From Bacteroidales bacterium (GTDB taxonomy: Bacteria > Bacteroidota > Bacteroidia > Bacteroidales > F082): a stretch of 64,000 nucleotides of DNA. The position numbers were made by a program, and so were the translations under genes. Numbering within the stretch: position 1 is the first letter of the stretch; every line of letters begins with the position of its first letter. Below the pieces are notes generated by a model. That model saw only the letters and a list, made by a program, of their open reading frames with translations. It made no database searches and was not told the origin of the DNA. Of the stretch, positions 1 to 64,000 are shown piece by piece. The stretch is from positions 1,996 through 65,995 of the forward strand of contig JALNZT010000006.1 in NCBI GenBank assembly GCA_023229135.1. The letters are read 5' to 3'.

Positions 1-1034
1 TGAGTGGCTTCGCCAACTGTGCCGTTTAGCATCACAGGGGTTACAGGCGACTCGGTATCTCCCAGGTTTAGGCCTGCTTTTTTTAATCCTTGCTGTAATG
101 CATTTACGATTGTCCAAAGTTTTTCGCGCAGTTCAGGCTGCGTACGAATCAGGTCAAGGCGCTTTAACGCACCAATAACCATTGGCATAGGCAGCGATTT
201 TGCAAAAATCTGCGAACGCATATTGTACATCAGGTATTTTATCACGTGATGATCACCGGCAATAAAAGCACCAATTCCGGCCATGGATTTGGCAAAGGTG
301 CCAAAATAAAGATCAACTTCTTTCTGAACGCCGAAATGCTCATCAGTGCCGGCGCCGGTAGCTCCCATCGTTCCGAAGCCATGAGCATCGTCAACCAGCA
401 ACCTGAAATTAAATTTTGATTTTAGAGCAACAATTTCTTTCAGTTTGCCTAAATCGCCCGACATGCCATAAACGCCTTCGGTAATAACCAAAATGCCGCC
501 ACCACTTATCTCCGTCAGTCGTTGAGCGCGTTTTAGCTGGGTTTCCAGGTTTTCGATATTGTTGTGCGGATACACAAAGCGTTTTCCAAAATGTAAGCGC
601 ATTCCATCAATAATGCAGGCATGTGCTTCTGAGTCGTAAACAATGACATCACGGCGGTCAACGATTGAATTAATCACCGAAACCATGCCTTGATAACCAT
701 AGTTGAGCAGGTAAGCCGATTCGCGTTTCACGAAAGCTGCCAGCTCTCTTTCAAGTTGTTCGTGATAGTTCGTCTGACCCGACATCATCCTGGCACCCAT
801 TGGGTAAGCCATGCCATACTCTGCAGCACCTTCGGTATCTGCTTTGCGTACTTCCGGGTGATTTGCCAGCCCGAGGTAGTTATTCAAACTCCAGATTAGC
901 CTTTCTTTGCCCCTAAATATCATTTTATTGCTGATGTCGCCTTCCAGTTTTGGAAACATGAAATAACCTTCTGCCTGATCGGCATATTGGCCTAAAGGGC
1001 CTAAATTAACTGAACATTTATCAAATACATCCAC
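1..1034 (-). CDS. PLP-dependent alpha-oxoamine synthase family protein (8-amino-7-oxononanoate synthase / 2-amino-3-ketobutyrate CoA ligase-like); C-terminus outside window
   Basis: Absent from the ORF track because it runs off the left edge. My reverse-strand translation from GTG at 1034 reads VDVFDKCSVNLGPLGQYADQAEGYFMFPKLEG..WSLNNYLGLANHPEV..LLVDDAHGFG..GTFAKSMAGIG, which includes the PLP-lysine region of this family. An in-frame TAA lies just upstream of the GTG. Confidence 0.8.
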   Translation of the reverse strand, partial: MDVFDKCSVNLGPLGQYADQAEGYFMFPKLEGDISNKMIFRGKERLIWSLNNYLGLANHPEVRKADTEGAAEYGMAYPMGARMMSGQTNYHEQLERELAAFVKRESAYLLNYGYQGMVSVINSIVDRRDVIVYDSEAHACIIDGMRLHFGKRFVYPHNNIENLETQLKRAQRLTEISGGGILVITEGVYGMSGDLGKLKEIVALKSKFNFRLLVDDAHGFGTMGATGAGTDEHFGVQKEVDLYFGTFAKSMAGIGAFIAGDHHVIKYLMYNMRSQIFAKSLPMPMVIGALKRLDLIRTQPELREKLWTIVNALQQGLKKAGLNLGDTESPVTPVMLNGTVGEAT

Positions 1035-1320
1035 TTCTGTAAAGTTTTAGTTTTAGCCTGCAAAGGTAGTAAATATACTGATTTCAAAGGCCTGCTTTAA
1101 TTGCTTCACAGGATACTTTTTTTTGGGACAGTCAGGCTGCCTCATTTTATTTTCTTTAACATTATTTTACTCCTTTCGATGTACTAAACAAAATGATTAT
1201 ACGTTAGATAGACTGATTTTTTATAGATAGTGCCAAACAGCTAAACAATAGGCAAATGACAATAAAAACTCAAAATAAAAATCCTTATTTTTCGATGCTA
1301 ATTTTATGTAATTTTGCCCC

Positions 1321-2121
1321 ATGATAAAAAAACTGCTTTTTTTGGTAGGCATAATAGGCTTGACAAGCCTGTATTCATGCGGTAAATATCAAAAACTTAT
1401 CAAAAGTACGGACAATGAAGCCAAGTATGAGGCAGCGATTGATCTTTTCGAACGGAAAGATTACAGCCGTGCCTTAGAGCTTTTCGACCTATTGCAGGCA
1501 GCATATCGGGGCACAGCAAAAGGCGAAGACATTAGCTATTACACAGCCTATTGCTACTATCATATGCGTGATTATACCGTTGCCAGCTACTACTTTAAAA
1601 GATATGTGCAGTCGTATCCACAATATGCCAGGGCAGAGGAGTGCTTATATATGAATGCTTACTGCTACTATCTAGATTCGCCCCGAGCAAGCCTCGATCA
1701 ATCGAATACTTACCTCGCAATAAGTGAGTTACAGCTGTTTGCAGATACCTATCCAAACAGTGAAAGGGTGGCTGAAGCCAATCAGTTAATTGATGACCTA
1801 AGAGAAAAGTTGGAGCTTAAAGCATACAATATCAGTGTAATGTACTATCGCATGCGCGATTATATGGCAGCAATAACTTCTTTTGAAAACCTCATGAAAA
1901 ACTATCCCGACACGGATCGTAAAGAAGAAATTTTGTATTATATGTCGCTAGCTTACTATGAATTTGCAGAAAATAGCGTGCTGGAAAAGAAAAAGGAACG
2001 CTATGAGGCAGCGGTAGAAACCTATAATAATCTTTTGTATTTATTCCCTGAAAGCGAGCACCTGATTGACCTTGCTCAATTGGATGCAAAAGCCAGAAAA
2101 CGTTTAGAATCGTATCAATAA
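1321..2121 (+). CDS. bamD: outer membrane protein assembly factor BamD (TPR lipoprotein)
   Basis: 266-aa ORF with lipoprotein signal LFLVGIIGLTSLYSC and TPR-like repeats (YEAAIDLFERKDYSRALELF). It sits in the bamD-rpoZ-coaBC neighbourhood typical of Bacteroidota. Confidence 0.8.
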   Translation: MIKKLLFLVGIIGLTSLYSCGKYQKLIKSTDNEAKYEAAIDLFERKDYSRALELFDLLQAAYRGTAKGEDISYYTAYCYYHMRDYTVASYYFKRYVQSYPQYARAEECLYMNAYCYYLDSPRASLDQSNTYLAISELQLFADTYPNSERVAEANQLIDDLREKLELKAYNISVMYYRMRDYMAAITSFENLMKNYPDTDRKEEILYYMSLAYYEFAENSVLEKKKERYEAAVETYNNLLYLFPESEHLIDLAQLDAKARKRLESYQ

Positions 2122-2128
2122 TAATTTT

Positions 2129-2461
2129 ATGGACTTTAAGAAGATCAAAACAGAAACTACTGCTGTTACACGGCAGAAAGACCAGTTTTACGAAGGAACT
2201 GGAAATATTTACGAAACAGTTGCTATTCTTGCCAAGCGAGCCAACCAGATTTCGGCAGACCTGAAAGAAGAACTCAATAATAAGATTGCGGAATTCGCCT
2301 CTTCATCCGATAACCTGGAAGAAGTGTTTGAAAACCGGGAGCAAATTGAAATTGCTAAATTTTATGAACGCCTGCCTAAACCTACGCTCATTGCTGTGCA
2401 TGAATTTTTGCACAACGAAATCTATCACCGCAACCCACACAAAGAAAGTAGCGACTTTTAA
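2129..2461 (+). CDS. rpoZ: DNA-directed RNA polymerase subunit omega (long Bacteroidota form)
   Basis: 110-aa ORF. The segment NIYETVAILAKRANQI resembles the omega core helix (NRFDLVLVAARRARQM in E. coli). Its position between bamD and coaBC also fits. Confidence 0.65.
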   Translation: MDFKKIKTETTAVTRQKDQFYEGTGNIYETVAILAKRANQISADLKEELNNKIAEFASSSDNLEEVFENREQIEIAKFYERLPKPTLIAVHEFLHNEIYHRNPHKESSDF

Positions 2462-2472
2462 TCTATTTTTGC

Positions 2473-3687
2473 ATGCTGAAAGGTAAAAAAATTCTTATCG
2501 GAATTACTGGAAGCATTGCAGCTTATAAAATTCCGCTGCTGGTACGCTTGCTGGTGAAACAACAAGCTGAGGTGCAAATTGTTATGACGCCTTCAGCCCA
2601 TGATTTCGTTACGGCACTCACCTTATCAACGCTTAGCAAACGTCCCGTTTTATCCAAAGCTTTTGACCCCGAAACCGGCCAATGGGACAGCCATGTGGAG
2701 CTGGGATTGTGGGCCGATTTGATGCTTATTGCTCCAGCTTCTGCCAATACCTTGGCGAAAATGACACAGGGTTTGGCGGATAATTATTTGCTTACCGTTT
2801 ATTTGTCAGCACGTTGTCCTGTATTTTTTGCACCGGCCATGGATCTCGATATGTATAAACATCCGGCAACACAGCAAAATGTAAAATCCCTTGTGCAACG
2901 CGGTTACCAGCTTATTGCACCTTCTTCGGGAGAGTTGGCAAGCGGCTTGTGCGGCGAAGGCAGGATGGAAGAGCCGGAACAGATTTTTGAAAGAATCAGA
3001 TCGTATTTTGCTAAAGGACAGCGGTTTAAAGATAAAAAGGTGTTGGTTAGTGCCGGTCCTACTTACGAAGCCATCGATCCGGTGCGTTTTGTAGGCAATT
3101 ATAGCAGTGGCCGCATGGGCGTTGAGATTGCCAAAGCTTTTGCTGCCCAAGGTGCTTCCGTTACCTTGGTTTTAGGTCCGGTAAGTATCGTGCTCGATTT
3201 GTCAGGGGAAATTGATGTGATTCCCGTTACTACAGCACAAGAAATGTTTGATGGCTGCATGGCGTTTTTCGCACAGGCGGATATTGCTGTTATGACCGCT
3301 GCCGTTGCGGATTACAGGCCTGAAGAAGTGTCAGAAACAAAAATTAAAAAGCAGGCAGACGACCTCACTATAAAACTGGTTAAGAACAAAGATATTTTAG
3401 CTACAATGGGTAGTCAAAAGCGTGAGGATCAGTTTTTAGTTGGTTTTGCGCTGGAGACAGACAATGAAATTGAAAACGCGAAAAAGAAACTACATACCAA
3501 AAAGCTGGATTTGATCGTTCTTAACTCACTGTCGGATGCCGGAGCAGGTTTCGGTCATCATACCAATAAGGTTAGCTTTATTGATAAATCAGGTGAAACA
3601 AAGCCTTACAGCTTGAAATCAAAAACTGAAGTAGCTGAGGATTTGACGGATACTGTTTTTGCGAAAACTAAGAATGTAAATAATTGA
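2473..3687 (+). CDS. coaBC: bifunctional phosphopantothenoylcysteine decarboxylase / phosphopantothenate-cysteine ligase
   Basis: 404-aa ORF with the N-terminal flavoprotein motif KKILIGITGSIAAYK and a C-terminal ligase half (VSAGPTYEAIDPVRFVGNYSSGRMG). Confidence 0.92.
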   Translation: MLKGKKILIGITGSIAAYKIPLLVRLLVKQQAEVQIVMTPSAHDFVTALTLSTLSKRPVLSKAFDPETGQWDSHVELGLWADLMLIAPASANTLAKMTQGLADNYLLTVYLSARCPVFFAPAMDLDMYKHPATQQNVKSLVQRGYQLIAPSSGELASGLCGEGRMEEPEQIFERIRSYFAKGQRFKDKKVLVSAGPTYEAIDPVRFVGNYSSGRMGVEIAKAFAAQGASVTLVLGPVSIVLDLSGEIDVIPVTTAQEMFDGCMAFFAQADIAVMTAAVADYRPEEVSETKIKKQADDLTIKLVKNKDILATMGSQKREDQFLVGFALETDNEIENAKKKLHTKKLDLIVLNSLSDAGAGFGHHTNKVSFIDKSGETKPYSLKSKTEVAEDLTDTVFAKTKNVNN

Positions 3688-3716
3688 GATTAAGCGCCAC
3701 TAAGCTAAAACTATTT

Positions 3717-4622
3717 ATGTCGAAAAAAGTATTATTGTTTATTTTCAGTTTATTGCTGCTTTTGCCTGCAGCTAAATCTCAGGAATTTTTGGCAGACATC
3801 CGCGTAACCACGCCAACTATTGAAGGGACAGACAAACGTGTTTTCGAGGCTTTGCAATCGGCTTTATATGATTTTGTGAATAACCGGAAATGGACCAATA
3901 TCAATTTTAAAAATCAGGAACGCATTGAGTGTTCTATATTGATAACCATTAAGGAACGCGTTTCGTCTGATGAGTTTAAAGGCACAATAAATTTGGTGCT
4001 GAGGCGTCCGGCTTTTAAATCATCCTACAATAGTGTGTTGCTAAACTATATTGACGAGAATTTCCAGTTTCGCTATATTGAGTCGCAACCGCTTGATTTT
4101 ATTGAGAATACCTATAGCTCAAGCCTTACCTCAACGGTAGCTTTTTACCTTTATTATTTTTTAGGACTAGATTTTGATAGCTATTCGCTTTACGGTGGCG
4201 ATCCCTTTTACCGGGTAGCCGAAGCCATTGTTAACTCAGCACAAAACGCCCAGGAAAGAGGCTGGAAAGCCTTTGACGGAAACAGAAATCGCTATTGGCT
4301 GGTAGAAAATATGACCAATCCCGCTTATCGTCCTCTCCGTCAATTTTCTTATGAATATCACCGACTTGGTTTAGATATCATGTCAGAAAAACCTGACGAA
4401 GGCCGCGCTGCCATTGGCCAAAGTCTCACTTACTTGCAGCAAACCTGGAAAGATCGGCCAAACCTGCTGACTCTACAACTGATTTTTGATGCTAAACGTG
4501 ACGAAATCATCAATGTTTTCTCTCAGGGAAGCCCGCAGGAAAAAACCAAAGCGGTAAATATCATGCGTGAAGTTGACCCGTCTAATGCTTCTAAGTATGA
4601 GAAGATTTTGGCACCGAATTGA
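3717..4622 (+). CDS. DUF4835-like secreted protein; its 3' end is the insertion hotspot
   Basis: The track ORF starts at TTG 3684, overlapping the coaBC stop. ATG 3717 gives the signal peptide MSKKVLLFIFSLLLLLPAAKSQ. The family name is recalled from the conserved coaBC-DUF4835-recN neighbourhood and has not been verified by search. Confidence 0.65.
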   Translation: MSKKVLLFIFSLLLLLPAAKSQEFLADIRVTTPTIEGTDKRVFEALQSALYDFVNNRKWTNINFKNQERIECSILITIKERVSSDEFKGTINLVLRRPAFKSSYNSVLLNYIDENFQFRYIESQPLDFIENTYSSSLTSTVAFYLYYFLGLDFDSYSLYGGDPFYRVAEAIVNSAQNAQERGWKAFDGNRNRYWLVENMTNPAYRPLRQFSYEYHRLGLDIMSEKPDEGRAAIGQSLTYLQQTWKDRPNLLTLQLIFDAKRDEIINVFSQGSPQEKTKAVNIMREVDPSNASKYEKILAPN

Positions 4623-4764
4623 TGCTGGTTATTAGCAGGAATAATCTGTTGTGGTGTTGTTCGTAATGCTTTTGAATTTAATTTACGAAAATTAAAGCAT
4701 GAAAACTTGTATTTTTTTCATTGCAGAGAGTGTTAGTGAAAATCAATAATAACCAAAATCCATA

Positions 4765-6561
4765 CTAGAGTTTTGAAACCCCAAGGTAAACGGTCTCATC
4801 GTTCCTCATGATGCTAAAAATCATGATTTCACCTGAATCATTTCGGCTAATACTATAAGGTGTTGTCTTGAGAGTATTATAGGTCTCAGGAAAAACTTTT
4901 ATTAATTTGGTGTTGCTTGTTCCAACAGTTGTTTGAGAAATATAAAAATAGCTTCCATCAAAAATAATACTATAGACCAAATCATCTTTTACTATGAAAT
5001 CTATGACTTTCTTGTTCAATACTGATCCTAATTCCGTAAAATACTCAAGAGATATTTCTTGTAATTTAACTGAATCTTCAGGTGTACTCCAAGCTTCAAA
5101 AATCGTTGTTACCCGACTATTCCGCTCCATTTGTGAAGATAAGGTATATAGCTGTCCAATATAACTGTCCATCAAATAGAAATTACTATCTACACCTTTT
5201 TTTATTATTGGTTTAAAAAATGAATAACCGGTTTTGTGCTGTTTGTGCCAAACGGGGAGTGATCCTACTGTTGAAACAAAGTTACCACTGAGGTCGAACA
5301 TATTCAATGCCGGAGTTTGTTGATAAAAATTTTCATTAAACGGATTATCGCTTTCACTCTCAGGAGTATCACCTGTGCCTGTTATGGGCCATCCTGTTTT
5401 CACTGGCAAGTATATTGAATTCTCAATAACGAAAAAATTCGTGTGACTAAACCCTTTAATCTTATTTATGGCCTCTTCTTCAAAAGTCACTTTACTCCAT
5501 TCGCCATTATTATGATCAGTATCTATTTTTCGATGAAAGATTACGGGTTTGTTCTTATAACCTATGCTTTCGTTTTCTCTATCTTCATAAAATAAATGAG
5601 GTAAGGATGCTGTACAAAAGACACTTCCACTGCTCATTATTGATTTAAGAAACATGGTATGCAAAACATTGGTAGCTTTCAGGTAATCCACAAGCATTGA
5701 AGGTATATCATCTTCAATAAACAATCTGTCGTTGAAAGAAGAGTCAGGTGTGCTGGCATTAACTTTAAAAACTGAATCTTTCAATATGTAATGGATTGAT
5801 TTATCAGTGAGGTGATCGTCAATTGTAATATGTTGCATATCATCAGAAATGGAAAAGTTCATTATATCAGACAAAATGAATTCGGATTGGTCAATGAGGT
5901 ATTGCTTATAGTTAAGCATAAACTCAGGCTCATATTTAATATTTGGATAATCTTTAAAGGATGCTGAGAATTGAAGCGCAGTACTTTTTTCTTTCAAGAT
6001 TGGCTTATCGGATTTATCGTCTATTATAAAACTGCTGTCTGATTGTTGAGGTTTTTCAAAAGCCTGAAAATAGGATTCAGCAATTTCCTCCTTGTATTGG
6101 AGGCCAAGTAAAGCATCAGATTTTAATAAAACACCCCTTTTGGTGTCAAACTTCATTATGTATGGAACCTGAACTCCACTTGTAGAAAACTTGAAATTGT
6201 CAAATAATTCATCATTGGGTTCAATTACAACAATCCTTGAAGCACCGTAATTCTTCTTTTTAAGGTAGTCTAATGCAGCAAGTTGGTATGGGTAAACAAC
6301 TATTAGTAAGGTTTCCTCATCATTAATTATACGGGATATATCTTTAAAAAATGGAGCTATTGCCCCTTCGCATCTCGGGCAGTTGCCAAGAGGGAGAAGA
6401 ACAGCATACAAATCACCTGCGGGAATATCGCGCTTACTAAACCAATCGCTCAACTTTGGCTCTGTTTCATTAAGCTGTTCCACTTGATGTAGGGCTTGCT
6501 GCTGTGCAAAAGCTTGGATGACAATTAATGACATGACTAAAAAAGAAGTTGTTGTTTTCAT
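4765..6561 (-). CDS. secreted protein with an N-terminal thioredoxin-fold-like CPRC domain and a large C-terminal domain of unknown function
   Basis: 598-aa ORF with signal peptide MKTTTSFLVMSLIVIQAFAQQ. It has a CxxC motif (LPLGNCPRCEGAI) and a later VPYIMKFD segment resembling the cis-Pro loop of TlpA/ResA-type redoxins. I recognise nothing in the C-terminal roughly 400 aa. Confidence 0.55.
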   Translation of the reverse strand: MKTTTSFLVMSLIVIQAFAQQQALHQVEQLNETEPKLSDWFSKRDIPAGDLYAVLLPLGNCPRCEGAIAPFFKDISRIINDEETLLIVVYPYQLAALDYLKKKNYGASRIVVIEPNDELFDNFKFSTSGVQVPYIMKFDTKRGVLLKSDALLGLQYKEEIAESYFQAFEKPQQSDSSFIIDDKSDKPILKEKSTALQFSASFKDYPNIKYEPEFMLNYKQYLIDQSEFILSDIMNFSISDDMQHITIDDHLTDKSIHYILKDSVFKVNASTPDSSFNDRLFIEDDIPSMLVDYLKATNVLHTMFLKSIMSSGSVFCTASLPHLFYEDRENESIGYKNKPVIFHRKIDTDHNNGEWSKVTFEEEAINKIKGFSHTNFFVIENSIYLPVKTGWPITGTGDTPESESDNPFNENFYQQTPALNMFDLSGNFVSTVGSLPVWHKQHKTGYSFFKPIIKKGVDSNFYLMDSYIGQLYTLSSQMERNSRVTTIFEAWSTPEDSVKLQEISLEYFTELGSVLNKKVIDFIVKDDLVYSIIFDGSYFYISQTTVGTSNTKLIKVFPETYNTLKTTPYSISRNDSGEIMIFSIMRNDETVYLGVSKL

Positions 6562-6598
6562 TTTATTTATTATTTAGTTAGACAAGTAATACTAAATC

Positions 6599-6640
6599 AA
6601 GGTTGCTGTGCTACTTTATTGTCAGAAGCACAGCAACCTT
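6599..6640 (-). terminator. perfect 14-bp stem hairpin between the small-protein genes and the 598-aa gene
   Basis: aaggttgctgtgct (6599-6612) pairs with agcacagcaacctt (6627-6640). On the minus strand it is followed by gatttagtatt. Confidence 0.5.
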
Positions 6641-6647
6641 GTACCGC

Positions 6648-7028
6648 CTATTTGAAATTAATGCGATCACCAAGTATAAACTCAGGCGCGTGGCTTTCAT
6701 TGAGGTTCGTAAGGTCTATTTCACTCACTTGTAATAATTTAGCCATGGTTTCATTGCCATCAGCATCGTAAAACGTGACTGAAACGAAAGGAGGTTCATT
6801 ACCATCACTATTCGTAATGTAATCCCATATCTCTTGCCAGGAAACAGAAATAGAAGCACATTTATTAAATGCAAAGCCAGGGCATATTTTAATGTTGCCA
6901 TTATTGATTTCAGCGCCTGCCTTGCCGTAAATAGGAACTTCTACACCGTAAGAATAATTCGTTGCAAATGCGAATAAGCATATCAAGAGATATTTTGTCA
7001 TTGTTGATGAGACGAATTTTTTCATCAT
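6648..7028 (-). CDS. small secreted Cys-containing protein, paralogue of 7025-7357
   Basis: 126-aa ORF with a signal-like N-terminus (LLICLFAFATNYSYG). It shares YGK[GA]G..IKICP..C[AS] motifs with its neighbour. Its start overlaps the upstream stop (ATGATGA). Confidence 0.7.
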   Translation of the reverse strand: MMKKFVSSTMTKYLLICLFAFATNYSYGVEVPIYGKAGAEINNGNIKICPGFAFNKCASISVSWQEIWDYITNSDGNEPPFVSVTFYDADGNETMAKLLQVSEIDLTNLNESHAPEFILGDRINFK

Positions 7029-7357
7029 TCAATTAGTTTAATTTTAATAGATTCACCTTGAACACCACCTTCAGGACTTATTTCAGGCAGCATAAAGACT
7101 CCAATATCATCTTTGCTAATCACAATGATGTTGCCATCAACTCCATTTATTTTTAAGTCATCGATGTCAATTGTTAAGGTCGCGCATAGCGCAGAACTAG
7201 CTTCAGGGCAAATTTTAATAGTAGTGCCTCCACTGCCATGGTCTCCAGACACACCGCCCTTTCCATATACCTTTAGTTCCGCAGCTTCGGTTGATTGAGT
7301 AAAAAGAAATGCTAAAGCTGTAAATGCTATAACAGTTAAACTTTTAAACGTTTTCAT
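7025..7357 (-). CDS. small secreted Cys-containing protein, paralogue of 6648-7028
   Basis: The track ORF 7025-7429 has an implausible N-terminal extension into the leader hairpin. The internal ATG at 7357 gives MKTFKSLTVIAFTALAFLFTQSTEA followed by AELKVYGKGG..IKICPEASSALCA. Confidence 0.7.
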   Translation of the reverse strand: MKTFKSLTVIAFTALAFLFTQSTEAAELKVYGKGGVSGDHGSGGTTIKICPEASSALCATLTIDIDDLKINGVDGNIIVISKDDIGVFMLPEISPEGGVQGESIKIKLIE

Positions 7358-7448
7358 TTTTTTTAAGTTTAGTGGTTTGTAAATATGGTAAGTAACGAAG
7401 AACGCCATCTCAATAAAATATAACATCATTGAGACGGCCCACCTCGGC

Positions 7449-7999
7449 CGAACTTATTCTTCCCCAGCCAAAAGATGTATTTAGTTGTGCAATATGGCAC
7501 AAATTGTCTATCAAATAAAAGTGTGTAGTAAAGCTCATGACAACAAGCTACATCAAAGGATACTAACCGGGCTAAACCACCATGCCTTGCTTTTGCGGGG
7601 GGGGGTAAAGCCATATTGTTCAGGATACCAGAGCGAACTTATCAGCTGCCTACGCTTTAAAGCACACAACTTAAAGATTGCGGTTAGAAAAGACCTAAAA
7701 AAACGGATAGTTTTCATAAGCTGGTTTTGAGGCTTCAAGTATAAGTACAATAAACATAAAGCACAACTTTTTTTTTGCGATTTTGCAATAAAAAAAACAA
7801 ATATTTTTTATGTTACTGAAATTCAATTGAATAAAACTGTTTTTTAAGCTTGATAAATTCTAAAAGGTGGCTGAGAGAGCTTATATTAACTAAATGCGCT
7901 GGAAAAAATGGGAGCAAAACTCAAGCTCTATAACTGATTATCAATGCCAATAGAGACGGATTTAGGGAGGCACGGATTGCAAATCCGCGCCAGCGGGTG
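7449..7999 (-). repeat. promoter/leader module copy A (heads cassette A)
   Basis: It aligns by eye along its whole length with 17736-18270, 24793-25358 and 26807-27299. It contains a G9 run at 7597-7605. Confidence 0.9.
7736..7766 (-). promoter_or_regulatory. Bacteroidota-type promoter in module A (TTG-20 nt-TATACTTG)
   Basis: The minus strand reads agTTGtgctttatgtttattgtactTATACTTGaagcc. This is one mismatch from the TAnnTTTG -7 consensus, and copies D and E match it perfectly. Confidence 0.45.
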
Positions 8000-8065
8000 A
8001 ATATTATGCGTGAGGTTGATCCGGCTAATGCTTCTAAGTATGAGAAGATTTTGGTGCCGAGGTAA
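8000..8065 (+). pseudogene. displaced 3'-end fragment of the DUF4835 gene
   Basis: aatattatgcgtgaggttgatccggctaatgcttctaagtatgagaagattttggtgccgaggtaa is colinear with 4557-4622. It encodes NIMREVDPANASKYEKILVPR* versus NIMREVDPSNASKYEKILAPN* in the gene. Confidence 0.85.
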
Positions 8066-8082
8066 TAGTTTTTTATTCAATC

Positions 8083-9381
8083 TCACGTTTTGTCGAAAAG
8101 AATATGCTTTAATGGTTGTAATACTCTATGAAACAGGCGAATATCGTTTGTGATTATCTCAGCAGTACCTTTCAGGCGTTGTTTGAAAACAAAGGTTTTA
8201 CCATAGCTGGTTTTTAAACCTGCCGGAAAATTTACTGTTGCATAGTAAACTCCCTCGTCAGGTATTTCAGAAATATGCGAGATTACGCCTTCGAGCATGC
8301 CATACTCCATATAAGGATAATTATCCAATCTGATATTTACTTTTTGACCCGGTTCAACTTTGCCGGCTCCTTCGGCTGGTAGCAGTAGCATTCCTTTTAG
8401 CGCTCCATGCGAATCGGGTAATATGGTAAAAACCGTTTCATTAGCATTCAGGTTCTGATTTTTTGCCCAATACTTAGTAAAAACACACTTGCCTGACTGA
8501 GGTGTTCTTAGCACATATTTTTGCTCCCAGATTTCCAATTGCGCCTTCAGATTATTTCCGGCTTCAACAAGTGCTGAATACAAACTTTCGTGTTGTTGTT
8601 TGTCCAGCATTTTAAACTCTGCAATAGTACTTTGCATTTGACTGATCTGTATTTGAATATTAGCCATGTTTGTTCTGATACTTTCAAAAGCCAGTTTTCT
8701 GTTAAGGTATTGGCTTTGGGCTTTTTCAAGTTCCTGCTCCGGAATTACCTGCTCATCAAATAGTTTTACATAGCGTTTATAGTCTTTTGAGGCTAATTCA
8801 AAATCACTTTTCAAGGTTTTAAACTGCTCATTAGTAAAGTCATATAATGTGCGGTAGTCAATTAATTGAAGCTGTGTTGTATTGATTTTGTTATTATAAT
8901 AGTCTATTTCCCTATAACTTTGATAGGCATGCTGTGCCGATGTAAATGCTGAATAATAAACCTGAAGCTCACCCAACTTACCTAAGCTAATAGGAATATC
9001 CCATTTATTCAAGCTATCATTTGCCTGCCATTGGCTACTTAGCGTGTTTAAATGTTTTTTAAGAACTACAATTTCTGAATAATCGGCAGGATTTTCCACC
9101 AGTCCAAGAACTTGATCTTCATGTACTTTCTGATTTTCTATAACAAAAAAAGTATCTATTTTACCACTTACCCTGGCCTTAATCTCAGTCGGTGGAAGGT
9201 TTCCGGTAATTTCAATACTTGCATGTACTACATCAGGATATTTAAAAAACCAACTCGCTGTTATAAATAGCGCAATAATGACAAAAAATACCGAGATGCC
9301 CCAGCTCACAAGACTTCCCGGGGTTTTTCCCAGTATTTCGTCAATTTCGCCTGTGCGTATGTCTGTCAGATTTGCTGGCAT
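8083..9381 (-). CDS. HlyD-family membrane fusion / secretion adaptor protein
   Basis: 432-aa ORF with one N-terminal TM segment (VSWGISVFFVIIALFITASWFF) and a long coiled-coil middle. It lies directly downstream of the C39 ABC exporter. Confidence 0.8.
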   Translation of the reverse strand: MPANLTDIRTGEIDEILGKTPGSLVSWGISVFFVIIALFITASWFFKYPDVVHASIEITGNLPPTEIKARVSGKIDTFFVIENQKVHEDQVLGLVENPADYSEIVVLKKHLNTLSSQWQANDSLNKWDIPISLGKLGELQVYYSAFTSAQHAYQSYREIDYYNNKINTTQLQLIDYRTLYDFTNEQFKTLKSDFELASKDYKRYVKLFDEQVIPEQELEKAQSQYLNRKLAFESIRTNMANIQIQISQMQSTIAEFKMLDKQQHESLYSALVEAGNNLKAQLEIWEQKYVLRTPQSGKCVFTKYWAKNQNLNANETVFTILPDSHGALKGMLLLPAEGAGKVEPGQKVNIRLDNYPYMEYGMLEGVISHISEIPDEGVYYATVNFPAGLKTSYGKTFVFKQRLKGTAEIITNDIRLFHRVLQPLKHILFDKT

Positions 9382-9456
9382 GGAATATACTATTTTTAAC
9401 TGTTTATTTACGCTTATGAATTTTCGTTCAGTTTTTTCAAATCTAATGTTTATTGT

Positions 9457-11664
9457 TTAGTTTCCAAGTTCTAGTTGATTTTTGACCAGTTTGTAATAGC
9501 TTCCCTTAAGTTTTGTCAATTCCTGGTGCGTGCCTTGTTCGATGATACTACCTTTTTCCAGCACTACAATCTGATCTGCATTTTTAACAGTGCTGAGCCT
9601 GTGGGCAACCACCACAACAGTTCGTCCTTTGAAAAATTCATTCAGGTTTTCCATGATCACTTTTTCGTTGTTGGCATCCAGCGCATTAGTCGCCTCATCA
9701 AAAAAAATAAATTGAGGGTCTTTATAGACTGCCCTGGCAATTAATATACGCTGTTTTTGTCCTTGACTAAGTCCAACTCCTTCCTGACCGATCATGGTAT
9801 TAAAGCCAAGTGGTAGTGTTTCGATATGTTCCAATATATTGGCAACCCGAGAAGCATGTAGTAGCTTACTGAAATCCAACTCGTCTTCGCTGATGCTGAT
9901 GTTGCCGGCAATGGTATCAGAAAAAATAAAGCCATCCTGCATTACAGCACCCACTTTGGAACGCCAGACACTGGCAGAAAGATTATCCACCCGAAATGGG
10001 CCTATACGTATTTCACCCGCCACAGGCTTGTAAAAGCCCAAAAGCAGTTTGAGCAAAGTGGTTTTTCCACTTCCCGATGTGCCTACAATTGCTGTTACTT
10101 TGTTTTGAGGGATTTTGAGGTCTAGCGCGTTAAGTACCAAAGGCGAACGAGGCCCGTCATACTGGTATGAAACGCCACTTAACAAGATGTCCTGTTCTGT
10201 GTCAAGTTCCCTTATTTTTACATTCATCTTATCGGCCGGTTCTTCATCTTCACGCAGGTGTATTTCACCCAATCTTTCAAGACTGATTTTGGCGTCTTGG
10301 GCAGCACGTACAAATCCTATCATTTGGTCAACCGGGGCATTCATCATACCAATGATGTACTGCACGGCCATCATCATACCGAGCGTCATCTCGCCTTTTA
10401 CAACCGCGTAAGCCGCCATAAAGGTGATGAGTATATTTTTTGACTGGTTAAAAAACGTTGCCCCGGCCTGTTGGTACTGGTTGAGTGCTAAGCCTTTTAT
10501 ATTTACGCGAAACAACCTGGCCTGTATTTTTTCCCACTCCCATCGTTTCTGTTTCTCGCAGTTGTTAAGTTTAATCTCCTGCATACCAGTAATCAATTGT
10601 ATCAGGTTACTTTGATTACCGGCCATTTGCGCGAAGCGTTTAAAATCCAATTCGCGGCGTTTTTTCATAAAGACCAGCACCCAAAGGGTATATAAAATGC
10701 TTCCGGCAAGGAAAACGAGTAAGATGCCCACATTATATACGCCAAGCACGATGGCAAATACAGCAAGGTTCACCACGGCAAACAAGATTTGCAAGGAAGA
10801 GGCTGTCAAAAAGCTTTCGATACGGCTATGATCACCAATGCGTTGCATCAGGTCGCCAATCATTTTGCTGTCAAAATAGCCCAGGGGCAGCTTCATCAGC
10901 TTGATCAGGAAATCGCTTATAAGCGAAATGTTGATGCGTGTGCTGATATGTAGCAATATCCAGCTACGAATAAACTCAACGGCTGTCTGGCCAAAAAATA
11001 AAACCAATTGCGCTATCAGCACTAAAGTGATAAAATTGAGATCACGTGTGTTGATACCCACATCTACTACTGCCTGGGTGAGGAATGGAAAGATAAGCTG
11101 TATGATACTGCCCAACAGCATGCCCAATATAAGCTGTACTAAAAGTTTGCGGTGCGGGCGCAAATAGGAGAACAAAAACCGGAAGTTTTTTTTGTTGACT
11201 ATTTCTTCTTCGTTGGTATAGAAATCCGGTGTGGGTTCCAGCAACAGACAAACGCCCATGTCCTCGTCTTCGTTTTTAGTGCTTACCCAGCCTTTTAGGA
11301 ATTCTTCCCTGCTATACGTAATAAGCCCGTGCGCAGGATCGGCTACTTTTACTTTGTCTTTTTTCTTCCCGCTAATCTCATATACCACCACAAAATGCTG
11401 CTGTTTCCAGTGGGCGATGCATGGTAGCGGGACTTCGTTAGCCAGCTTGTCGAAGGTGATTTTTACACCCATAGTTCTGAAACCGATTTTCTCGGCTGCA
11501 TCGCTGATGCCGAGCAAGGAAACCCCTTCACGGTTAATATGACAATACTCCCTTAGCACGGGCAAACTGTGTCGCTTGCCGTAGTGTCTGCTAATCGCAT
11601 CCAGGCAGGCCGGGCCACAGTCGCGGGCGTCGAGTTGGGGGGTGAAATTATATCTCACTTTCAA
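9457..11664 (-). CDS. peptidase C39 domain-containing ABC transporter (double-glycine leader cleavage/export)
   Basis: 735-aa ORF. It has the N-terminal C39 Cys motif PQLDARDCGPACL, six-TM region, Walker A GTSGSGKTTL, ABC signature LSQGQKQRI and Walker B IFFDEATNALD. Confidence 0.93.
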   Translation of the reverse strand: MKVRYNFTPQLDARDCGPACLDAISRHYGKRHSLPVLREYCHINREGVSLLGISDAAEKIGFRTMGVKITFDKLANEVPLPCIAHWKQQHFVVVYEISGKKKDKVKVADPAHGLITYSREEFLKGWVSTKNEDEDMGVCLLLEPTPDFYTNEEEIVNKKNFRFLFSYLRPHRKLLVQLILGMLLGSIIQLIFPFLTQAVVDVGINTRDLNFITLVLIAQLVLFFGQTAVEFIRSWILLHISTRINISLISDFLIKLMKLPLGYFDSKMIGDLMQRIGDHSRIESFLTASSLQILFAVVNLAVFAIVLGVYNVGILLVFLAGSILYTLWVLVFMKKRRELDFKRFAQMAGNQSNLIQLITGMQEIKLNNCEKQKRWEWEKIQARLFRVNIKGLALNQYQQAGATFFNQSKNILITFMAAYAVVKGEMTLGMMMAVQYIIGMMNAPVDQMIGFVRAAQDAKISLERLGEIHLREDEEPADKMNVKIRELDTEQDILLSGVSYQYDGPRSPLVLNALDLKIPQNKVTAIVGTSGSGKTTLLKLLLGFYKPVAGEIRIGPFRVDNLSASVWRSKVGAVMQDGFIFSDTIAGNISISEDELDFSKLLHASRVANILEHIETLPLGFNTMIGQEGVGLSQGQKQRILIARAVYKDPQFIFFDEATNALDANNEKVIMENLNEFFKGRTVVVVAHRLSTVKNADQIVVLEKGSIIEQGTHQELTKLKGSYYKLVKNQLELGN

Positions 11665-11715
11665 ATCAATTCTTGCTTAAGCATTTACTTGCCTTTCTCC
11701 AGAACAACATCATTA

Positions 11716-12996
11716 TTATTCAGTCTTATCATTATCTTGCCATGTTTTTTTAACAGGATCGTAATTACAAAGATTCATAATACCAAAGTAAAGCTCATAA
11801 CTAGATATTGGCTGACATAAATATCGGTATACACAATTTTTACAGGGTTCAACTTTTGCCCTTGTTAAATACCAGGAGCTATCTTCTATCGTATGAGCGT
11901 TGCGCAATATTTCAATCAGTTTGTTGCTTTTTATATTGCCAATATGAGGCATGTTCAAATTAGCATGAACATCACCATTGGGAAGAATAAATAACTTCCC
12001 AAAGCTTAAATGGTTTATAAACAATCTGGAGGCAATTTCACGATGAGTTAATGACTGATTCTCAACATCTGCCTTGTTACTTTTTATCACTTCAAATAAA
12101 GCATTTGACGTTGAGTTATCTATGAATGGGATCAATTCATAGGTAATGCCTTGTGTAATAAAAATTTGCTCCAAGTCTGAAATATCATTCACATCACGAA
12201 TAATTATCTTAAAAACTATTCTTGAGATGGAATCCTCATTCATCGAGAAAAAGTCAAATAATAACTTACGTTCGGTTTTGAAATCGACCCATAAAATAAA
12301 TTTTAAGTTCTCTGTATAAGTAAGTGTTTTATTATCTAATAATTCTATTACAGCGTCAGAGATATAAGCATTATAATGAACAAAACAATCCTTAAAAAAA
12401 TCGCACGTATCCTTTATTTTCTTTAGTGAAATCTCATTTCCATACAATTGAACTTTTCTAAGGCCCGGAAAAGCTTCACCCCTAAAAAAACGTAAAACCA
12501 AGTTACTACTTTCATACTGAGCCTCATTTAGGTTTATGATTGGAGCATTGATTTGTTTACTACCCGACGTATTAAATGCTGAATCAGTAATGTTTGTTGA
12601 GGAATCTCCGTAATATATAAACACCTCTTTTAGTGAATATCGGAGGTTCAAAGTTTGCCATGTTTTATCATTATTTATGTTATTAACATCGAAGTTCAGT
12701 TTTGGCGCAAAAGGCAGGATTAAAGGACGATAATGACTTTCAATTAAATCCCCGTGAAAATAATCTCTGCATAAAACTATGAATGCTGTGATTTCATCGT
12801 CAATCAACTCATTTTCATCCAAAAGGGTAATTCTATTAACATCATCTTTGAGTAATCTCGAAATGAATTCAACCCCTTTTATTCCTTTAAATAGAAAGGT
12901 AGAAGTTATACTATTAATCGTATTATGTAGCAAAATTTGATTATCAATGAGATCTGAATGAACATAAGGTTCAAGATAAAAAAAGGAATTAAGCAT
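11716..12996 (-). CDS. pseudo-rSAM protein (SPASM-like Cys cluster, no CxxxCxxC), partner of the radical SAM maturase
   Basis: The track ORF extends to 13086. ATG 12996 (MLNSFFYLEPYV) overlaps the rSAM stop as ATGCTTAA. The C-terminus has CKNCVYRYLC..C, and there is no radical-SAM Cys triad. This matches my memory of the GG-Bacteroidales pseudo-rSAM family. Confidence 0.7.
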   Translation of the reverse strand: MLNSFFYLEPYVHSDLIDNQILLHNTINSITSTFLFKGIKGVEFISRLLKDDVNRITLLDENELIDDEITAFIVLCRDYFHGDLIESHYRPLILPFAPKLNFDVNNINNDKTWQTLNLRYSLKEVFIYYGDSSTNITDSAFNTSGSKQINAPIINLNEAQYESSNLVLRFFRGEAFPGLRKVQLYGNEISLKKIKDTCDFFKDCFVHYNAYISDAVIELLDNKTLTYTENLKFILWVDFKTERKLLFDFFSMNEDSISRIVFKIIIRDVNDISDLEQIFITQGITYELIPFIDNSTSNALFEVIKSNKADVENQSLTHREIASRLFINHLSFGKLFILPNGDVHANLNMPHIGNIKSNKLIEILRNAHTIEDSSWYLTRAKVEPCKNCVYRYLCQPISSYELYFGIMNLCNYDPVKKTWQDNDKTE

Positions 12997-14476
12997 AGCG
13001 CGTTTTTCTCCATATTTCTGAGTAAACATCAGTAAATGCCTCAAAGAATGAGTAGTAATCCCTAAGAAGATCAATGTGATCTTCATTTTTTAGATGGGAA
13101 CATTTTACTGTTTTATCTTCCTTTATTATATTTAGAAACAAACATTCTTTGCATAGGTTGACTCGATAACAGTTATTGCATTTCCCTTTTAATTTTTCAA
13201 AGTGATTATTATACATCATAACAATCTTTTCATAATCTAAAAATACTTTTCCATTTTGAACATTACCTAATGAATACTCATGCGCAATGGCTTCGCAGGG
13301 CAGTATTTTTCCCTTTGCTGTGACAAACATTCTTTTGCTAAACGGATTGCAGGTGCCAGTAGGAAGAAAATTGCCCTTAGTATTGTAATTAAATAAGTCA
13401 TCAATTGTAGAAAAATGGTTATTCGTATAGTTTCTAAGAAACATGTTATAGCTCAAAGATTCACCTGAGGAAAGAAAACACTTTTTATGCTCTGATTTAT
13501 TAAGATCGTAATTATGACCATCGTAATTGAATTTTTTTCCAACTAATAGCGGATTTACCTCGGTGCCGGCAATTGATTTTTTGAATTCTCTCCAAATAAA
13601 TTCCTGAATAGAAATGAAATCATTTCTGTCGTGTAGTACCGCATTAAAAAGTACATTTTGTTCAAAAAATGAAGGGTAGTTCCTCTTAACCAAGTGGATG
13701 TTCTTGAATACAACCTTAAATGATTCTTTGTTATTAGGAAAAAGTCTGTAGCTATTCGCAAATGAGTCTCCGTCAAGACTAATAGTAAGCGCAAAGTTGT
13801 TTTTTGCAATGAATTCAATGTGTTGGTTTAACAAAACACCATTAGTTGTCATGTTAAACCTAAAGTTGAGGGGAGTGTTTTTGCTCAATTCTTCAATATA
13901 GGAAACTAATTCCTCAATGAAAGGAAAGTTCAATAACGGTTCGCCACCAAAAAATCCGATGAATATTTCTTTTTCAAGATTACTGTTAACTTTACTAAGC
14001 CACTTTGGTATTAAGTATTCTATTACTGCTTTAGCATTAGCAATACTTAAATCAAGATTATTCCGTGAATCATGAGTGTGATAATTATCTCCATAAAAGC
14101 AGTACTTACACTGGAGATTGCATCTTTCAGTAATTTCAAACACTAGAGCGCGTAAGTTTGATAACTCATAGTTAATATCGGAAGGCTTTAGTCGCCCTCC
14201 AATAATTTGTTCGTTGCTAATAGTATTAAAAAATCCGTTTTCTTTTAGGAACTCAAACTTACGTTTATAGTATATATCTGCTTTCTCCTTTGTCTTAAAA
14301 AGTAAGCTATCAGATTCGTCTTGATTTTCCTCAGTAATGGACCTATTGTTTGTTGCGTTGAAATCTTTTAGTTTTATATACCTAACTACCATTGGATTCA
14401 TATAAATAATATGCTTCTTATAAAAGCTAAATAAGTATTGATTATGTTTGGTAGTGAATAAATTAAAATCAGGCAT
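12989..14476 (-). CDS. radical SAM/SPASM domain peptide maturase
   Basis: 495-aa ORF with the radical SAM triad ITERCNLQCKYCFYG. SPASM motifs are GTCNPFSKRMFVTAKGKILPCEA and CNNCYRVNLCKEC. Confidence 0.9.
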   Translation of the reverse strand: MPDFNLFTTKHNQYLFSFYKKHIIYMNPMVVRYIKLKDFNATNNRSITEENQDESDSLLFKTKEKADIYYKRKFEFLKENGFFNTISNEQIIGGRLKPSDINYELSNLRALVFEITERCNLQCKYCFYGDNYHTHDSRNNLDLSIANAKAVIEYLIPKWLSKVNSNLEKEIFIGFFGGEPLLNFPFIEELVSYIEELSKNTPLNFRFNMTTNGVLLNQHIEFIAKNNFALTISLDGDSFANSYRLFPNNKESFKVVFKNIHLVKRNYPSFFEQNVLFNAVLHDRNDFISIQEFIWREFKKSIAGTEVNPLLVGKKFNYDGHNYDLNKSEHKKCFLSSGESLSYNMFLRNYTNNHFSTIDDLFNYNTKGNFLPTGTCNPFSKRMFVTAKGKILPCEAIAHEYSLGNVQNGKVFLDYEKIVMMYNNHFEKLKGKCNNCYRVNLCKECLFLNIIKEDKTVKCSHLKNEDHIDLLRDYYSFFEAFTDVYSEIWRKTRYA

Positions 14477-14492
14477 AAATTATCTATTATCG

Positions 14493-15752
14493 TTAATAAT
14501 GATTGTTAATAAACTCCCTAATGTAATCATTTAAATCTGATCGTTTTATCTTTAATACTTCCTCGATACAGTTGTAGAAATCTTCTTCATTGTCAGCTTC
14601 ACACAGATAAAGTTCTTTTACTTTTTCGTAGCCGCCCTGGCGGTATGCAATGTCAACAATTGCTGCATGAATGGTGTAAATAAAAGGCGTTTGCATTTCA
14701 TCATCTTTGTAATGCTTTAAACTTTCAATGTATTTACCATCCAAAGGATAGCCAAACGTTAAATAGCCATCATCATTATAATAATAGCAAACAAGACTCC
14801 CGGAAAGATCAATCCAGGGGTTGGTATTTAGATAATGTTTGAGTCTGTAAATATGGAATAGGTAGTTTTTTGTTAATACCCCACCAAAGTAGGTAGCGAT
14901 CCCTTCCTCAAAATAAGTGGTTTTTTCTTTTTGGAAAAAGTTAAGTAACAGATGTATTATTTCATGAAGGTCATCTTCACCAGTTCCACCAGCTATAATA
15001 ATATTATTAGCTGATAGTGCCATAGCTTCTCTATTACTCAATCCGGAAATAAAATCTGTATCATAGTGTTGCACACCAAACAATATTGCAGCATCAGTTA
15101 GATTATCAGCTAAAACGTATGTAATCGAATCATTGAATTCAATTCCGAATCCATCTTTGAAAGTTTGTATTTTGGATTGCATAGCGATAGCCTTTTCAGT
15201 ATTAAACACATAGTCGCGATCATAATAGAATCTGATTAAACCAATTCTTTTTGTTTCTAACATATTCTTATGATGTGAGAAAGCATTGGTAAGCTTAAAC
15301 TCTCCATTGGCTTGTTTTTTTATTGGGACAGTGATCATGTATGAAGGGATTCGCTTCCACATTTCTTCAGGATAGGCCAAAAACATGGCTCTTAACTCAA
15401 ACAAACTTTCCTCCCGTTTGATAATGCCCAATAAATATTCCTTTTCCATTGGGTAAAAAACGTTTCCACTAGCCCTTTTAAAAGAATAAAATAAATCCGG
15501 GAATTTGTATTGATCAATTTCGTTTTGATCCCAATATTTATGTAATTCCTCAGGAAACTCGTTTAATATGTAGCTTTTTTTTGCACTGTGATAATTAAGC
15601 TCGTCAAGGTAGCTTTCCCATAAATCATAAATTTCTGTAAATCCGGTGAATGTTGTGTCAACGAATGGACTAATTATTGTTTCCGGTCGTGTTTGTGTTT
15701 GGCTGCTAAGAGAAATCAATAAACCGACAAATAGTAAGAATATTCTTTTCAT
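14493..15752 (-). CDS. secreted HExxH (gluzincin-like) putative zinc metallopeptidase, paralogue 1
   Basis: 419-aa ORF with a signal-like N-terminus MKRIFLLFVGLLISLSSQ and the motif LHEIIHLLL...YFEEGIATYFGG (HExxH plus a downstream Glu). Confidence 0.6.
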   Translation of the reverse strand: MKRIFLLFVGLLISLSSQTQTRPETIISPFVDTTFTGFTEIYDLWESYLDELNYHSAKKSYILNEFPEELHKYWDQNEIDQYKFPDLFYSFKRASGNVFYPMEKEYLLGIIKREESLFELRAMFLAYPEEMWKRIPSYMITVPIKKQANGEFKLTNAFSHHKNMLETKRIGLIRFYYDRDYVFNTEKAIAMQSKIQTFKDGFGIEFNDSITYVLADNLTDAAILFGVQHYDTDFISGLSNREAMALSANNIIIAGGTGEDDLHEIIHLLLNFFQKEKTTYFEEGIATYFGGVLTKNYLFHIYRLKHYLNTNPWIDLSGSLVCYYYNDDGYLTFGYPLDGKYIESLKHYKDDEMQTPFIYTIHAAIVDIAYRQGGYEKVKELYLCEADNEEDFYNCIEEVLKIKRSDLNDYIREFINNHY

Positions 15753-15785
15753 ATTTATAATTCATTAAGAATAACACCAAATAGA

Positions 15786-15820
15786 AGTTAAAATCCTGTC
15801 TAAATAGCAGGATTTTAACT
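15786..15820 (-). terminator. hairpin immediately after a precursor gene
   Basis: agttaaaatcctg (15786-15798) pairs with caggattttaact (15808-15820). On the minus strand it is followed by ttctatttggtgttattc. Confidence 0.55.
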
Positions 15821-15832
15821 CCTAATCAATAG

Positions 15833-16030
15833 TTAATATTCAAGATTATTCTTTGGGCCAGTTATTCCTGCACTTTGCCGGTTTGACTGTGTTTGGTCAT
15901 GAATTGAGCCCGGATCACCGCAATCGCAACTGCAACTGCAAGCTGGTGTAGAACCTCCACCACCCTGATCTCCACCTTTAATGTGGTTTAATGAATCTTG
16001 GGTCATTTTGATTAATTTTAGATTTTTCAT
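15833..16030 (-). CDS. RiPP precursor peptide with a double-glycine leader and CxCxCxC core
   Basis: MKNLKLIKMTQDSLNHIKGG | DQGGGGSTPACSCSCDCGDPGSIHDQTQSNRQSAGITGPKNNLEY. It lies next to rSAM, C39-ABC and HlyD genes. Confidence 0.85.
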   Translation of the reverse strand: MKNLKLIKMTQDSLNHIKGGDQGGGGSTPACSCSCDCGDPGSIHDQTQSNRQSAGITGPKNNLEY

Positions 16031-16111
16031 ACTTTGAATTGTTAAATTGTTAATAATCGTGATAAACTATAAATAAATTGTAAAGCCGAACATAAAAAGT
16101 CAGGCATAAGC

Positions 16112-17371
16112 TTAATAATGATTGTTAATAAACTCCCTTATGTAATCATTTAAATCTGATCGTTTTATCTCTAATACTTCTTCAATGCAATTATAGAACT
16201 CCTCTTCATTGTCAGCTTTACAAAGATAAAGTTCTTTTACTTTTTCGTAGCTGCCCTGGCGGTAAGCAATATCTACAATTGCTGCATGTATCACGTAAAT
16301 AAAGTTAGACTTCATTTCTTTGTCACTAAAGTATTGTTTTATAAATGAATCGCTGGCAGGTGGATTCCCAAAATGGATATTGTTGTTGTCATCTTTATAA
16401 TATGCAGACAGACTGCCTGAAAGATCAATCCAGGGATTTTCCGATAAATAATTCTTTAATCTGCTGATGTGAAAGGGGTATTCATGCGTTAAAGAACCGC
16501 CAAAATATGTAGCAATTCCTTCCTCAAACCAATGATAAGAGCTTCTTTCTCCTAGTTTGCTAAGTAATAAATGAATAATCTCATGGAAATGATCCTCCCC
16601 GATTCCGCCGCTTATAACCATATTATTAGTTTTCAGGGCTCTGGCTTCATACATATTCAAGCCTGTCAAAAAATCCATATCAAAGTGTTGCACACCAAAC
16701 AATTTTGCAGCATCAGTCATATTGTCTGATAAAATATATGTAATTGAATCATTAAACACAATTCTAAATCCCTCTATAAAGGCTTGTATTTTTGATTGCA
16801 TTGCAAGTGCTTTTTCTTTATTGAACTTGTAGTCGCGATCATAATAGTACCTGACTAAACCAAGTCTTTTTGTCTGTAGCTTAGATCTGTAAGATGTGAA
16901 AGCATTGGTAAGCTTAAAACCCCCATCAGTTTGTCTTTTCACTGGGACAGTGATAATGTATGAAGGGATTCTCCTCCACATTTCTTCAGGATAGGTCAAA
17001 AACATGGTTCTTAATTCAAATAAATTCTCCTCCCTTTTAACAATGCCCAATAAATATTCCTTTTCCATTGGATAGAAAACGTTTCCGTAACTTCTTTTAA
17101 AAGAATAATACAAATCTGGAAAATCATATAACTCTAACTCCTTTTGATCCCAATATTTGAGCAGCTGGTCTGGAAACTGATTTAATATATAACTGTTTTT
17201 TGCGCTGACTTTGTTTAAATCATTCAGGTAGCTTTCCCATAAATCATAAATTTCTGTAAATCCGGTGAATGTTGTGTCAACGAATGGGCTAACAATGGTT
17301 TGTGGTCGTGTTTGTGTTAAGCTACAAAGAGAAATCAATAAACCGACAAATAGTAAGTATATTCTTTTCAT
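16112..17371 (-). CDS. secreted HExxH (gluzincin-like) putative zinc metallopeptidase, paralogue 2
   Basis: 419-aa ORF colinear with 14493-15752. It has the motif FHEIIHLLL...WFEEGIATYFGG, and the last roughly 50 aa are nearly identical to paralogue 1. Confidence 0.6.
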   Translation of the reverse strand: MKRIYLLFVGLLISLCSLTQTRPQTIVSPFVDTTFTGFTEIYDLWESYLNDLNKVSAKNSYILNQFPDQLLKYWDQKELELYDFPDLYYSFKRSYGNVFYPMEKEYLLGIVKREENLFELRTMFLTYPEEMWRRIPSYIITVPVKRQTDGGFKLTNAFTSYRSKLQTKRLGLVRYYYDRDYKFNKEKALAMQSKIQAFIEGFRIVFNDSITYILSDNMTDAAKLFGVQHFDMDFLTGLNMYEARALKTNNMVISGGIGEDHFHEIIHLLLSKLGERSSYHWFEEGIATYFGGSLTHEYPFHISRLKNYLSENPWIDLSGSLSAYYKDDNNNIHFGNPPASDSFIKQYFSDKEMKSNFIYVIHAAIVDIAYRQGSYEKVKELYLCKADNEEEFYNCIEEVLEIKRSDLNDYIREFINNHY

Positions 17372-17402
17372 ATTTATAATTGATTAATAGTAATACCAAA
17401 TA

Positions 17403-17441
17403 GGAGTTAAAATCCTATATAAAGAGTAGGATTTTAACTCC
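17403..17441 (-). terminator. hairpin immediately after a precursor gene
   Basis: ggagttaaaatccta (17403-17417) pairs with taggattttaactcc (17427-17441). It is followed on the minus strand by a T-rich stretch. Confidence 0.55.
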
Positions 17442-17451
17442 TTTTCAATAG

Positions 17452-17649
17452 TTAATACGCAAAATTATTCCTAGAGCCAGTTATTCCTGCACTTTGCCGG
17501 TTTGAATATGTTTGCTGATATGTAGTGTCGCCAGAACCACAATCACAACTGCAACTGCAAACTGGTGTCGAACCTCCACCTCCCTGTTCTCCACCTTTAA
17601 TATGACCTAATGAATTTTGGGTCATTTTGATTAATTTTAGATTTTTCAT
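17452..17649 (-). CDS. RiPP precursor peptide with a double-glycine leader and CxCxCxC core
   Basis: MKNLKLIKMTQNSLGHIKGG | EQGGGGSTPVCSCSCDCGSGDTTYQQTYSNRQSAGITGSRNNFAY. Confidence 0.85.
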   Translation of the reverse strand: MKNLKLIKMTQNSLGHIKGGEQGGGGSTPVCSCSCDCGSGDTTYQQTYSNRQSAGITGSRNNFAY

Positions 17650-17735
17650 ACTTTGAATTGTTAGACTGTAAATAATTGTGAGTAGTTAAAAGTGAATTGT
17701 GAAGCCGTCCTTAAAAGAAAGACGGCACAATTCAA

Positions 17736-18270
17736 TCGAACTTATTCTTCCCCAACCAGAAAATATATTTTGTCGTGCAACAAGGCACAAATTGTTTATC
17801 AAATAAAAGTGCGTGGGATAATTCATGACAACAGTCTGCATTAAAGCTATCTAGCCGGGCTATACCACCATACCTTACTTTTGCGGGGGGGGGGTAGGAT
17901 AGCAGAGCAAGCTAATCAGCTGCGTACGCTTTAAAGCACACGGCTTGAGGATTGCGTTTAGAAAAGACCTAAAAAAACGGATAGTTTTCATAAGCTGGTT
18001 TTGAGGCTTCAAGTATAAGTACAATAAACATAAAGCGCAACTTTTTTTTGCGATTTTGCAATAAAAAAAACAAATATTTTTTATGTTACTGAAATTCAAT
18101 TGAATAAAACTGTTTTTTAAGCTTGATAAATTCTAAAAGGTGGCTGAGAGAGCTTATATTAACTAAATGCGCTGGAAAAAATGGGAGCAAAACTTATGCT
18201 TTACAACTGAACATCAATGGCAAAAGAGACGGATTTAGGGGGGCACGGATTGCAAATCCGCGCCAGCGGG
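17736..18270 (-). repeat. promoter/leader module copy B (heads the complete rSAM operon)
   Basis: It aligns with copies A, D and E. It has a G10 run at 17885-17894, and its upstream end abuts a truncated gene at 18270/18271. Confidence 0.9.
18010..18040 (-). promoter_or_regulatory. Bacteroidota-type promoter in module B (TTG-20 nt-TATACTTG)
   Basis: Same sequence context as module A, about 355 nt upstream of the precursor ATG at 17649. Confidence 0.45.
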
Positions 18271-18841
18271 GAGAAATCTTATTTCCATACAATTGAACTT
18301 TTCTAAGACCTGGTAAAGCTTCATCTCTAAAAAAACGCAAAACCAAGTCACTATTTTTATACTGAGCCTCATTTAGGTTTGTGATTGGAGCATTGATTTG
18401 TTTATTACCCGACGTATTAAATGCTGAATCAGTTATGTTTGTTAAGGAATCTCCATGATATATAAACAACTCATGAAATGTATTTCTAAGGTTCATTGTT
18501 CGCCAGGTTCTTTCATCATTGAGATGTTCAAAATCAAAATTGAGTTTAGGGGCAAAAGGCATGATCACCGGCCGATAATCGCTTTCGATTATATCACCAT
18601 AATAATATTCCCTACATATTTCTATGAATTCCCTGATCTCACTATTAACCAATTCAAATTCACTTAATAGAGCAATTCTGTTAACATCATCATCGAGTAA
18701 TCTTTTTGCAAAACCAACGGATTCTTTATTTCTAAATAGGTAAAGAGAAGTTTTGTGACTTAAGGTATTATATAATAGAATATGGTTATCAATCAAGTCA
18801 GCATGAACAAATGGTTCGATATAGAAGTAGTTGTTAGGCAT
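18271..18841 (-). pseudogene. 3'-truncated pseudo-rSAM gene (only the first ~190 codons remain)
   Basis: From MPNNYFYIEPFVHADL.. to ..LRKVQLYGNKIS it is colinear with 11716-12996. It then reads into leader module B (PRWRGFAIRAP..). Its start overlaps the rSAM stop as ATGCCTAA. Confidence 0.85.
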
Positions 18842-20318
18842 AACGTGTTTTTCTCCAAATTTCTGAATACAATTCTGGCAAAGCCTCAAAAAAAGAATAA
18901 TAGTCGTTTAAAAGTCCCTTGTGACTTTCGTTATTAAGGAAAGAACATTTCAATGATTGCTCATCATTTAGCATGTTTAGAAACAAACATTCTTTACATA
19001 AATTGACTCGATAACAACTATTACATCTACCTTTCAGTTTCTCAAAATAGCCATTGTACATTTTGACTATCACTTTTGGTTCCAAATTTACAGTTCCACC
19101 TTGAACGTTTCCAAGGGCATATTGATGAGAAATAGCTTCGCATGGAAGTATTTTGCCTTTTGCTGTTACAAACATTCTTTTGCTAAAAGGGTTGCATGTT
19201 CCGGTTGGAAGGGAGTTCGAAATGGCATTGAAATTATACAAATCGTCTATCGCTGCAAAATGATTATTTGAATAGTTACGCAAAAACATATTATAGCTTA
19301 ATGACTCGCCCGAAGACAGAAAACATCTTTTGTGCCCAGATTTCCTAAAATCATAACTATGTCCATCATAATTGAAATTGTTTCCTGTCAACAAAGGGTT
19401 AACTTCAGATCCTTGAATAGATTTGTTAAACTCTCTCCATGCAAATTGCTGTGTTGATATATAATCATTCCTATCATGCAGAACTGCATTAAATAGCACA
19501 TTACGTTCAAAATAATCAGGATGCTTTTCCTTTACCAAACGTAAGTTCTTAAAAACTATGTCAAAAGATTCTTTTCCATTCGGAAAAAGCCTGTAACTAT
19601 TTGCAAAAGCCTCACCATCCAGGCTAATAGTGAGAGCGAAGTTGTTGTTTGAAATGAAATCGATGTATTTGTTTAGCAAAACACCGTTTGTTGTCATATT
19701 AAATCTAAACGTTAAACCGGTATTTTTGCTTACTTGGTTAATATACAAAACAAACGCTTCAATAAAACTAAAGTTCAACAAAGGCTCACCGCCAAAAAAA
19801 CCTATAAAAATTTCCTTTTCAGGATTTTTATTTAACTTACTAAGCCATTTTGGAATAAGATAATCAACTATCGCTCTGGCATCTAAAATATTCAAATCAA
19901 GATTCATCCGCGAATCATGTGTGTTATAACTATCTCCATAGAAACAATATTTACATTGTAGATTACATCTTTCTGTGATTTCAAATACAATTGCCCGTAG
20001 GTTTGACAGTTCGTACTCAATATCAGATTCTTTCAGGCGACCACCAATTATTTGTTCATTATCAATGTTTTCAAAAAATCCGTGTTCCCGAAGAAATTCG
20101 TATTTCTTTTTGTAATATACCAACTTATCATTTTTGTTTTGATTTACTAAGTTGGCTGTTTCTTTTTTATCTACCAATTGATTTTCATTGTTTTGCATTT
20201 TGAGTTTTTGATCGTGTGTCAAACTACTCATTAAGGGATGAAAATTAATCGAATACTTTTTATTAAAGCTAAATAGATAGTTATTGTATTTAGTTGAAAA
20301 GGTAGTGTAATCAGGCAT
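18834..20318 (-). CDS. radical SAM/SPASM domain peptide maturase (second copy)
   Basis: 494-aa ORF with ITERCNLQCKYCFYG, GTCNPFSKRMFVTAKGKILPCEA and CNSCYRVNLCKEC. It is colinear with 12989-14476. Confidence 0.9.
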   Translation of the reverse strand: MPDYTTFSTKYNNYLFSFNKKYSINFHPLMSSLTHDQKLKMQNNENQLVDKKETANLVNQNKNDKLVYYKKKYEFLREHGFFENIDNEQIIGGRLKESDIEYELSNLRAIVFEITERCNLQCKYCFYGDSYNTHDSRMNLDLNILDARAIVDYLIPKWLSKLNKNPEKEIFIGFFGGEPLLNFSFIEAFVLYINQVSKNTGLTFRFNMTTNGVLLNKYIDFISNNNFALTISLDGEAFANSYRLFPNGKESFDIVFKNLRLVKEKHPDYFERNVLFNAVLHDRNDYISTQQFAWREFNKSIQGSEVNPLLTGNNFNYDGHSYDFRKSGHKRCFLSSGESLSYNMFLRNYSNNHFAAIDDLYNFNAISNSLPTGTCNPFSKRMFVTAKGKILPCEAISHQYALGNVQGGTVNLEPKVIVKMYNGYFEKLKGRCNSCYRVNLCKECLFLNMLNDEQSLKCSFLNNESHKGLLNDYYSFFEALPELYSEIWRKTRYA

Positions 20319-20332
20319 CCTATAGCTGGTGT

Positions 20333-21583
20333 TTAGTAATTCGTATTTATAAAATTTCTCAAATATGTATTCATATCAGCTCGCTTTATCTTCAATACTT
20401 CTTCAATACAGTTGTAGAATTGATCCTCGTTATCAGCTTTGCAGAGAAATAGTTCTTTTACTTTTTCGTACCCACCATCTTTAAATGCAATTTCGCATAA
20501 AACAGCATGGATCATATACTGGAAATTATAGCTTGACTCTAAATCCCTAAACTGTAAAATTTCTTCATTCTCTTTCTTTAGCATCTCATCTTCAAGATTA
20601 TTAATACTTACCTTTGAATGACCAAAAAAGCTCTGAGACAAATCAATCCATACATTTTGGTCTAAGAATGTTTTAAAACGTGGCATATGCTCTTTATATG
20701 TATAACCAACATGCTCACCAAAATATGTAGCAACACCTTCCTCGAATAAAGCATATTTCCCTCTTTCATAGTTGCTTAATAAAATATGAATTATCTCGTG
20801 AAAGTAGTTCTCTCCACCGCCTCCAATGTAAACCATGTTATTTAAAACCGTGTAACCTCCTTGAATGGTGTTTGAAACACTACCATAGTCGAAATAATTG
20901 TAATCAACACCAAACAATTGTGAAATATCGGTCGTCCTATGTGATAAAACATAGTTGATAGGTTTTGAGCATTGGAGGTTAAAACCCTTTTTAAACTGCT
21001 CAATTTTCAAGCCTAATAAAGCTGTAAGACTATCATTCAATATATATTCCATTGGATAATAATATTTTATGCTATTAGGTAATTCTGTTTTTACAATACT
21101 AGAATGATGATTGAAGGCATTTTCAAGTTGGAGTCCATTCTCTGTCTTTCTAACATATATGGTTAAAAATGCCGAGGGGAACCCTCTAAATGGGGATTCC
21201 TCTGATGTTTTGAACATCGTTTTAATTTGGTACAGGTCATCTCTCCGATTGGTTATGCCTAGAAAATATTCAGTATCGTTTGTATACCATACATTTCCTT
21301 TAGACCGAAAATACGCATAGTACAGATCGGGGAAGTCAAACATAGAATTATCTTTTTCAGACCAATAGACTTTTAATTGCTCTGGCATATCATCTAGGAG
21401 GGCACCATTTTTAAGGTTTACAACATTTAATTCATCCATATAACTTTTCCAAAACTTAAAAACCTCCTTAAATTGTGGAGGTATCGTATCAGCAAAAGGA
21501 TAGATTTCAATATTTCTTTGTATTTGACCAAAAGAGATATGAAATGAATAGAAAAGGAATAGAAATAGAAGTGTTTTTTTCAT
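20333..21583 (-). CDS. secreted HExxH (gluzincin-like) putative zinc metallopeptidase, paralogue 3 (more divergent)
   Basis: 416-aa ORF with signal-like MKKTLLFLFLFYSFHISFG, the motif FHEIIHILL...LFEEGVATYFGE and a conserved C-terminal block GGYEKVKELFLCKADNEDQFYNCIEEVLKIKRAD. Confidence 0.6.
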   Translation of the reverse strand: MKKTLLFLFLFYSFHISFGQIQRNIEIYPFADTIPPQFKEVFKFWKSYMDELNVVNLKNGALLDDMPEQLKVYWSEKDNSMFDFPDLYYAYFRSKGNVWYTNDTEYFLGITNRRDDLYQIKTMFKTSEESPFRGFPSAFLTIYVRKTENGLQLENAFNHHSSIVKTELPNSIKYYYPMEYILNDSLTALLGLKIEQFKKGFNLQCSKPINYVLSHRTTDISQLFGVDYNYFDYGSVSNTIQGGYTVLNNMVYIGGGGENYFHEIIHILLSNYERGKYALFEEGVATYFGEHVGYTYKEHMPRFKTFLDQNVWIDLSQSFFGHSKVSINNLEDEMLKKENEEILQFRDLESSYNFQYMIHAVLCEIAFKDGGYEKVKELFLCKADNEDQFYNCIEEVLKIKRADMNTYLRNFINTNY

Positions 21584-21643
21584 TTTTGAATTACCCTTAA
21601 TACCTTTATTAATAAATAATTAAGAAATGTTAAAACTAAAAGA

Positions 21644-21712
21644 TTAAGGCTGTATATTATAATTCAAATTCATACTGTTGATGAAAATAGTGAGCATAAG
21701 ATACAGCCTTAA
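21644..21712 (-). terminator. 12-bp stem hairpin (large loop) after the third precursor gene
   Basis: ttaaggctgtat (21644-21655) pairs with atacagccttaa (21701-21712). Confidence 0.35.
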
Positions 21713-21722
21713 ACTAAGTCAA

Positions 21723-21926
21723 TTATGTTGGATTAGCTATTGACTTCATTGTTGAGTGATTAGTTGCACTTGTGGTTGTTGACCTATTCATATTATATGT
21801 TGTATCTTCACCACTACAACTACATGTACAGCTACAAGCTGGGGTTGTACCACCTCCGCCTTCTTCACCACCTTTGATTTGACTTAATGCATTCTGAGAC
21901 AAATTGATTAATTTTAAGTTTTTCAT
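21723..21926 (-). CDS. RiPP precursor peptide with a double-glycine leader and CxCxCxC core (divergent tail)
   Basis: MKNLKLINLSQNALSQIKGG | EEGGGGTTPACSCTCSCSGEDTTYNMNRSTTTSATNHSTMKSIANPT. Confidence 0.8.
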   Translation of the reverse strand: MKNLKLINLSQNALSQIKGGEEGGGGTTPACSCTCSCSGEDTTYNMNRSTTTSATNHSTMKSIANPT

Positions 21927-22007
21927 CGTTTGAAAAGTTTAATTGGAAATAATAATAACTAGAAAATGAGGGTACGCCGTCAATTAATTAATGACGGCAA
22001 TCATCGA

Positions 22008-22090
22008 TCGAACTTATTCTTCCCCAGCCAAAAGATATATTTTGTTGTGCAACACCGCACAAACTGTTTGCGAAATAAAAGGGTGTGAGC
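22008..22090 (-). repeat. partial promoter/leader module copy C (only the precursor-proximal ~80 nt conserved)
   Basis: tcgaacttattcttccccagccaaaagatatattttgttgtgcaaca..aaataaaag matches the low-coordinate end of copies A, B, D and E. The sequence from 22090 to about 22345 is unique and contains a G6 run at 22159-22164. Confidence 0.75.
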
Positions 22091-22440
22091 CTGATCGTGC
22101 ATGCAAGCAACAAGCTGCCGGATGATGCCTGTAAGACTCTTCCACTCGGTATTTATTAGGGGGGTTAATGGCTTGTATATCATAATTATATAAAGATTTG
22201 GTCATACAAACAACCAAGCATGCAAACAATTTGTTTGGGGCAGATAAACTTGGTGGGTAGGTGCTGGCTGATCTCATGGCTTTGTTTTCGGCTTTAAAAC
22301 TAAAAACAACATTTTTAGAAAGCAAATATTTTTTTGCATGATGTTTCTTTTCTTAATGGAGCAAATTTCTTAATCCGGCTGTTTATAGGGCATTGCAATG
22401 CTATTTAAAATGGATATAAATTGAGAAGTAATGTTTTCAG

Positions 22441-22681
22441 CCATACAGGGCAGCGGCACTTCGTTAGCCAGCTTGTCGAAGGTGATTTTTACACCCATAG
22501 TTCTGAAACCGATTTTCTCGGCTGCATCGCTGATGCCGAGCAAGGAAACCCCTTCACGGTTGATATGACAATAATCCCTTAGCTTGGGCAGGCTGTGTTG
22601 CTTGCCATGATGCCTGGCAATCGCATGCAGGCAGGCAGGGCCACAGTCGCGGGCGTCGAGTTGGGGGGTGAAGGGGAACAT
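22441..22681 (-). pseudogene. 5' fragment of a C39-peptidase ABC transporter gene (~80 codons)
   Basis: MFPFTPQLDARDCGPACLHAIARHHGK..KITFDKLANEVPLPC matches the N-terminus of 9457-11664. The DNA is near-identical by eye to 11425-11664, and the similarity stops abruptly near 22441. Confidence 0.85.
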
Positions 22682-22819
22682 CTTTTTGCGGTAATAATTT
22701 TTTTCAAGTATAATTTATAAGTTGATAACTATTCTAAAGGCTTTGTTACTTTTACTACCTCAACCTTTTTGCTCTTTTTATTAGTTATATGAATCTTAGC
22801 TAAAGTATATAAATTTGAA

Positions 22820-23770
22820 TCATTGATTAAGTTCTTTTTCATATAATAAATTTGCAATGTATTCATCAATTTCAGGATAACAATGTTCATATATCTCATC
22901 ATATTGCCCACATGGATTAAAATCTATAAACCAAAGTAATCCTGATTTGTCAACCAGTAGATCAATTACCGCAAAATTCGTCTGTAATAATTTGCAAAGG
23001 TTAAAAATGGACTGTTGTACTTCCTCACTTAATTTAGTTCTTTCATAGAATTCGCCGCTATTGGATTGATGACGGGAATCAACATGCCCCCTTATTTTAT
23101 GACTGTATTTTACGGCGAAAATTTTACGCTCCACGCACAGTAGTCTGATTTCTTGATCAAAATCAACTGCCTCTTGAAAAAAAGAATTGCCAAAATAATT
23201 CTTCAATTTGGAAACTTCGTATTCTTCAATAAATGTATGATACAAACTATTCTCTGAATCCATGAACAGAACATCACTAAATGGTTTACAGACAAACTTA
23301 TTGATTCCTGTTTCTATCAAGACTGATTTTTTATATGTGACATACGATTTAGGAATGCGTAAGGCTACAGATTTTGCTGCTAATAAAACTTCTAATTTAC
23401 CAATATTATGTATATTAGGATTACCTATGCAATAATGCCTTTTCAAAATAACTTTGGAAAGAAATACTTCCAAAGCTTTTTTTTCCTCAGCAATGAAATC
23501 TATAAAGCTTAGGTTTTTATCATCATTTATAAAAAGATACGAACCAAAGTTGCCACGTCTAAACCAAAAAACATCCTTTGAATCAATTTTTCTTTCAACT
23601 CCATCATAATAAATGTTTATGCCGGTCTGATTCAACATATCTAAGTTAAAGCTAAATCCCAAATAGTTTTCATCAAGATTTACTCTTAACACGCTAGTAT
23701 TGCATTTACGCAGGACATCAATTACTCTACTTGTTGGCTCATCATTAGCCTCAGTTAAAATAAATATCAT
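22820..23770 (-). CDS. ATP-grasp peptide maturase-like protein (MvdC/MvdD-type architecture)
   Basis: 316-aa ORF. The N-terminus MIFILTEANDEPTSRVIDVL resembles microviridin-type ATP-grasp ligases. The C-terminal FAVIDLLVDKSGLLWFIDFNPCGQYD resembles the ATP-grasp Mg-binding E/D-x-N-P-x-G region. Confidence 0.6.
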   Translation of the reverse strand: MIFILTEANDEPTSRVIDVLRKCNTSVLRVNLDENYLGFSFNLDMLNQTGINIYYDGVERKIDSKDVFWFRRGNFGSYLFINDDKNLSFIDFIAEEKKALEVFLSKVILKRHYCIGNPNIHNIGKLEVLLAAKSVALRIPKSYVTYKKSVLIETGINKFVCKPFSDVLFMDSENSLYHTFIEEYEVSKLKNYFGNSFFQEAVDFDQEIRLLCVERKIFAVKYSHKIRGHVDSRHQSNSGEFYERTKLSEEVQQSIFNLCKLLQTNFAVIDLLVDKSGLLWFIDFNPCGQYDEIYEHCYPEIDEYIANLLYEKELNQ

Positions 23771-24471
23771 CGTATATCTATAAGTTCTAGTCTGGTTGTT
23801 ATACCATTAATCTCATTTTCAATAAGAACAAAACCATAATCTTTGTTAAATAAAAATACTGAGTACCCTGTGCCCAACTTTGATTGTGAAACAGCAGTAA
23901 CTTTACGGCACGCAATTTTTATCCCTTGATAAATTATAATGGAATCACCAACAATCTTATATCTTGATATTATCTTTGTTTTTTTTGGTATGTTCCATCC
24001 TTCAAAAGCTGTTAAAGTTTGTTTCCATTTAAAATTGATATTCTTTCTTAATCTAATCTCAGGAAATGGGAGTAGTTGATGAATTTCATTTTCATTTGCT
24101 CTGGGCGGGTGTATTTCATAAGATTTCTTATTTTCAGTAGCAAGAGTCTCCTCCCATGTATAGTCTATTTTTTTATTTAGAGAATCTAAGCTTAAGAAAT
24201 ATGTGTATCTGACCAGAGTTTGATTAAACTTTGGTTCGGGCTGTACTGTCAGCAAAATGAAAAACTTACGAATTATGCCTGAAGAATCAGCATAAACTTC
24301 TTCATACAAATATTGTTTTCCAGGGTTTAAGATCCTGTTATCATCGTTTGGGTTATTTCTTGCTGAGAAGCAAAATGAATTCAGACTTAACACACATGCT
24401 AAACACAACAAGATGTTAATAAGCAAGCGGTTATGACTACCGCTTGCCTTGAAAAACCTATTCGTTAACAT
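23767..24471 (-). CDS. hypothetical secreted/membrane-anchored protein in the ATP-grasp cassette
   Basis: 234-aa ORF with the hydrophobic N-terminus LLINILLCLACVLSLNSFCFS. Its stop overlaps the ATP-grasp start (ATGA). I recognise no motif. Confidence 0.6.
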   Translation of the reverse strand: MLTNRFFKASGSHNRLLINILLCLACVLSLNSFCFSARNNPNDDNRILNPGKQYLYEEVYADSSGIIRKFFILLTVQPEPKFNQTLVRYTYFLSLDSLNKKIDYTWEETLATENKKSYEIHPPRANENEIHQLLPFPEIRLRKNINFKWKQTLTAFEGWNIPKKTKIISRYKIVGDSIIIYQGIKIACRKVTAVSQSKLGTGYSVFLFNKDYGFVLIENEINGITTRLELIDIR

Positions 24472-24473
24472 TT

Positions 24474-24683
24474 TTAGTTTGCATTGATTTTAATTACTAT
24501 GCCTAAAATTTTACGATCGGTACGTTGAATATTGTTATGCATATAGTATGTTTTCTTCCCAAAGATACCATCAACTTGTATATCCTCGTCTGTCTCAATA
24601 TAATCTGTAATTATATCGCTTTCAGAAGTGCCTCCAATAACATTATCCATATCTGTTTTGTCAATGAAAATTACTTTTTTCAT
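24474..24683 (-). CDS. candidate RiPP precursor with a GG leader and Thr/Ser/Asp/Glu/Lys-rich core
   Basis: MKKVIFIDKTDMDNVIGG | TSESDIITDYIETDEDIQVDGIFGKKTYYMHNNIQRTDRKILGIVIKINAN. It is the first gene after leader module D and lies two genes upstream of the ATP-grasp enzyme. Confidence 0.6.
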   Translation of the reverse strand: MKKVIFIDKTDMDNVIGGTSESDIITDYIETDEDIQVDGIFGKKTYYMHNNIQRTDRKILGIVIKINAN

Positions 24684-24792
24684 AAAATAATATATTAATT
24701 TAGTTGATTAAAACCTAAAATTCTCCAACGGTATAAATCTATCCGTGAATAAAGCCGTCCATCCAATGGTTTTGGTAGACGGCCCACCTCGG

Positions 24793-25358
24793 TCGAACTT
24801 ATTCTTCCCCAACCAATCCCGAAAGCTTTCGGGAATATTTCGTCGTGCAATAAGGCACAAATTGTCTATCAAATAAAAGTATGTAGTAAAGCTCATGACA
24901 ACAAGCTCCATTAAAGGCGGCTAACCGGGCTAAACCACCATAGTCTTGCTTTTGCGGGGGGGGGGGTAAAGCCATGTTGTTCATGATAACACAACAAGCT
25001 TATCAAACGTGTACACTTTATAGTACACAACTTAAAGATTGCGGTTAGAAAAGACCTAAAAAAACGGATAGTTTTCATAAGCTGGTTTTGAGGCTTCAAA
25101 TATAAGTACAATAAACATAAAGCGCAACTTTTTTTTACGATTTTGCAATAAAAAAACAAATATTTTTTATATTACTGAAAATCAACTGAATAAAACTGTT
25201 TTTTAAGCTTGATAAATTGCCAAATGCGGCTGAGAGAGCTTAGATTAACTAAATATGCTGGAAAAAATGGGAGCAAAACTTATGCTTTACAACTGATTAT
25301 CAATGGCAAAAGAGAAGGATTTAGGGGGGCACGGATTGCAAATCCGCGCCAGCGGGTG
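24793..25358 (-). repeat. promoter/leader module copy D (heads the ATP-grasp cassette)
   Basis: It aligns with copies A, B and E and has a G11 run at 24956-24966. It carries an extra small hairpin insertion cccgaaagctttcggg at 24818-24833. Confidence 0.9.
25097..25127 (-). promoter_or_regulatory. Bacteroidota-type promoter in module D (TTG-20 nt-TATATTTG, perfect TAnnTTTG)
   Basis: The minus strand reads gTTGcgctttatgtttattgtactTATATTTGaagcc. Confidence 0.5.
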
Positions 25359-25516
25359 TTTGTAGTAAACGGCGCTTTCCCTAATATTATAGATTTATTG
25401 TTTTGACCAATTGTTTGGCAAGTCCAATTATCACCAGCAACTTGTGCAAATATAAAATTATTAACAACCAGAAAAAAGATTAGTAAAATAGGTTTGAAAT
25501 TAAATTTTGTCATCAT
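25280..25516 (-). pseudogene. truncated ORF running into leader module D
   Basis: MMTKFNFKPILLIFFLVVNNFIFAQVAGDNWTCQTIGQNNKSIILGKAPFTTN is followed, from 25358 downward, by the same module-encoded tail (RWRGFAIRAPLNPSLLPL) seen on the truncated pseudo-rSAM gene. Confidence 0.6.
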
Positions 25517-25517
25517 T

Positions 25518-25829
25518 TTATTTTTTTGAAATAGTTATAATTTTTATTTGGCTGAATTTGTTATCTTGCCAATTACAAGTCCATTTAGCATCTAATAATT
25601 CATATTCAACATTTACAATTAAACCATCTACTGAAAATTCAGATTCTAATTCAATAGGTTTATACATAGTATCTTTTATCAATAAAAAGTATCCGCACCC
25701 ATCCATTGCAGGATTTCCCTCGAATAATATCGTGGCCTTATCCTTTAATGTTGTGATGTTATTTTTATCGCAACTACTTAGTAGTAATAGGGTTATTAAA
25801 AAAAAACATGTTAACTTTATATACTTCAT
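25518..25829 (-). CDS. small lipoprotein, unknown function
   Basis: 103-aa ORF with the lipobox LLLLSSCDKNN. Confidence 0.65.
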   Translation of the reverse strand: MKYIKLTCFFLITLLLLSSCDKNNITTLKDKATILFEGNPAMDGCGYFLLIKDTMYKPIELESEFSVDGLIVNVEYELLDAKWTCNWQDNKFSQIKIITISKK

Positions 25830-25970
25830 GATTTCAGGGTTTTAGTTAATAATATGACTAACCTTCAGAAGGCCGTTTATAGCATCTTGTATTACAATTT
25901 CATTTAATTATTTTTTCTTGAAAGAAAATTGTGATAGGAATAATTATCAATATTGTCAAAAATAGATTTT

Positions 25971-26381
25971 TCATTTTTCTTCGATTTTAGTTAAAATTAA
26001 ACGATTATAAGTATAATCAGCGGGTGCAAATGTTTTTTGACAAGTTTCCGTAACATATCCGGAAAATTTCACTTGTATAATTTCTCCTGATACTAATTTT
26101 GATTTTAGTGTATCAGACAAAAAATCTTCATTACATAATATATAGGCATGTACACAATTAATACAATTAGGCACTGTATAACCAAACCAAAATTTATTGT
26201 TATAGAAATCGTCCAAGCTATCCAATTGTATTTTATAACTCAAACTTCCATATAGTGGTTCAGCATCAGGAATTGTATATTGTATTATGCCATTGCAACC
26301 GCATTCATCTTTTTTATTTGTTTCTTTTTTGCAAGCAACAAATAACGTAAATAGTGTAATTAATAATAATAGTTTTTTCAT
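25971..26381 (-). CDS. small Cys-rich lipoprotein, unknown function
   Basis: 136-aa ORF with the lipobox LFTLFVACKKE and several Cys pairs (ECGCNG, PNCINCV). Confidence 0.65.
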   Translation of the reverse strand: MKKLLLLITLFTLFVACKKETNKKDECGCNGIIQYTIPDAEPLYGSLSYKIQLDSLDDFYNNKFWFGYTVPNCINCVHAYILCNEDFLSDTLKSKLVSGEIIQVKFSGYVTETCQKTFAPADYTYNRLILTKIEEK

Positions 26382-26441
26382 TTTTAAATTAATTTTAAGT
26401 GCTTAAATGTTATCACTTATGGAAAAAGCACATTCATAATG

Positions 26442-26655
26442 TCAAGAATATCCCAGAACGTCTTCATCTGTATTATAGCCACAACCATCTGATAAACAGC
26501 CGTCATCAATTAGATTAGCTGTGATAGTTTTTCTATTATTTTTGTAAATACCCAGCCTGAAATCATAGTCTAAGTATATCCCTCATTCTCAGTATTTAAT
26601 TCTGAATGGTTTAAATTGTCTATTTTTACTTTCTTAATATCTAATTTTTTTTCAT
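26442..26655 (-). pseudogene. possible decayed leader-peptide gene interrupted at an A8 tract
   Basis: ATG + A8 + TTAG gives MKKN*. With one extra A it would read MKKKLDIKKVKIDNLNHSELNTENEGYT. A third frame continues as GIYLDYDFRLGIYKNNRKTITANLIDDGCLSDGCGYNTDEDVLGYS*. It occupies the position of the first small ORF after leader module E. Confidence 0.3.
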
Positions 26656-26806
26656 GCTATTTATTGTTAAATTATTAAATTCTATAACGGGTTCATTATG
26701 ACTGATTTATGCGTAAAAAACGATTTTGACAATGAGAACCCAAAACCTTATAATATAAAAACATGTTTCGCCGCTACTTTATTCTATATAGTTGCGGCTA
26801 ACTCGA

Positions 26807-27299
26807 TCGAACTTATTCTTCCCCAACCAGAAAATATATTTTGTCGTGCAATAGGACACAAATTGTCTATTGTATAAAAGTGTACAGTAAAGCTCATGAC
26901 AACAATCAGCATTAAAGGCCGCTAAGTGGGCTAAACCACCACACCTTACTTTTTCGGGGGGGGGGGGTAGGATAGCAGAGCGAGCTAATCAGCTGCGTAT
27001 GCTTTAAAGCGCACAGCTTGAAGATTGCGGTTAGAAAAGACCTAAAAAAACGGATGGTTTTCATAAGTTGGTTTTGAGGCTTCAAATATAAGTACAATAA
27101 ACATAAAGCGCAACATTTTTTTTTACGATTTTGCAATAAAAAACAAATATTTTTTATGTTACTGAAAATCAACTGAATAAAACTGTTGTTTAAGCTTGAT
27201 AAATTCTAAAAGGTGGCTGAGAGAGCTTAGATTAACTAAATATGCTGGAAAAAATGGGAGCAAAACTCCAGGTTTACAACTAATTCTCTATTTCAAAAA
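26807..27299 (-). repeat. promoter/leader module copy E (heads the lipoprotein cassette)
   Basis: It aligns with copies A, B and D and has a G11 run at 26956-26966. Its upstream end joins a DUF4835-gene fragment at 27300 instead of the hairpin end of the other copies. Confidence 0.9.
27083..27113 (-). promoter_or_regulatory. Bacteroidota-type promoter in module E (TTG-20 nt-TATATTTG)
   Basis: Same context as module D. Confidence 0.5.
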
Positions 27300-27440
27300 A
27301 GACGAAATCATTTATATTTTCTCACAAGGAAGCCCGCAGGAAAAAACCAAAGTGGATAATGAGGCTCGCCAGTCAGGGCGCAACAAATTGGATTCGCCTC
27401 AGAGTCGCACCCTTACTCTTCACCCTGACTCTTAAAAAGC
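27300..27440. repeat. direct repeat 1 flanking the FtsX permease gene (begins with a copy of DUF4835 nt 4500-4559)
   Basis: gacgaaatcatttatattttctcacaaggaagcccgcaggaaaaaaccaaagtggataat is colinear with 4500-4559. It then continues gaggctcgccagtcagggcgcaac..., which is shared with 30162-30285. Confidence 0.85.
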
Positions 27441-27485
27441 GAAACTTTAGTTCCATACTTCTATGCACCATGTAAGGAACTCTTT

Positions 27486-29876
27486 TTATTTATTTCCTTT
27501 CAAATGTTTTATTGGACTGGTATTTAGTGTTTTGCTCAGCACGAAATAGCAAATCAATACTATAAAAGCTAGCATGCTGGTCGAAATAGCAAAGAGTACA
27601 AGATAGGAATAGGGAAGTGCTTGGTCAAACATTTCGTTAAACCTTGAAGTCAGCTCACCGGAAAATGGTATGGAAAAAACTATTACAATCGATATCATCA
27701 GCACGAAGTATTTTGAAAAATCTTTTATAATTATAGTATCAGGAGCGCCATAAACCCGTTTTACGGAAATATTGTATTGGTTTTCGTTCAAGAAGTATAA
27801 GGTTATACCTGTCAAACCAATTAACGCAATAGCTGAGATTATAACTGTAAAGAACAATATGAAGTTACGAAGTCCGATATCCTTTTCATACAAGCTATCA
27901 AGTGCTTCATTGAATGTGTTGCTACTAAACAACCTATTTGGCAAAACCTTTGAAATAATATCGTGTATGGCTTGTGTTTTTTCGGGAGAAACCTCATGAT
28001 GGAACCGAATCGCCATTTGCCGCGTTGTCATTTCGTTTGGATAAAAAATCATTGGCGATATCTGTTTATGCAGGCTGTGAAAACGGAAATTTTCAACAAC
28101 ACCCAGCACAGGCAAACCAGCAATTCGCTCCTCAAGTGGATTAGCAAATCCAAAAACATTGGCTGCTTTCCTGTTGATAAAAAGACCATGCGTTAAGGCC
28201 ATATTATCTGACAAATACAGCGAATCACCATCAACAAAAAGGCCATAAGTTTCAAAAAAGTCGTTGTTCACACGGTATATTTCGCATACCACTGATTTTG
28301 TTCTGTCATTATCAGGTTTTAAATCCTTTTGTGCGGAAGCATTCGAAGGTGGAAGTAGGATTCCACCTGTAACAGCTTTAACCATACCATAGTCTAATAG
28401 ATTCGATTTCAATTTGTTGTAGTCCTTTCTGCTGATATTTGAATCAAAGTATATATTGAGAATATTAGCTGTTTTATGGGTTGAATGCACGGATAAACCG
28501 TAATTCAATTGACGGTAAATATGGATTGAAAAAGTGAGCAGAACAAGGGAAACGAAAAATTGCACCCCTACAATAACATAAATACCAAACTTTCTGCCGA
28601 CTTGCTGCTTACTTTTTCTATGAATGGCTTCAATAGGTTTTAGGGCAGAAACATAAACACTTAAATAAACGGTAGAAATTGCAATTATTACAAACAACAA
28701 TATGCCAAGCCAAATAAAATACTCCCAAAGTTTATTCGTATGTACGATCACTTGTGGAAGCAGATATCCATCCAGAAAATTTTGATATAAAGCGTAATAC
28801 AATACAATAAATGGCGTTGTGAAAACTGCCAGAATCAAGGCTTCAGCAAAAAGCTGTCTAGCCAAACTTATATGGCTGGCACCAAAAACCTTACGAATGC
28901 CTATTTCGAGATGACGTTTTGCTGTAAGATTGGTTTGCAGCAATATGTAATTGAACGAAGTAAGTAACAAAAGCACCAAAATTGAAACGCGGTAATATTT
29001 TAAACTAAGGATATCCCCTTTTTCAATAAAATCATTTTTCACATTAGCCGAATAGTGAAATATATCTTCAAAACGCTGAAGCAGAAGGCTGTTTTCCGGT
29101 CGCGTATTTTTATAGGCATCTTTTGTTAAGCGGCTAAATGAGGTAACAAATTCTATTTCGCTAATATTTCGTTCTCTTTTGAGTAAAAAACACACATTAT
29201 CATCCGATAAAGAGTTTAGAAGATTATCCCGGTCGTAGCCATATTCATATACTAAGATGTCTTGGTGAAAGCTTAAATCACAAACAAAACCCGGTCGGTA
29301 GGTATTGTTCCACACGATATCCTCAAAAACACCTGAAACAATAAAGTCATGTCGCTTGTCCTTTAGCTTCATTGTAAACACTTTTCCAATAATATCTGAA
29401 GTGCCAAAATACTTATGCGCATTAGACTTCGAGAGTAATATATTTCCTGGTATTAGTTTTAAAGTTTCAGAACCAAATAAATTTTTAAAATTTAGTAATT
29501 TCATAAAATTGCTGTCAGCTGCATATACTTCCTCTTCAACCATCCCGACATCATCAATCATGCCATACATTTGGCCAATATTATTGGGTAGTTTTACGAA
29601 TCGTGAGTAGGCTGAAAAGTGCGGTGATTGCTTCAAGGCCATTTCAAAAAGGGGGTAAGGTACGGCAGGCTGTTTGAATCCGCTTTCATACCTGCTTATA
29701 ATCCGGTAGAGCAATTCGCTGTTTTCGATGTTTTTATTGTAGCTCATTTCGTTGATAAGCTTGAGCGATAGGGTGAAAATACCGAACAGGCCAAGGCTTA
29801 AGCCGAGAAGTGCAAGCAATGCGATAACTTTATTCCTGAAATAAAAGTTAAAGAAAGTTTTAATTAGGCCATTCAT
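27486..29876 (-). CDS. FtsX/MacB-like ABC transporter permease (two FtsX-type TM bundles)
   Basis: 796-aa ORF with an N-terminal TM, a large extracytoplasmic domain and a TM cluster, the whole arrangement repeated twice. This is the typical ~800-aa Bacteroidota ABC transporter permease. No ATPase gene is adjacent. Confidence 0.75.
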   Translation of the reverse strand: MNGLIKTFFNFYFRNKVIALLALLGLSLGLFGIFTLSLKLINEMSYNKNIENSELLYRIISRYESGFKQPAVPYPLFEMALKQSPHFSAYSRFVKLPNNIGQMYGMIDDVGMVEEEVYAADSNFMKLLNFKNLFGSETLKLIPGNILLSKSNAHKYFGTSDIIGKVFTMKLKDKRHDFIVSGVFEDIVWNNTYRPGFVCDLSFHQDILVYEYGYDRDNLLNSLSDDNVCFLLKRERNISEIEFVTSFSRLTKDAYKNTRPENSLLLQRFEDIFHYSANVKNDFIEKGDILSLKYYRVSILVLLLLTSFNYILLQTNLTAKRHLEIGIRKVFGASHISLARQLFAEALILAVFTTPFIVLYYALYQNFLDGYLLPQVIVHTNKLWEYFIWLGILLFVIIAISTVYLSVYVSALKPIEAIHRKSKQQVGRKFGIYVIVGVQFFVSLVLLTFSIHIYRQLNYGLSVHSTHKTANILNIYFDSNISRKDYNKLKSNLLDYGMVKAVTGGILLPPSNASAQKDLKPDNDRTKSVVCEIYRVNNDFFETYGLFVDGDSLYLSDNMALTHGLFINRKAANVFGFANPLEERIAGLPVLGVVENFRFHSLHKQISPMIFYPNEMTTRQMAIRFHHEVSPEKTQAIHDIISKVLPNRLFSSNTFNEALDSLYEKDIGLRNFILFFTVIISAIALIGLTGITLYFLNENQYNISVKRVYGAPDTIIIKDFSKYFVLMISIVIVFSIPFSGELTSRFNEMFDQALPYSYLVLFAISTSMLAFIVLICYFVLSKTLNTSPIKHLKGNK

Positions 29877-30161
29877 TTTGAAAAGGTATTTAGTATTCTA
29901 TTATACAAATTGAACTTTTCCGATACCATTATGGGGCAAGATGAATTTTTAACTCGAAGCTGGTACTGTAATATAATGATTGGCTGTTTCATAGCATGTT
30001 AATTAAAGTACGATATTACAAAATTATCTTTTCAAAAGCAAGCAACGAATTAGGTTCGTATTTTAAAAAATAGAGGAATATTATGTAAAAGGCTCAATAA
30101 ATTGCTATTGCTCCTTGTTTAAGATGTGTTTAATTGACTTTCAAGGGTAGGCGACGAAATC

Positions 30162-30285
30162 ATTTATATTTTCTCACAAACAAGCCCGTAGAAAAAAACC
30201 AAAGTGGTGAATGAGGCTCGCCAGTCAGGCCGCAACTAATCCGGAAACGATAAAATTCGCACCCTGACTTCAAAGCAATAAATAT
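30162..30285. repeat. direct repeat 2 flanking the FtsX permease gene
   Basis: gacgaaatcatttatattttctcacaaacaagcccgtagaaaaaaaccaaagtggtgaatgaggctcgccagtcaggccgcaac... is colinear with 27300-27440 apart from a ~24-nt internal deletion. Confidence 0.85.
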
Positions 30286-30354
30286 TCAGCTCTAAGAAAT
30301 ACCATTTACCATTGACAAAAAATCTCGTACTTTTGCTGCTAAACACGCGCTTTC

Positions 30355-32013
30355 ATGCTACAAAAAATTTCAATTTCCAATTATGCTTTAATCGAGGCAC
30401 TTAACATCAGCTTCGGGAATGGATTTACGGTAATCACCGGGGAAACCGGTGCCGGGAAGTCTATTTTGTTGGGTGCGCTGGGCTTGGTTTTAGGCAAAAG
30501 AGCCGATGTGAGTGTATTATTCAACAAGGATGAAAAGTGTATTGTTGAACTCAGTTTTCAACTTGAAAACGACAGCCTGAAACCACTTTTCGAAAGTTGG
30601 GATTTGGAATACGACAACGAATGCCTGATGCGGCGTGAGATAAGTCCTAAAGGAAAATCCAGGGCGTTTATCAATGATACGCCGGTAAATCTTCAGCAGA
30701 TGAAAACTCTTGGAAGTCAGCTTATTGATGTGCATTCCCAGCACGATTCTTTATTGCTGGTTGATCAAAACTATCAGTTGAAAATGCTGGATACTTTGAT
30801 AGAAGATCAATCGACAATTAAACAGTATAAATCGCATTATCAGGAATATATAAAACTTAAACACGAAATAGAGCAGCTTAAAAGCGAACTAAGCAACAAC
30901 CTGGCTGAAATGGATTTTTTGCGTTTTCAACTCGACGAACTCGAAGCGGCTAATTTGGTTGAGTCTGAGTTTGACGAATTGCAGCAAAGGCTGCTGATGC
31001 TCGATCATGCAGAAGAAATTAAAACTTCGCTGGTCGAAATAAATGGGATGATGCAGCAGGACGAACAGCCTGTTTTGCCGCAGCTTATGCAAATTAAACG
31101 ACAGCTCGAAAAATTACGAAAATATTTACCGCAAGCCACAAGCCTCGACGAACGCCTCAATAGCGTTTTGATCGAACTGAAAGATATTTCCTTTGAAACA
31201 GATCAGTTGGAAGCCGATGTGCAATTTGATCCCAACGAATTGGAACAGGCTTCAATACGCATGGATTTGATAAATCATTTGATGCACAAACATCATATCA
31301 AGGAATTTGATGAGCTACTGAAATTGAAAGTTGAGCTGGCCGAAAGATTGTCAAGTATTGATAGTTCTGAAGATTTGCTGACGCAAAAAACAAAGCTTTT
31401 CGATAGCAAATTAAGACTGCTCCAAACGCTTGCTGCCGATATTCACAAGCAAAGGCTTGCCGCTGCAAAACCTTTTGAGCAATCGGTTTCTGCCTTGTTG
31501 AAGCAGCTGGGAATGCCTTATGGGAGTTTCAAGATTGATTGCGCCCTCACCTCAAGCGTTTCGGAATCGGGTAGGAGTCGGGTACGTTTTTTATTTTCGG
31601 CCAACAAAGGCATTGCCGAAGCTGAAATTGATAAGGTAGCTTCCGGTGGCGAGCTTTCCAGGTTGATGCTCGCCATCAAATGGATGATAGCCGGCGCAGG
31701 ATTTGTTTCTACGGTAATTTTTGATGAAATTGATACCGGTGTTTCGGGTGAGGTGGCTGCTAAGGTAGCCCGGTTACTGAGGCAAATGGCTGAAAAAGTG
31801 CAGGTGGTCAGCATAACACATCTCCCACAGATTGCCAGCAAGGCTGATGCGCATTTCTTTGTTTTTAAGGAAGACGCTAAAGAGCGGAGTTTTACAAATA
31901 TGCGTCTTTTAAACCAGAATGAACGTTACGAGGAGGTAGCTAAAATGATTAGCAATGATGCTGTTTCTGATGTGGCTTTGCAGGCCGCCAAAAGTCTTTT
32001 TGAAGTTAATTGA
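30355..32013 (+). CDS. recN: DNA repair protein RecN
   Basis: 552-aa ORF with the N-terminal Walker A VITGETGAGKSILLGAL, a long coiled coil and the C-terminal SGGELSRLMLAIK..VIFDEIDTGVSG. Confidence 0.95.
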   Translation: MLQKISISNYALIEALNISFGNGFTVITGETGAGKSILLGALGLVLGKRADVSVLFNKDEKCIVELSFQLENDSLKPLFESWDLEYDNECLMRREISPKGKSRAFINDTPVNLQQMKTLGSQLIDVHSQHDSLLLVDQNYQLKMLDTLIEDQSTIKQYKSHYQEYIKLKHEIEQLKSELSNNLAEMDFLRFQLDELEAANLVESEFDELQQRLLMLDHAEEIKTSLVEINGMMQQDEQPVLPQLMQIKRQLEKLRKYLPQATSLDERLNSVLIELKDISFETDQLEADVQFDPNELEQASIRMDLINHLMHKHHIKEFDELLKLKVELAERLSSIDSSEDLLTQKTKLFDSKLRLLQTLAADIHKQRLAAAKPFEQSVSALLKQLGMPYGSFKIDCALTSSVSESGRSRVRFLFSANKGIAEAEIDKVASGGELSRLMLAIKWMIAGAGFVSTVIFDEIDTGVSGEVAAKVARLLRQMAEKVQVVSITHLPQIASKADAHFFVFKEDAKERSFTNMRLLNQNERYEEVAKMISNDAVSDVALQAAKSLFEVN

Positions 32014-32118
32014 TTTAATAAAAAATCACAACATACAGAATATCAATGTGATGACAAAAGCAATGATATTTCATTAATTCTTATCTTTGCCGCCAGCTAA
32101 TTAAAAAAAACTCACATC

Positions 32119-32973
32119 ATGGCATACAATCTTTTAAAAGGTAAAAAAGGAATTATTTTCGGTGCTCTCGATCACAAATCTATTGCCTGGAAAGTAGCAG
32201 AATTAGCCCACGAAGAAGGGGCAGTCTTTACATTAAGCAATACGCCAACGGCTTTGCGTTTCGGCGAATTGGATGAATTGGCGGCAAAAACCAATTCTAC
32301 GGTAATCCCTGCCGATGCTACTTCGGTAGATGACCTGACTCATGTTTTTGAAGAAAGCATGAAAGTGCTGGGTGGCAAAGTGGACTTCGTACTCCATTCC
32401 ATTGGGATGTCGCTCAACGTACGCAAGAAAAGGGTTTACAATGATGTGGATTATAACTACTTAAATAAAACGCTTGATATCTCGGCAATTTCATTTCATA
32501 AAATGCTTCAGATAGCTTTTAAACTGGATGCCATCAATGAATGGGGTTCGGTTGTGGCACTTTCCTATGTTGCCGCTCAACGCACCCATTATGGTTACAA
32601 CGATATGGCCGATGCCAAGGCGCTGCTGGAATCCATCGCGCGTAGCTTTGGTTATATTTATGGCCGCGACCGTAGAATCCGTATCAATACAGTTTCGCAG
32701 TCGCCTACCATGACTACTGCGGGGGGTGGCGTGAAAGGAATTGACGGACTGATGGATTTTACAAACAGGATGTCGCCTTTAGGTAATGCCGATGCAGCAG
32801 AATGCGCCAATTATTGTATCACGCTTTTTTCCGATTTGACACGAAAAGTAACCATGCAAAATCTTTTCCACGATGGTGGCTTCTCGAGCATGGGCATGAG
32901 CTGGAAAGCGATGGAGATGTATAACAAAAGCTTTGAATGCGATTGTAACGACGAAAAACTTATCACGGAATAG
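32119..32973 (+). CDS. fabI: enoyl-ACP reductase (NADH), FabI type
   Basis: 284-aa SDR with N-terminus LLKGKKGIIFGALDHKSIAW and a mid-protein Y-x6-K region (YNDMADAKALLES). Confidence 0.85.
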   Translation: MAYNLLKGKKGIIFGALDHKSIAWKVAELAHEEGAVFTLSNTPTALRFGELDELAAKTNSTVIPADATSVDDLTHVFEESMKVLGGKVDFVLHSIGMSLNVRKKRVYNDVDYNYLNKTLDISAISFHKMLQIAFKLDAINEWGSVVALSYVAAQRTHYGYNDMADAKALLESIARSFGYIYGRDRRIRINTVSQSPTMTTAGGGVKGIDGLMDFTNRMSPLGNADAAECANYCITLFSDLTRKVTMQNLFHDGGFSSMGMSWKAMEMYNKSFECDCNDEKLITE

Positions 32974-33001
32974 TTTGTAACAAGTTAACAGTTCAATGCT
33001 T

Positions 33002-33035
33002 AAACCTCAAATATTTCCGAAAATATTTGAGGTTT
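33002..33035 (+). terminator. perfect 15-bp inverted repeat downstream of fabI
   Basis: aaacctcaaatattt (33002-33016) pairs with aaatatttgaggttt (33021-33035). There is no clear U-tract. Confidence 0.45.
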
Positions 33036-33526
33036 AATAGACCTTATAATGATTGAAATCGTAATTAGGCGGAATTTAAGATTTTTTGGATTGTTAAGGC
33101 ATTTTTCTTTTGCATAGCCGTAGCTATGGAAAATGGTAGCTATGGAAAATGAAAATAACGAAAGCAAGCGGAAAAAGATAAATTGTGCCATACGATTTTA
33201 GTTGTTATGAGGTCTAGTAGTTGTTCTGTCTTGTTTTTTTTTGACCTTTTTATGATAATATCACCCTTTCAGGGTTTTTTTGACGCTTAGTATTTCAGGT
33301 ATTATAATAATGCCAGCCTTTCAGGCTTGATTCAAAGATGTTGGTGGTTTTTTTCTTTAAAATAATCGAGTTGATACCATAGCTACCAAGCTTCATATCA
33401 TCACAGGTAAATCGTTTATGCAAAGATTGCGGTGCGCCACATCTTTTTTATAAAAACATCTTTCTCCACATTTTCTTTTTCACTTTCCACTTTTAGTTTG
33501 TAACTTGTGGCGGAAATTAACCAGCC

Positions 33527-36500
33527 ATGAAATCAAAGGCTTTTTTGCTGCTTTTTTTACTGCAACTCCTTTTGCAGCCCCTGTTAGCGCAAGATATTAC
33601 TAAAGACAGCCTGCCTCCACGGTGGGAAATATCCGCTGATTACTTTGCACGGTTTACCAAATTTTCTCCTGTCAATTTTCGCGAAATCGGAACTGTAAAT
33701 GATATTGTCCAGGATCGTACCGGCTTTATTTGGCTGGCCGGCGAAAATGGTCTTGGCCGTTTTGATGGCTATGAGTTTAAGATTTATCAGGCTGCTGAAA
33801 GTGAAAACAGCCTTAACGGCAGCCTGATTAGCAGCCTGTTAGTAGATCCAAAGGGTGATTTGTGGCTTGGCCATTCGGGTGGATTATCACGCTACAATAA
33901 GACTGCTGATAATTTTGTAAACCTTTTTGGTGCTTATACGCCTTTCGGGACTTATGCTGACAGCAACTACGTGCGCGCCCTGCTAATGGATGGCGACAGC
34001 TTGATTTGGTTTGAAACTGTCGATGGCTGGTTGCATTCGTATAACTTTGTAAATGAGAGTTATAAAAAGCACGCCAAGCATAGCGCGATCGATCAGCATT
34101 ATTACTTTTATCATGCCTTAGCCCGAAGTATGGATGGCGAATTATACGTAGGCGGCAGGGGAGTAGGGCCTTATGTCTACGATGAGAAATCCGGGAAATT
34201 TGAGATTTTGCCTGTTGATAAAAATGACCTACCTGGTTTTAAGCGTGAGTCTGATGTATCCTTAATTCTGCCTTTTAAGAAAGCGCAAACCTGGATTGGC
34301 AGCCTGGAAGGCCTCTATCTATTCGATAGAAAACGTAATTATTTTGAAATGTATTTTCAAGGTACGGTCTATGATTTTATTTGCGACAGAAATGGCCATC
34401 ATTGGCTGGGAACAGCTAATGGTGCTTTAAAAATAGATATAAAAACCGGTCTGGCTACTCATTATCAGCTTGACAATAATGATCCGGGATCGCTTGGTGG
34501 AGAACGAATTTTTGTTGTGTATGAGGACCGGAGCGGACGCCTGTGGATGGCACATGAAAATGGGGTTTCAACCCATCTTCCTCAGCAAGTTGGATTGAGT
34601 TATATGTTTCATGTTCCCGGTATTGAAAACACGCCGGCTTCTTCACGCATTACCAGCCTGGCCAAGAAATCTGATGATGAAATCTGGATTGGCACTGCCG
34701 ATGAAGGACTTGATTTGATGATGCTGCAAAATATGCAGTTTCAGCATTTTCATCCTGATAATCATTCAGGAGTTTTATCAAAACAGATTAGAAAACTTGT
34801 AAATCATCCTGATGGTACGCTGTACATCGCCTATTGGGCCGGAAAAGGCTTTGGACGCTATTTCAGTGAAAAAAGACTGTTTCAAAACTTTAGATTTGAT
34901 ACTGTAGGATTGACGCAGGACTGGTATAACGATTTTGCTTTTGATAAGGAGGGCGATGTTTATCTTGGTTTTTGGGGTGGCCCGGGACTAACACTTTTTA
35001 GTCATAAAAAGGGCAAATTTGATAAAGTGCTTGCCGGTAAACTTCCTGATGCGTATAATGCCAGGCTGATTACCAGTTTGATTAGCGCCGACAATCAGCT
35101 TTGGATTAGCACCTCTAACTCAGGTTTGATTCGCTACGATAGCGAGAAGGATACAGCAGTTTCGTACTACGCAGAAATTAACCCTAATGGGGGCATTGAT
35201 ACCGATTTAGTGTATGATGTTGCCGCAGATTGCGATAGAAATATTTGGGCAGCTGCTCAGGGACTATACCTATATGATCGCAAACTTGATCGATTTGTAA
35301 AAGTGTCCGGAGGCGTACGTTTTAATCAACTGCAAACCTATAGAATCAGTGCTGACAACCAAAATAACTTATGGTTGCTAACTTCTAAAGGACTGATGAA
35401 ATATGACGCAAAAAACGGGATTACAACGGATTACAGTATGCTTGTGGATATTAGTTTCAATTCAAACCAAGCCGCTATTTTACAACTCGATAGCACAAAA
35501 ATACTCATCGGTGGAGCCAATGGAATGGCCTTGATTGAAACTGATAAACTTGGTTTTAAGCACCGTTTTCCAAAGGTTTTTTTAACGCATCTCGATGTTT
35601 TTAATGAAGTTTATATTCCGTTTATACACAATTGTGAAGTCGTTAAGCTGGCATATAATCAAAACTTTTTCACCATAAATTTTGGTACAGACTGCTGGGA
35701 ATCATCTAACCTTTATACCTATTACTACAAACTGGAAGGCTTTGATGACCGCTGGCATAGTTTAACGTCTGAACAGCGTTCTGTTTACTTCACCAATGTT
35801 CCGGCGGGCAGCTACCTGTTTAAAATGCGTACCGGCGATGCTTATGGCAACAGAGGCGAGCAGGAGGCCAGCCTGAAAATTGAAGTTGTTGGTCCCTGGT
35901 GGAAGCAGTGGTGGTTTATCACTTTTGTAGCCATGTTCGTAATTTCTATTGTCCTCATGCTCTGGATCGTACGCCTACGCGATGTGAAAATGAAGTTGCT
36001 AAATATAGAGCTGAATCAAAAACTACTTCGTCTGCAAATGAATCCGCATTTTATTTTTAACTCACTCACCTCTATTCAGAGTTATATTTATTCCAATCAA
36101 AAACACCTCGCCGGACAGTATCTCTCCGATTTCGCTCGTTTAATCAGGCTGATTTTAGAAAATAGCCGCCATGAACGCATAAATCTCGAAAAAGAAATTG
36201 AGACGATCAGTTTGTATATGGAACTCCAACAATTGCGCTTTACGAATAGGTTCAGTTTCGAGGTTATCGTGGATACTGCCATTGACAAAGAAATAACTTT
36301 CGTTCCTCCCATGATGGTGCAGCCGTTTTTGGAAAACGCCTTGGAGCATGGCCTTAAAAATAAAACCGATGGCATCGGTAGAATTCAGGTGAAGTATTCG
36401 CTGCTTAAAAACAGTCTGCAATATGAAGTAAGAGATAATGGCGTTGGGCTTGCTATGGCAGCTCAGCAGAGCAAGTTGCACAAAGGCGAATCCCTTTCCA

Positions 36501-36658
36501 TAGCGATATGTAAGGAAAGGTTACAACTGATAGAAAAACAATCAAATATAAAGATTAATTTTATTATTGAGGAAATTATAGAAAACGGTAGTGTGAAAGG
36601 TACACGTGTAGTGTTTAGCGTTCCGCTAACTGGAAAATTCACAGGACAAACCAATTGA
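33527..36658 (+). CDS. sensor histidine kinase with a large periplasmic beta-propeller-repeat/Y_Y_Y-type domain and a LytS-type kinase core
   Basis: 1043-aa ORF with a signal peptide and repeated W..T..GL..YD propeller-like units. One TM (WWFITFVAMFVISIVLMLWIV) is followed by LRLQMNPHFIFNSLTSIQ (LytS/YehU-type His box) and an HATPase N-box (FLENALEHG). Confidence 0.8.
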   Translation: MKSKAFLLLFLLQLLLQPLLAQDITKDSLPPRWEISADYFARFTKFSPVNFREIGTVNDIVQDRTGFIWLAGENGLGRFDGYEFKIYQAAESENSLNGSLISSLLVDPKGDLWLGHSGGLSRYNKTADNFVNLFGAYTPFGTYADSNYVRALLMDGDSLIWFETVDGWLHSYNFVNESYKKHAKHSAIDQHYYFYHALARSMDGELYVGGRGVGPYVYDEKSGKFEILPVDKNDLPGFKRESDVSLILPFKKAQTWIGSLEGLYLFDRKRNYFEMYFQGTVYDFICDRNGHHWLGTANGALKIDIKTGLATHYQLDNNDPGSLGGERIFVVYEDRSGRLWMAHENGVSTHLPQQVGLSYMFHVPGIENTPASSRITSLAKKSDDEIWIGTADEGLDLMMLQNMQFQHFHPDNHSGVLSKQIRKLVNHPDGTLYIAYWAGKGFGRYFSEKRLFQNFRFDTVGLTQDWYNDFAFDKEGDVYLGFWGGPGLTLFSHKKGKFDKVLAGKLPDAYNARLITSLISADNQLWISTSNSGLIRYDSEKDTAVSYYAEINPNGGIDTDLVYDVAADCDRNIWAAAQGLYLYDRKLDRFVKVSGGVRFNQLQTYRISADNQNNLWLLTSKGLMKYDAKNGITTDYSMLVDISFNSNQAAILQLDSTKILIGGANGMALIETDKLGFKHRFPKVFLTHLDVFNEVYIPFIHNCEVVKLAYNQNFFTINFGTDCWESSNLYTYYYKLEGFDDRWHSLTSEQRSVYFTNVPAGSYLFKMRTGDAYGNRGEQEASLKIEVVGPWWKQWWFITFVAMFVISIVLMLWIVRLRDVKMKLLNIELNQKLLRLQMNPHFIFNSLTSIQSYIYSNQKHLAGQYLSDFARLIRLILENSRHERINLEKEIETISLYMELQQLRFTNRFSFEVIVDTAIDKEITFVPPMMVQPFLENALEHGLKNKTDGIGRIQVKYSLLKNSLQYEVRDNGVGLAMAAQQSKLHKGESLSIAICKERLQLIEKQSNIKINFIIEEIIENGSVKGTRVVFSVPLTGKFTGQTN

Positions 36659-36660
36659 TT

Positions 36661-37416
36661 ATGAGACCAAAAGCATTGATAGTGGACGATGAGGAAAGCG
36701 CCAGAAAAGCGCTTGCGAATATGCTGGAATATTATTGCAAAGAAATAGAAGTAGTAGCAACCGCAGCTAATATTTCCGAAGCTTATGACCAGATCAAAAC
36801 ATTAAATCCGGCAGTGGTTTTTTTAGACATTCAAATGCCCGGCGGCAATGGGTTTGATTTATTGAAAAAATACCGCCAAATACCTTTTAAAGTAATTTTC
36901 GTTACGGCCTACGACCAGTTTGCGCTCAGAGCCCTCAAGTTAAGTGCTATTGATTACCTGCTTAAACCACTAAGTCCGCGCGAGTTGATAAAAGCTGTAG
37001 AAAAACTTGGGCAGCAGTTAGAGGTAGAAGAGCGTTTTGATCAGCAGCTTAACGCTTTGGAAGACAATATGAAGACCGAAAGACGGCAAAAGAAAATTAT
37101 TCTTAATACTTCCGGTAATATGTATGTGCTTCGAGTAGACGATATTATCAGATGCGAAGCCGACGAAAACTATACGCGTATTATCGACCTTAAAGGTAAA
37201 GCAATTTTGGTCGCAAAAACCCTTAAAGAATTTGATGAATTGCTTTCGCCCCTTGGCTTTTGCCGGATTCACCAATCGCATCTGATAAACCTCGATCATG
37301 TACTCAGTTATGAAAAAGGTACAGGAGGCATGATTGTGCTATCAAACAAAGAGCGGCTTCCTGTATCGGGCAGGCGAAAGGATTTTTTCCTGAACAGCCT
37401 GCGTAACCATTTGTAG
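36661..37416 (+). CDS. LytTR-family response regulator
   Basis: Receiver domain (ALIVDDEESARKAL..VFLDIQMPGGNGFDL..KP) plus a C-terminal LytTR-like domain (IIRCEADENYTRI..FCRIHQSHLINL). I prefer ATG 36661 over the TTG at 36655. Confidence 0.88.
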   Translation: MRPKALIVDDEESARKALANMLEYYCKEIEVVATAANISEAYDQIKTLNPAVVFLDIQMPGGNGFDLLKKYRQIPFKVIFVTAYDQFALRALKLSAIDYLLKPLSPRELIKAVEKLGQQLEVEERFDQQLNALEDNMKTERRQKKIILNTSGNMYVLRVDDIIRCEADENYTRIIDLKGKAILVAKTLKEFDELLSPLGFCRIHQSHLINLDHVLSYEKGTGGMIVLSNKERLPVSGRRKDFFLNSLRNHL

Positions 37417-37537
37417 CTTTTCAAATACTAACTCAATCATAGCGCTTAATCAGTTTTTGGTTTCAATTGTCATTTTAAATTGACTTTAAGGTGTTTGCTG
37501 TTGTAGATTGCTGCATATCACTTAAAATCATATCCAA

Positions 37538-37957
37538 ATGAAAACAAAAAACGTACTTTTAGCACTCGGTCTTATGCTGATGGCAGTTGTCGTTACAACC
37601 TCCTCATGCAAAAAGAAAGACGATCCGGAACCGGCTCCAGCTCCAGCAGCTTATACGCCGTCTTTTTCTGCCACATCAATTGCCATTGATGCAACTACTA
37701 TCGATTTTTATATCACCTGCGTATCAGATGATTATGAATTGATTAAAGTAGAAGTAAAATCTCCTGGCGCCTTGCAGGACGACACTTATCTGGGAAATGC
37801 CATGCTGTTGATTAGAGGAGAACCGATCACTTTTCCCAATTATTTTCTAAGAACCTCCGGAAACTGGACTTTTATTGTTACCGGAACCATCAGGAGCGGT
37901 GCTAATATTGGCACTTCTTTTACGGTCTCATGCAGTGTTAGTGTAGGCGGTAAATAG
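37538..37957 (+). CDS. small lipoprotein, unknown function
   Basis: 139-aa ORF with lipobox VVTTSSCKKKD. Confidence 0.6.
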   Translation: MKTKNVLLALGLMLMAVVVTTSSCKKKDDPEPAPAPAAYTPSFSATSIAIDATTIDFYITCVSDDYELIKVEVKSPGALQDDTYLGNAMLLIRGEPITFPNYFLRTSGNWTFIVTGTIRSGANIGTSFTVSCSVSVGGK

Positions 37958-37997
37958 TTATTTAGGTTCGTTTTTTCATCTGTTGAATGATACTAAT

Positions 37998-38459
37998 ATG
38001 TCAAAATTTTATATGCTTGCTATTTTGGCTTTCCTATGTTTAATTGAGGCATGCGGTCATCAATCAACAGATGAAAATTTCCCTTCTGACGTTGTCTTTT
38101 ATATGGAAATAAAGGATGGCAGCGGTAAACAAGTTAGTTCTAAAACAATCGAGAAATATCAACTTCTTGATAATGCCTTAAACCTCAGTGTGCTTAATGA
38201 TGAATTGGCAGGCAAGGTTATTTTTAAAATTTCGCTCGAACCTTTTTCAGGATCGGCAACCTACGAACTGGGGCCAAACCATAAACACAAATGTGAGCTT
38301 ATTGTACAAGGATCAACCGATGAATTTTACAAATGTACCTCCGGGACTTTTACCGTGGAAAAAGCTGAGGAAAAACAGTTAATAGCTGATTTCGAAATTG
38401 TGGTCGAAGGCTTTTACAACAAAAAAATCATTCATGCCCAGGGAAGGGTACGTTTGTAG
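37998..38459 (+). CDS. small lipoprotein, unknown function
   Basis: ATG 37998 gives MSKFYMLAILAFLCLIEACGHQ (lipobox). The track start at 37983 is a TTG. Confidence 0.6.
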   Translation: MSKFYMLAILAFLCLIEACGHQSTDENFPSDVVFYMEIKDGSGKQVSSKTIEKYQLLDNALNLSVLNDELAGKVIFKISLEPFSGSATYELGPNHKHKCELIVQGSTDEFYKCTSGTFTVEKAEEKQLIADFEIVVEGFYNKKIIHAQGRVRL

Positions 38460-38483
38460 TTTTCTCGTTTGATGTGAGCAGCT

Positions 38484-38507
38484 GAAGCCGGCCTAATGGT
38501 CGGCTTC
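38484..38507 (+). terminator. hairpin gaagccg-N10-cggcttc followed by a T-rich stretch
   Basis: It lies 25 nt after the stop of 37998-38459 and is followed by gctgtttatatt. Confidence 0.5.
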
Positions 38508-38680
38508 GCTGTTTATATTAGTAAATAAACAGAAGGTTTTTTTAGACAAAAGCAAAATTGCTTAAAAACTAAAACATTTCGATATCAAAGGGCATAAGCA
38601 ATAACCCATGGTATTTTTTAAAGCAGGAGGCTAAAAAATATATTCTATATTAAAAAAAGTCAGAAAAATAATGTTTTATC

Positions 38681-39361
38681 TTAATTATAATTTCGTCTTG
38701 ATTTTTTTGTGTCTAATTGCTGATTTTCAAAAGTCATAACTTGATTTCCTTTGGACTCTGGATATGTTAACAACATGGTTTGTGCACAATTTAATTGGCC
38801 GTTGTATGTTTCATCTGTTGGGGTAAACAAGTATCCACTCAATTGTAAAACCCTTATTGTATATGATCCCTTTGGTATGTAATATAGCGATTTTGATGTT
38901 CCACCATCCATGTCAAGTATAAAATCACCATTAACATAAACTCGATAAGGATTACTTGATTTATTCGTAAATTTTAGAATTCCTGTGCATGTAAGAATTA
39001 CATTGTGAATGTTGTTTATGTTTTTCGTTAGAGGAGAAGTAGTCGAAATGGAACCATTAACATTGTTATAAAAATGTTTTTCAACAAAAAAATAATACTT
39101 AATATCCGTCAAATCAATAAACCTTACTACACCTGCATCATTTGAGATTTGAGTTTCCCCAATTTGATCTGTTATGTTTTCCCAATCGTCCTTTGAAGAG
39201 TATAATTCAACCCGCGCATCAGTTACTATATTTCCAATGTCGTCCCTTATAATAAGCTCTAAACTTGTTGTTACTGGTAATTTTTCATCCTCTTTTTTTT
39301 TACATGAACTAAGGGTAGTCAGACCAATCAATGCTGCTAGTATAAGTGTGAATTTTTTCAT
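38681..39361 (-). CDS. lipoprotein with a carboxypeptidase-regulatory-like N-terminal segment, unknown function
   Basis: ATG 39361 gives MKKFTLILAALIGLTTLSSCKKKE. The segment LELIIRDDIGNIVTDARVELYSS resembles CarboxypepD_reg-type beta-sandwich starts. Confidence 0.55.
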   Translation of the reverse strand: MKKFTLILAALIGLTTLSSCKKKEDEKLPVTTSLELIIRDDIGNIVTDARVELYSSKDDWENITDQIGETQISNDAGVVRFIDLTDIKYYFFVEKHFYNNVNGSISTTSPLTKNINNIHNVILTCTGILKFTNKSSNPYRVYVNGDFILDMDGGTSKSLYYIPKGSYTIRVLQLSGYLFTPTDETYNGQLNCAQTMLLTYPESKGNQVMTFENQQLDTKKSRRNYN

Positions 39362-39566
39362 AATTAAAAATGGTTGTTTCAATTCAGTAAAATTAGAGCG
39401 TAAATTTATGAATATTAATCTTATTGAGCTAAATGTTTTCTAAAACATTTTGGTTTTAACAACGATTTATCAAAAACTCAACAACCAATAGTCATAATTA
39501 TCATATAGAGTTTAAAGCCCTACTTATGATAGCACATAATTGTATTTTTGCATCCAAAGAAAAACG

Positions 39567-40340
39567 ATGGATTTGGAACAAGATCAGCTGCGCGAATTTT
39601 TGGATGCTAAAGTGAAGCAGTATAATAGACCATTTTTTATCGAATCGGATCCCATTTCTATTCCGCACCGCTTTCACACGAAAGAGGATATTGAAATTGC
39701 CGGATTTCTAACGGCAATAATTTCCTGGGGTAACAGGGTTTCTATCCTGAAAAACGCTTCGCGAATGATGGATTTAATGGGTAATAATCCGTATGATTTC
39801 GTGATGAATCACCAAGAAACTGATCTCAAACGAATGGAAGGTTTTGTGCATCGCACCTTCAATTCCAGTGATTTAATTGTTTTTATTATTGCCTTAAAAC
39901 AACTATACGCCACCCAAAATGGTTTGGAAGGCATTTTCAATACCTATAAAACAGAGGATTCTTTGCAGCCTGCAATTCATCATTTGAAGCAGCTGTTTTT
40001 CACAGTGCCACACTTGCCCCGAACGCGAAAACATGTTTCGGATCCTTATGCTGGTTCAGCTGCAAAGCGCATCAATATGTTTTTGCGCTGGATGGTGCGA
40101 AGTGACGATGCCGGCGTTGATTTTGGAATCTGGAAAACGATTTCGCCAGCTATTTTATCCTGTCCACTCGATGTGCATTCGGGCAATGTTGCCAGGAAGT
40201 TAGGCCTGCTGAGCAACAAACAAAACAACGCCAAAGCCGTACACGAACTTGATCAGGCATTGCGCCAATTAGATCCTGATGATCCTGTAAAATATGATTA
40301 CGCTTTGTTTGGTTTGGGGGTTTTTGAGAAGCTGAGGTAG
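39567..40340 (+). CDS. TIGR02757/DUF2400-family protein
   Basis: MDLEQDQLREFLD..FIESDPISIPHRF..ISWGNR motifs, as I remember them for this widely conserved Bacteroidota family. The track start at 39540 is a TTG. Confidence 0.6.
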   Translation: MDLEQDQLREFLDAKVKQYNRPFFIESDPISIPHRFHTKEDIEIAGFLTAIISWGNRVSILKNASRMMDLMGNNPYDFVMNHQETDLKRMEGFVHRTFNSSDLIVFIIALKQLYATQNGLEGIFNTYKTEDSLQPAIHHLKQLFFTVPHLPRTRKHVSDPYAGSAAKRINMFLRWMVRSDDAGVDFGIWKTISPAILSCPLDVHSGNVARKLGLLSNKQNNAKAVHELDQALRQLDPDDPVKYDYALFGLGVFEKLR

Positions 40341-40367
40341 TTGCTACAAAGAAAAAGGACAATAGCT

Positions 40368-40658
40368 ATGGATACTAAAAGTTGGAAGGACATAAAAGAT
40401 AGCGTTTACGGTGAAAAAGGAACTGAACGCAGAGACGAACTGGAAAGAGATTTTGAATCTTTTAAAATTGGTACGCTAATACGAAAAGCCAAGGAAGAAA
40501 AAAAGCTAACGCAAGAGCAACTGGGTGATTTGATTGACAAAAAGCGAACTTATATCTCCCGTGTCGAAAATGATGGAAGCAATATCACCTTGAAAACCCT
40601 TTTCGATATCGTTGAGAAAGGCCTTGGAGGAAAGGTGAATATTTCAATTGAGGTTTAG
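40368..40658 (+). CDS. XRE-family helix-turn-helix transcriptional regulator
   Basis: IRKAKEEKKLTQEQLGDLIDKKRTYISRVENDGSNITLKTLFDIV is a classic HTH_XRE pattern. Confidence 0.75.
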   Translation: MDTKSWKDIKDSVYGEKGTERRDELERDFESFKIGTLIRKAKEEKKLTQEQLGDLIDKKRTYISRVENDGSNITLKTLFDIVEKGLGGKVNISIEV

Positions 40659-40731
40659 CTGGATAGCTTAATTCATTGAATGTTAATGAAATAATCATTG
40701 CTCTTATTTTTTGTTTTACAAGAAGATTACC

Positions 40732-41295
40732 TTATTCTTCCTTTATCAAATCCGTATTCAGCTTCAGGATCACAATATTCGGCTCGTGTTTTTTAAATCT
40801 TTCAGTCACTTTTTTAATCAAATTCCTGCCCGGAATTCCTGTGTAGGTTGCCCAGTAAATCACGGCAACGGCTTGCGAATTTTCAAGTTTTGGTATAGTT
40901 GTTTGTATCAGTTCAAGCTCGTCCTGAAGCCGGTAACTGCTGTCGATAGCGGTGATGTTTCGTGGTGGAAACTGTGTTTCAATGGCCGTATTTTTCAAGC
41001 TGCCTTCGCAGGAACTGTATTGAAATACCAATTGTCCGTCAGCATCAAAAAGTTTGCATTGTATAGGCCGAAAACCGGCTTCCCAACCCGGCTTGAAAGG
41101 CTGGCTTTTTAGTAGTTCAAAAGCTTCAGGTTTTATAAACACCGTGTTTGTGGTGTCAATATCATGTTTCTGCAAATACGCCAATACTTCTGTTCTGGTC
41201 TTTTTTTCCGGATTTTTAATGCCTAAAATAGAAGCGCAACTGCTGAAAATAGTGAGTAAAACGAAATACAGAGCAAGGCGTGTTATAGTTTTCAT
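40732..41295 (-). CDS. lipoprotein, unknown function
   Basis: The internal ATG at 41295 gives MKTITRLALYFVLLTIFSSCAS. I regard the overlapping plus-strand ORF 40711-41112 as a shadow ORF. Confidence 0.6.
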   Translation of the reverse strand: MKTITRLALYFVLLTIFSSCASILGIKNPEKKTRTEVLAYLQKHDIDTTNTVFIKPEAFELLKSQPFKPGWEAGFRPIQCKLFDADGQLVFQYSSCEGSLKNTAIETQFPPRNITAIDSSYRLQDELELIQTTIPKLENSQAVAVIYWATYTGIPGRNLIKKVTERFKKHEPNIVILKLNTDLIKEE

Positions 41296-41486
41296 TTCCG
41301 TAATGTTTTTCGGTTCATGCGGGTTAACAATAGCTTGCATAGCCAGCTCAAATGTAGTAAAAAATAATCACGCTTGCCTATTCTTGAGAAGCCTTGTCCT
41401 GAAATATGTTTATGGGTTTACTGGTTCACGGTATTAGACTTCTGAACTCGTCAACTCTTGAATCCGTAAACTTTTAAATAATTCAC

Positions 41487-41518
41487 AAAAAAAACCTTCC
41501 ACTTTTCAGGGGAAGGTT
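41487..41518 (-). terminator. rho-independent terminator after the oxidoreductase operon
   Basis: The minus strand reads aaccttcc-cctgaaaagt-ggaaggtt followed by ttttttgtg. Confidence 0.7.
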
Positions 41519-41540
41519 TGGGGTTTGGTTTTTGGTTACA

Positions 41541-42095
41541 CTAATTTAATTCGTGAAAGGCTTTAACATTTTTAAGTCCACTATTGATTGCGTCTTCATT
41601 TAGTGGGATTAGTTTGTGGTAGCGTTCGGGCAATGATTCTTTCAGGCCCAGAATTACATTTTCCATTTTCACAATGGGTTTTATCTTCAGGTAGGCACCT
41701 AACACTATCATATTGAATATTTTAGCATTCCCCATTTCGGAGGCTAAATGAGAAGCTTCAACCTGGTAAATATTGATGTCCTTTCTTGTAGGATGTCGGA
41801 TGATTCCGTTGGGGTCGTACAACAAAACGCCACCTGGTCTGACAGACTTTTCAAACTTATCCATTGATTGCTGATTAAGTATGATAGCGCTGTCAAAGAT
41901 TGTTAAGATGGGCGAGCTGATTCTTTCATCACTAACGATAACGATAACGTTGGCAGTTCCGCCACGCATTTCAGGGCCGTAACTGGGCATCCAGCTCACT
42001 TCCTGGTCTTGCATTATACCGCTGTACGCCAGTATCTTACCCATTGAAAGAACACCTTGTCCACCAAATCCGGCTATGATTAATTCTTCTGTCAT
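41541..42095 (-). CDS. 2-oxoacid:ferredoxin oxidoreductase, gamma subunit
   Basis: 184-aa ORF with the N-terminus IIAGFGGQGVLSMGKILA typical of gamma subunits. It is the last gene of a four-gene delta-alpha-beta-gamma operon. Confidence 0.85.
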   Translation of the reverse strand: MTEELIIAGFGGQGVLSMGKILAYSGIMQDQEVSWMPSYGPEMRGGTANVIVIVSDERISSPILTIFDSAIILNQQSMDKFEKSVRPGGVLLYDPNGIIRHPTRKDINIYQVEASHLASEMGNAKIFNMIVLGAYLKIKPIVKMENVILGLKESLPERYHKLIPLNEDAINSGLKNVKAFHELN

Positions 42096-42121
42096 TTTGT
42101 AATTTTTTAAAAATTCAACAA

Positions 42122-42907
42122 TTAAATCAACTTACCGTCAACTTTGATGTCGCCTAATGGGAAGAAAGGAAACATATTTTCTTCCATCCATTTATTGGAG
42201 TCGTTCGGGGTCATTTTCCAGCCTGAGTTGCAGTTGGAAACAATTTCCACGAAAGACACGCCCGGCTTTCCGTCGCGCTGATTTTCAAAAGCCATTTTAA
42301 TAGCTTTTTTGGCTCTTCTAACAAAGCGTGGGGTGTGAACAGCATGTCGGGTAACAAAATGGGTTCCCGGGAGTTGTGCAACCAGTTCTGTTATTTTCAA
42401 TGGATTTCCCATCGTTTTAACGTCGCGGCCATAAGGTGATGTGGACGATATCATACCTGGAATGGTAGTTGGAGCCATTTGGCCTCCGGTCATCCCGTAG
42501 ATTCCGTTATTGATAAAAATAATTACAATATTTTCGCCACGGTTGCAGGCATGAATGGTTTCGTTGGTGCCAATGGCAGCCAGGTCGCCATCACCCTGAT
42601 AGGTGAAAACGATTTTGTTGGGCCAAACACGTTTTATGGCAGTGGCAACTGCGGGAGCGCGTCCGTGAGCAGCCTGCTGCATGTCGATATTCATAAATTC
42701 GTAGGCCAATACCGAGCAGCCCACTGGTGCTACACCTATAGTGTTTTCTTCCATACCCAGTTCCTCAATAACCTCCATGACAATGCGATGTGCTGTTCCG
42801 TGGCCGCAACCAGGACAATAGCTCAATACATTGTCGGTCATGAGTTCTGTTTTGACATAAACCCTGTTTTCGGGTTTAATGATATCTTCTAATGTGATCT
42901 CAGCCAT
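42122..42907 (-). CDS. 2-oxoacid:ferredoxin oxidoreductase, beta (TPP-binding) subunit
   Basis: 261-aa ORF with CPGCGHG and the GDGD..A.G TPP motif (YQGDGDLAAIGTNE). Confidence 0.88.
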   Translation of the reverse strand: MAEITLEDIIKPENRVYVKTELMTDNVLSYCPGCGHGTAHRIVMEVIEELGMEENTIGVAPVGCSVLAYEFMNIDMQQAAHGRAPAVATAIKRVWPNKIVFTYQGDGDLAAIGTNETIHACNRGENIVIIFINNGIYGMTGGQMAPTTIPGMISSTSPYGRDVKTMGNPLKITELVAQLPGTHFVTRHAVHTPRFVRRAKKAIKMAFENQRDGKPGVSFVEIVSNCNSGWKMTPNDSNKWMEENMFPFFPLGDIKVDGKLI

Positions 42908-42910
42908 AGC

Positions 42911-43996
42911 TTAACCTCCTATAATTTTTTGTTCCATTGCCTCTAATACTTCTTCCGGCGTATGCACGATGCCGCCATATCTTCCATAGTGCTCTACTTT
43001 AGCACAGCCTTTCACGGCTAAATGCACATCTTCAACCATTTGTCCGGCACTCATTTCTACGGCTAAAAAGCCTTTCATGCCTTTACTGCACATTTCTTGA
43101 ATTTGTTTAGTAGGGAAGGGGAACAGTGTGATTAGTCTGAAAAGACCTACTTTTAGTCCTTTAGCACGTGCCAGCCTTACTGCTTTTTGCGCAATGCGGG
43201 CACTTGAACCGTAAGCTACAAAAACATATTCTGCATCTTCGCAATCGATCAGCTCAAAGCGAACTTCCTTTTCGGAGATTTCCTTGTACTTCTTTTGAAG
43301 CTTGATATTATGCTGCTCCATTTCATTGCTATCCAGATAGAGGGAAGTAATGATACGCCTTTCTGTGCCATGCTTTTTGCCTGTTGTGGCCCAAGGATAT
43401 TTTTCTTTGATTTCTTCTTCTGTAAGCCGTGGAATGGGTTCAAAAAGCTTAACTTTTTCCATCATTTGGCCGATAACGCCGTCTGACAGAATCAAGACAG
43501 GGATACGGTATTTAAAAGCCAAATCAAATCCATCTCTCACAAAATCAGACATTTCCTGCACTGATGCTGGAGCTAATACGATTTGCCTGTAGTCGCCATG
43601 GCCACCGCCCTTAGTGCTTTGGAAATAATCGGCCTGCGAAGGTTGGATTGTTCCAAGTCCCGGGCCGCCACGCACCACGTTGGCATATACACAGGGCAAT
43701 TCCGCTCCGGCAATATAAGAGATTCCTTCCAGCTTCAGGCTCACGCCCGGACTCGAGGAAGAGGTCATAACTTTTTTGCCGGCACCAGCTGCACCGTAAA
43801 CCATATTGATAGCCGCAATTTCACTTTCGGCCTGTAAAACCACCATTCCCGTTCTTTCAAAAGGCTTTTCTGCCATCAGGTATTCAATTACCTCTGACTG
43901 GGGGGTGATAGGGTATCCAAAATAAGCGTCGGCTCCGGCTCTTATGGCGGCTTCGGCTAAGGCTTCGTTACCCTTCATGAGTTTTAATTCGCTCAT
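42911..43996 (-). CDS. 2-oxoacid:ferredoxin oxidoreductase, alpha subunit (VorB/KorA-like)
   Basis: 361-aa ORF with MKGNEALAEAAIRAGADAYFGYPITPQSE. Confidence 0.88.
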   Translation of the reverse strand: MSELKLMKGNEALAEAAIRAGADAYFGYPITPQSEVIEYLMAEKPFERTGMVVLQAESEIAAINMVYGAAGAGKKVMTSSSSPGVSLKLEGISYIAGAELPCVYANVVRGGPGLGTIQPSQADYFQSTKGGGHGDYRQIVLAPASVQEMSDFVRDGFDLAFKYRIPVLILSDGVIGQMMEKVKLFEPIPRLTEEEIKEKYPWATTGKKHGTERRIITSLYLDSNEMEQHNIKLQKKYKEISEKEVRFELIDCEDAEYVFVAYGSSARIAQKAVRLARAKGLKVGLFRLITLFPFPTKQIQEMCSKGMKGFLAVEMSAGQMVEDVHLAVKGCAKVEHYGRYGGIVHTPEEVLEAMEQKIIGG

Positions 43997-44029
43997 TATG
44001 CTATTTTTTTATTGTTTGACAATGTACTG

Positions 44030-44254
44030 TTAAGGTCTTAGCCTGTAAACAGTAATAACACCATCCGGACAAACGATGGCACAGTTTGAACAACCGGTAC
44101 ACGCCTCTGGATCTTCCATATAGGCGTAATGATATCCTTTGCTATTCACTTCATTTGCCAGTGCGATAACATCGGTTGGGCAGGCCGGAATACATACTTC
44201 GCAACCCTTACATTTCTCGATATCAACCACTATGGCTCCTCTGACTTTTGCCAT
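44030..44254 (-). CDS. 4Fe-4S ferredoxin-type delta subunit
   Basis: 74-aa ORF with two CxxCxxCxxxCP clusters (CKGCEVCIPACP, CTGCSNCAIVCP). Confidence 0.9.
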   Translation of the reverse strand: MAKVRGAIVVDIEKCKGCEVCIPACPTDVIALANEVNSKGYHYAYMEDPEACTGCSNCAIVCPDGVITVYRLRP

Positions 44255-44453
44255 TATTATTATTTTTAAGTTAGATAATTCAACTGCACGAAATTAAGCT
44301 TTTAAGATGATTATTTGACGGTTTGAAGCTTCTGAACGTCCTGATTTGCTTAATTTATAAACAGTTTAAATAGTAAGCTCGTTTTGGCGTTCAGATCAAT
44401 TATTTACTTTGAATAAATGGTGAAAACAGCACTTTTTTTAACCTTCAAAGAAC

Positions 44454-45770
44454 CTACTGTTTATGATGTTCATGAAACAGCTTTAAACGTTCTTCGAGTG
44501 CATCCATCTGATCCATTCTGATTAAGGAAGTGCAGGCACGAATGCCTTCGTGGCGCTCGCTTCCGGTGATGTCTAATGAAATAGCACTGATGCCGTAATA
44601 GATCATTTTTTCCAATAAGTCAACACCCGAAAAGCCAGGATAGGAATAGGTGAAATAAAATCCGTCCGCAATGGGCTGATCTTCGTCCATGTCATAAACA
44701 ATGCTGAAGCCGTTGTCGGTAAAAAGTTTTTTCATTATTGCAGCTTTCTCTCCGTAAATCTTCACTTCTTCCACAAAGTTGAGGCTGCCACTATTTGCGG
44801 CTTCCAACAAGGCTGTCAGTGCATATTGTGCTGAGTGTGAAGTGCCTGAGCTTAAGGGGTATAAAGTACCAAAAACCATAGTATGACCAAATAAATCATT
44901 GCCATAAAAGCGTTTCAAATCCGGGAATCGGCGGTTGAAGAGGGCATCGGAAATCACCATCATACCGATACGTTCGCCTGCATAGCTAAATGCTTTTGAG
45001 CTGGAAATGAACAAGATATAATTATCAGTATAATTAGCTACTGAGAATTGATAAGGAGGCTGGCCTGGCTTGCTTAAATCTCTGCGGAAATCCATGCCGA
45101 AATAGGCCAAATCTTCCATGATTACTACGTCATATTTGTTGGCCAGCTCGCCAATAATTTGAAGCTCTTTCTCTGTGAAGCAAATCCAGGATGGGTTGTT
45201 GGGATTGGAATATAAAACCGAGTGAATGTTACCTTTGGAAAAATAACTTTCGAGTTTTTCGCGTAGTTTCTCACCGCGGAAGTTATATACGTCAAATGAC
45301 TCATATTTGAGGTTGAGCACTTTATGCTGTTGCATATGCACCGGAAAACCGGGATCGATAAACAGCGTGGTATCGCGCTCTTTGTGAATTCTGCTCAGCG
45401 TGAGAAAGGATGCAAAACCACCCTGCATGGAACCTACTGTTGGCAGGCAACTGGCCGGGTTTACATCAACATTCATAAAGTTTTTTACAAAACTGCTGAT
45501 CTGTTGTTTTAGCTGTGGGATTCCTTGGATATCAGGGTACTTTGCGGCAACGCCATTTTGAAGGGCTGCAATTTGTGCCTCGGTGCCAATTTTTGAAGGA
45601 GGAAGCCCGGGAATGCCCATTTCCATGCGGACAAACTCAACCTCGCTGGCTTGTTCGATGGTATCAATTAATCTTTTGATTTCTCTGATAGAGGCTCCAC
45701 CAATACTGCTCAGGCCACTTTCTTTAAATTTATCCTGAACGATTTGACTTGGAATGGGAGTATTTTTCAT
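44454..45770 (-). CDS. PLP-dependent aminotransferase (class I/II)
   Basis: 438-aa ORF with a SSSKAFSYAGERIG region containing the PLP lysine context. Confidence 0.75.
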   Translation of the reverse strand: MKNTPIPSQIVQDKFKESGLSSIGGASIREIKRLIDTIEQASEVEFVRMEMGIPGLPPSKIGTEAQIAALQNGVAAKYPDIQGIPQLKQQISSFVKNFMNVDVNPASCLPTVGSMQGGFASFLTLSRIHKERDTTLFIDPGFPVHMQQHKVLNLKYESFDVYNFRGEKLREKLESYFSKGNIHSVLYSNPNNPSWICFTEKELQIIGELANKYDVVIMEDLAYFGMDFRRDLSKPGQPPYQFSVANYTDNYILFISSSKAFSYAGERIGMMVISDALFNRRFPDLKRFYGNDLFGHTMVFGTLYPLSSGTSHSAQYALTALLEAANSGSLNFVEEVKIYGEKAAIMKKLFTDNGFSIVYDMDEDQPIADGFYFTYSYPGFSGVDLLEKMIYYGISAISLDITGSERHEGIRACTSLIRMDQMDALEERLKLFHEHHKQ

Positions 45771-45978
45771 ATAAGATAAGGTTTTATCGTGTGATTAAAA
45801 ATGTAATTTTAGAGGTATGCCAGTAGTAATCTTCTGTTAAAATATTCACAAAAGACTTTTGGTCAAAATTAAGGAATTTGTTTCAAACTTTCGCATCCGA
45901 TTTTACTCAAATGCTTATTTAAAATGATTTTAACCAAAACGGTGTAGGATGTCTTAAGAAATTTTTATTTATCAAGCC

Positions 45979-47238
45979 TTAAAAAAAGTAACTGGCAGAT
46001 AGCAACAGCCTGGCATTGTTAACGCTTTGCTTGTCGGAAAAATAAGATTTATTGTCCTTTGTGCCGTATGTGGCAACAGTATATTCCATTTCGGCGCCTA
46101 GCTCGAAAGCACCAGGACGATACGAAACTCTTGGCACGATGCGGCTTACAGACTTGATGTCGTCATTGCGACCATAAAAAATTCCACCAACGGCTTGCGT
46201 TTTCTTGTAGGGCAGATTTTCGGTGTAGCCCGCAAAAATAGAGAAATTCCAATTTTCATACTGTCTCAAAACCTGCGTCCAAACAGAGAGTAAGGGTGTT
46301 GCTGCAAAATCTTTTGTGTGTGAAACGCTGTCGATACTATGCTCATAATAACCACCAAGCATCAAATGGTCGCTCAGGTTATGACCATAAAGCGCAGCAG
46401 TTTTCACCGTCCAGTTGTTTTGCTCATATTTTCCAAAAATTATGGCGGAAAAACTGTTGACAACGGCATCAGAAACGTACTGACGTTCATTGAAGACAGT
46501 GGTTTTTTCAGGTTTTATTTTTTTGTAATCCACACCTGTCCCCACGATAAAGTTTTTGGTCTGATACTGTAGTTGCAAGTGCAGGTTAGGCAACTTAGCA
46601 TCGCGCATATATACAGAGCTTGCGCCTTGCGGGCCACTGCTCACAAAATCGCGCTGTGAGGCAGCTGACGCAATCAGTTTAAGTTTATTTTTGGTAAATG
46701 TTACACGAATTTGATTGTGCCTCGAAAACGGGTGAAAAGGTGCGCCGGTATTGAGGTTGAAAACCATAGGCCGACATTCAATCGTGTTGATGGGATGCCA
46801 GTATTGGCCAGCCAAAACAGCAATATTCTCCCACTGTAATTGTATGTACGCCTCGCGCAATCGAAAACTATTGTTATCAAAACTTGATGCACCGCTAAAA
46901 TCACCTTCTATAACTGCAAATGGTTTTGCGCCAAGCACTTTTGGGCCTTGGATTGTAAGGCGTAGTCGGCTGGTCATCGAAAGCTGGTTGAAAACGCCAC
47001 CAGCGTTTACATCGTTGCCATCGGCATCTAAAACACGTTTTTTAGGATAAAGACTAAGCATATGCTCCCGCGATTCGACAATTTGGCGGCTGTCTGCAAA
47101 CAGTTGTGTGCTGACAAAACCATGCAGGTCGATTTTTATTTTAGTGCTGTCGTCTTTTTGATTTCCGAGAGCAGAAGAACATGGGAAAAGCGTGATTCTA
47201 GCCAATAAAATCAGCACAGCAAATGTTTTGTAACTCAT
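45979..47238 (-). CDS. outer-membrane beta-barrel (porin-like) protein
   Basis: The internal ATG at 47238 (MSYKTFAVLILLARITLF) overlaps the upstream stop as ATGA. The sequence has an alternating beta-strand pattern and ends in aromatic ...LLLSASYFF. I reject the longer track ORF (to 47412). Confidence 0.6.
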   Translation of the reverse strand: MSYKTFAVLILLARITLFPCSSALGNQKDDSTKIKIDLHGFVSTQLFADSRQIVESREHMLSLYPKKRVLDADGNDVNAGGVFNQLSMTSRLRLTIQGPKVLGAKPFAVIEGDFSGASSFDNNSFRLREAYIQLQWENIAVLAGQYWHPINTIECRPMVFNLNTGAPFHPFSRHNQIRVTFTKNKLKLIASAASQRDFVSSGPQGASSVYMRDAKLPNLHLQLQYQTKNFIVGTGVDYKKIKPEKTTVFNERQYVSDAVVNSFSAIIFGKYEQNNWTVKTAALYGHNLSDHLMLGGYYEHSIDSVSHTKDFAATPLLSVWTQVLRQYENWNFSIFAGYTENLPYKKTQAVGGIFYGRNDDIKSVSRIVPRVSYRPGAFELGAEMEYTVATYGTKDNKSYFSDKQSVNNARLLLSASYFF

Positions 47239-47933
47239 GCAGGAGTTTCTTTTTTTTGTGTAGCAAAACTCAATATCACTCCCAAAGCCACGCCCAGTGC
47301 GGCAGCAAATAGCACCTGATAATCGGGTGGCAGCAAAAAGGTGATGGTGTGAGCCGGAATCCAGAAAAGTGGAAGTGTTTTTTTGAATACGAAATTCCAT
47401 TGGGTATCCCAATCGAGTTCCCTGAAAATTTTGCGCACATCAATCGGACTGAATAAGCCGCTGACAGTTCCACCATTTTGGATAATGTGCGTATCCGTAA
47501 CTTTATGTGTGGTCATCATCACAGGCGCATAAGTCAGGTTCATAGCAGTGCTGATAGAAAAAGCCACCAATAATGCCGACCAGCTAAAGCCCGTAGCCAA
47601 AGCAGTTTGCGCGTTTTCTAAACCGAGGTAGGTTAGCAAAATGGGTGTTCCGCTGGCAAAAATCATAAAGGCCATTTTGATGGTAAATCCAAGGAACCCC
47701 CAAACGATGGCGCGCGGAATTAGTCCAAAACCTTTTCGGTTGTATTGGCCTGTTTTGATGCGTAAAGCCAGCGATTCGCCAAAGGTTGAAAGCAGTGCAA
47801 ACTTTACAAAGCTCATCCACATACCGTGGCTGGCATTGAGGTTTTCGTAGCCGGTTTTAAATCCGGGAATAAACACAAAGGCGGCAATAACAGCGGCTAT
47901 CACCAGCAATATAATCCAATCTTTCAGTTTCAT
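47235..47933 (-). CDS. polytopic membrane protein, unknown function
   Basis: 232-aa ORF with about six hydrophobic segments. It is co-operonic with the acyl-CoA synthetase and the porin. Confidence 0.6.
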   Translation of the reverse strand: MKLKDWIILLVIAAVIAAFVFIPGFKTGYENLNASHGMWMSFVKFALLSTFGESLALRIKTGQYNRKGFGLIPRAIVWGFLGFTIKMAFMIFASGTPILLTYLGLENAQTALATGFSWSALLVAFSISTAMNLTYAPVMMTTHKVTDTHIIQNGGTVSGLFSPIDVRKIFRELDWDTQWNFVFKKTLPLFWIPAHTITFLLPPDYQVLFAAALGVALGVILSFATQKKETPA

Positions 47934-47939
47934 TAGCGG

Positions 47940-49997
47940 CTATTTTTCTATTCTGATACGGGCATCCACTGCAACCACATCTTTGGCATTGCCCAAAAGT
48001 GGGTTCATATCCATTTCAGCAATTTCCGGCGCTGCCGTTAGCAATGCTGATAGGCGAACCAGGATATCTCTCAGCTTTTCTTCGTTGATACCGGCCTGAC
48101 CGCGTACTCCATGTATTATAGGATAGCTTTTGATCGATTGAATCATATTTTTAGCCTCATCAGCCGAAAGAGGCGCCAATGTAGAAGCCACATCTTTAAG
48201 CACTTCTATAAAAATTCCGCCCAGGCCAAAGAAAATTAGGTGGCCAAAATTGCCTTCTTTGCTTGCGCCGGCAAACAGCTCAGTGCCCTGCAGCATAGGC
48301 TGCATCAGGATGGATGTGGTGTCTTTAATTTTTATCATCCGATCGAACTCCGACCGCACTTGTTCTTCTGTTTTGATGCCCAGCACTACACCGCCAACAT
48401 CAGATTTATGTACGGGACCAATTACTTTCATCACCAGCGGGAAACCAAGTTTTGAAGCGGCTGCGATAGCTTCTTCGCGGGTTTTGGCAACGGCTTCACC
48501 AGCACGGGAAATTCCGGCAGCATCTAACAATCGGCTCACTTGCTCGGGGCTTAAATAGCCTGATTCGCAACTTTCTATAGTTCTGCGAATTGTCTCTGTG
48601 TCAATATCAGTAAGGGTTTCTGCTTTTCCAGCGGGTTTAGCAGTTTTGTAAACTTTGGAGAGTGCTCTACCCAGATTCACCTCGTCAGGGAAGTTAACCC
48701 TACCTTTCGATAGGAAAAATTCTACCTCTTTAGCAGCTGTTAGCGTGGAAGGCAAAACAGGGAAAAGTGGCTTTTTAATGCTATTCATCTTTTGATGAAG
48801 CACCTCATACACATCGAAAATCTCGACCAATCCTGGTGTGCCGAAAATAACAACTATCGCGTCGATATCGTCAAAATCTTTGTCGCAAGCATCGATGATA
48901 ATGCCAAGCTGTTCGGCTGTTCCTGTTGCCAGAAAGTCGATAGGATTGGCAACAGAGGAACCAGGGAATAACTTTTCTTTCAGCAATTCTGCTTTTTCTC
49001 CGCTGATGGTGGGTATTTCAAGGCCTCCTTCAGAAAGTGCGTCGGTAAGCATCACGGCGGGACCACCGGCATGGGTGATGATGGCAATACGTTTGCCCTG
49101 CATTTCGGGATGCATAAAAACGGAGGCTACCGAAATCAGCTCTTCGCGTCCATAACACCGCACAATACCTGCTTTTCTGAAGAGTGCATCTACGGCCGTA
49201 TCGGAACTGGCCAAAGCACCAGTATGTGAGGAGGCTGCACGGCTTCCGGCTTCGCTGCTCCCGGCTTTGATGGCGGCAATTTTACAGCCTTTTTGTATCA
49301 GCGAACGGGCATGTTTTAGCAGTTTTTGTGGGTTAGAAATAGTTTCGATATAAAGCAGTTTCACCGTAGAATCCTTCTCTGCATCAAAGGTTTCATCCAT
49401 ATTTTGTAGGATTTCTTCCACACCCATTTGCGCTGAATTACCCACACTGTATACGTTGGCGAAGCTGAGTCCTTTAGGGATTCCGGCTTCCATAATAAAG
49501 CAGGCTGTAGCGCCTGATCCAGTGATGAAATCGCAACCTTTCGGGTTTAATTTTGGAATGGGTTCGATGAAAATACTGTGGTGATGCGGTGTTAAAATTC
49601 CTACGCAGTTGGGACCAATTAGTGCGCCATTTACTTTGTTGATGCTGGCTACAATACGATCTTCCAGTAGCTTTCCGGCTTCACTTTCTTCACTAAAACC
49701 AGCCGAAATTATGATAAAAGCACGGGTATTATTATCGGCTATCAATGCATCAACCAAATCGGGGATATATTTTGCTGCAATAGCGATTACTGCCAAATCT
49801 ACGTTGGGCATATCTTTGTTAGAGGAATAACTTTTGATACCCTGGATACTCGTCTCTTTGGGATTCATTACATAAAGTCCACCCTCAAAACCTCCGTCGA
49901 GGATATTTTTAAGGACTTTACCACCGGGTTTTTGAATATCATTGGATGCGCCAACAACTACAATACTTCTAGGATGCGTTAATGCTTTGTTAATCAT
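47940..49997 (-). CDS. acetate-CoA ligase family protein (ADP-forming acyl-CoA synthetase, fused alpha/beta)
   Basis: 685-aa ORF with the CoA-binding N-terminus PRSIVVVGASNDIQKPGGKV and a succinyl-CoA-synthetase-like middle. The C-terminal ATP-grasp domain includes FPLVMKVIGPVHKSDVGGV. Confidence 0.85.
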   Translation of the reverse strand: MINKALTHPRSIVVVGASNDIQKPGGKVLKNILDGGFEGGLYVMNPKETSIQGIKSYSSNKDMPNVDLAVIAIAAKYIPDLVDALIADNNTRAFIIISAGFSEESEAGKLLEDRIVASINKVNGALIGPNCVGILTPHHHSIFIEPIPKLNPKGCDFITGSGATACFIMEAGIPKGLSFANVYSVGNSAQMGVEEILQNMDETFDAEKDSTVKLLYIETISNPQKLLKHARSLIQKGCKIAAIKAGSSEAGSRAASSHTGALASSDTAVDALFRKAGIVRCYGREELISVASVFMHPEMQGKRIAIITHAGGPAVMLTDALSEGGLEIPTISGEKAELLKEKLFPGSSVANPIDFLATGTAEQLGIIIDACDKDFDDIDAIVVIFGTPGLVEIFDVYEVLHQKMNSIKKPLFPVLPSTLTAAKEVEFFLSKGRVNFPDEVNLGRALSKVYKTAKPAGKAETLTDIDTETIRRTIESCESGYLSPEQVSRLLDAAGISRAGEAVAKTREEAIAAASKLGFPLVMKVIGPVHKSDVGGVVLGIKTEEQVRSEFDRMIKIKDTTSILMQPMLQGTELFAGASKEGNFGHLIFFGLGGIFIEVLKDVASTLAPLSADEAKNMIQSIKSYPIIHGVRGQAGINEEKLRDILVRLSALLTAAPEIAEMDMNPLLGNAKDVVAVDARIRIEK

Positions 49998-50091
49998 GTC
50001 TTTAATTATTGTTTATTTATTAACAATATCAAAAGACAAAAGTAGCAAATTGGCTGGAGGTAGCGGCGTTAAAGCGGTATTTAGAATCAAT

Positions 50092-50127
50092 ACAAAAAAG
50101 GCAGGTCAAAAAAAGATTGACCTGCCT
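50092..50127 (-). terminator. rho-independent terminator after the DAK2-DegV gene
   Basis: The minus strand reads aggcaggtcaa-tcttttt-ttgacctgcct followed by tttttgtatt. Confidence 0.75.
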
Positions 50128-50150
50128 TTACGAATTTTTTGGCGTATGTT

Positions 50151-51944
50151 TTATTCTAACATAACGGAAAGTGCTACTACGCCAATGCCAGTATTTGTGA
50201 CGAGTACGGGCGAAGCTTCCTGAATAAACACGGGTTCTTTTCCGCCGGTTAATTCTTTTACTTGATCGGCATACCATTGGGCTGTTTCCAAGTTGTCGGC
50301 ATGAGAAATGGCATAACCCCATACTTTTTTATCGCCGACAAATCGGGTCATTTCTTTCATCACCATTTTCATGCTCGCCTTTTCATTGAGCGGTTTCCCA
50401 AAAACTTCTGTTTTGCCATGTGGTTTAACTTCCACAATCGGCTTAATACCTAAAAGTTTACCCATCAGGCCTTTCGAATAGCTAACGCGACCACTTTTTA
50501 CCATATATTTCATGGTTTTGGAAGTAACAAGGATGCGGGTATTGTTGGACCATTCCGGCATTTTTTTAACAATCTCGTCATGATCCATGCCACTTTCGAT
50601 AGCCATTGCTGTACGTAAAACGATCAAGCCCAGCGCACTGGTAAGTTTTTTGGTGTCAACGACATCAATTTTTTTACCGCTTTCGTTGTGAATTTTACGT
50701 GAAGCATTTAAACTGTTTTGCCAGGTTCCACTCATGCCCGAGCTGATGTGCGCGCTAATTATTGATTTGTAATGCGTTGATAAATAGTTATAACGGTTTA
50801 CAAATTCGCTGATGGTGGGCTGAGCTGTAGTAGGATAAACATCAGAGCTTACCAATTTATGGAAAAACTGTTTCGGCTGCATTGTAAGGCGGTCGAGGTA
50901 GAAGTCTTGTCCGAAATGTACGGTCAGCGGAATTACCTGAATCTGGTATTTTTCGATGATATCCATCGGCAAGTCGCAGGTGGAATCGGTAATCAGGCCG
51001 ATATCAAACTTGCGGTTGGAAGCCAGATCATTTTGCAACACCATATCATCTACCTTTTTATAGGTGATGGTGCCAAGAGGTGCAATTTTTTCAAACAGCT
51101 CCCAAGGCTCATCGGTGTGAATGTGAATGCGAACCTTTTTCTCGGAGCCGGCAATTACCATTGAATCGCCAAAGGGCTTCATAATTTCGTCGAAAGTCTC
51201 GCGCTTCAGGTTTTCACCGTTGATCATCGCCTCTGTACAATATCGGAAGGTGATTTCTTCGTGATTGATAGAATCTATTGCTTCGGCGATTTCAATTTTT
51301 TGGTTTTCAAAGTTTATGGCAATCTGGCCATTTTTGAAATAATCGAACATGCCTTCCAAAAATACCACAAAGCCTTTTGCGCCGGCGTCCACCACATTGC
51401 TTTTAGCCAAAACGGCCAAGGTTTCTGTGGTCATTTTCAACGATTCCATGGCTTTATTTAAGCCATCCAGTAACAGACGGATAAAGTCGTCAAACTTATC
51501 TTTGAGCAGGTAAATATACTCAGCCCAGTCTTTAATCACAGAAATCATTGTGCCTTCGATAGGATTGGCAATGGCCTCGTAGGCATAGCGTACAGCGTTT
51601 TTCATGTACTCAGCGAACGCAGATACTGTAAGGGTTTCTTCTTCTTTAATTTCATTGCTGAAACCATAAAGAAATTGCGCAAAAATGATTCCCGAATTGC
51701 CTCTTGCGCCCGTCAAAGCCGCATCGGCAAGCGCCATAGCGGTATATTTTAAATTTTGTTGGGGCTCTGCTGTGTTTACAATGCTGCGCATTGTTGAGGC
51801 AAGATTTGTGCCCGTGTCTGCATCAGCTACCGGAAAAACATTGATTTTGTTGAGCAGTGTCTGGTTTTCAAAAATACGCTGAGCGCCGGCCATAAAGCTA
51901 TGATATAGCTGGAAGCCGTTAATTTCAGTTATTTTACTTTCCAA
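50151..51944 (-). CDS. DAK2 (DhaL-like) domain fused to a DegV (fatty-acid-binding) domain
   Basis: 597-aa ORF. The N-terminal half has VFPVADADTGTNL (DAK2 motif). The C-terminal half has IGLITDSTCDLP..IQVIPLTV (DegV start). Confidence 0.75.
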   Translation of the reverse strand: MESKITEINGFQLYHSFMAGAQRIFENQTLLNKINVFPVADADTGTNLASTMRSIVNTAEPQQNLKYTAMALADAALTGARGNSGIIFAQFLYGFSNEIKEEETLTVSAFAEYMKNAVRYAYEAIANPIEGTMISVIKDWAEYIYLLKDKFDDFIRLLLDGLNKAMESLKMTTETLAVLAKSNVVDAGAKGFVVFLEGMFDYFKNGQIAINFENQKIEIAEAIDSINHEEITFRYCTEAMINGENLKRETFDEIMKPFGDSMVIAGSEKKVRIHIHTDEPWELFEKIAPLGTITYKKVDDMVLQNDLASNRKFDIGLITDSTCDLPMDIIEKYQIQVIPLTVHFGQDFYLDRLTMQPKQFFHKLVSSDVYPTTAQPTISEFVNRYNYLSTHYKSIISAHISSGMSGTWQNSLNASRKIHNESGKKIDVVDTKKLTSALGLIVLRTAMAIESGMDHDEIVKKMPEWSNNTRILVTSKTMKYMVKSGRVSYSKGLMGKLLGIKPIVEVKPHGKTEVFGKPLNEKASMKMVMKEMTRFVGDKKVWGYAISHADNLETAQWYADQVKELTGGKEPVFIQEASPVLVTNTGIGVVALSVMLE

Positions 51945-52329
51945 TGCTTGAGGTGTTAATGAATACTTAAATGCTTTTAAAAAGTTGATAACACGATAGT
52001 TAGATCAAAATTGATGAAATTTTTCGCGACTAAATATTCCTATAAGTGGGGCAAAGATAACAAAAGATTAATTGGTGGGTGATTTTGTGAACTTTCGAAA
52101 GACATGGTTACAATCGTTTTGAGTAAATAGATTGACAATCAGATTATTGTAATTATTCGTGTTGATAAGTTTTTTTGTTATTTAACATTTAAAACGCTTT
52201 AAACCAATATATTAAACTATTAATTCGCTTATGCTGTTTATTTGCACTTCTCAGTCAAGGTGCGACTATCTTGCGACAACCAACAGTCGCGCCCTGACGT
52301 ACAACCACAGCGCCCTGACCTATATGTAC

Positions 52330-55272
52330 TCACCCTTCCCGTGGATCTTTTTTTACGGGCATACGCGCCATTTTTTGCACTTCCAGCGTGGGATAACCAA
52401 ATTCCTGCACGATTTTACCCAGCAACAAATATATTCCTGCACCCTGAAAAGGATACTGTTTGAGCGTAGGTGGAAAATGCACGGTATCAAACAGCTCGCC
52501 TTTATAATCCATAAAAGTGCCAAAGTGCATCAGCTCGCCGCGAACGGTTTTCACGTATTTTATAGTTACCAGTTTGCCTAACATTCGTTTGTTTTGGCCG
52601 CTATGTTGCAGCATTTCTTCGGCAAACACCTCGCCCCTGAATTTGGTGATCAGCATCTCGAAATCTGTCATGCTCACCGGAAAGCCAATCAACTCAATTT
52701 CATCGTAAGCATCTTCAAGTGGTTCTGTATCAAGGCTTGGAAGCTGATATTGCCGTGCCTGTTCTTTAAATAGCAAAGCGGGTTGGTCGGTATTGTGGCT
52801 TTTCTTGCGATACAGGTGCGCCTCCCAAAGTAGGCCGGGTTTGGGCTGTCCCGTAAAAGCAAAAGCACCGATTCTGATGAGCAGGATAAGCTGTTCCATG
52901 CCGGGCTTTACACGATCTATAAAATCTTGTAAATCCTTATACTTTCCGCGTTTATCGCGCTCGTCAATGAGTTGGCGCACTAGCTTTTCCTCAGCGCCAG
53001 CTACATGCACAAACCCGATATATATGGTGGTTTCGAGTAGTGAAGTATTGTAGCGGCTGTAATTTACGCAGGGCAAATGGATAAATCCACCCTGACGGCG
53101 GGCTTCGTTAAAATAGACCCAGCTGTGGTAAAATCCACCAAAGTTATTGATAACGGCCACCTGAAATTCAAGTGGAAAATGTGCTTTGAGATACAGGCTT
53201 TGAAAGCTTTCCACTGCGTAAGAAGCCGAGTGGGCTTTGGAAAATGAATAGCCGGCAAAGGATTCAATTTGTCGCCACACCTCTTTTATAATAGCTTCGG
53301 GATAGCCGCGCTCCCTGCAGTTGCTAAAAAACCGTTCTACGATTTCTTCAAACTCATTTTGTTTCCGCTTTTTACCGCTCATAATGCGCCGCAGCACATC
53401 GGCATCGGCCAGATCCAGGCCGGCAAAATGATGACAAACCTTAAGCACATCTTCCTGATATACCATCACGCCATAAGTTTCCTGTAGTTGTGCCTTCATC
53501 ACCGGATGGATATAGTCGAAACTGTTGGGATGGTGAAAGCGTTGAATATATTCGCGCATCATGCCCGACTTGGCCACGCCTGGGCGGATGATAGAGCTGG
53601 CGGCCACCAGTGTGAGGTAGTTGTCGCATTGCAGCTTGCGCAAAAGGCCACGCATGGCCGGACTTTCAATATAAAAGCAGCCGTTGGTTTCGGCACGTCG
53701 CAGCTGGTCTTTCACCTTAGGATCGTCCTTAAATTGCTGCACCTGATGCACATCAATGGTGATGCGGCGGTTTTCTTTGATGATGTCGGCGGCTTCTTTG
53801 ATATGTCCGATGCCGCGCTGGCTCAGTATGTCAAGCTTTTCGTAGCCCAGCTCTTCGGAAACGTACATATCCCATTGGGTGGTAACAAAGCCTTTAGGCG
53901 GCATATCGAGGGCTACATAATTGGTGATTGGTTCCTCAGAAATGAGTATGCCACCTGCGTGAATGCTGCGCTGGTTGGGGAAGTCAACGATTTGCTGTGC
54001 CAGTTCGTGGATGTGTTGTGTGATTTTGTTGAGGGTGTGGTAGCGCACAGGATTGCTGACCAGCTCATCAATTTCTGCTTTGGGCAAACCATGAACTTTG
54101 CCTAATTCTCTGTAAATAGATTTCCCCCTGAAGGTGGAAATAGTGCCTAAAAGTGCGGTATGTTTATGGCCGTAACGCTTGAAAATATAATCAATCACCT
54201 CATCGCGTTCTTTCCAGGAGTAGTCGATGTCGAAATCGGGCGGACTGCTGCGCTTGGGATTTAGAAAACGTTCAAAATACAAATCCAGCTCAATGGGATC
54301 CACATCGGTGATGCGCAGGCAATAGGCCACAACGCTGTTGGCGCCGCTGCCACGTCCCACGTGATAAAAACCGCGCGACATGGAATAGCGGATCACATCC
54401 CAGGTGATAAGAAAATAGGCTGAAAAACCCAGCTTGTCGATGATAGCCAGCTCGTCTTCAACGCGTTGCTGCGCAATGGTATTTTCGTGTCCATAGCGAT
54501 AATGCAAGCCGTCGTAAGCCAGTTTGTGCAGCAGCTCTCGATCATCAGAAGCCTTTCCGGTGAAGGTCTTTTTGTTTTTGATGGTGTTGAAATCAAAATC
54601 TATCTCGCAATCGTTGAGTAGCTTTTCTGTGGTTTTGAGCAAGCCCGGATACAAAGCAAAAGCGGCTTTTAGCCGGAGTGGCAGCTGCATAAACTCATCA
54701 GCGGAAGCAAATTGGTCAGGATTTAGCTTGCTTAACAAGCTGTTGTGGTCGATGGCACGCAGATTTTGATGCACATACCAGCTTTTTTCGTCGCTGAAAG
54801 TTACGGGCTGCATCAGCACCAGCTTTTCCTGCTTAAAACGCAAGTCGGAATTTAAAAGCCTGGCAACCTGCGACAGCCGAACTCCCAAAAACTCATGCCC
54901 GCGCAGTTGTCCTGCTTTTTTGCTTCCTGCTGGATAAATCACATAAACCTGCTCAAAATCCGGTGCTGTTTCCGGGTAAGGTTCTTTACTTAGGTTGTGT
55001 TGGGTGAGCATCTCGTTCAGCTCCCTGAAACCAGCGTTGTTGATGGCCAACGCTACATATTGTAATTGGTCGCCATTGCGAAATTCCACGCCGGCAACTG
55101 GCCTGATACCTTGCTTGCGGCATTCGCGCACAAAATCGACCATGCCCATGCTGTTGTTGATGTCGGTGAGTGCCAGTGTTTGCACGCCTCTTTCTTTGGC
55201 CTGGCTCACCAAGGTTTCAACAGGCAGCGTGCCATAACGAAGGCTGTAATAGCTGTGGTTATTGAGATACAT
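52330..55272 (-). CDS. DNA polymerase III alpha-subunit family protein, short (~980 aa) DnaE2-like form
   Basis: The PHP domain starts MYLNNHSYYSLRYGTL..ALTDINN. The polymerase core has GRGSGANSVVAYCLRITDVDP and PDFDIDYS. I prefer ATG 55272 over the track start at 55314. Confidence 0.8.
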   Translation of the reverse strand: MYLNNHSYYSLRYGTLPVETLVSQAKERGVQTLALTDINNSMGMVDFVRECRKQGIRPVAGVEFRNGDQLQYVALAINNAGFRELNEMLTQHNLSKEPYPETAPDFEQVYVIYPAGSKKAGQLRGHEFLGVRLSQVARLLNSDLRFKQEKLVLMQPVTFSDEKSWYVHQNLRAIDHNSLLSKLNPDQFASADEFMQLPLRLKAAFALYPGLLKTTEKLLNDCEIDFDFNTIKNKKTFTGKASDDRELLHKLAYDGLHYRYGHENTIAQQRVEDELAIIDKLGFSAYFLITWDVIRYSMSRGFYHVGRGSGANSVVAYCLRITDVDPIELDLYFERFLNPKRSSPPDFDIDYSWKERDEVIDYIFKRYGHKHTALLGTISTFRGKSIYRELGKVHGLPKAEIDELVSNPVRYHTLNKITQHIHELAQQIVDFPNQRSIHAGGILISEEPITNYVALDMPPKGFVTTQWDMYVSEELGYEKLDILSQRGIGHIKEAADIIKENRRITIDVHQVQQFKDDPKVKDQLRRAETNGCFYIESPAMRGLLRKLQCDNYLTLVAASSIIRPGVAKSGMMREYIQRFHHPNSFDYIHPVMKAQLQETYGVMVYQEDVLKVCHHFAGLDLADADVLRRIMSGKKRKQNEFEEIVERFFSNCRERGYPEAIIKEVWRQIESFAGYSFSKAHSASYAVESFQSLYLKAHFPLEFQVAVINNFGGFYHSWVYFNEARRQGGFIHLPCVNYSRYNTSLLETTIYIGFVHVAGAEEKLVRQLIDERDKRGKYKDLQDFIDRVKPGMEQLILLIRIGAFAFTGQPKPGLLWEAHLYRKKSHNTDQPALLFKEQARQYQLPSLDTEPLEDAYDEIELIGFPVSMTDFEMLITKFRGEVFAEEMLQHSGQNKRMLGKLVTIKYVKTVRGELMHFGTFMDYKGELFDTVHFPPTLKQYPFQGAGIYLLLGKIVQEFGYPTLEVQKMARMPVKKDPREG

Positions 55273-55880
55273 AATCAGCAGCTTTTGAGCGTGAAACAAC
55301 AGACCGTAGAGCAAATAGCGGGAGAGGAGTGGTGAGGGATTTTCGGTAGCGGTTCATTATGAGTAGGAAAGCGGATAAATGATTAATATTGCGTCAAAAA
55401 TAACGATGTTAAGTTAATCATTTAAAAAAAGCTGTCAAGTAGAAATACGTTTTTTTTTGATAAAAACGGCTATCTCAATAGAAACCAAGCCTTCTGAATT
55501 TGTAAAAATTTTAGTAAAAAGAAAACAGGAAAATGCCGGCAACTAAAAAAAGTAATGCCAGAGTGTAATCTCATACTGAGAACTCCTGTCCTATCGTGAT
55601 CTAATAATGTCGCGACTTATCACGAAAGTAGAGCATGAGCGTCACGCAGGGAGGAGCTTCCTGTATGGGAAAACCTATGAACCCGTAAACTCTTAAAACT
55701 CTACGACAATTTTATTTAACGAACGAAAACTGCTAACAAACTGAATGTCTGTTGATAGGGTAGGAGCTTAGAATCTCATGCTTTATCAAAAAACCAACAG
55801 AATTGAAAGTGACAAGAAATTCGTTGAAGCAGAAAGACTTAAGAAAGAAATTGATGCGCTCGAAAAGTAATAAATACATA

Positions 55881-56897
55881 TTAAACGCCTGCCTGCCTGA
55901 AGCTTACAAGTTGTTGCTGCTGCTCATCCCACAAACGTAATTTTAGGGTATGAAAGCTATTCATCAAGGTTACAGGAACCAACTGATGAAAAGCCTCGTT
56001 TTCGTTGTGACAGCGTTCCAGCTTGTAGTTCGGGATTTTCGAGCTCAGGTGATGGATGTGATGAAAGCCAATATTTCCAGAAAACCATTGCAGCACTTTG
56101 GGTAGTTTCAGGTAAGAAGCACCGGTAATCGCTACTGTGCTGTAGTCCCAAACATCGTCGCGGTACCAATGCACATCAGGGAATTGATGCTGCACATAAA
56201 ACAAAAATACGCCTGCGGCAGCGGCAAAATAAATTATTCCGAGCTGAATCAGCAAAAAGGCCTTCAAGCCGATAAGCCAGCTCACGCCTAAGAAGAGTGC
56301 CAGCAATCCGAGATTGGTTAAATAAACGCTGATACGTTCGCGGCGGCTAAACCCCTTGCGGGCAAAGCGGTTACTGACCAAAAACATCAGCGGAGCTCCC
56401 ACCAAAAACATGATGATTGGATTGCGATAAACGCGGTACCAACGCTGTTTTCTTGGTGATAATTCCTTGAATTCTTCTACCGTTAAAGTCCAGACATCAC
56501 CAACGCCACGTTTGTCAAGGTTTCCGGAAGTGCGGTGATGAATCAGATGCGCATGGTGCCAGCGGTGATAAGGCGTAAAAGTGAGTACACCCAAAATAAC
56601 ACCAACAATATCATTAGCTATTTTTGACTTAAAAAAGGCGCCATGTCCGCAATCGTGGAAAATGATAAATAAGCGAGCCGTGAATCCGGCGGCCAAAACA
56701 ATTAACGGAATTATCAATAAAAAAGAAAACTGGATGAGATAGGCCATCGCTACCCAAAGGCCAATATATGGAAGTAAAGTATTGATAATCTGCCATATAC
56801 TCTTGCCAATGGCGGGGGTGTTATAGTTTCTGATAAGTTTAAGCAAAAACTTAAAGCCCACTTCTTGATGTGGTTGTGGTTGCATATTTTTCTGCAA
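55881..56897 (-). CDS. membrane fatty-acid desaturase
   Basis: 338-aa ORF with three His boxes: HDCGH, HRWHHAHLIHH and HHIHH. Confidence 0.85.
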   Translation of the reverse strand: MQKNMQPQPHQEVGFKFLLKLIRNYNTPAIGKSIWQIINTLLPYIGLWVAMAYLIQFSFLLIIPLIVLAAGFTARLFIIFHDCGHGAFFKSKIANDIVGVILGVLTFTPYHRWHHAHLIHHRTSGNLDKRGVGDVWTLTVEEFKELSPRKQRWYRVYRNPIIMFLVGAPLMFLVSNRFARKGFSRRERISVYLTNLGLLALFLGVSWLIGLKAFLLIQLGIIYFAAAAGVFLFYVQHQFPDVHWYRDDVWDYSTVAITGASYLKLPKVLQWFSGNIGFHHIHHLSSKIPNYKLERCHNENEAFHQLVPVTLMNSFHTLKLRLWDEQQQQLVSFRQAGV

Positions 56898-57123
56898 AGG
56901 TAAGTCGGTTTGGGTTTACATATCGAAGTATAAGCATATTTAAATATTTTTTAACAAGATTTATGCTCCTATCATTGCGGGAATTTTACAATTCGTGCTG
57001 TGATTTTTATCCTAATTTCTGAATTAATTAGATTCCTAATAATATAAGGAGTAAAAAACTGATGATTTCGGCAGAACCTCTATTTTTGCACACACCGAAA
57101 TACTACTTTCGTTTTTTTAAATT

Positions 57124-58506
57124 ATGCAAACAGCTAACTCACAGCACAAACGCTACGCCATCATTGATGTTGAAACCACCGGTTTGAAAGCCGGTCAGGA
57201 GAAGATTACCGAGATTGCGGTGGTTATTCACGATGGAAAGCAGGTGTTGGACACTTTTAGCTCACTTATAAATCCGGAGAAAAATATTCCTTACCGCATC
57301 ACACAGCTCACGGGCATCAACGATCAGATGGTGGTGGGCGCACCCAAATTCTATGAGATTGCCAAGCAATTGGTTGAACTTACCGACGACACCATTGTGG
57401 TGGGGCACAATGTGAGTTTCGACTACCGCTTTATTCAGGCTGAGTTTAAAAGTCTGGGTTACGATTTTAAGCGTCAAACTCTTGATACAGTAAGACTTAG
57501 TCGAAAATTAATTCCCGGGCAGCCTTCTTACAGCCTCGGAAAGCTTTGCCAGTCCATCAACATCAATATCGAGAACCGTCACCGTGCTCTTGGCGATGCC
57601 TTGGCTACTACCAAGCTTTTTGAGCTTCTGTGTAGCATGGAGGCTGAGCCGGAAAAGCTTAACTTGAAAGGAACAAACGCCAACCTGAGTCATTCGTTGA
57701 TTGAAAAACTGCCCGAATCGCATGGCGTATATTATTTTTTTGACCACAGCGGCAAGCTGATTTACGTGGGCAAATCGGTAAATATTAAGTCGCGGGTGTT
57801 GCAGCACCTGAGCAACAACGGCACCCGCCGCGCTATTGAGATGAAACAGAATATTGCTGATATTGATTTCAAACTCACCGGCAACGAATTGGTAGCTTTG
57901 CTGCTGGAATCAGACGAGATTAAGAAGCAAAAACCGGTTTATAACAGGGCACAGCGCCGGGCATTTTTTAATTTTGGGCTGTATCATTTTGAAAATGAAG
58001 CCGGTTTTTTATGTCTCAAAGTGGCCAAGACCATTGATAAAATACAGCCACATTATACCTATGCTTCGGCTGCCGAGGCGCGTTCGCATCTCTTTATGCT
58101 GAGCGAGCGTTTTCAGCTTTGTCAGGGCTTAAATGGTTTATACCCAGGCAACGGGCCTTGTTTTCAATTCCAGATTGGGCAATGTTTGGGTGCCTGCTGC
58201 GGACAGGAAAAGCCCGAAACTTATAACCAGCGCGTGCAGGAAGCCTTGGAACGCTATCATTTTGATTATGAGAACTTCTTGATAGTTGAACAAGGCACAT
58301 CCGAAGAGGAAAAAGCGGTGGTAAAAATTCAAAACGGTATTTACAGAGGATTTGGTTTTGTACCAACGGAAATGCTGCAAAACGGCTTTGAGTTGGCCGA
58401 TGAATTTATCCGTGTTTATCCTGACAATCGTGATGTGCGCCAGATTATTCAAAGCTATATGCGGAAGCATCCGAAGCTAAAAATCATTCCTTTCGATCAG
58501 GTTTAG
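57124..58506 (+). CDS. DnaQ-like 3'-5' exonuclease domain fused to a GIY-YIG nuclease domain
   Basis: YAIIDVETTG..GHNVSFDYRF..HRALGDA gives the ExoI-III motifs. These are followed by HGVYYFFDHSGKLIYVGKSVNIKSR (GIY-YIG). Confidence 0.8.
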   Translation: MQTANSQHKRYAIIDVETTGLKAGQEKITEIAVVIHDGKQVLDTFSSLINPEKNIPYRITQLTGINDQMVVGAPKFYEIAKQLVELTDDTIVVGHNVSFDYRFIQAEFKSLGYDFKRQTLDTVRLSRKLIPGQPSYSLGKLCQSININIENRHRALGDALATTKLFELLCSMEAEPEKLNLKGTNANLSHSLIEKLPESHGVYYFFDHSGKLIYVGKSVNIKSRVLQHLSNNGTRRAIEMKQNIADIDFKLTGNELVALLLESDEIKKQKPVYNRAQRRAFFNFGLYHFENEAGFLCLKVAKTIDKIQPHYTYASAAEARSHLFMLSERFQLCQGLNGLYPGNGPCFQFQIGQCLGACCGQEKPETYNQRVQEALERYHFDYENFLIVEQGTSEEEKAVVKIQNGIYRGFGFVPTEMLQNGFELADEFIRVYPDNRDVRQIIQSYMRKHPKLKIIPFDQV

Positions 58507-58592
58507 CAAGCTTTTCTAAACGAAAGAACTCACCAAAAAGCTTGATTTCCAAATTATTTTAGCTTTTTCGCCACTGCAATCCAAAATTATAG

Positions 58593-58600
58593 TATCTTTG
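58593..58600 (+). promoter_or_regulatory. possible -7 box TATCTTTG upstream of the RRM gene (implies a ~200-nt 5' UTR)
   Basis: It matches the TAnnTTTG consensus. No convincing -33 TTTG is seen. Confidence 0.35.
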
Positions 58601-58802
58601 CAGCGATTTCATGATTTGAGAATTTGCGATTTCGTTACTTATTTGATCTTTCGTTCAATTTTTCGTTACCCGCCTTGTTATTAAATCCTGATATTTTATA
58701 GATGTTACCAGTTGGTTGTGTAAATAGTTCTGTCAAATCTTGGCGAATTTTGTTTCTGACAGCAGGTTACAGATTTTTATTACTCATTTTAATTTTATTT
58801 AC

Positions 58803-59069
58803 ATGAACATTTATGTAGGAAATCTTGATTACAACATTAACGATCAAGATCTTGAACGTTTTTTCGCGGAATATGGTACCGTGGAATCAGCAAAAATTAT
58901 CATTGACAAATACAATGGCCGTTCCAAAGGTTTTGGATTTGTAGAGATGAGCAATGAGGAAGAAGCACAAAAAGCCATTAAAGAGCTTAACGGTGCAACC
59001 CTCGAAAACAGAGAAATGGTAGTTAACGAAGCACGTCCAAAAACGGAAGCACCCCGCCGTCGTTACTAA
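58803..59069 (+). CDS. RNA-binding protein (RRM domain)
   Basis: MNIYVGNLDYNI (RNP2) ... KGFGFVEM (RNP1). ATG 58803 lies inside the longer track ORF. Confidence 0.9.
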   Translation: MNIYVGNLDYNINDQDLERFFAEYGTVESAKIIIDKYNGRSKGFGFVEMSNEEEAQKAIKELNGATLENREMVVNEARPKTEAPRRRY

Positions 59070-59087
59070 TCAATCTTAAAAACTTAA

Positions 59088-59143
59088 AGCGGTTGGGGGC
59101 TGTGTAAAATATTGCAATAGCCGACCAACCGCTTTTTCTTTTG
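59088..59143 (+). terminator. rho-independent terminator after the RRM gene
   Basis: agcggttgg (59088-59096) pairs with ccaaccgct (59125-59133), followed by ttttcttttg. Confidence 0.65.
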
Positions 59144-59184
59144 ATTATTAAAATCGTATTTTTCACTAAATCTAAATTATATAC

Positions 59185-59637
59185 ATGGCAAGATCACAGG
59201 AATCAATGAACAAAAAAGCTGTAAGACAGAAGAAAGAAAAGAAACGTAAAGACAAAGAAAAACGTCGCCTGGAAAGCAAAGATCAGGAGAGTAGCAGCTT
59301 TGATGATATGATTGCCTATGTTGATGAATTTGGAAATATCACCGATACGCCGCCCGATCCTAACCAGAAAAAAGAAGAGATTGATCTTGATTCTATTGAG
59401 GTGAGCGTGGCCAAGAGCGACCCTAACGATAAGCCCGACCTCGTGCGCAAAGGCATTGTAAGTTTTTACAACGATGCCAAAGGCTTTGGATTTATTCGCG
59501 ACTTGGAAACAGACCAAAGGGTTTTTGTGCATACCTCAAACCTGTTAGAAGAGATTAAAGAGAATAATATGGTGAAGTTCGAGATTGGCAAAGGGCCAAA
59601 AGGGCCAACTGCCATGGAGGTTTCCGTAGTTCGCTAA
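59185..59637 (+). CDS. cold-shock domain protein with a Lys/Glu-rich N-terminal extension
   Basis: The C-terminal KGIVSFYNDAKGFGFIRD..VFVHTS is a CSD RNP1/RNP2 pattern. The N-terminal ~85 aa are highly charged. Confidence 0.85.
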   Translation: MARSQESMNKKAVRQKKEKKRKDKEKRRLESKDQESSSFDDMIAYVDEFGNITDTPPDPNQKKEEIDLDSIEVSVAKSDPNDKPDLVRKGIVSFYNDAKGFGFIRDLETDQRVFVHTSNLLEEIKENNMVKFEIGKGPKGPTAMEVSVVR

Positions 59638-59727
59638 AATCACCCATTTCTTTTAGCTAAGCTCAACGCTACGAAAATGCGTTAAATATGCTACTTTTGT
59701 TTTTGGAAAACCTTGAATTCTAAAACG

Positions 59728-61005
59728 ATGGGAGTGTATTACGCGCCAATCAAACCAGGCGATATTTATTTTTTACGCTTTGAAGCAGATAAGGCCTTCT
59801 TGGCTGATCGTGCGCTTTCATTTGATCAACTCGGACTGGCTGTTTTGCTAAAAACCTTTGAATCAAAGGCTTGCTGGCGTATAAGGGTAACACGCTACAA
59901 AACCGAAACGGCCTGTCTGCACGCCGAAATTCTTTCTTATTTTGCCAATAGCCCGGCATTGGATGAGCTTCCCGACGAGGAAACCAACGCGGCGCTAAAC
60001 CGTGTGGAACAAGTTAAGTTTCGGCATATTGATACCGACGGACTGCTGAAAAGTGCTGCCGGAAACCGATTGCCACGGATTGCGGTGCGTGGCATTTCAG
60101 AGATAGATGACGATGTCGACGAAGAAACGCAAGAAGAACTGCCGTTAGACAAATCCGATGACCAAAAAGCGACTTTTCAAATTCTTCAGAAACAATTTGA
60201 AGTGCCGATCAGTGCACTAAGGTTTCAGCTAGGCGCGGTGAGTTTTAACCATCAGTTTAATTTTTTTGATGAACCGGTAAGTTTTCTAATCCATAACTAT
60301 GAGCTGCGTGAAGAGTTTGATGCTGTAAAAAATTACTTCGCCAATGTGCTGAAAACCAATAATATTACTGTGATTGCAAAGCTTGAATTACACAACGACA
60401 CACTCACGGTTTTGGAAGCCAATTCGCCTGAAATCAGTAAAATTGACAAAAAACTTATCGAGAGTTTTCGTTTTGAGTTTGTGGCCGACATGAAAAAGAA
60501 AAAGTTTATGATCGACATCGACCAGTCGCTGTTTACCATGGACGAGCTTTTTGCCGCCTATGCAGATGATGGGTTCAATTCTAACACCTTTTTTCAGAAC
60601 GAACAGGATTTGATGGATAGCTTGCTGCAAATAACCGACACCAAACATTATCGCAACCTGCGCTATCTTTCCAGCATTCATGCGCATCATATTATGAAAC
60701 TGCGCTTTGTATTGCAGCCCTTTTCATTCGTGTTTTTGGTAGAAGGCGAAAAACAATATCACCTGATTTGGGAAACCCTCGACACCGAGGAAGCCACTTA
60801 TGTGTGGCATGCCGACAAAAACTTGCCGGCTTTGAAACAAAGTGCGCGCAAGTTGGAAGATATTCTGAGCGTGATAAAAGCGCAGGGTAAAATCGCTTAT
60901 ATCAACAGCAGTGAAGACCCTTTCCGACGTATTTACCACGATTATTCTGAGCTCGTTGACGGCTTCGTAAAATGGAAAGCCGAGCTGGAGCAATACCTGA
61001 GTTAA
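59728..61005 (+). CDS. hypothetical protein
   Basis: Long ORF with unbiased composition and no motif I recognise. ATG 59728 follows the TTG track start. Confidence 0.5.
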   Translation: MGVYYAPIKPGDIYFLRFEADKAFLADRALSFDQLGLAVLLKTFESKACWRIRVTRYKTETACLHAEILSYFANSPALDELPDEETNAALNRVEQVKFRHIDTDGLLKSAAGNRLPRIAVRGISEIDDDVDEETQEELPLDKSDDQKATFQILQKQFEVPISALRFQLGAVSFNHQFNFFDEPVSFLIHNYELREEFDAVKNYFANVLKTNNITVIAKLELHNDTLTVLEANSPEISKIDKKLIESFRFEFVADMKKKKFMIDIDQSLFTMDELFAAYADDGFNSNTFFQNEQDLMDSLLQITDTKHYRNLRYLSSIHAHHIMKLRFVLQPFSFVFLVEGEKQYHLIWETLDTEEATYVWHADKNLPALKQSARKLEDILSVIKAQGKIAYINSSEDPFRRIYHDYSELVDGFVKWKAELEQYLS

Positions 61006-61142
61006 GTTTTTATATAGATGTCGGAAAGCGAAACAGGATTTGAGTTTGTTTGCCTTCTTTTATTTCTATTTCACTTGATGTAGATGACCTCCGGCCTTTC
61101 CACAAAACTGTCTTATCTTTGTGCCTCAAAATGATTATCCGC

Positions 61143-63107
61143 ATGAAGCTTTCGATTGTAATTGTAAACTACAATGTAGAGCATTTCCTCGAGCAATGTT
61201 TGTACTCGGTGCGCAAGGCTGTCAAAAATTTGGAAGCTGAGGTATTTGTGGTCGATAACAATTCTGTGGATGGCTCCTTGCGTATGCTGCGCGAAAAATT
61301 CCCAGAAGTTATTCTAATTGACAACAAAGTTAATGTAGGTTTTAGCAAGGCTAATAATCAGGCTATCAGGCAATCGAAAGGTGAATATGTGTTGTTGCTC
61401 AATCCTGATACCGTGGTGGAGGATGATACTTTTACCAAAGTGCTTGACTTTATGGATGCACATCCCGACGCGGGCGGCCTGGGTGTGAAAATGGTTGATG
61501 GCAAAGGAAATTTCTTGCCCGAGAGCAAGCGCGGACTGCCAACACCTATCACTGCTTTTTACAAGATTTTTGGTTTTGCGAGCCTTTTTCCGCGCTCAAA
61601 ACGTTTTTCGAAATACCATTTAGGTTATCTAGATAAAAACCAAACCCACGAAGTTGATGTGCTTGCCGGTGCTTTTATGCTTATGCGCATGTCAGTACTC
61701 GACGAGGTTGGCCTGCTCGACGAGGCTTTCTTTATGTACGGCGAAGATATTGACCTGTCCTACCGTATCACGCTGGGCGGATATAAAAATTATTATTTCC
61801 CCGAGACGCGCATCATTCATTATAAAGGTGAAAGCACCAAGAAAAGTAGCGTAAATTATGTGTTTGTTTTTTACAATGCGATGATCATTTTTGCTCGGAA
61901 GCATTTTAGCCAGAAACGGGCCTCTACCTTTACTTTTTTAATCAATATCGCTATTTATTTCAGGGCTGCAATGGCTATTGGAGCGCGTTTTATCAAGCGT
62001 GCCAGGCTGCCTTTTGCCGATGCGCTTTTCGGCTTTGCCGGATTGCTGGCTATCAAAAATTATTGGGGAGAGTTTACCATTTATCGCGAAGGCGGCGACT
62101 ATCCGCTGGTGCTGGTGACAGTTGTGCTGCCCGCTTATTTGCTAATCTGGTTGCTGTCGGTGTTTTTCAGCGGAGGCTACGACAAGCCATTTCAGATTCC
62201 CAAAGCATTGCGCGGACTTGGCATCGGCAGTTTACTGATTTTGGTGCTTTATGCGCTGCTGCCCGAAAACTTACGTTTCTCGCGTGCTCTGATTTTGCTC
62301 GGAATGCTTTGGCTGGGTGCTGTTGTTAGTATCAATCGTTTTGTGGGCTACATGCTCAAGGCAGAAGGTTTTACTTTTGGTGGCGATCTGAAGAAACGTT
62401 TTTTAGTGATTGGCCATGCCGATGAGGCAATGCGCGTTGATAGCCTGCTGAAAAGTACTGCCATTAAACCTGATTTTATTGGCCTCGTGGAAACGGATTC
62501 GAAGACTACGCTACCCGATGAATTTATAGGACACATTTATCAGGTGCCTGAAATGATTCAGATTTATGGCATCAATGAAGTGATTTTTTGCTCCAAAGAT
62601 ATTCCACACCAGCTTATTATCGATAAAATGGTTGACTGGCACGCTGCCGGTGTTGACTACAAAATTGCACCCGAAGACAGTCTTTCTATCATCGGAAGTA
62701 ATTCGATAAATACACGTGGTGACCTTTATACAATAGGAATTGACGCTATTGATTCGCGTAGTAACAGGCGCAGCAAACGGCTGTTTGACGTGGTTTCAGC
62801 AACTTTGAGTATAGCTTCCTGGCCGCTTACTTTATGGTTTGTAAACAAACCTTTTGGATTTCTTGCCAATGCGCTTTTGGTACTTTGGGGCCGTAAAACC
62901 TGGGTAGGTTATTGTGGCAGCAATAGCGAAGCTGGGAAGCGGCTTCCTGTCATTCGCAAAGGCGTGATTTGTCCGGGATCAGTGTTCAAAAACTTCCGTG
63001 AAACCGAAGAAATGAACCAACGCATCAACCTTTTCTATGCCCGAGATTATAACGTTTGGAAAGATTTTGGGTTGTTTTTCAGAGCTTTCCGGAAACTGGG
63101 CAGCTAA
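61143..63107 (+). CDS. family-2 glycosyltransferase fused to a polytopic membrane / sugar-transferase-like C-terminal region
   Basis: MKLSIVIVNYNVEHFLEQCL..VVDNNSVDGS..LLNPD (GT2 DxD region). Several TM segments follow, and there is a KRLFDVVSA segment reminiscent of bacterial sugar transferases. Confidence 0.7.
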   Translation: MKLSIVIVNYNVEHFLEQCLYSVRKAVKNLEAEVFVVDNNSVDGSLRMLREKFPEVILIDNKVNVGFSKANNQAIRQSKGEYVLLLNPDTVVEDDTFTKVLDFMDAHPDAGGLGVKMVDGKGNFLPESKRGLPTPITAFYKIFGFASLFPRSKRFSKYHLGYLDKNQTHEVDVLAGAFMLMRMSVLDEVGLLDEAFFMYGEDIDLSYRITLGGYKNYYFPETRIIHYKGESTKKSSVNYVFVFYNAMIIFARKHFSQKRASTFTFLINIAIYFRAAMAIGARFIKRARLPFADALFGFAGLLAIKNYWGEFTIYREGGDYPLVLVTVVLPAYLLIWLLSVFFSGGYDKPFQIPKALRGLGIGSLLILVLYALLPENLRFSRALILLGMLWLGAVVSINRFVGYMLKAEGFTFGGDLKKRFLVIGHADEAMRVDSLLKSTAIKPDFIGLVETDSKTTLPDEFIGHIYQVPEMIQIYGINEVIFCSKDIPHQLIIDKMVDWHAAGVDYKIAPEDSLSIIGSNSINTRGDLYTIGIDAIDSRSNRRSKRLFDVVSATLSIASWPLTLWFVNKPFGFLANALLVLWGRKTWVGYCGSNSEAGKRLPVIRKGVICPGSVFKNFRETEEMNQRINLFYARDYNVWKDFGLFFRAFRKLGS

Positions 63108-63196
63108 ATTTGATCGAAAAATATTAATGCTTCAGCTCACGTGTTTTTTTATACCTTTGCGCCCTCTTAAACAGTACAAATAATTCTCTTTTCCAT

Positions 63197-64000
63197 TATG
63201 CTCAGCAGAAGGCATCTCAGAGTCAAAGTTCTCCAGGCAGTTTACGCTTATTTTCAGTCCGGCAATCAGGATTTATACAAGGGCGAAAAGCAATTGATAC
63301 TCAGTATCAATAAATTATATGAGTTATTTATCTGGCAGCTGTCCTTTTTAATTGAGCTGAGTCGCTTTGCCGAAAACAGGATGGAAGAGAACAAGAAAAA
63401 GCATTTCCCAACAGCAGAGGATCTCGAACCTAACCTTAGGTTTATTAATAATAGAGCACTTAAAAGTCTGAATGATAACAAAGATTTTAAGCGCTACGAA
63501 AATCTTTACAAAATCAATTGGAGCGAAGGTCAGGAGGTGGTCAGGAAGTTTTATAACCAGCTGCGCGAAACACCGGAATATCAAAAATATATGCATTCAG
63601 AGGTCAATGATTTTGAGGAAGATAAGAAATTCCTCATCCTGTTGGCCGAACGCTATTTTGCTGACCAGGAATTGCTGGAATCTTTTTATGAAGAAAAATC
63701 CATCTATTTTGTGGATGATTATCACTTGATTTCTTATCTGATTATCAAGTTTTTTAAAGGTATGAACGAAGATTTCAATGAGTGGACGGCCATGCCGGAT
63801 ATCTTAAAAACGGCCAAAGAGGAAGATAATGAAGACCTCGACTTTGTGAAAAAACTTTTCAGAAATACCCTTATCAAAGGCGAAGAATATGCAACGATGA
63901 TTTCGGCTACCACGGCCAATTGGGAACAAGATCGTATCGCCGTGATGGATATGCTGATCTTGAAAATGGCACTGGCCGAGATTTTCACATTTCGATCTAT
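63197..64000 (+). CDS. nusB: transcription antitermination factor NusB (long Bacteroidota form); 3' end outside window
   Basis: Own translation from ATG 63197: MLSRRHLRVKVLQAVYAYFQSGN...NWEQDRIAVMDMLILKMALAEI. The frame is open to the window edge and absent from the ORF track. Confidence 0.8.

Follow-up and report, generated by a model that had tools for sequence, protein, structure and literature searches.

Within the 64-kb window of DNA analysed here, pieces of the 3' end of a DUF4835 gene (3717-4622, + strand, probably starting at the ATG at 3717; Pfam PF16119, E = 1.7e-100) lie scattered through the DNA that separates it from recN (30355-32013, + strand). A preliminary description had interpreted the junctions of these pieces as attL/attR-like hybrid sites left by site-specific insertions, which raises the question of what process has repeatedly brought new DNA to the end of a single gene.

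All four sequences originally reported for these junctions are present. A repeat search of the window showed that the last ~65 nt of the gene recur near 8000, as claimed: positions 4553-4617 match 7996-8060 as a direct repeat (D14) of 65 nt, with 89% identity and a spacing of 3443 nt. The current gene tail (4553-4622, + strand) is the left copy of this repeat, flanking the newest insertion, while the displaced tail (7996-8065, + strand) ends in an in-frame stop codon and is similar in sequence to functional DUF4835 alleles of relatives. A second repeat family (D10; 4500-4587, 27301-27388 and 30153-30240) accounts for the reported recurrence of gene nt 4500-4559. Two copies and the junction at 30213 do exist, but the copies are located at 27301-27360 and 30153-30212, rather than the latter at 30162-30221. 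Both are followed by the same "foreign right arm", R, at 27361-27432 (R-1, + strand, with a weak hairpin) and at 30213-30272 (R-2, + strand). The folding of R is ordinary (z about -0.7 to -1.0), and a search for R as a repeat or as ancestral intergenic DNA found no copy elsewhere in the loci examined. R as a natural alternative C-terminus was rejected, as the protein ends in …NIMRE[VI]DP[AS]NASKYEKIL… in 79 of 79 relatives. The proposed common core, AAAGCGGTAAAT (4548-4559, + strand), lies where three independent breaks map, at gene nt about 4551-4560. Its pattern AAAGYGGWDAAT occurs 3 times, against 0.31 expected and with none of 100 shuffles reaching 3, and GAGGCTCGCCAGTCAGG occurs exactly twice. 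Folding revealed no structure in the core, an Rfam scan of 1-34000 returned nothing relevant, and a literature search on DUF4835 found one unrelated paper.

Comparison with related genomes revealed that DUF4835 and recN are separated here by an inserted island, and that the two genes are indeed usual neighbours: recN directly follows DUF4835 in 62 of 80 related species, in the order coaBC-DUF4835-recN-fabI. The 25.7-kb island (4627-30297) is absent from the closest relative, L001, in which positions 1018-1244 correspond to 4400-4626 of the window and 1325-1423 to 30298-30398. It is also richer in AT than its conserved flanks, as had been noticed, with a GC content of 0.29-0.38 over 12-30 kb versus 0.40-0.49 outside the island. 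Reuse of the site is equally clear, since a single 90% protein cluster includes this empty site and at least five contents other than that of the window; L214, L204-206 and L209, for example, differ in what they contain. One relative, L211, represents the pre-insertion state, in which the DUF4835 gene is directly convergent with an HlyD operon, and the displaced tail of the window runs on into this operon exactly as the gene end does there. Compared to L211, the window has 3443 nt inserted and the 65-nt tail duplicated: the insertion brought its own tail and displaced the old one. In L213 and L207, a different insertion of ~3.2 kb precedes the same orthologous tail-HlyD junction, and the displaced tail begins at gene nt 4560. 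Within the window, direct repeats at both element ends together with an intact gene are found only for the newest cassette (89% identity); the same arrangement is seen in L213. No tail relic was detected in 79 species-level relatives, and the phenomenon is confined to the clade carrying these operons. All three contigs of the HlyD cluster P0135 stop within the relic and therefore provide no new junction. More distant homologues of HlyD and FtsX (P0138, P0256) appear to be present on a JGI contig of about 23 kb. Two further loci, L016 and L030, lack recN nearby and were considered as islands, but they contain housekeeping genes at that position and are neither islands nor integrase loci. Insertion has taken place repeatedly at this one chromosomal hotspot, and the copies of the DUF4835 end are its genuine traces.

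The cargo of the island consists of RiPP operons, whose products would resemble peptide antibiotics, encoding GG-leader precursors, a TIGR04148 radical-SAM maturase, a C39-ABC exporter and an ATP-grasp enzyme, with a repeated ~570-nt module upstream of each operon; all lie on the - strand. Operon A (4765-7429) encodes a secreted 598-aa protein with a CxxC motif and a pair of small paralogs, also secreted (126 and 134 aa); it contains no recombinase and is identical in contig L081. Operon B (8083-17649) contains genes for two GG-leader precursors, two 419-aa proteins, the TIGR04148 radical-SAM maturase, a pseudo-rSAM/SPASM protein, the C39-ABC exporter and an HlyD-like adaptor. Operon C (18271-21926) is a paralog of part of operon B (repeats D4-D8), with a precursor, a 416-aa protein, an rSAM protein of 494 aa and a truncated SPASM protein. 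It is followed by an ATP-grasp peptide-maturase operon with a GG-leader precursor (22820-24683) and by an FtsX/MacB permease gene (27487-29920), a fragment cut from a precursor-rSAM-424aa-FtsX operon that is intact in L219. The precursors combine an …IKGG leader with a CSCSCDCG core, and the 495-aa maturase scores above the curated TIGR04148 cut-off (388 bits versus 300). With Cys-rich GG-leader precursors and a C39-ABC exporter also present, every feature of a GG-leader radical-SAM RiPP system of the TIGR04148 family was found. Maturase, precursor type and exporter are those of the GG-leader/radical-SAM system of Bacteroidetes (CFB group; TIGR04148, TIGR04150; NCBIfam), but here several diverged paralogous operons, an ATP-grasp operon and other cassettes are stacked at a single hotspot behind a shared module.

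The upstream modules share their proximal part and differ in their distal ends, by which H, V and G5' types can be distinguished. Repeat comparison identified three copies of the H type (7432-7968, 17720-18241 and 24790-25327), the first two of which share an exact repeat of 153 nt, as well as a partial copy comprising only the proximal ~150 nt (21992-22165) and one copy of the G5' type (26791-27360), all on the - strand. A fifth module, again of the G5' type, survives as a stub (30132-30212, + strand) that copies gene nt 4477-4559, contains a stop codon and is joined to R-2. Every upstream module has an old fragment of the DUF4835 gene built into it, starting at nt 4445. In the first copy it occupies the right end (7899-7958) and corresponds to gene nt 4445-4503, and in the G5'-type copy its end (27245-27360) copies gene nt 4445-4559. 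Besides nt 4445, further breaks in this fragment lie at about 4496 and about 4503. The copies with a gene-derived left arm, which had been taken for att sites, are the ends of this older fragment, and the junctions at 27351 and 30213 do not represent two insertions but a single junction passed on with a subfamily of modules. A true attL would be expected at the gene itself. A search for conserved RNA structure in the module with RNAalifold yielded no covariation support, although this was a weak test with one input range misplaced.

The left arm of the junction at 8000, previously thought to derive from the module, turned out to be a generic REP element of Bacteroidota RAYT transposases. This 28-nt hairpin and tail (GGCACGGATTGCAAATCCGCGCCAGCGG; 7969-7996) recurs at 18242-18269 and 25328-25355, each time on the + strand, and is the same element as that found around RAYT genes. 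A 24-mer of it is present in at least 120 metagenome contigs, and across many metagenomes the REP occurs singly, in tandem and in inverted pairs. Such pairs flank RAYT genes (ORFs of 176-189 aa) with NHVH and YIHQNP motifs and a Y1_Tnp score of 37.2 bits, against a cut-off of 23. A palindromic repeat in many copies, inverted around a Y1 (HUH) gene, agrees with the definition of a REP/RAYT system, here of TnpA-REP subclass 2.6; no RAYT gene lies within the 64-kb window. Subclass 2.6 (RAYT group 5) is found mostly in Bacteroidetes and is characterized by these same two motifs, and beside its genes only "atypical secondary structures" have been described (PMC6006769). The exact REP sequence had no match in the searchable literature, and a role for it at cassette boundaries is our own proposal. 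At 8000, the AGCGG tail of the REP overlaps the AAGCGG of the gene, a microhomology of 4-5 nt. Two further breakpoints coincide with the 3' end of the REP: at 18270 a truncated paralog of the SPASM gene (ORF 18194-18889) follows it, and at 25356 it again forms the boundary of homology. Neither of these sites is gene-derived. The hairpin resembles the anticodon arm of tRNA-Cys, but ARAGORN found no tRNA in the window or in 27 hairpin-bearing metagenome loci, and an origin as a tRNA fragment was rejected. A phage origin was dismissed as well, as the REP and the module core are missing from viral contigs.

Could the scattered fragments, or the order of the cassettes, simply result from misjoining of related strains at the repeated modules? 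The 153-nt exact repeat shared by modules 1 and 2 exceeds the assembler k of 141, L081 and the window follow different paths after nt 7703, and many contigs of relatives break just after DUF4835. However, Megahit contigs assembled independently from sample ERZ27247346 carry all gene-fragment junctions. Independent support is missing only for window positions 7704-7780, the sole unconfirmed link, on which the existence of no junction depends. Contig k141_22259 matches 7781-18194 at 99.98% and includes the passage from REP through tail to HlyD, while k141_1174621 matches 20355-42013 at 99.995% and contains both G5'-to-R junctions at 100%. As the orthologous tail-HlyD junction was also recovered from other samples and other species, the repeated fragments are real, and we regard an assembly artefact as very improbable. 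Site-specific recombination deserves more weight, although we still consider it rather unlikely: cassettes would be integrated and excised conservatively at a ~GGTRAAT core (nt 4553-4559) by a recombinase encoded elsewhere, with the last ~65 nt of the gene forming the homologous part of attP. Replacement of a gene's 3' end by the element's copy, from the crossover point onward, is a hallmark of integrase-mediated islands, and the direct repeat around the newest cassette indeed runs from the core to the stop codon, so that the DUF4835 gene stays intact. Relatives provide both an empty and a pre-insertion state, the G5' relic stops at nt 4559, and in the second, unrelated insertion of L213 and L207 (data new relative to the initial observation) the displaced tail starts at nt 4560; a start this close to the core (±6 nt) has a chance of about 0.07. 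The att-site reading retains the direct repeat at the newest cassette, the intact gene and the empty site, but neither a recombinase nor conserved arms were found. The earlier remark that the window contains no integrase or transposase gene was borne out, as no tested ORF matches such a Pfam family. The same holds for the tested ORFs of the island and for those downstream of DUF4835 in L016 and L030, and precomputed Pfam annotations list no such enzyme among the cassette genes of L207, L213 and L214. The junction arms, namely the REP, CTGTACTTAC and R, are mutually unrelated; the five cassettes left one 3' relic only; the G5' copies belong to modules that lie 23-26 kb away from the gene, whereas an attL should be at the gene; and the REP "arm" is also found at junctions that have nothing to do with the gene. 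A dif/Xer-like site at the core was rejected by eye, with 6 of 11 XerC-arm positions matching and a poor XerD arm. Nor do all junctions fall in one short core, as had been stated: they cluster at 4551-4560 but are staggered over about 10 nt, and other breaks lie at 4445 and at about 4496-4503. Three junctions were judged independent, those of REP to tail and of G5' to R in the window, and that preceding the tail in L213 and L207. In a rough scan statistic, their clustering gave p of about 0.01, and all five breaks on a 182-nt tail about 0.09; the clustering is genuine but weak in statistical terms, suggestive rather than decisive.

The REP elements point to another possible source of the breaks, which we consider improbable. 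A RAYT (HUH/Y1) enzyme encoded elsewhere would nick single-stranded DNA at the 3' tail of the REP (…CCAGCGG) and join the end just 3' of an AGYG(G) motif, that of the DUF4835 end included, such that REP ends would come to delimit the shuffled cassettes. Each of the three REPs in the window coincides exactly with a homology boundary, the break falling at the REP 3' end, and in the two partner sites that can be read intact AGYG(G) stands just 5' of the join (…AAAGCGG/T in the gene, …TTTAGTG/AAAT in the SPASM paralog). REPs do flank RAYT genes with NHVH and YIHQNP motifs, metagenomic REP copies are partly re-duplicated in tandem starting after AGCGG, and in L204-206 a partial inverted REP directly follows the DUF4835 stop codon. 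On the other hand, two partner sites are few for so short a motif, the junctions of L213 and of G5' to R lack a REP, and the window contains no RAYT gene. To our knowledge, transport of long cargo by a RAYT has not been demonstrated. If true, RAYTs would gain a genome-structuring function, with REP ends bounding RiPP operon cassettes.

We prefer homology-anchored capture of cassettes, with illegitimate or REP-end joins, at a recombination hotspot, and hold this explanation to be about evenly balanced against all others. As nothing that we found points to a dedicated integrase, the locus looks like an ordinary recombination hotspot, and we infer that homologous and illegitimate recombination, rather than a dedicated recombinase, built the array. 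In this small clade of Lentimicrobiaceae, the short gap between DUF4835 and recN has collected a mosaic array of RiPP operons, each probably driven by its copy of the common ~570-nt module. New operons would reach the site as DNA from related genomes in which they already lie beside DUF4835. On one side, the highly conserved end of this gene would act as the homologous anchor, a part that the shared module could also play within the array. The other end would be joined without homology, at short microhomologies or at a REP 3' end. Because the incoming DNA would carry a complete gene end, DUF4835 would remain intact and the resident end, displaced downstream, would persist as a relic. Such relics may later have been copied and truncated by duplication, deletion and recombination between modules. 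Conserved flanks with variable content between them, orphaned 3' ends (the displaced tail of the window and the relic of L213 and L207) and mosaic identity, as expected of a hotspot with a displacement array, were all found. L081 is 100% identical to the window over 1-7703; within the module it then changes over to another module end, and its recN is only 86.8% identical to that of the window. Between genomes whose flanks share 85-90% identity, operon B reaches 90-93%. This mosaic identity, dropping from 100% to about 87% inside a module and with cassettes more alike than flanks, indicates homologous exchange. Signs of non-specific joining are the halved SPASM gene at 18270, of which an intact paralog is found at 12426, the FtsX gene cut out of its operon at 29920, the additional breaks of the gene fragment (nt 4445, about 4496 and about 4503) and the 4-5-nt microhomology of the 8000 junction.

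Several features count against this hotspot model. Illegitimate recombination is rare, and it must have occurred several times at one locus; three junctions judged independent lie within about 10 nt (4551-4560); and the replacement 3' end of the gene was supplied by the element, as in integrase-mediated islands. The series of an empty site, a pre-insertion state and two independent nested insertions offers a view of how a RiPP/bacteriocin arsenal is assembled at one hotspot in uncultured Bacteroidota, with displaced gene ends as a possible record of arrival order. It also calls for caution: duplicated gene ends should not be read as att sites without a known recombinase, and one supposed arm was a widespread REP. 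Should the breaks be site-specific or driven by REP/RAYT after all, the locus would offer a tractable case of cassettes being captured with no integrase linked to them.

Genomic islands and ICE/CIME elements are known to accrete at the 3' ends of genes or tRNA genes, such as ICESt1 and ICESt3 at fda and the targets of tRNA-specific integrases. The present locus resembles them in the empty site of relatives, a direct repeat that extends from a fixed point through the rest of the target gene, the preservation of an intact gene by sequence that the element brings, and arrays with internal relic sites. It differs in that no integrase was found in the elements, the arms are not conserved, the repeat is present at one of five boundaries, and fragments 5' of the core are duplicated too. 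Integrons and CALINs likewise hold cassette arrays at a single locus, in which the newest cassette adjoins the insertion point, but here no repeated attC-like site is common to all boundaries, no IntI or other integrase and no Rfam match was found, and the cassettes are multi-gene with a long promoter region. A parallel is also provided by the sequential-displacement arrays of Rhs and T6SS effector-immunity loci, for which homology-facilitated illegitimate recombination is held responsible (Kirchberger et al. 2017, PMC5361080; Jackson et al. 2009 as cited there). The displaced piece here is the conserved tail of a non-toxin gene, replaced by an incoming tail of nearly the same sequence, and the cargo is made up of RiPP operons, each with its own promoter module and with REPs at several boundaries. 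In both systems, a conserved upstream gene region provides the anchor for incoming DNA, every new module comes to lie beside the gene, older 3' ends and modules are driven downstream as orphans with no known integrase, and finished arrays are exchanged by ordinary homologous recombination.

A synteny survey with the DUF4835 protein as query, one genome per species, covered 80 relatives (Lentimicrobiaceae and other Bacteroidales). In 62 of them, recN begins 35-230 nt behind DUF4835, in the gene order coaBC-DUF4835-recN-fabI. The preliminary description had taken these two genes to be neighbours in many Bacteroidota, and had asked whether the site between them is ever empty. It is empty in the closest species (L001, 95% protein identity), whose locus matches the window at 4400-4626 and 30298-30398, which places the island at 4627-30297, starting 4 nt past the DUF4835 stop codon. 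Neither island or module DNA nor a second downstream copy of the own gene tail was found in any of the 80 relatives' loci.

The contents behind DUF4835 differ among species of the same 90% protein cluster. Next to the empty site of L001, L211 and L212 carry the pre-insertion state, in which the complete gene and the operon B HlyD gene converge, 16 nt apart. In L213 and L207, the gene is followed by another cassette (218- and 203-aa proteins), an upstream module, DUF6934, a 53-aa ORF, a decayed gene tail, and an HlyD gene 93% identical to that of the window. The window itself has the gene, operon A, a module, the palindromic element REP, a gene tail, and HlyD, while L214 and L215 have another gene set ending in a module. 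Contigs L204-L206 and L209-L210 carry other sequence and break within 60-230 nt of the stop codon. Compared with the pre-insertion state, 3443 nt were inserted in the window, with the 65-nt tail on both sides; in L213 and L207, the insert is unrelated and about 3.2 kb long, and the displaced tail begins at gene nt 4560. The displaced tail of the window shows the substitution pattern of a functional allele, and the resident gene is less like it than are the alleles of relatives (GTGAATATTATGCGTGAG, DPANAS). These states and the displaced tail show that insertion occurred repeatedly at the DUF4835 end, with displacement of the old end, which bears out the earlier proposal of a reused insertion site.

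The island is a stack of RiPP operons, all on the minus strand. They encode double-glycine-leader precursors (e.g., MKNLKLIKMTQDSLNHIKGG|DQGGGGSTPACSCSCDCG…), a radical-SAM maturase scoring above the TIGR04148 cut-off, a TIGR04150-like pseudo-rSAM protein, and a C39-peptidase ABC exporter with an HlyD-like adaptor. Also present are a diverged second maturase operon, an ATP-grasp maturase operon, and an FtsX/MacB permease. Operons B (8083-17649) and C (18271-21926) are old tandem paralogs. The products of operon A (4765-7429) are a secreted protein of 598 aa that bears a CPRC motif, and two small secreted paralogs sharing the motif …YGK.G…IKICP…C…; Pfam and NCBIfam gave no match to any of them. 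What remains of a second exporter gene is a 233-nt fragment within 22014-22681, seen as 103-aa ORFs, with 91% identity to the ABC exporter gene at its C39-peptidase end (compare 11414-11646). Just past fabI (33527-37416), a Y_Y_Y/His_kinase sensor and a LytTR response regulator are encoded. Bacteriocin loci are often under the control of LytTR regulators, and this pair may regulate the modules. No recombinase or transposase domain was detected in any ORF tested across the window, in agreement with the initial reading.

In a repeat search of the window, the final 65 nt of the DUF4835 gene (3717-4622; Pfam PF16119) reappeared at 7996-8060 (89% identity; repeat family D14), followed by an in-frame stop codon at 8063-8065. 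Gene nt 4500-4559 are copied at 27301-27360 and 30153-30212 (family D10), and the core pattern occurs 3 times in the window, against 0.31 expected. All four sequences first quoted were present; the last copy had been placed 9 nt off, at 30162-30221, although its junction at 30213 was correct. Assembly error is a scarcely credible source of these scattered fragments: two independent megahit contigs of sample ERZ27247346 match window 7781-18194 and 20355-42013 at 99.98% or more and reproduce every gene-fragment junction. Separately, a DUF4835 fragment from an NCBI MAG (P0134) ends in …SPQEKNQSCEYYA, corresponding to window ~4538-4560; its terminus is a +1 frameshift in the A6 run adjoining the core, reflecting either a sequencing error or a slippery A6 run.

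Full copies of the module, each about 570 nt, precede each operon (7432-7968, 17720-18241, 24790-25327, and 26791-27360), in addition to a partial copy (21992-22165) and a stub (30132-30212). The module is 75-96% conserved upstream of each RiPP operon, both in the window and in L213, L214, and L219. Its features are the invariant CGAACTTATTCTTCCCCA, a TTGTGC-N6-GCACAA palindrome, and a poly-G run of 9-13 nt, within which contig L214 stops. Presumably it is a shared promoter or leader, and it is possibly phase-variable; RNAalifold, a weak test here, found no covariation. The module profile matches the DUF4835 gene at 4445-4506, and local alignments showed that the end of every module is a gene copy beginning at nt 4445. 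This copy extends to about nt 4503, followed by REP, in H-type modules; to about nt 4496 in V-type modules (L081, L213); and to nt 4559 in the G5'-type module at 26791. The stub is a copy of gene nt 4477-4559. Both junctions of such a gene-5'-side fragment (G5') with the segment R lie at the upstream end of a module and share the whole of R, and therefore represent one junction copied along with the module, rather than the separate insertions originally read at 27351 and 30213. Nor are they attL-like, as an attL would sit at the gene itself. The second junction belongs to a mostly deleted operon, intact in L219 (module-precursor-rSAM-424aa-FtsX), of which the window keeps only FtsX (27487-29920). 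R was not found elsewhere in the loci examined, and was rejected as a natural DUF4835 C-terminus after comparison with those of relatives.

REP (28 nt, GGCACGGATTGCAAATCCGCGCCAGCGG; 7969-7996, 18242-18269, and 25328-25355) has one and the same sequence in three modules whose remainder diverges by 4-13%. A 24-mer of it recurs unchanged in at least 120 metagenome contigs (L082-L201) from many habitats, including termite gut, sediments, and sludge, where copies are sharply delimited and found alone, in tandem, or as inverted pairs. The copies are not tRNA genes, and the 28-nt sequence was not found in the searchable literature. About ten of 134 copies among the matches listed lie 30-85 nt upstream of ORFs of 176-189 aa, which are flanked by inverted REP copies, give a hit to the IS200-like Y1 transposase family (37.2 bits; cut-off 23), and carry NHVH and YIHQNP motifs. 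These are the motifs described for TnpA-REP/RAYT subclass 2.6, found mostly in Bacteroidetes (PMC6006769), and the ORFs are RAYT (Y1 transposase-like) genes. Three homology boundaries of the window coincide with a REP 3' end. Its partner is the gene tail at 7996, unrelated DNA at 25355, and the middle of a SPASM-gene paralog at 18269 (18194-18889), of which only the N-terminal half is left, truncated precisely where REP stops. The intact counterpart, at 12426 within 11716-13086, reads TTTAGTG|AAATCT at the matching point. The left arm at 8000, previously ascribed to the module, is a REP element; as REP also ends at joins outside DUF4835, this arm is not specific to the DUF4835 site. In L204-L206 (one species, 87% DNA identity), a partial reverse REP (CCCCCCCCGCTGGCGCGGATTTGTAATC) lies about 6 nt past the DUF4835 stop codon, followed by an unrelated convergent ORF; these contigs, from three samples, break there.

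How the joins arose is a matter of weighing. Integration by a site-specific enzyme at the core would account for the closeness of the breaks: about 4548-4554 for REP and tail in the window (4-5-nt overlap AGCGG), 4557-4560 for the foreign sequence and tail in L213/L207, and 4559/4560 for G5' and R. Counting these three as independent, we roughly estimate p ~0.01 for three uniform breaks in the 182-nt tail falling within 11 nt, and p ~0.09 when all five breaks in tail copies are counted; the L213 junction, as new data, falls within ±6 nt of the predefined core at p ~0.07. However, the L213 tail relic and the window G5' relic are exactly complementary (4559/4560), so that one old insertion into a relic carried by a module could have left both, as its two flanks. 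The REP of module 1 lies roughly in register inside the gene-tail copy, which may run continuously from 4445 to 4622; if so, REP is an insertion into a relic and not a junction. The clustering is suggestive of a site-specific enzyme, not proof, and we consider integration at the core doubtful. Joining catalysed by RAYT at REP, to which the three REP-end boundaries could be attributed, appears more improbable still.

We give about an even chance to homology-anchored capture, in which incoming DNA would be anchored by homology and its far end joined illegitimately or at a REP end. Contig L081, which comes from the sample that also yielded L202 and L203, has 100% identity to the window over nt 1-7703, and past this point, within module 1, switches to a V-type end. 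In the diverging part (L081 14117-18691), recN is only 86.8% identical, and the recN/fabI region only 80-87%. Other contig ends are accounted for by a 153-nt exact repeat that modules 1 and 2 share, but this switch is not. L081 represents a genuine recombinant strain that crossed over in the module, or else a chimera of the assembly; even a chimera would require that two lineages shared the module very recently. Of the preliminary description, the reused hotspot with displaced gene ends stands, while the REP arm, the duplicated junction, and the module-borne relic had been misread; that the fragments are hybrid att sites of a trans-acting recombinase is unproven.

The L081 switch, the similarity of operon B between genomes (higher than that of their flanks), the B/C paralogy, and the genes cut at 18270 and 29920 fit the model of sequential displacement put forward for arrays of Rhs and T6SS effector-immunity genes. 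Under that model, homology to a conserved gene provides the anchor, the far end is joined illegitimately, and homologous recombination later exchanges the completed arrays (PMC5361080). The locus is a new example of an already known kind of locus.

Follow-up and report, generated by a model that had tools for sequence, protein, structure and literature searches.

A probable translated leader with a poly-C joint and a 3′ RNA hairpin precedes unrelated secreted-peptide operons in Lentimicrobiaceae-like Bacteroidales

The window analysed here is a stretch of 64,000 nucleotides from a Bacteroidales bacterium (GenBank assembly GCA_023229135.1, contig JALNZT010000006.1), and positions are counted from its first letter. 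Five copies of a repeat are present in it, all on the same strand. As noted in a previous sequence-only reading of this DNA, the genes behind them are unrelated and comprise Cys-rich secreted proteins, rSAM/SPASM RiPP clusters with GG-leader precursors, an ATP-grasp RiPP cluster and lipoproteins. The copies and their cargo are as follows.

7396-7997, minus strand: module copy A (type 1, complete), with a putative upstream insulating hairpin, promoter, split leader ORF and 3′ RNA hairpin; cargo, Cys-rich secreted proteins (7025-7429 and 6648-7028) and a 598-aa protein (4765-6561)
17693-18270, minus strand: module copy B (type 1); cargo, GG-leader precursor (17452-17649) and rSAM cluster
21962-22325, minus strand: module copy C (type 2, diverged full-length paralogue); cargo, GG-leader precursor (21723-21926)
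24747-25356, minus strand: module copy D (type 1); cargo, GG-leader precursor (24474-24683) and ATP-grasp cluster
26765-27300, minus strand: module copy E (type 1, promoter-distal end diverged); cargo, a degraded small ORF, then lipoproteins (25971-26381 and 25518-25829)

The four full minus-strand copies reported earlier were recovered at 7432-7997, 17720-18270, 24790-25356 and 26791 to about 27300, and A, B, D and E share blocks of 170-230 nt with 74-96% identity. An invariant 18-mer, TGGGGAAGAATAAGTTCG, has exactly five matches in the window, all on the minus strand, against a chance expectation of 0.02. The fifth copy had been taken for a remnant of about 80 nt; it is instead a complete diverged paralogue (about 21962-22325) that has a promoter-like element, an N-terminal ORF and a poly-C tract of its own and belongs to a second subfamily (type 2), present in many other genomes. 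A total of 73 distinct copies was collected from about 85 loci in Lentimicrobiaceae/Bacteroidales MAGs and metagenomes. Several copies occur per genome or island, each with different cargo directly downstream, and in related genomes the module again stands in front of secreted peptides or proteins. Across loci the cargo consists of exported products, namely GG-leader RiPP precursors, Cys-rich peptides or lipoproteins. It is separated from the module by an A/U-rich spacer (median 50 nt) in which no promoter consensus was found in any of 68 copies, and it is presumably co-transcribed with the leader on one transcript.

The promoter-like element proposed earlier, TTG-N20-TATA[C/T]TTG, is present in copies A, B, D and E, about 25-30 nt upstream of the ATG of the N-terminal ORF. 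The features at this end of the module are the following.

7736-7766, minus strand: Bacteroidetes-type promoter-like element TTG-N20-TATACTTG, copy A
18010-18040, minus strand: promoter-like element, copy B
22295-22325, minus strand: promoter-like element, copy C
25097-25127, minus strand: promoter-like element, copy D
27083-27113, minus strand: promoter-like element, copy E
7775-7840, minus strand: ACAGT/CAGT direct repeats (10-11 nt phase) and TTGC-N6-GCAA dyad, a candidate operator upstream of the promoter
7970-7990, minus strand: hairpin GCGCGGATT-TGC-AATCCGTGC at the 5′ edge of the type-1 module, read from the sequence

The 5′-edge hairpin is also found in copies B and D and may serve as a terminator or insulator against upstream transcription. 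Phased repeats had been presented as a general feature of the module. The plus-strand ACTG at 7815 and 7836 and the dyad at 7775-7788 do exist; the generalization fails across relatives, since, beyond the window copies, repeats and dyad are kept in the nearest relatives alone (L044, with part of the dyad region in L048) and other subtypes have different repeats or dyads in their place. The ACAGT(T) repeats, with their spacing of 10-11 and 21 nt, resemble LytTR-type direct repeats such as AgrA/ComE-type sites. Regulation could then be exerted mainly by a LytTR response regulator (36655-37416) bound to this operator in a quorum-type bacteriocin regulon, the small ORF described below being incidental. 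A LytS-type kinase and the LytTR regulator do lie about 6 kb from the island, and the repeats are conserved in four window copies and L044. However, both proteins are absent from all 86 other loci (430 kb), the repeats lie about 45 nt upstream of the -33 element, beyond the usual distance of LytTR sites, and the universal unit of ORF and hairpin is left unexplained. As the main explanation this is very unlikely; the operator could be an added lineage-specific layer.

The homology of close relatives ends exactly at the 3′ end of the module, with different cargo beyond it; L044 and L048 break in this way against copy A. Moreover, L014 joins a type-3 leader to the cargo of copy C, and the window modules adjoin truncated gene fragments (18194-18889 and 22370-22681) and segmental duplications. 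Such junctions could be expected if the module acted mainly at the DNA level, as a mobile cassette carrying a promoter or as a recombination anchor by which cargo cassettes are spread or swapped, and owed its conservation to gene conversion and not to function. This is highly improbable, as the conservation is codon-aware across species, with synonymous changes only, which gene conversion does not explain, and the 3′ hairpins differ in sequence while keeping structure and position. The module is also absent from viral contigs and plasmids, and no recombinase was found. Identity with an IS or MITE was rejected because terminal inverted repeats, target duplications and a transposase are lacking.

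The leader had been described as untranslated, which is not the case for its core, where a conserved ORF with a coding signature is found. Frame 2 contains no stop from about -135 to beyond +20 in 33 of 34 loci, and the other two frames of the core contain 1.1-1.5 stops on average. The synonymous fraction of codon differences is 0.27 in the coding frame vs 0.07-0.08 in the others, and pN/pS, calculated over loci found independently of nucleotide sequence, is 0.54 in the conserved frame as compared to 0.94-0.99 in the other two. Protein coding thus explains the conservation of the core. Across relatives all changes in the formerly invariant 18-mer are synonymous, and L025 has an in-frame 12-nt insertion in the conserved part. 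The conserved frame is arranged as follows in the window.

7426-7614, minus strand: conserved-frame ORF, copy A (62 aa, MALPPPAKARHGGLARLVSFDVACCHELYYTLLFDRQFVPYCTTKYIFWLGKNKFGRGGPSQ)
7447-7491, minus strand: conserved motif CTTKYIFWLGKNKF(G/D), copy A
17732-17911, minus strand: open conserved frame, copy B, with no ATG, GTG or TTG start
17735-17737, minus strand: Asp at the motif end of copy B, followed by TGA
22001-22183, minus strand: conserved-frame ORF, copy C
24799-24984, minus strand: conserved-part ORF, copy D, ending ...CTTKYSRKLSGLVGEE
26779-26988, minus strand: open conserved frame, copy E, with no ATG

In copies B and E the conserved frame is intact and has no possible start codon. 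Copy D has a 13-nt insertion that can form a hairpin (within 24817-24834); it breaks up the conserved part and shifts the frame, which gives the ORF its different end. The core peptide comprises about 40 codons with the near-invariant end ...(Y/F)VP(Y/C)CTTKYIFWLGKNKFD, and it has no match in Pfam, NCBIfam, PHROG, PADLOC or PDB. An exhaustive profile search yielded 61 clusters, all but one of 38-133 aa with the motif at the C-terminus; the exception is a 286-aa repeat protein, probably a false match. Family-wide, conservation is limited to the last ~20 residues; the rest of the peptide, N-terminus and middle, is free to vary, and ORFs as short as 28-39 aa occur. In close relatives it spans about 38 residues (CCHE...), more than most arrest motifs, a length that would also suit a small functional protein. 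An AlphaFold model of the core peptide, from a 12-sequence alignment, is uninformative, with a pLDDT of 56.

These data bear on the proposal that the whole leader of ~350-420 nt is an untranslated structured cis-regulatory RNA, riboswitch-like or binding a protein or sRNA, common to a regulon. Several features fit it: nucleotide conservation of the ~110-nt core is very high, a genuine RNA hairpin lies downstream, copy D and L025 carry inserted hairpins of different sequence at the same site, and the choice of minor codons in the motif (GGG, AAG and TTC) suggests an extra nucleotide-level constraint, possibly on the RNA, outside the favoured model. Nonetheless, the substitutions are patterned as in a protein-coding frame, and RNAalifold gives no consensus structure (-0.19 kcal/mol) and 0 compensatory pairs in the core. 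Against shuffles the whole leader reaches a marginal z of -2.0 (-1.4 for the opposite strand). The helix GTGTGC/GCGTAC, put forward as compensatory, is disrupted in roughly half of the type-1 relatives and sits within the N-terminal ORF. Rfam returned no family match at gathering or permissive thresholds. The coding signature of the core largely refutes an untranslated RNA, which is scarcely credible. Of the shared regulatory module postulated for secreted-peptide cassettes, the common promoter module, sense orientation and unrelated cargo stand; its nature as an untranslated RNA does not.

The conserved core is thus a previously undescribed small gene, interrupted by a run of C's, with an RNA hairpin behind it. 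Upstream of the run lies an N-terminal ORF, open in 15 of 15 type-1 and type-2 sequences; in this set the distance from ATG to tract is fixed at 112 nt, the sole indel being an in-frame one of 15 nt.

7553-7717, minus strand: N-terminal ORF, copy A (MKTIRFFRSFLTAIFKLCALKRRQ...TPP), entering the poly-C tract
17875-17991, minus strand: N-terminal ORF, copy B
22275-22277, minus strand: ATG of the N-terminal ORF, copy C, out of frame, with its stop (TAA, 22014-22016) inside the motif
24911-25078, minus strand: N-terminal ORF, copy D
26912-27064, minus strand: N-terminal ORF, copy E
7597-7605, minus strand: poly-C tract (C9), copy A, read Pro-Pro-Pro
17885-17894, minus strand: poly-C tract (C10), copy B
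22159-22164, minus strand: poly-C tract (C6), copy C
24956-24966, minus strand: poly-C tract (C11), copy D
26956-26967, minus strand: poly-C tract (C12), copy E

As assembled, the N-terminal ORF of copy A runs one base out of register with the conserved frame after the tract and stops at 7553. Across copies the tract ranges from C5 to C19 and is read as Thr-Pro-Pro-Pro, always with CCC codons, yet CCC accounts for 15-20% of Pro codons here. Comparison of the copies establishes selection on the tract as a homopolymer. L015 (C10) and L058 (C9) have the same 260 flanking nt, and tract length alone distinguishes them, a difference documented by this single near-identical pair. As assembled, 13 of 38 copies have the N-terminal ORF and the conserved part in one frame, equal to the random expectation of one third, and both halves stay intact although the tract joins them in frame one time in three. 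Among the out-of-frame copies, 18 of 25 belong to the class that a +1 shift would correct, the excess of 18 vs 7 being weak (about p=0.04). The random relation of the two frames may in part stem from errors in assembling homopolymers or from consensus calling in MAGs that represent mixed populations. Neither the tract nor the long N-terminal ORF is indispensable, because some copies have no tract (L008, L018, L033, L037, L038) and type-3 copies have a short N-terminal part only.

At the other end, conservation stops at Asp, after which 63 of 73 copies have CGA (48) or a stop (15) as the following codon; CGA represents 9% of Arg codons in this genome. Thereafter comes a hairpin with a median stem of 12 bp.

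7396-7446, minus strand: 3′ RNA hairpin, copy A (core stem 7404-7438, -26.8 kcal/mol, 4 G-U pairs)
17693-17734, minus strand: 3′ hairpin, copy B
within 21962-22009, minus strand: 3′ hairpin, copy C
24747-24790, minus strand: 3′ hairpin, copy D
26765-26802, minus strand: 3′ hairpin, copy E

Its sequence is variable, with structure and position kept: its 5′ base lies 10-11 nt downstream, counted from the first base of the Asp codon, in 36 of 73 copies (median 11, IQR 10-12). In 35 of 38 loci folding favours the sense strand (p=1e-6); G-U pairs number 99 on this strand and 29 on the antisense strand. The comparison marks the hairpin as an RNA-level, sense-strand feature. It is the only robust RNA element of the module and was absent from the earlier description. 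U-tracts follow it in 25% of cases vs 24% of control windows, which is no excess, and no overlap with the cargo start codon was found.

The copies show six ordered, conserved parts: promoter, N-terminal ORF, poly-C, conserved codons, CGA or stop, and hairpin. That they form a translated conserved small ORF with a poly-C joint and an RNA hairpin is very probable, and a cis-acting function as a leader is rather likely. From the sequence we infer the transcription start, translation, pausing and effect on the cargo. The module is probably a translation-dependent on/off gate before unrelated secreted-peptide operons. Each copy would be a self-contained expression unit with a translated leader, in which the poly-C tract would set the number of ribosomes entering the conserved frame, either by heritable slipped-strand length changes or by slippage of RNA polymerase or tRNA-Pro on CCC-C. 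The conserved nascent peptide would be made solely in one frame; together with a slow A-site codon (CGA or stop) and a helix at the mRNA entrance, it would pause or arrest the ribosome at the hairpin foot. Where this ribosome stands would determine the cargo expression level, the pause meaning ON or OFF; it might block or allow hairpin-dependent termination by a factor, for which poly-C would be an ideal Rho loading site, or processing. Ribosomes in the other two frames would end early and leave naked RNA. The complete scheme, from frame setting in poly-C to a pause at the hairpin that gates the cargo, has a slightly better than even chance of being right, and genuine nascent-peptide arrest is tentative. 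If true, each secreted-product cassette would possess an independent ON/OFF gate, stochastic or condition-dependent.

Alternatively, the small ORF may encode a trans-acting protein (regulator, export or maturation helper, or immunity factor), the first gene of each cassette, phase-variable via poly-C, and the hairpin would be only a 3′ stabiliser of its mRNA, a partial terminator or a processing site. Gene callers predict the ORF as a protein (61 clusters), close relatives show purifying selection on ~40 residues, whose C and H (CCHE...CC) could bind metal, and poly-G/C in coding regions is the classic contingency-gene design. Yet the family-wide restriction of conservation to the extreme C-terminus, the very short ORFs, the exact end of conservation at CGA or stop, the fixed spacing to the hairpin and the absence of a confident fold or of any family or structure match do not fit such a protein. 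In addition, several near-identical copies per island are each tied to different cargo; they would therefore be redundant in trans and their independent switching cancelled. A trans-acting protein is considered unlikely.

The cis-acting leader can be compared with known systems, although no precedent for a poly-C-split leader gate was found, and no arrest peptide described in Bacteroidota was found in the literature. Like the arrest and leader peptides SecM-secA, MifM-yidC2, VemP-secDF2, ErmCL/ErmBL, TnaC, SpeFL and CruR, it has a small ORF at the operon 5′ end that shares a transcript with the genes under its control, strongest conservation over the last ~15-20 residues with an N-terminus free to vary, and a short and constant interval between the conserved end and an RNA structure. 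The codon that follows is a stop or slow codon, as in TnaC and SpeFL, where stalling occurs at termination. In tnaC, speFL and cruR, uORF stalling masks Rho sites, and here too uncovered C-rich RNA could load Rho (PMC12360218). In contrast to these peptides, the module peptide is similar in sequence to none of them and its arrest is predicted, its ORF is split by a homopolymer tract, its hairpin neither sequesters the cargo start nor resembles an intrinsic terminator, and its cargo consists of secreted products, not machinery or a resistance gene. With the contingency loci (poly-G/C in Neisseria, Haemophilus and Campylobacter; Bordetella tracts, PMC1891110) it shares a long G/C homopolymer kept against codon preference, tract lengths that differ between otherwise identical alleles, and ON and OFF frames in roughly random proportions. 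It differs in that the tract lies in a leader ORF, not in a structural gene or promoter spacer, and gates a conserved C-terminal peptide and hairpin, not an effector protein; switching is predicted here.

CCC-C is prone to +1 frameshifting, a CCC run being the best-known +1-prone sequence (PMC7577736, PMC4519876, PMC8324841). The module resembles slippery-run recoding (tRNA-Pro +1 on CCC-C, or transcriptional slippage) in its run of CCC codons and in its commonest out-of-frame class, which is +1-correctable; it differs in that no stimulatory element was identified beside the tract, and the frameshifted product is hypothetical here. In the Salmonella mgtA and mgtCBR leaders (mgtL and mgtP), consecutive Pro codons make translation speed select the RNA conformation or Rho access. 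The module has in common with mgtL and mgtP a short leader ORF with consecutive Pro codons (PMC12360218), whereas the length of its homopolymer, the second conserved part of its peptide and its single fixed hairpin set it apart; no alternative-pairing scheme of their kind was found in it. Among the annotated genes, a subset of the window ORFs, none is NusG-like. As in the leaders of specialised NusG paralogues (RfaH ops/JUMPStart, Bacteroides UpxY, LoaP), a long conserved 5′ leader is common to several long secreted, surface or secondary-metabolite operons; unlike in those leaders, the conserved part of the module is codon-constrained.

A direct-repeat search of the window returned four full copies of the module and, near 21990-22330, a fifth and more diverged member. 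The five copies are listed below with their cargo, that is, the exported-product genes that lie downstream of each.

Module copies in the window, with their cargo, and the 5′-edge hairpins
7432-7997, minus strand: copy A, full, type 1; cargo of Cys-containing secreted proteins
17720-18270, minus strand: copy B, full, type 1; cargo of GG-leader precursors, rSAM/SPASM enzymes and a C39-ABC exporter
near 21990-22330, minus strand: copy C, type 2; cargo of GG-leader precursors, rSAM/SPASM enzymes and a C39-ABC exporter
24790-25356, minus strand: copy D, full, type 1; cargo of a GG-leader precursor and an ATP-grasp enzyme
26791-~27300, minus strand: copy E, full, type 1; cargo of lipoproteins
7970-7990, 18243-18263 and 25329-25349 (approximate), minus strand: 5′-edge hairpin of type 1 modules

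The full copies are 74-96% identical to one another in a multiple alignment of the minus strand, and an 18-mer of their most conserved stretch, TGGGGAAGAATAAGTTCG, recurs at exactly five places in the 64-kb window, all of them on the minus strand, where chance would give 0.02. The repeated module described in the sequence-only reading is therefore real, and the genes behind its copies (secreted Cys proteins, rSAM/SPASM, ATP-grasp, lipoproteins) are indeed unrelated. The promoter, the ACTG positions and the TTGC-N6-GCAA dyad were likewise found where that reading had placed them. The fifth copy had been taken for a remnant of ~80 nt; copy C is instead a full type 2 member. The island carrying the copies (~25 kb) is flanked by housekeeping genes, bamD-rpoZ-coaBC-DUF4835 on one side and recN-fabI on the other, and is rich in segmental duplications and in truncated gene fragments adjoining the modules.

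Outside the window, the exact 18-mer is present in 42 stretches of a species-representative genome collection. About 30 of these share extensive flanking similarity and come nearly all from Bacteroidales or Lentimicrobiaceae MAGs; the remaining matches, which have no flanking similarity, are chance occurrences, and their number is close to the ~17 estimated beforehand. Scanning metagenome contigs at the protein level brought in 54 more loci, several of them on shared contigs; on a contig of 124 kb, at least five copies lie within 33 kb. The full collection comprises 73 distinct copies. They fall into subfamilies (types 1, 2, 3 and others) whose promoter regions and 5′ halves are strongly divergent and whose 3′ ~110 nt are shared. 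No module matches were found in viral contigs or plasmids.

The leader had been read as untranslated and as a shared cis-regulatory RNA, and the conserved core is coding. With reading frames named relative to the position of the 18-mer, the conserved frame, which encodes the C-terminal peptide CTTKYIFWLGKNKFD, is stop-free in 33 of 34 loci over the stretch from about -135 to past +20; the other two average 1.1-1.5 stops. The synonymous share of codon differences is 0.27 in this frame compared with 0.07-0.08 in the others, and pN/pS is 0.54 as compared to 0.94-0.99, for loci that were ascertained at the peptide level. All substitutions within the 18-mer are synonymous (GGG/GGT/GGA, AAG/AAA, TTC/TTT, CTG/TTG). 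Indels in the core include a 12-nt in-frame insertion in L025, a locus outside the window, and a 13-nt frame-shifting insertion in window copy D. A conserved RNA structure was not recovered from the same region: RNAalifold on 33 segments running from the poly-C tract to the hairpin gave -0.19 kcal/mol, six pairs and no compensatory changes, hence no consensus structure and no covariation in the core. The helix that had been proposed as compensatory is intact in only about half of the type 1 relatives. Rfam 15 yielded no match at the gathering threshold in the window, and only chance-level matches at E<=10 in copy D. The full leader folds only slightly better than its shuffles, with weak z-scores on both strands. 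A riboswitch or structured leader RNA was rejected on the grounds that there is no covarying structure or Rfam family and the conserved region is coding; the RNA-leader reading is essentially excluded.

The encoded peptide reads ...C-C-H-E-x5-T-L-L-F-x-x-Q-F-V-P-(Y/C)-C-T-T-K-Y-I-F-W-L-G-K-N-K-F-D, and its end, CTTKYIFWLGKNKFD, is near-invariant across the 73 copies and 61 protein clusters, whose N-termini are unrelated; across the diversity of the family only the last ~20 residues are fixed. The family has only 11 clusters among 5.8 billion 90%-identity protein-database clusters, and an exhaustive profile search gave the 61 clusters, at 50% identity. In 60 of them the protein has 38-133 aa and a C-terminal motif, and the exception, a 286-aa repeat protein, is probably a false match. 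The peptide has no match in Pfam, NCBIfam, PHROGs, PADLOC or PDB sequences, and AlphaFold gives no confident fold for it. Whatever its mechanism, this is a conserved small ORF family that is undescribed and missed by gene callers. As a separate observation, copy D (24817-24834) and L025 (~360-385), which are unrelated copies, carry their hairpin-forming insertions at the same motif codon, after ...TTKY; the insertion stems differ in sequence between the two (CCCGAAAGCTTTCGGG and CCCGAGATATTAGGG), and the frameshifted peptide of copy D recurs in another dataset (P0004).

The end of the motif is written in minor codons almost throughout, CTG-GGG-AAG-AAT-AAG-TTC-GAT-CGA (e.g., window 7444-7467). 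GGG is used in 69 of 73 copies and makes up 9% of Gly codons in the genome; the two AAG codons are kept in 68 and 67 copies (25% of Lys codons), TTC in 65 (26% of Phe codons), and AAT in all 73. Synonymous sites elsewhere in the motif show free variation. In addition, AAT-AAG makes a TAA that closes one alternative frame. This usage points to an additional nucleotide-level constraint on the purine-rich codons, which would lie beyond the present model. Two other readings of the core were rejected. A second or ECF-type promoter is not tenable, as the apparent -10-like part lies in the variable hairpin. A double-glycine precursor (...KFDRGG leader plus variable core) fails because the ORF stops directly behind Asp in 15-20 of the 73 copies and the tail varies merely as the hairpin sequence does.

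Upstream of the conserved part lies a second ORF. A promoter-like element of the Bacteroidetes type, TTG-N19-20-TAnnTTT[G/A], stands ~25-30 nt ahead of its ATG and is perfect in 8 of 54 copies, against 1.8% of shuffles, with one mismatch in 38 more. The N-terminal ORF starts with MKTIRFF... (type 1) or MKTASTYPLS... (type 2), reads into the poly-C tract, and is open in all 15 type 1 and type 2 sequences, where the other frames have 1-5 stops. The distance from ATG to tract is constant (112 nt), the sole indel being 15 nt and in frame. The tract ranges from C5 to C19 with a mode of C10, consists exclusively of CCC codons (15-20% of Pro codons in this genome), and is absent from some copies. It ends ~116 nt ahead of the motif; from the tract on, the conserved peptide frame can be recognised (PPPAKARRGGLARL...).

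The N-terminal ORF is in frame with the conserved part in 13 of 38 copies, which is the one-third expected for a random tract length; 18 of the others have one extra base and 7 have two. Both halves are intact despite the mismatch, and the conserved part is intact in all 38. In window copies B and E the conserved frame is perfect and offers no ATG, GTG or TTG as a start. Two loci outside the window, L015 (C10, out of frame) and L058 (C9, in frame), share identical flanks over 260 nt and differ in the tract alone; in three other near-identical pairs the tract length is equal, and MAG assemblies may contain homopolymer errors. Judged from the sequences, the tract probably serves as a frame-scrambling joint between two ORF halves, because only 13 of 38 copies are in frame and the halves are intact. 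It has traits of a contingency locus, namely, a long homopolymer kept inside a reading frame and the coexistence of in-frame and out-of-frame copies. The sequence CCC-C is prone to +1 shifts (PMC7577736, PMC4519876, PMC8324841). Pairing of poly-C with GGGG/GGTGGG as an anti-hairpin was discarded, given that it shows no covariation (copy B has poly-C without GGTGGG, and some copies have no poly-C).

A hairpin follows the motif directly in every copy, with a sequence that differs from locus to locus and a median stem of 12 bp. The sense strand folds better in 35 of 38 loci (Wilcoxon p=1e-6) and contains 99 G-U pairs versus 29 on the antisense strand; this makes the hairpin a feature of the RNA, in a transcript that runs toward the cargo. 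A T-rich tail follows 25% of the hairpins and 24% of control windows, and a terminator scan did not call the hairpins. An intrinsic-terminator attenuator was rejected for this reason: the hairpin is present, but the U-tract is no commoner than in controls.

The position of the hairpin relative to the motif is narrowly set. Counted from the first base of the Asp codon, its 5′ base comes 10-11 nt later in 36 of the 73 copies (median 11, IQR 10-12). The codon after Asp is CGA in 48 of 73 copies and a stop in 15; CGA makes up 9% of Arg codons here, and the sole other Arg codon at this position is CGG, found once. Most ORFs end ahead of or inside the 5′ arm of the hairpin. The mRNA entrance, or helicase site, of the ribosome is ~11 nt downstream of the first P-site nucleotide, and Asp in the P site therefore puts the helix at this entrance. 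A slow A-site event, either CGA decoding or termination, would then be pending while the helix stands there.

The cargo could be assessed for 68 copies. It is a small GG-leader peptide in 23 of them and a small Cys-rich peptide bearing a signal peptide in 11; in another 25 it is a larger protein whose N-terminus has a hydrophobic signal, in many cases with a lipobox-like Cys. The other nine comprise six other small ORFs and three larger proteins with no obvious signal, and several of these resemble members of the three main classes whose start was called wrongly. Cargo genes are all on the same strand as the module, and the spacer between the hairpin and the cargo ATG is short (median 50 nt, 78% A+T) and has the promoter consensus in none of the 68 copies; the cargo is for these reasons most probably co-transcribed with the leader ORF. 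The main rival explanation, in which the small ORF would encode a phase-variable protein acting in trans, is considered unlikely: several copies occur per island, each with its own cargo, and a trans product would be redundant, which argues for a leader ORF that acts in cis. A recurrent cargo family consists of peptides of ~60 aa that carry a signal peptide and a conserved Cys pattern (...AAE.PC....CDNYVVICD.YD...WDEIYC...) followed by a ~280-aa protein. It is found in L009, L011, L018, L022, L053, L076, L079, L081, and L089, with ORFs ~90 nt after the motif, and looks like an undescribed secreted Cys-rich peptide system.

Beyond the anatomy and selective constraints demonstrated for the module, a mechanism can be proposed in which the translated leader would act in cis and the poly-C tract would set the share of ribosomes, or of cells, entering the conserved frame. 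Frame choice might depend on slipped-strand changes of the tract (phase variation), or on RNA polymerase or tRNA-Pro slipping on CCC-C. Once in the conserved frame, ribosomes would meet a programmed pause at the hairpin foot, formed jointly by the nascent peptide, the hairpin and the CGA or stop codon, and this pause would gate the downstream operon, with an effect in either direction. Frames that terminate early would leave the poly-C bare, as an ideal Rho loading site. Rho loading on uncovered leader RNA has an analogy in tnaC, speFL, and cruR (PMC12360218).

Like the arrest-peptide leaders SecM, MifM, VemP, TnaC, and SpeFL, the module has a small ORF that lies upstream of the cargo and is predicted from sequence to be co-transcribed with it, a conserved C-terminal motif behind a variable N-terminal part, and an RNA structure where a stalled ribosome would affect it, the stalling itself being predicted. 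A new switch class, in which a hypermutable or slippery poly-C (poly-Pro) tract links the two parts of the leader ORF, a single frame encodes a conserved nascent peptide arresting the ribosome at the hairpin foot, and each RiPP, bacteriocin, or lipoprotein operon is independently phase-variable (or responsive to EF-P or tRNA-Pro), is put forward tentatively, as a possibility that is still rather doubtful. The single ingredients are known, that is, leader and arrest peptides, homopolymer contingency tracts, and CCC-C slippage. Literature searched on arrest peptides in Bacteroidota, on bacteriocins of Lentimicrobium, and on homopolymer switches in leader ORFs gave no account of the module, of the peptide family, of the combination, or of an arrest-type leader in Bacteroidota.

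To our knowledge, the phylum Bacteroidota has no Shine-Dalgarno-based initiation and its translational control is poorly understood. If the model holds, a new arrest or leader peptide would be added in such a phylum, with a homopolymer wired to a regulatory nascent peptide instead of an effector gene, and one portable device, made up of promoter, split leader ORF and hairpin, would put many secreted weapons and surface proteins of uncultured Bacteroidales under stochastic or translation-state control. Were ribosome arrest and frame gating confirmed, the module would approach a new class of switch and give Bacteroidota its first described arrest-peptide system. In the loci examined, the motif stands at the head of an exported-product cassette, and under the model CTTKYIFWLGKNKFD plus the hairpin would serve as a sequence handle with which to find new RiPP and bacteriocin clusters, together with their precursors, in metagenome data.

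When close relatives are compared, homology ends at the conserved motif and hairpin, the 3′ end of the module, and different cargo lies beyond. The pattern suggests that cassettes are shuffled by recombination at the module, and the conserved ORF therefore probably has the by-product of anchoring the recombination that exchanges cassettes. Among individual loci, L014 (compared with window 18273-22087) has a type 3 leader on the cargo of window copy C, and L044 and L048 (compared with window 7449-9782) share the leader and upstream genes and differ in cargo. Identity as an IS element or MITE, under which the sequence-only reading would have fallen, was rejected: copies A, B, and D have no consistent terminal inverted repeats, module flanks differ and show no target-site duplications, the annotated window genes include no transposase, and viral and plasmid copies are lacking. 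Integron attC-like or IS200/IS605-like ends were dismissed as well, as there is no integrase or transposase and the hairpins are not common to the copies.

Regarding control upstream of the promoter, the phased ACAGT repeats and the dyad are present in the window but are not a general feature, being confined to L044 and the copies in the window, with different repeats in their place in the other subtypes. The stretch 33527-37416, ~6 kb from the island, encodes a LytTR response regulator together with a hybrid sensor kinase (Reg_prop / Y_Y_Y / LytS-type His_kinase), and a LytS-type kinase plus LytTR regulator was found at none of 86 other loci. LytTR as a dedicated partner was consequently rejected, and a LytTR-controlled bacteriocin promoter is considered unlikely, since the repeats are lineage-limited and the regulator is missing from all 86.

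Several minor features of the island were also observed. Truncated gene fragments at 18194-18889 and 22370-22681 lie directly upstream of modules B and C, which therefore sit at segmental-duplication junctions; one fragment is a 5′-truncated paralogue of the 456-aa SPASM gene (11716-13086), and the other is a 103-aa N-terminal C39-peptidase piece whose DNA is 91% identical to 11414-11646. The stretch 14493-17730 is a tandem duplication with a period of 1619 nt, the unit being a GG-leader precursor plus a 419-aa protein (14493-15752 and 16112-17371, with a paralogue at 20333-21583). As these proteins always come after precursors of the type ...IKGGEEGGGGTTPACSCTCSCSG and match nothing in Pfam or NCBIfam, they may be a maturase of no known family. 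Downstream of module E, a degraded small ORF (26560-26700, minus strand), in which ATG-A8 runs into a stop, leaves a 427-nt gap ahead of the lipoprotein gene; A9 instead of A8 would give MKKKLDIKKVKIDNLNHSELNTENEGYT, which leaves two readings, a precursor in decay and another slippery homopolymer. Finally, the 5′ edge of type 1 modules carries a conserved hairpin, GCGCGGATT-TGC-AATCCGTGC, followed by CCCCCTAAATCC, with one G-U pair on the sense strand; as an insulator or terminator, it may block transcription that reads through from the cassette upstream.

Follow-up and report, generated by a model that had tools for sequence, protein, structure and literature searches.

Leader repeats and homopolymeric tracts in the window

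The DNA analysed here is a 64-kb window from a Bacteroidales genome, the whole stretch under study, and it carries four long G runs on the plus strand: G9, G10, G11 and G12. The runs lie one per copy in four copies (L1 to L4) of a repeat of ~600 nt, the sense strand of which is the minus strand, and all four fall into a single aligned column of the repeat, as an earlier note on this DNA had stated. That note gave the lengths as 9, 10, 11 and 11; the first three stand, and the fourth tract (26956-26967) is a G12 that ends at 26967 and not a G11 that ends at 26966. Apart from the four tracts, the 64 kb contain no run of G or C longer than 6. Dinucleotide shuffles give an expectation of 0.09 G9 runs per window, and the observed number of tracts was reached in none of 100 shuffles of the window. 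A fifth, partial copy of the repeat (L5, 21915-22330) carries C6. The five copies and the genes that follow them contain the following features.

7736..7766, minus strand: promoter P1 of L1, Bacteroidetes-type by consensus match only; -33 TTG (7766-7764), 20-nt spacer, -7 TATACTTG (7743-7736)
7553..7717, minus strand: N-terminal ORF of L1 (MKTIRFFRSFLTAIFKLCALK...TPP), opened by the main ATG at 7717; with C9 it exits the conserved frame and stops at 7553
17875-17991, 24911-25078, 26912-27064, 22014-22277, minus strand: equivalents of the N-terminal ORF in L2, L3, L4 and L5
7597..7605, minus strand: C9 tract of L1 (G9 on the plus strand), encoding Thr-Pro-Pro within the N-terminal ORF and Pro-Pro-Pro within the short one
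17885..17894, minus strand: C10 tract of L2, which leaves the N-terminal ORF out of register with the conserved C-terminal frame; one additional C would join them
24956..24966, minus strand: C11 tract of L3, with a 1-nt insertion after the tract
26956..26967, minus strand: C12 tract of L4; loss of one C would join both coding parts
22159..22164, minus strand: C6 tract of L5 (subfamily B); the N-terminal ORF enters another frame and stops at the core TAA
7426..7614, minus strand: 62-aa conserved-frame ORF of L1 (MALPPPAKARHGGLARLVSFDVACCHELYYTLLFDRQFVPYCTTKYIFWLGKNKFGRGGPSQ), which begins at a second ATG, 9 nt ahead of the tract
17732-17911, 26779-26988, 22001-22201, 24708-24920 (disrupted), minus strand: conserved-frame segments of the other copies
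7449..7466, minus strand: 18-nt core TGGGGAAGAATAAGTTCG of L1, invariant in the five window copies and coding for (W)LGKNKF in the conserved frame
17737-17754, 22009-22026, 24794-24811, 26808-26825, minus strand: core TGGGGAAGAATAAGTTCG in the other copies
7396..7446, minus strand: hairpin directly after the small ORF of L1, stem GCCGUCUCAAU/AUUGAGAUGGC, with the stop codon of the ORF within the 5' arm
17693-17734, 21965-22005, 24743-24792, 26770-26798, minus strand: equivalents of the hairpin
7025..7357, minus strand: first gene after L1, for a 110-aa secreted protein
17452-17649: gene after L2, for a 65-aa GG-leader peptide, accompanied by maturase genes
21723-21926: gene after L5, for a 67-aa GG peptide
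24474-24683: gene after L3, for a 69-aa peptide, accompanied by an ATP-grasp gene

The promoter pattern, TTG followed by 20 nt and TATAYTTG, finds a match in all subfamilies of the repeat. The tract lies 45-135 nt downstream of this conserved -33/-7 match, at a distance that varies between copies; in L1 it starts 131 nt after TATACTTG, which bears out its earlier placement downstream of the -7 box. Every copy is followed by genes whose products are small peptides, either secreted or modified. In most copies the next gene starts ~80-130 nt after the 18-mer, and its product is a GG-leader peptide, a small Cys-rich protein with a signal peptide, or a lipoprotein. The downstream genes encode GG-leader Cys-rich peptides, a TIGR04148 radical-SAM maturase, a TIGR04150 pseudo-rSAM protein, an ATP-grasp enzyme and a C39 ABC exporter.

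Translation from the main ATG misses the conserved frame in all five window copies. L1 alone is in frame, and only from its second ATG at 7614, which yields the 62-aa protein ending at 7426. In L3, a 13-nt insertion (24818-24833) wrecks the KYIFWLGKNKF end. The tract lengths were checked against assembled Logan contigs. Run X1, the probable source run, is a landfill metagenome that contains 92% of the sampled words; its contigs, at a depth of 52-63, agree exactly with G9, G10 and G11, show a single length per tract, and do not cover the G12 copy. The leader segments in this run have a depth 10-13 times that of the flanks.

Related copies outside the window

A scan for the exact 18-mer TGGGGAAGAATAAGTTCG, run over a collection of one genome per species together with JGI metagenomes, recovered ~60 true copies of the element. 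Almost all reside in MAGs of Bacteroidales, Lentimicrobiaceae or unclassified Bacteroidetes, with a few in MAGs labelled as other phyla, and where the source sample is identifiable it is a metagenome from landfill, sludge or wastewater. A C run of 5-19 nt was found in 47 copies, 126-146 nt before the 18-mer when measured from the end of the run and 128-187 nt when measured from its start. The most common length is 9-10 C, and a further relative (L091) has C23. Since the C run sits at this site in 47 copies, the tract is a conserved hallmark of the element and no accident of one genome. These counts are not independent, because the copies are mutually related and were retrieved by exact match to the 18-mer.

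Some copies depart from the uninterrupted run. Interrupted, CU-rich runs occupy the site in L012 and L025, and the run is lost in L087 and in L078/L090. In L069 the site holds (CA)10, which is out of frame by one repeat unit. A few copies (L078/L090, L049) show decayed tracts and stops.

A conserved small gene spans the tract

The earlier note put the first start codon 170-310 nt downstream of the tract, which would make the region an untranslated leader. Comparison of ~60 copies does not sustain this description: the region consists of two coding segments under purifying selection, which the tract joins within a conserved and previously unannotated small ORF. This ORF encodes 55-130 aa, lies on the minus strand and stands at the head of each peptide operon. 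The suggestion of an unrecognised embedded ORF, made in the same note, proved correct. When every ATG upstream of the tract is translated, one of them proves to be conserved, and the ORF that it opens extends into the tract in every case. This ATG precedes the tract by 97-113 nt in subfamilies A and B and by 20-32 nt in subfamily C; it follows the predicted transcription start, which is placed by the promoter consensus match only, by ~12-15 nt. Subfamily A has a pair of ATGs, 112 and 9 nt before the tract, that lie in different frames. The gene is laid out as a variable N-terminal part of 6-37 aa, the tract read as Thr/Leu and one to seven Pro, and ~45 conserved residues closing with the motif ...LLF(D/R)(R/K)QFVP(Y/C)CTTKYIFWLGKNKF(D). 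The strongest conservation is found in the last 15-20 residues of the ORF.

Both sides of the tract behave as coding sequence. After the tract, one frame is open up to the 18-mer. Over the 33 codons before the 18-mer, a test region from which the searched 18-mer itself was excluded, the conserved frame is without stop in 51 of 55 unique copies, against 15/55 and 20/55 for the other two frames, and its dN/dS is 0.28 against 1.60 and 0.79. On the N-terminal side, the frame of the conserved ATG is open in 25 of 26 copies and the other frames in none (0/26 and 0/26), with dN/dS of 0.42 against 0.96 and 0.71. The antisense frames are closed. Column entropy places the variation in third codon positions, as in TGC ACN ACN AAR TAY ATY TTY, and in the alternation of CTG and TTG. 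As far as sequence comparison can tell, the conservation of the small gene is explained by its codons.

Gene callers seldom yield such proteins, and a word-indexed protein search returned 11 matches. An exhaustive profile search of 1.84 billion representatives gave 66 clusters, all of 38-133 aa, and in every cluster the profile match ends at the C-terminus or within ~45 residues of it. Most of the 31 matches that were read carry TPP, PPP or a similar Pro motif ~35-65 residues before the end motif. No relatives of the small protein were found in Pfam, NCBIfam or the PDB, and the end motif was not found in the literature searched. An AlphaFold model of the protein predicts a helix at low confidence (pLDDT 53). 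A reading of the C-terminal DRGG as a double-glycine cleavage site was considered and rejected, many copies ending in KNKFD and position -4 being Asp.

No conserved start codon follows the tract among the copies examined, so the conserved C-terminal part is translatable only through the tract.

Tract length determines the reading frame

The length of the tract modulo 3 decides between a full-length product with its stop at or in the hairpin, a stop at the core TAA, since the core contains this stop codon in a second frame, and an early stop 4-63 nt after the tract. The 40 unique copies with an uninterrupted tract comprise 14 that encode the full-length product in frame, 8 that stop at the core TAA, 16 with an early stop and 2 of other kinds. 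There is no sign of an overall preference for the on state, because the in-frame share of 14/40 equals the 1/3 of a random phase. Where the tract is interrupted or lost, 8 of 10 copies are in frame (Fisher p=0.014). In-frame alleles carry one to seven prolines, and the number of prolines is thus not the conserved feature.

Variation of tract length in nature

The proposition of the earlier note that the tract changes in length is upheld on a broader basis, by lengths of 5-23 over ~47 copies and by different lengths on identical flanks. The clearest case is locus L079, which occurs in many public runs, 16 of which were examined. It has C9 (in frame, 103 aa) in 14 of them, drawn from no fewer than six distinct studies or sites; in the other two, X42 (depth 79) and X44, it has C10, which is out of frame and leads to a stop within the 18-mer. 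Each of the two lengths is supported by whole assembled contigs. Aside from the tract, a 363-nt contig is identical in all 16 runs, with 0 substitutions in the flanks, and a MAG (L015) has C10 on 380 bases identical to L079. The occurrence of C9 and C10 on identical flanks implies that the tract changes much faster than its surroundings. A wider step separates L007 (C10, out of frame) from L045 (C15, in frame), the flanks of which are 98.9% identical. A suggestive case is run X5, where two contigs, with G11 and G10, meet at an L3-like tract.

Hairpin, transcription and RNA structure

In the 61 copies scanned, a hairpin begins 1-29 nt (median 7) after the core, with a median dG of -16.4 kcal/mol. 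A coarser rescan gave a median of -13.0 against -5.9 in shuffles (p=2e-7). The sequence of the hairpin varies between copies, and a U run is usually absent after it. The conserved frame meets its stop 5-41 nt after the core in most copies.

At L079, in the C9 state, contigs of two metatranscriptome runs, which may contain DNA, span the ORF, the hairpin and >3 kb downstream. The metatranscriptome contigs reach ~120 nt upstream of P1, and one of the L079 runs is without the region upstream of 2234. These contigs lend weak support to co-transcription of the ORF, the hairpin and the downstream genes at this locus. For the window itself, no RNA runs were found.

RNA structure had been put forward in the earlier note as one way in which the tract might act; neither RNAalifold nor partition-function pairing revealed a conserved structure that involves it. 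Searches of Rfam at gathering and permissive thresholds assigned no family to the leader, and when two leaders were folded singly, their z-scores were weak, about -2. RNAalifold on 40 copies returned one invariant 4-bp helix, between CCCC of the tract and GGGG of the core, with no covariation. By the partition function, ~4/9 of the tract C are predicted to be paired on average, and the predicted partner differs by copy: a local GGUGG, the core GGGG, post-core sequence, or none. The tract forms an isolated C island amid G-containing sequence within the coding region, and could offer Rho an entry point after premature termination of translation.

Several more specific structures and sites were examined and set aside. 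The inverted repeat TTGTGC-N6-GCACAA, considered as an RNA hairpin or a CRP-like operator, has a left arm that varies without compensation, and the codons of QFVPxC explain its sequence. An extension of the CCCC/GGGG helix by GCAAAAG/CUUUUGGC is present in some copies of subfamily A and lacks covariation in the others. Judged by eye, neither a second promoter immediately ahead of the core, nor a promoter of the ECF or sigma-54 type, nor LytTR direct repeats fit the respective consensus spacing. Inspection by eye also gave no convincing -33/-7 pair flanking the tract on either strand. Phase variation through a promoter spacer, of the Bordetella fim or Neisseria porA type, does not apply, as the tract is downstream of the promoter match and not between its elements.

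A putative slipped-strand switch

The reading that we favour, and consider rather probable, is that slipped-strand mutation of the tract switches the full-length small protein on and off, at each cassette independently of the others. The gain or loss of one C in replication would shift the N-terminal part between three frames. The first would lead into the full-length protein that ends at the hairpin, the second to the stop at the TAA inside the core, and the third to a stop a few codons past the tract. Since one-C changes move the frame, the tract would constitute a heritable and reversible translational on/off switch, that is, phase variation. It has three of the four features by which contingency loci are recognised: a repeat long enough to slip (about 7 or more for G/C), a position where a change of length alters the frame, and polymorphism on identical flanks; the fourth would be frequent, reversible switching in a clonal population, coupled to a phenotype. 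We infer that length changes are frequent and reversible within a clone. In all, the tract resembles a stochastic on/off switch that is heritable and of a kind so far undescribed in this bacterial group, and our literature searches found no simple-sequence-repeat (SSR) switch of this kind in Bacteroidetes.

The state of the frame may further gate the downstream RiPP or secreted-peptide genes in cis. The presence of one copy per operon, the concentration of conservation in the last 15-20 residues and the hairpin abutting the stop suggest that the ORF may act as a cis leader peptide gating these genes; for example, opening of the hairpin or avoidance of polarity might require that a ribosome translate the ORF to its end. 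A phase-variable leader peptide of this kind, in which the in-frame ribosome arrives at the KYIFWLGKNKF end and the hairpin and thereby licenses the downstream operon, so that one clone would continuously give rise to cells with differing sets of RiPPs, bacteriocins and secreted proteins, is a tentative proposal that we regard as possible and no more than that. To our knowledge, a hypermutable repeat inside a regulatory upstream ORF has not been described as a mechanism.

Recoding offers a different account of the same arrangement. RNA polymerase or the ribosome would slip at the C run and some full-length protein would be made from a tract of any length, its amount being tuned or dependent on EF-P or tRNA state, and the tract would then be a rheostat or sensor and not an on/off switch. 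Runs of C are prone to frameshifting, since tRNA-Pro re-pairs perfectly on CCC-C; poly-Pro stalls the ribosome, and PPP motifs are EF-P-dependent. Recoding would accommodate the purifying selection on the C-terminal part in all lineages, although two thirds of the copies are out of frame and have no internal start, as well as an in-frame share no different from random expectation. Against this, the in-frame length dominates at L079, and interrupted, non-slippery tracts are nearly always in frame, which shows that the frame of the DNA matters. The contigs from RNA runs contain C9 only, with the proviso that contigs drop minority variants, and (CA)10 at the same site suits slippage of DNA better than slippage of tRNA-Pro. 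We therefore hold recoding to be unlikely.

The tract might also have no function, and be a neutral hypermutable linker in decaying gene copies or an artefact of assembly or sequencing at homopolymers. From the main ATG every window copy is out of frame, L3 has further indels, and the few copies with decayed tracts and stops could be read in the same way; Illumina assemblies are, moreover, error-prone at long G/C runs. Errors of +/-1 are nevertheless far exceeded by lengths of 5-23, and the lengths themselves have contig support, with X1 contigs matching G9, G10 and G11 at depth >50 and with C9 and C10 of L079 each lying on whole contigs at depths up to 79. Neutral homopolymers decay, whereas long uninterrupted tracts are kept here at one site in subfamilies with flanks that differ by >40%, and both coding halves are open and constrained. 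The mere hypermutable spacer that the earlier note had entertained is not supported, and we consider the absence of function distinctly improbable.

Very little credence is given to an RNA element of loosely constrained length in a non-coding leader, be it a site of Rho loading (rut), a protein-binding site or a helix with the core GGGG: the CCCC-GGGG consensus helix, a tract predicted to be largely single-stranded and the CU-rich variants at its site speak for such an element, but the helix is without covariation and inconsistent in its partner between copies, no Rfam family matches, many copies disrupt the TTGTGC/GCACAA hairpin with no compensating change, (CA)10 is unable to pair with GGGG, and conservation is accounted for by codons.

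Comparison with known systems

The slipped-strand reading places the tract close to the contingency loci built on simple sequence repeats, such as the poly-G/C genes of the pilC/opc type in Neisseria and the poly-G genes of Campylobacter jejuni. As in those loci, an uninterrupted G/C run of ~8-12 lies near the 5' end of a coding sequence and its length modulo 3 decides the frame, in-frame and out-of-frame alleles are mixed in assemblies, and lengths differ on identical flanks. The two ATGs of subfamily A in different frames resemble lic1 of Haemophilus influenzae, which has CAAT repeats and start codons in two frames. The differences concern the host, the gene and its multiplicity. The host here is an environmental anaerobic Bacteroidales and not a host-adapted pathogen; the gene is an ORF of 55-130 aa without a known family and not a surface or modification gene; and many copies occur per genome, each heading a peptide or RiPP operon. 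Phase variation by simple repeats is textbook knowledge for a few host-adapted pathogens, and the phase variation known in Bacteroidales is mostly by DNA inversion. The general biology of simple sequence repeats is treated elsewhere (PMC3315296, PMC5084427).

In its position between a promoter and the main structural genes, and in a length that varies between strains, the homopolymer is similar to those of uspA1, uspA2 and tpr. In these systems, the poly-G of uspA1 and the AGAT repeat of uspA2 in Moraxella catarrhalis and the poly-G of tpr in Treponema pallidum, repeats in transcribed 5' regions modulate expression. Their repeats are non-coding and act on transcription or mRNA level, whereas the present tract lies in a predicted ORF and would act on the frame.

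Regulatory leader and ribosome-arrest peptides, among them ermCL, TnaC, SecM, MifM and VemP, share with the small gene a short ORF just upstream of the genes that are, or here may be, regulated by it, conservation of the C-terminal 15-20 residues, an end that abuts a hairpin, and one copy per operon. The likeness is one of layout only: the hairpin here is mostly without a U tract, and the sequence is unrelated to that of the known peptides. We know of no leader peptide that carries a phase-variable repeat.

A last comparison covers the cargo and not the tract. The L2 and L5 operons encode components of the TIGR04148/TIGR04150 'GG-samocin' systems of Bacteroidetes (NCBIfam), namely GG-leader Cys-rich peptides, the TIGR04148 maturase, the TIGR04150 pseudo-rSAM protein and the C39 ABC exporter. 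The family descriptions known to us mention no upstream small ORF or homopolymer.

Implications for peptide operons and annotation

The findings add a conserved family of small proteins that annotation has missed, and a hypermutable tract that is kept at one site of a gene across many species and has once been swapped for a CA repeat. The gene heads many operons for RiPPs, bacteriocins and secreted proteins in one genome. For a switch of the contingency type, both the phylum and the habitat would be new, and so would the gene family and its multiplicity, with many copies per genome that each lead a peptide operon. If the frame gates the operons, the output of antimicrobial peptides in landfill, sludge and digesters would be a stochastic, heritable and combinatorial trait, and genome mining would have to read the tract in order to predict the expression of a cluster. 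Should the leader-peptide reading hold as well, the dozen or more cassettes per genome, every one with a tract of its own, would amount to stochastic and heritable bet-hedging of the peptide arsenal in anaerobic Bacteroidales. For annotation, the tract regions are at present called intergenic, and frameshifts within them resemble assembly errors.

Multiplication and exchange of cassettes

Read depth in X1, the landfill metagenome run from which the window probably derives, reaches about 755 on leader segments, against about 58 on their flanks (for example 17966-18002, 25046-25079 and 27046-27079). The X1 community holds at least a dozen such cassettes, and the genome itself probably does as well. 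Fragments of the 3' end of a DUF4835 gene, which is found intact elsewhere in the window, adjoin leader copies; therefore, entire cassettes have been duplicated along with neighbouring DNA.

DUF4835 sequences in the window
3684-4622, intact DUF4835 gene
7996-8060, 3'-end fragment beside a leader copy
27301-27388, 3'-end fragment beside a leader copy
30153-30240, 3'-end fragment beside a leader copy

Identity among the window copies L1-L4 is mosaic. Upstream of the promoter L1 is similar to L2, and in the stretch from the promoter to the C-tract L1 is similar to L3 and L2 to L4. This pattern shows that the copies have recombined or undergone gene conversion with one another.

Palindromic elements

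Copy L3 carries a hairpin-forming insertion, CCCGAAAGCTTTCGGG, at 24818-24833, immediately before the core, the 18-nt motif near the end of the small ORF. With its 13 nt, this insertion puts the ORF out of frame; at the equivalent site L025, a related leader outside the window, has an in-frame insertion of 12 nt (about 290-305 in its own coordinates). Together, the two insertions suggest that a small palindromic insert is recurrent at the pre-core site.

A second palindrome, some 230 nt upstream of the promoter, may serve as an operator at which a shared regulator acts. The start of RNA-run contigs falls near this element in L079, another leader outside the window.

Candidate regulatory features
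7973-7987, palindrome CGGATTTGCAATCCG, present in L2 and L3 as well
corresponding position in leader subfamily B, GCATTGCAATGC
about 2246-2257 of L079, palindrome element
33527-37416, sensor kinase (Reg_prop, Y_Y_Y and His_kinase domains) and LytTR response regulator, 6 kb from L4

In Firmicutes, response regulators of the LytTR type control bacteriocin loci. No direct repeats matching a LytTR regulator were found in the leaders.

Divergent copies

The gene following L4 begins with ATG, A8 and TTAG, leaving a four-codon ORF (26645-26655, minus strand); A9 in place of A8 would open an ORF of 31 aa. The A8 run could represent another homopolymer frameshift or else an error. Contigs of X1 cover the window except for 26400-26773 and 26876-27011, and the G12 length at L4 is therefore that of the window sequence.

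In L031 (about 525-1100), a relative outside the window, the in-frame small ORF reads through the hairpin without a stop into the downstream GG-leader (double-glycine-type) peptide, producing a 192-aa fusion that is probably due to chance. The tract of L091 (3026-3048), also a relative outside the window, is C23, in frame and encoding seven prolines, and the GG-peptide gene downstream carries a 1-nt deletion relative to L079.
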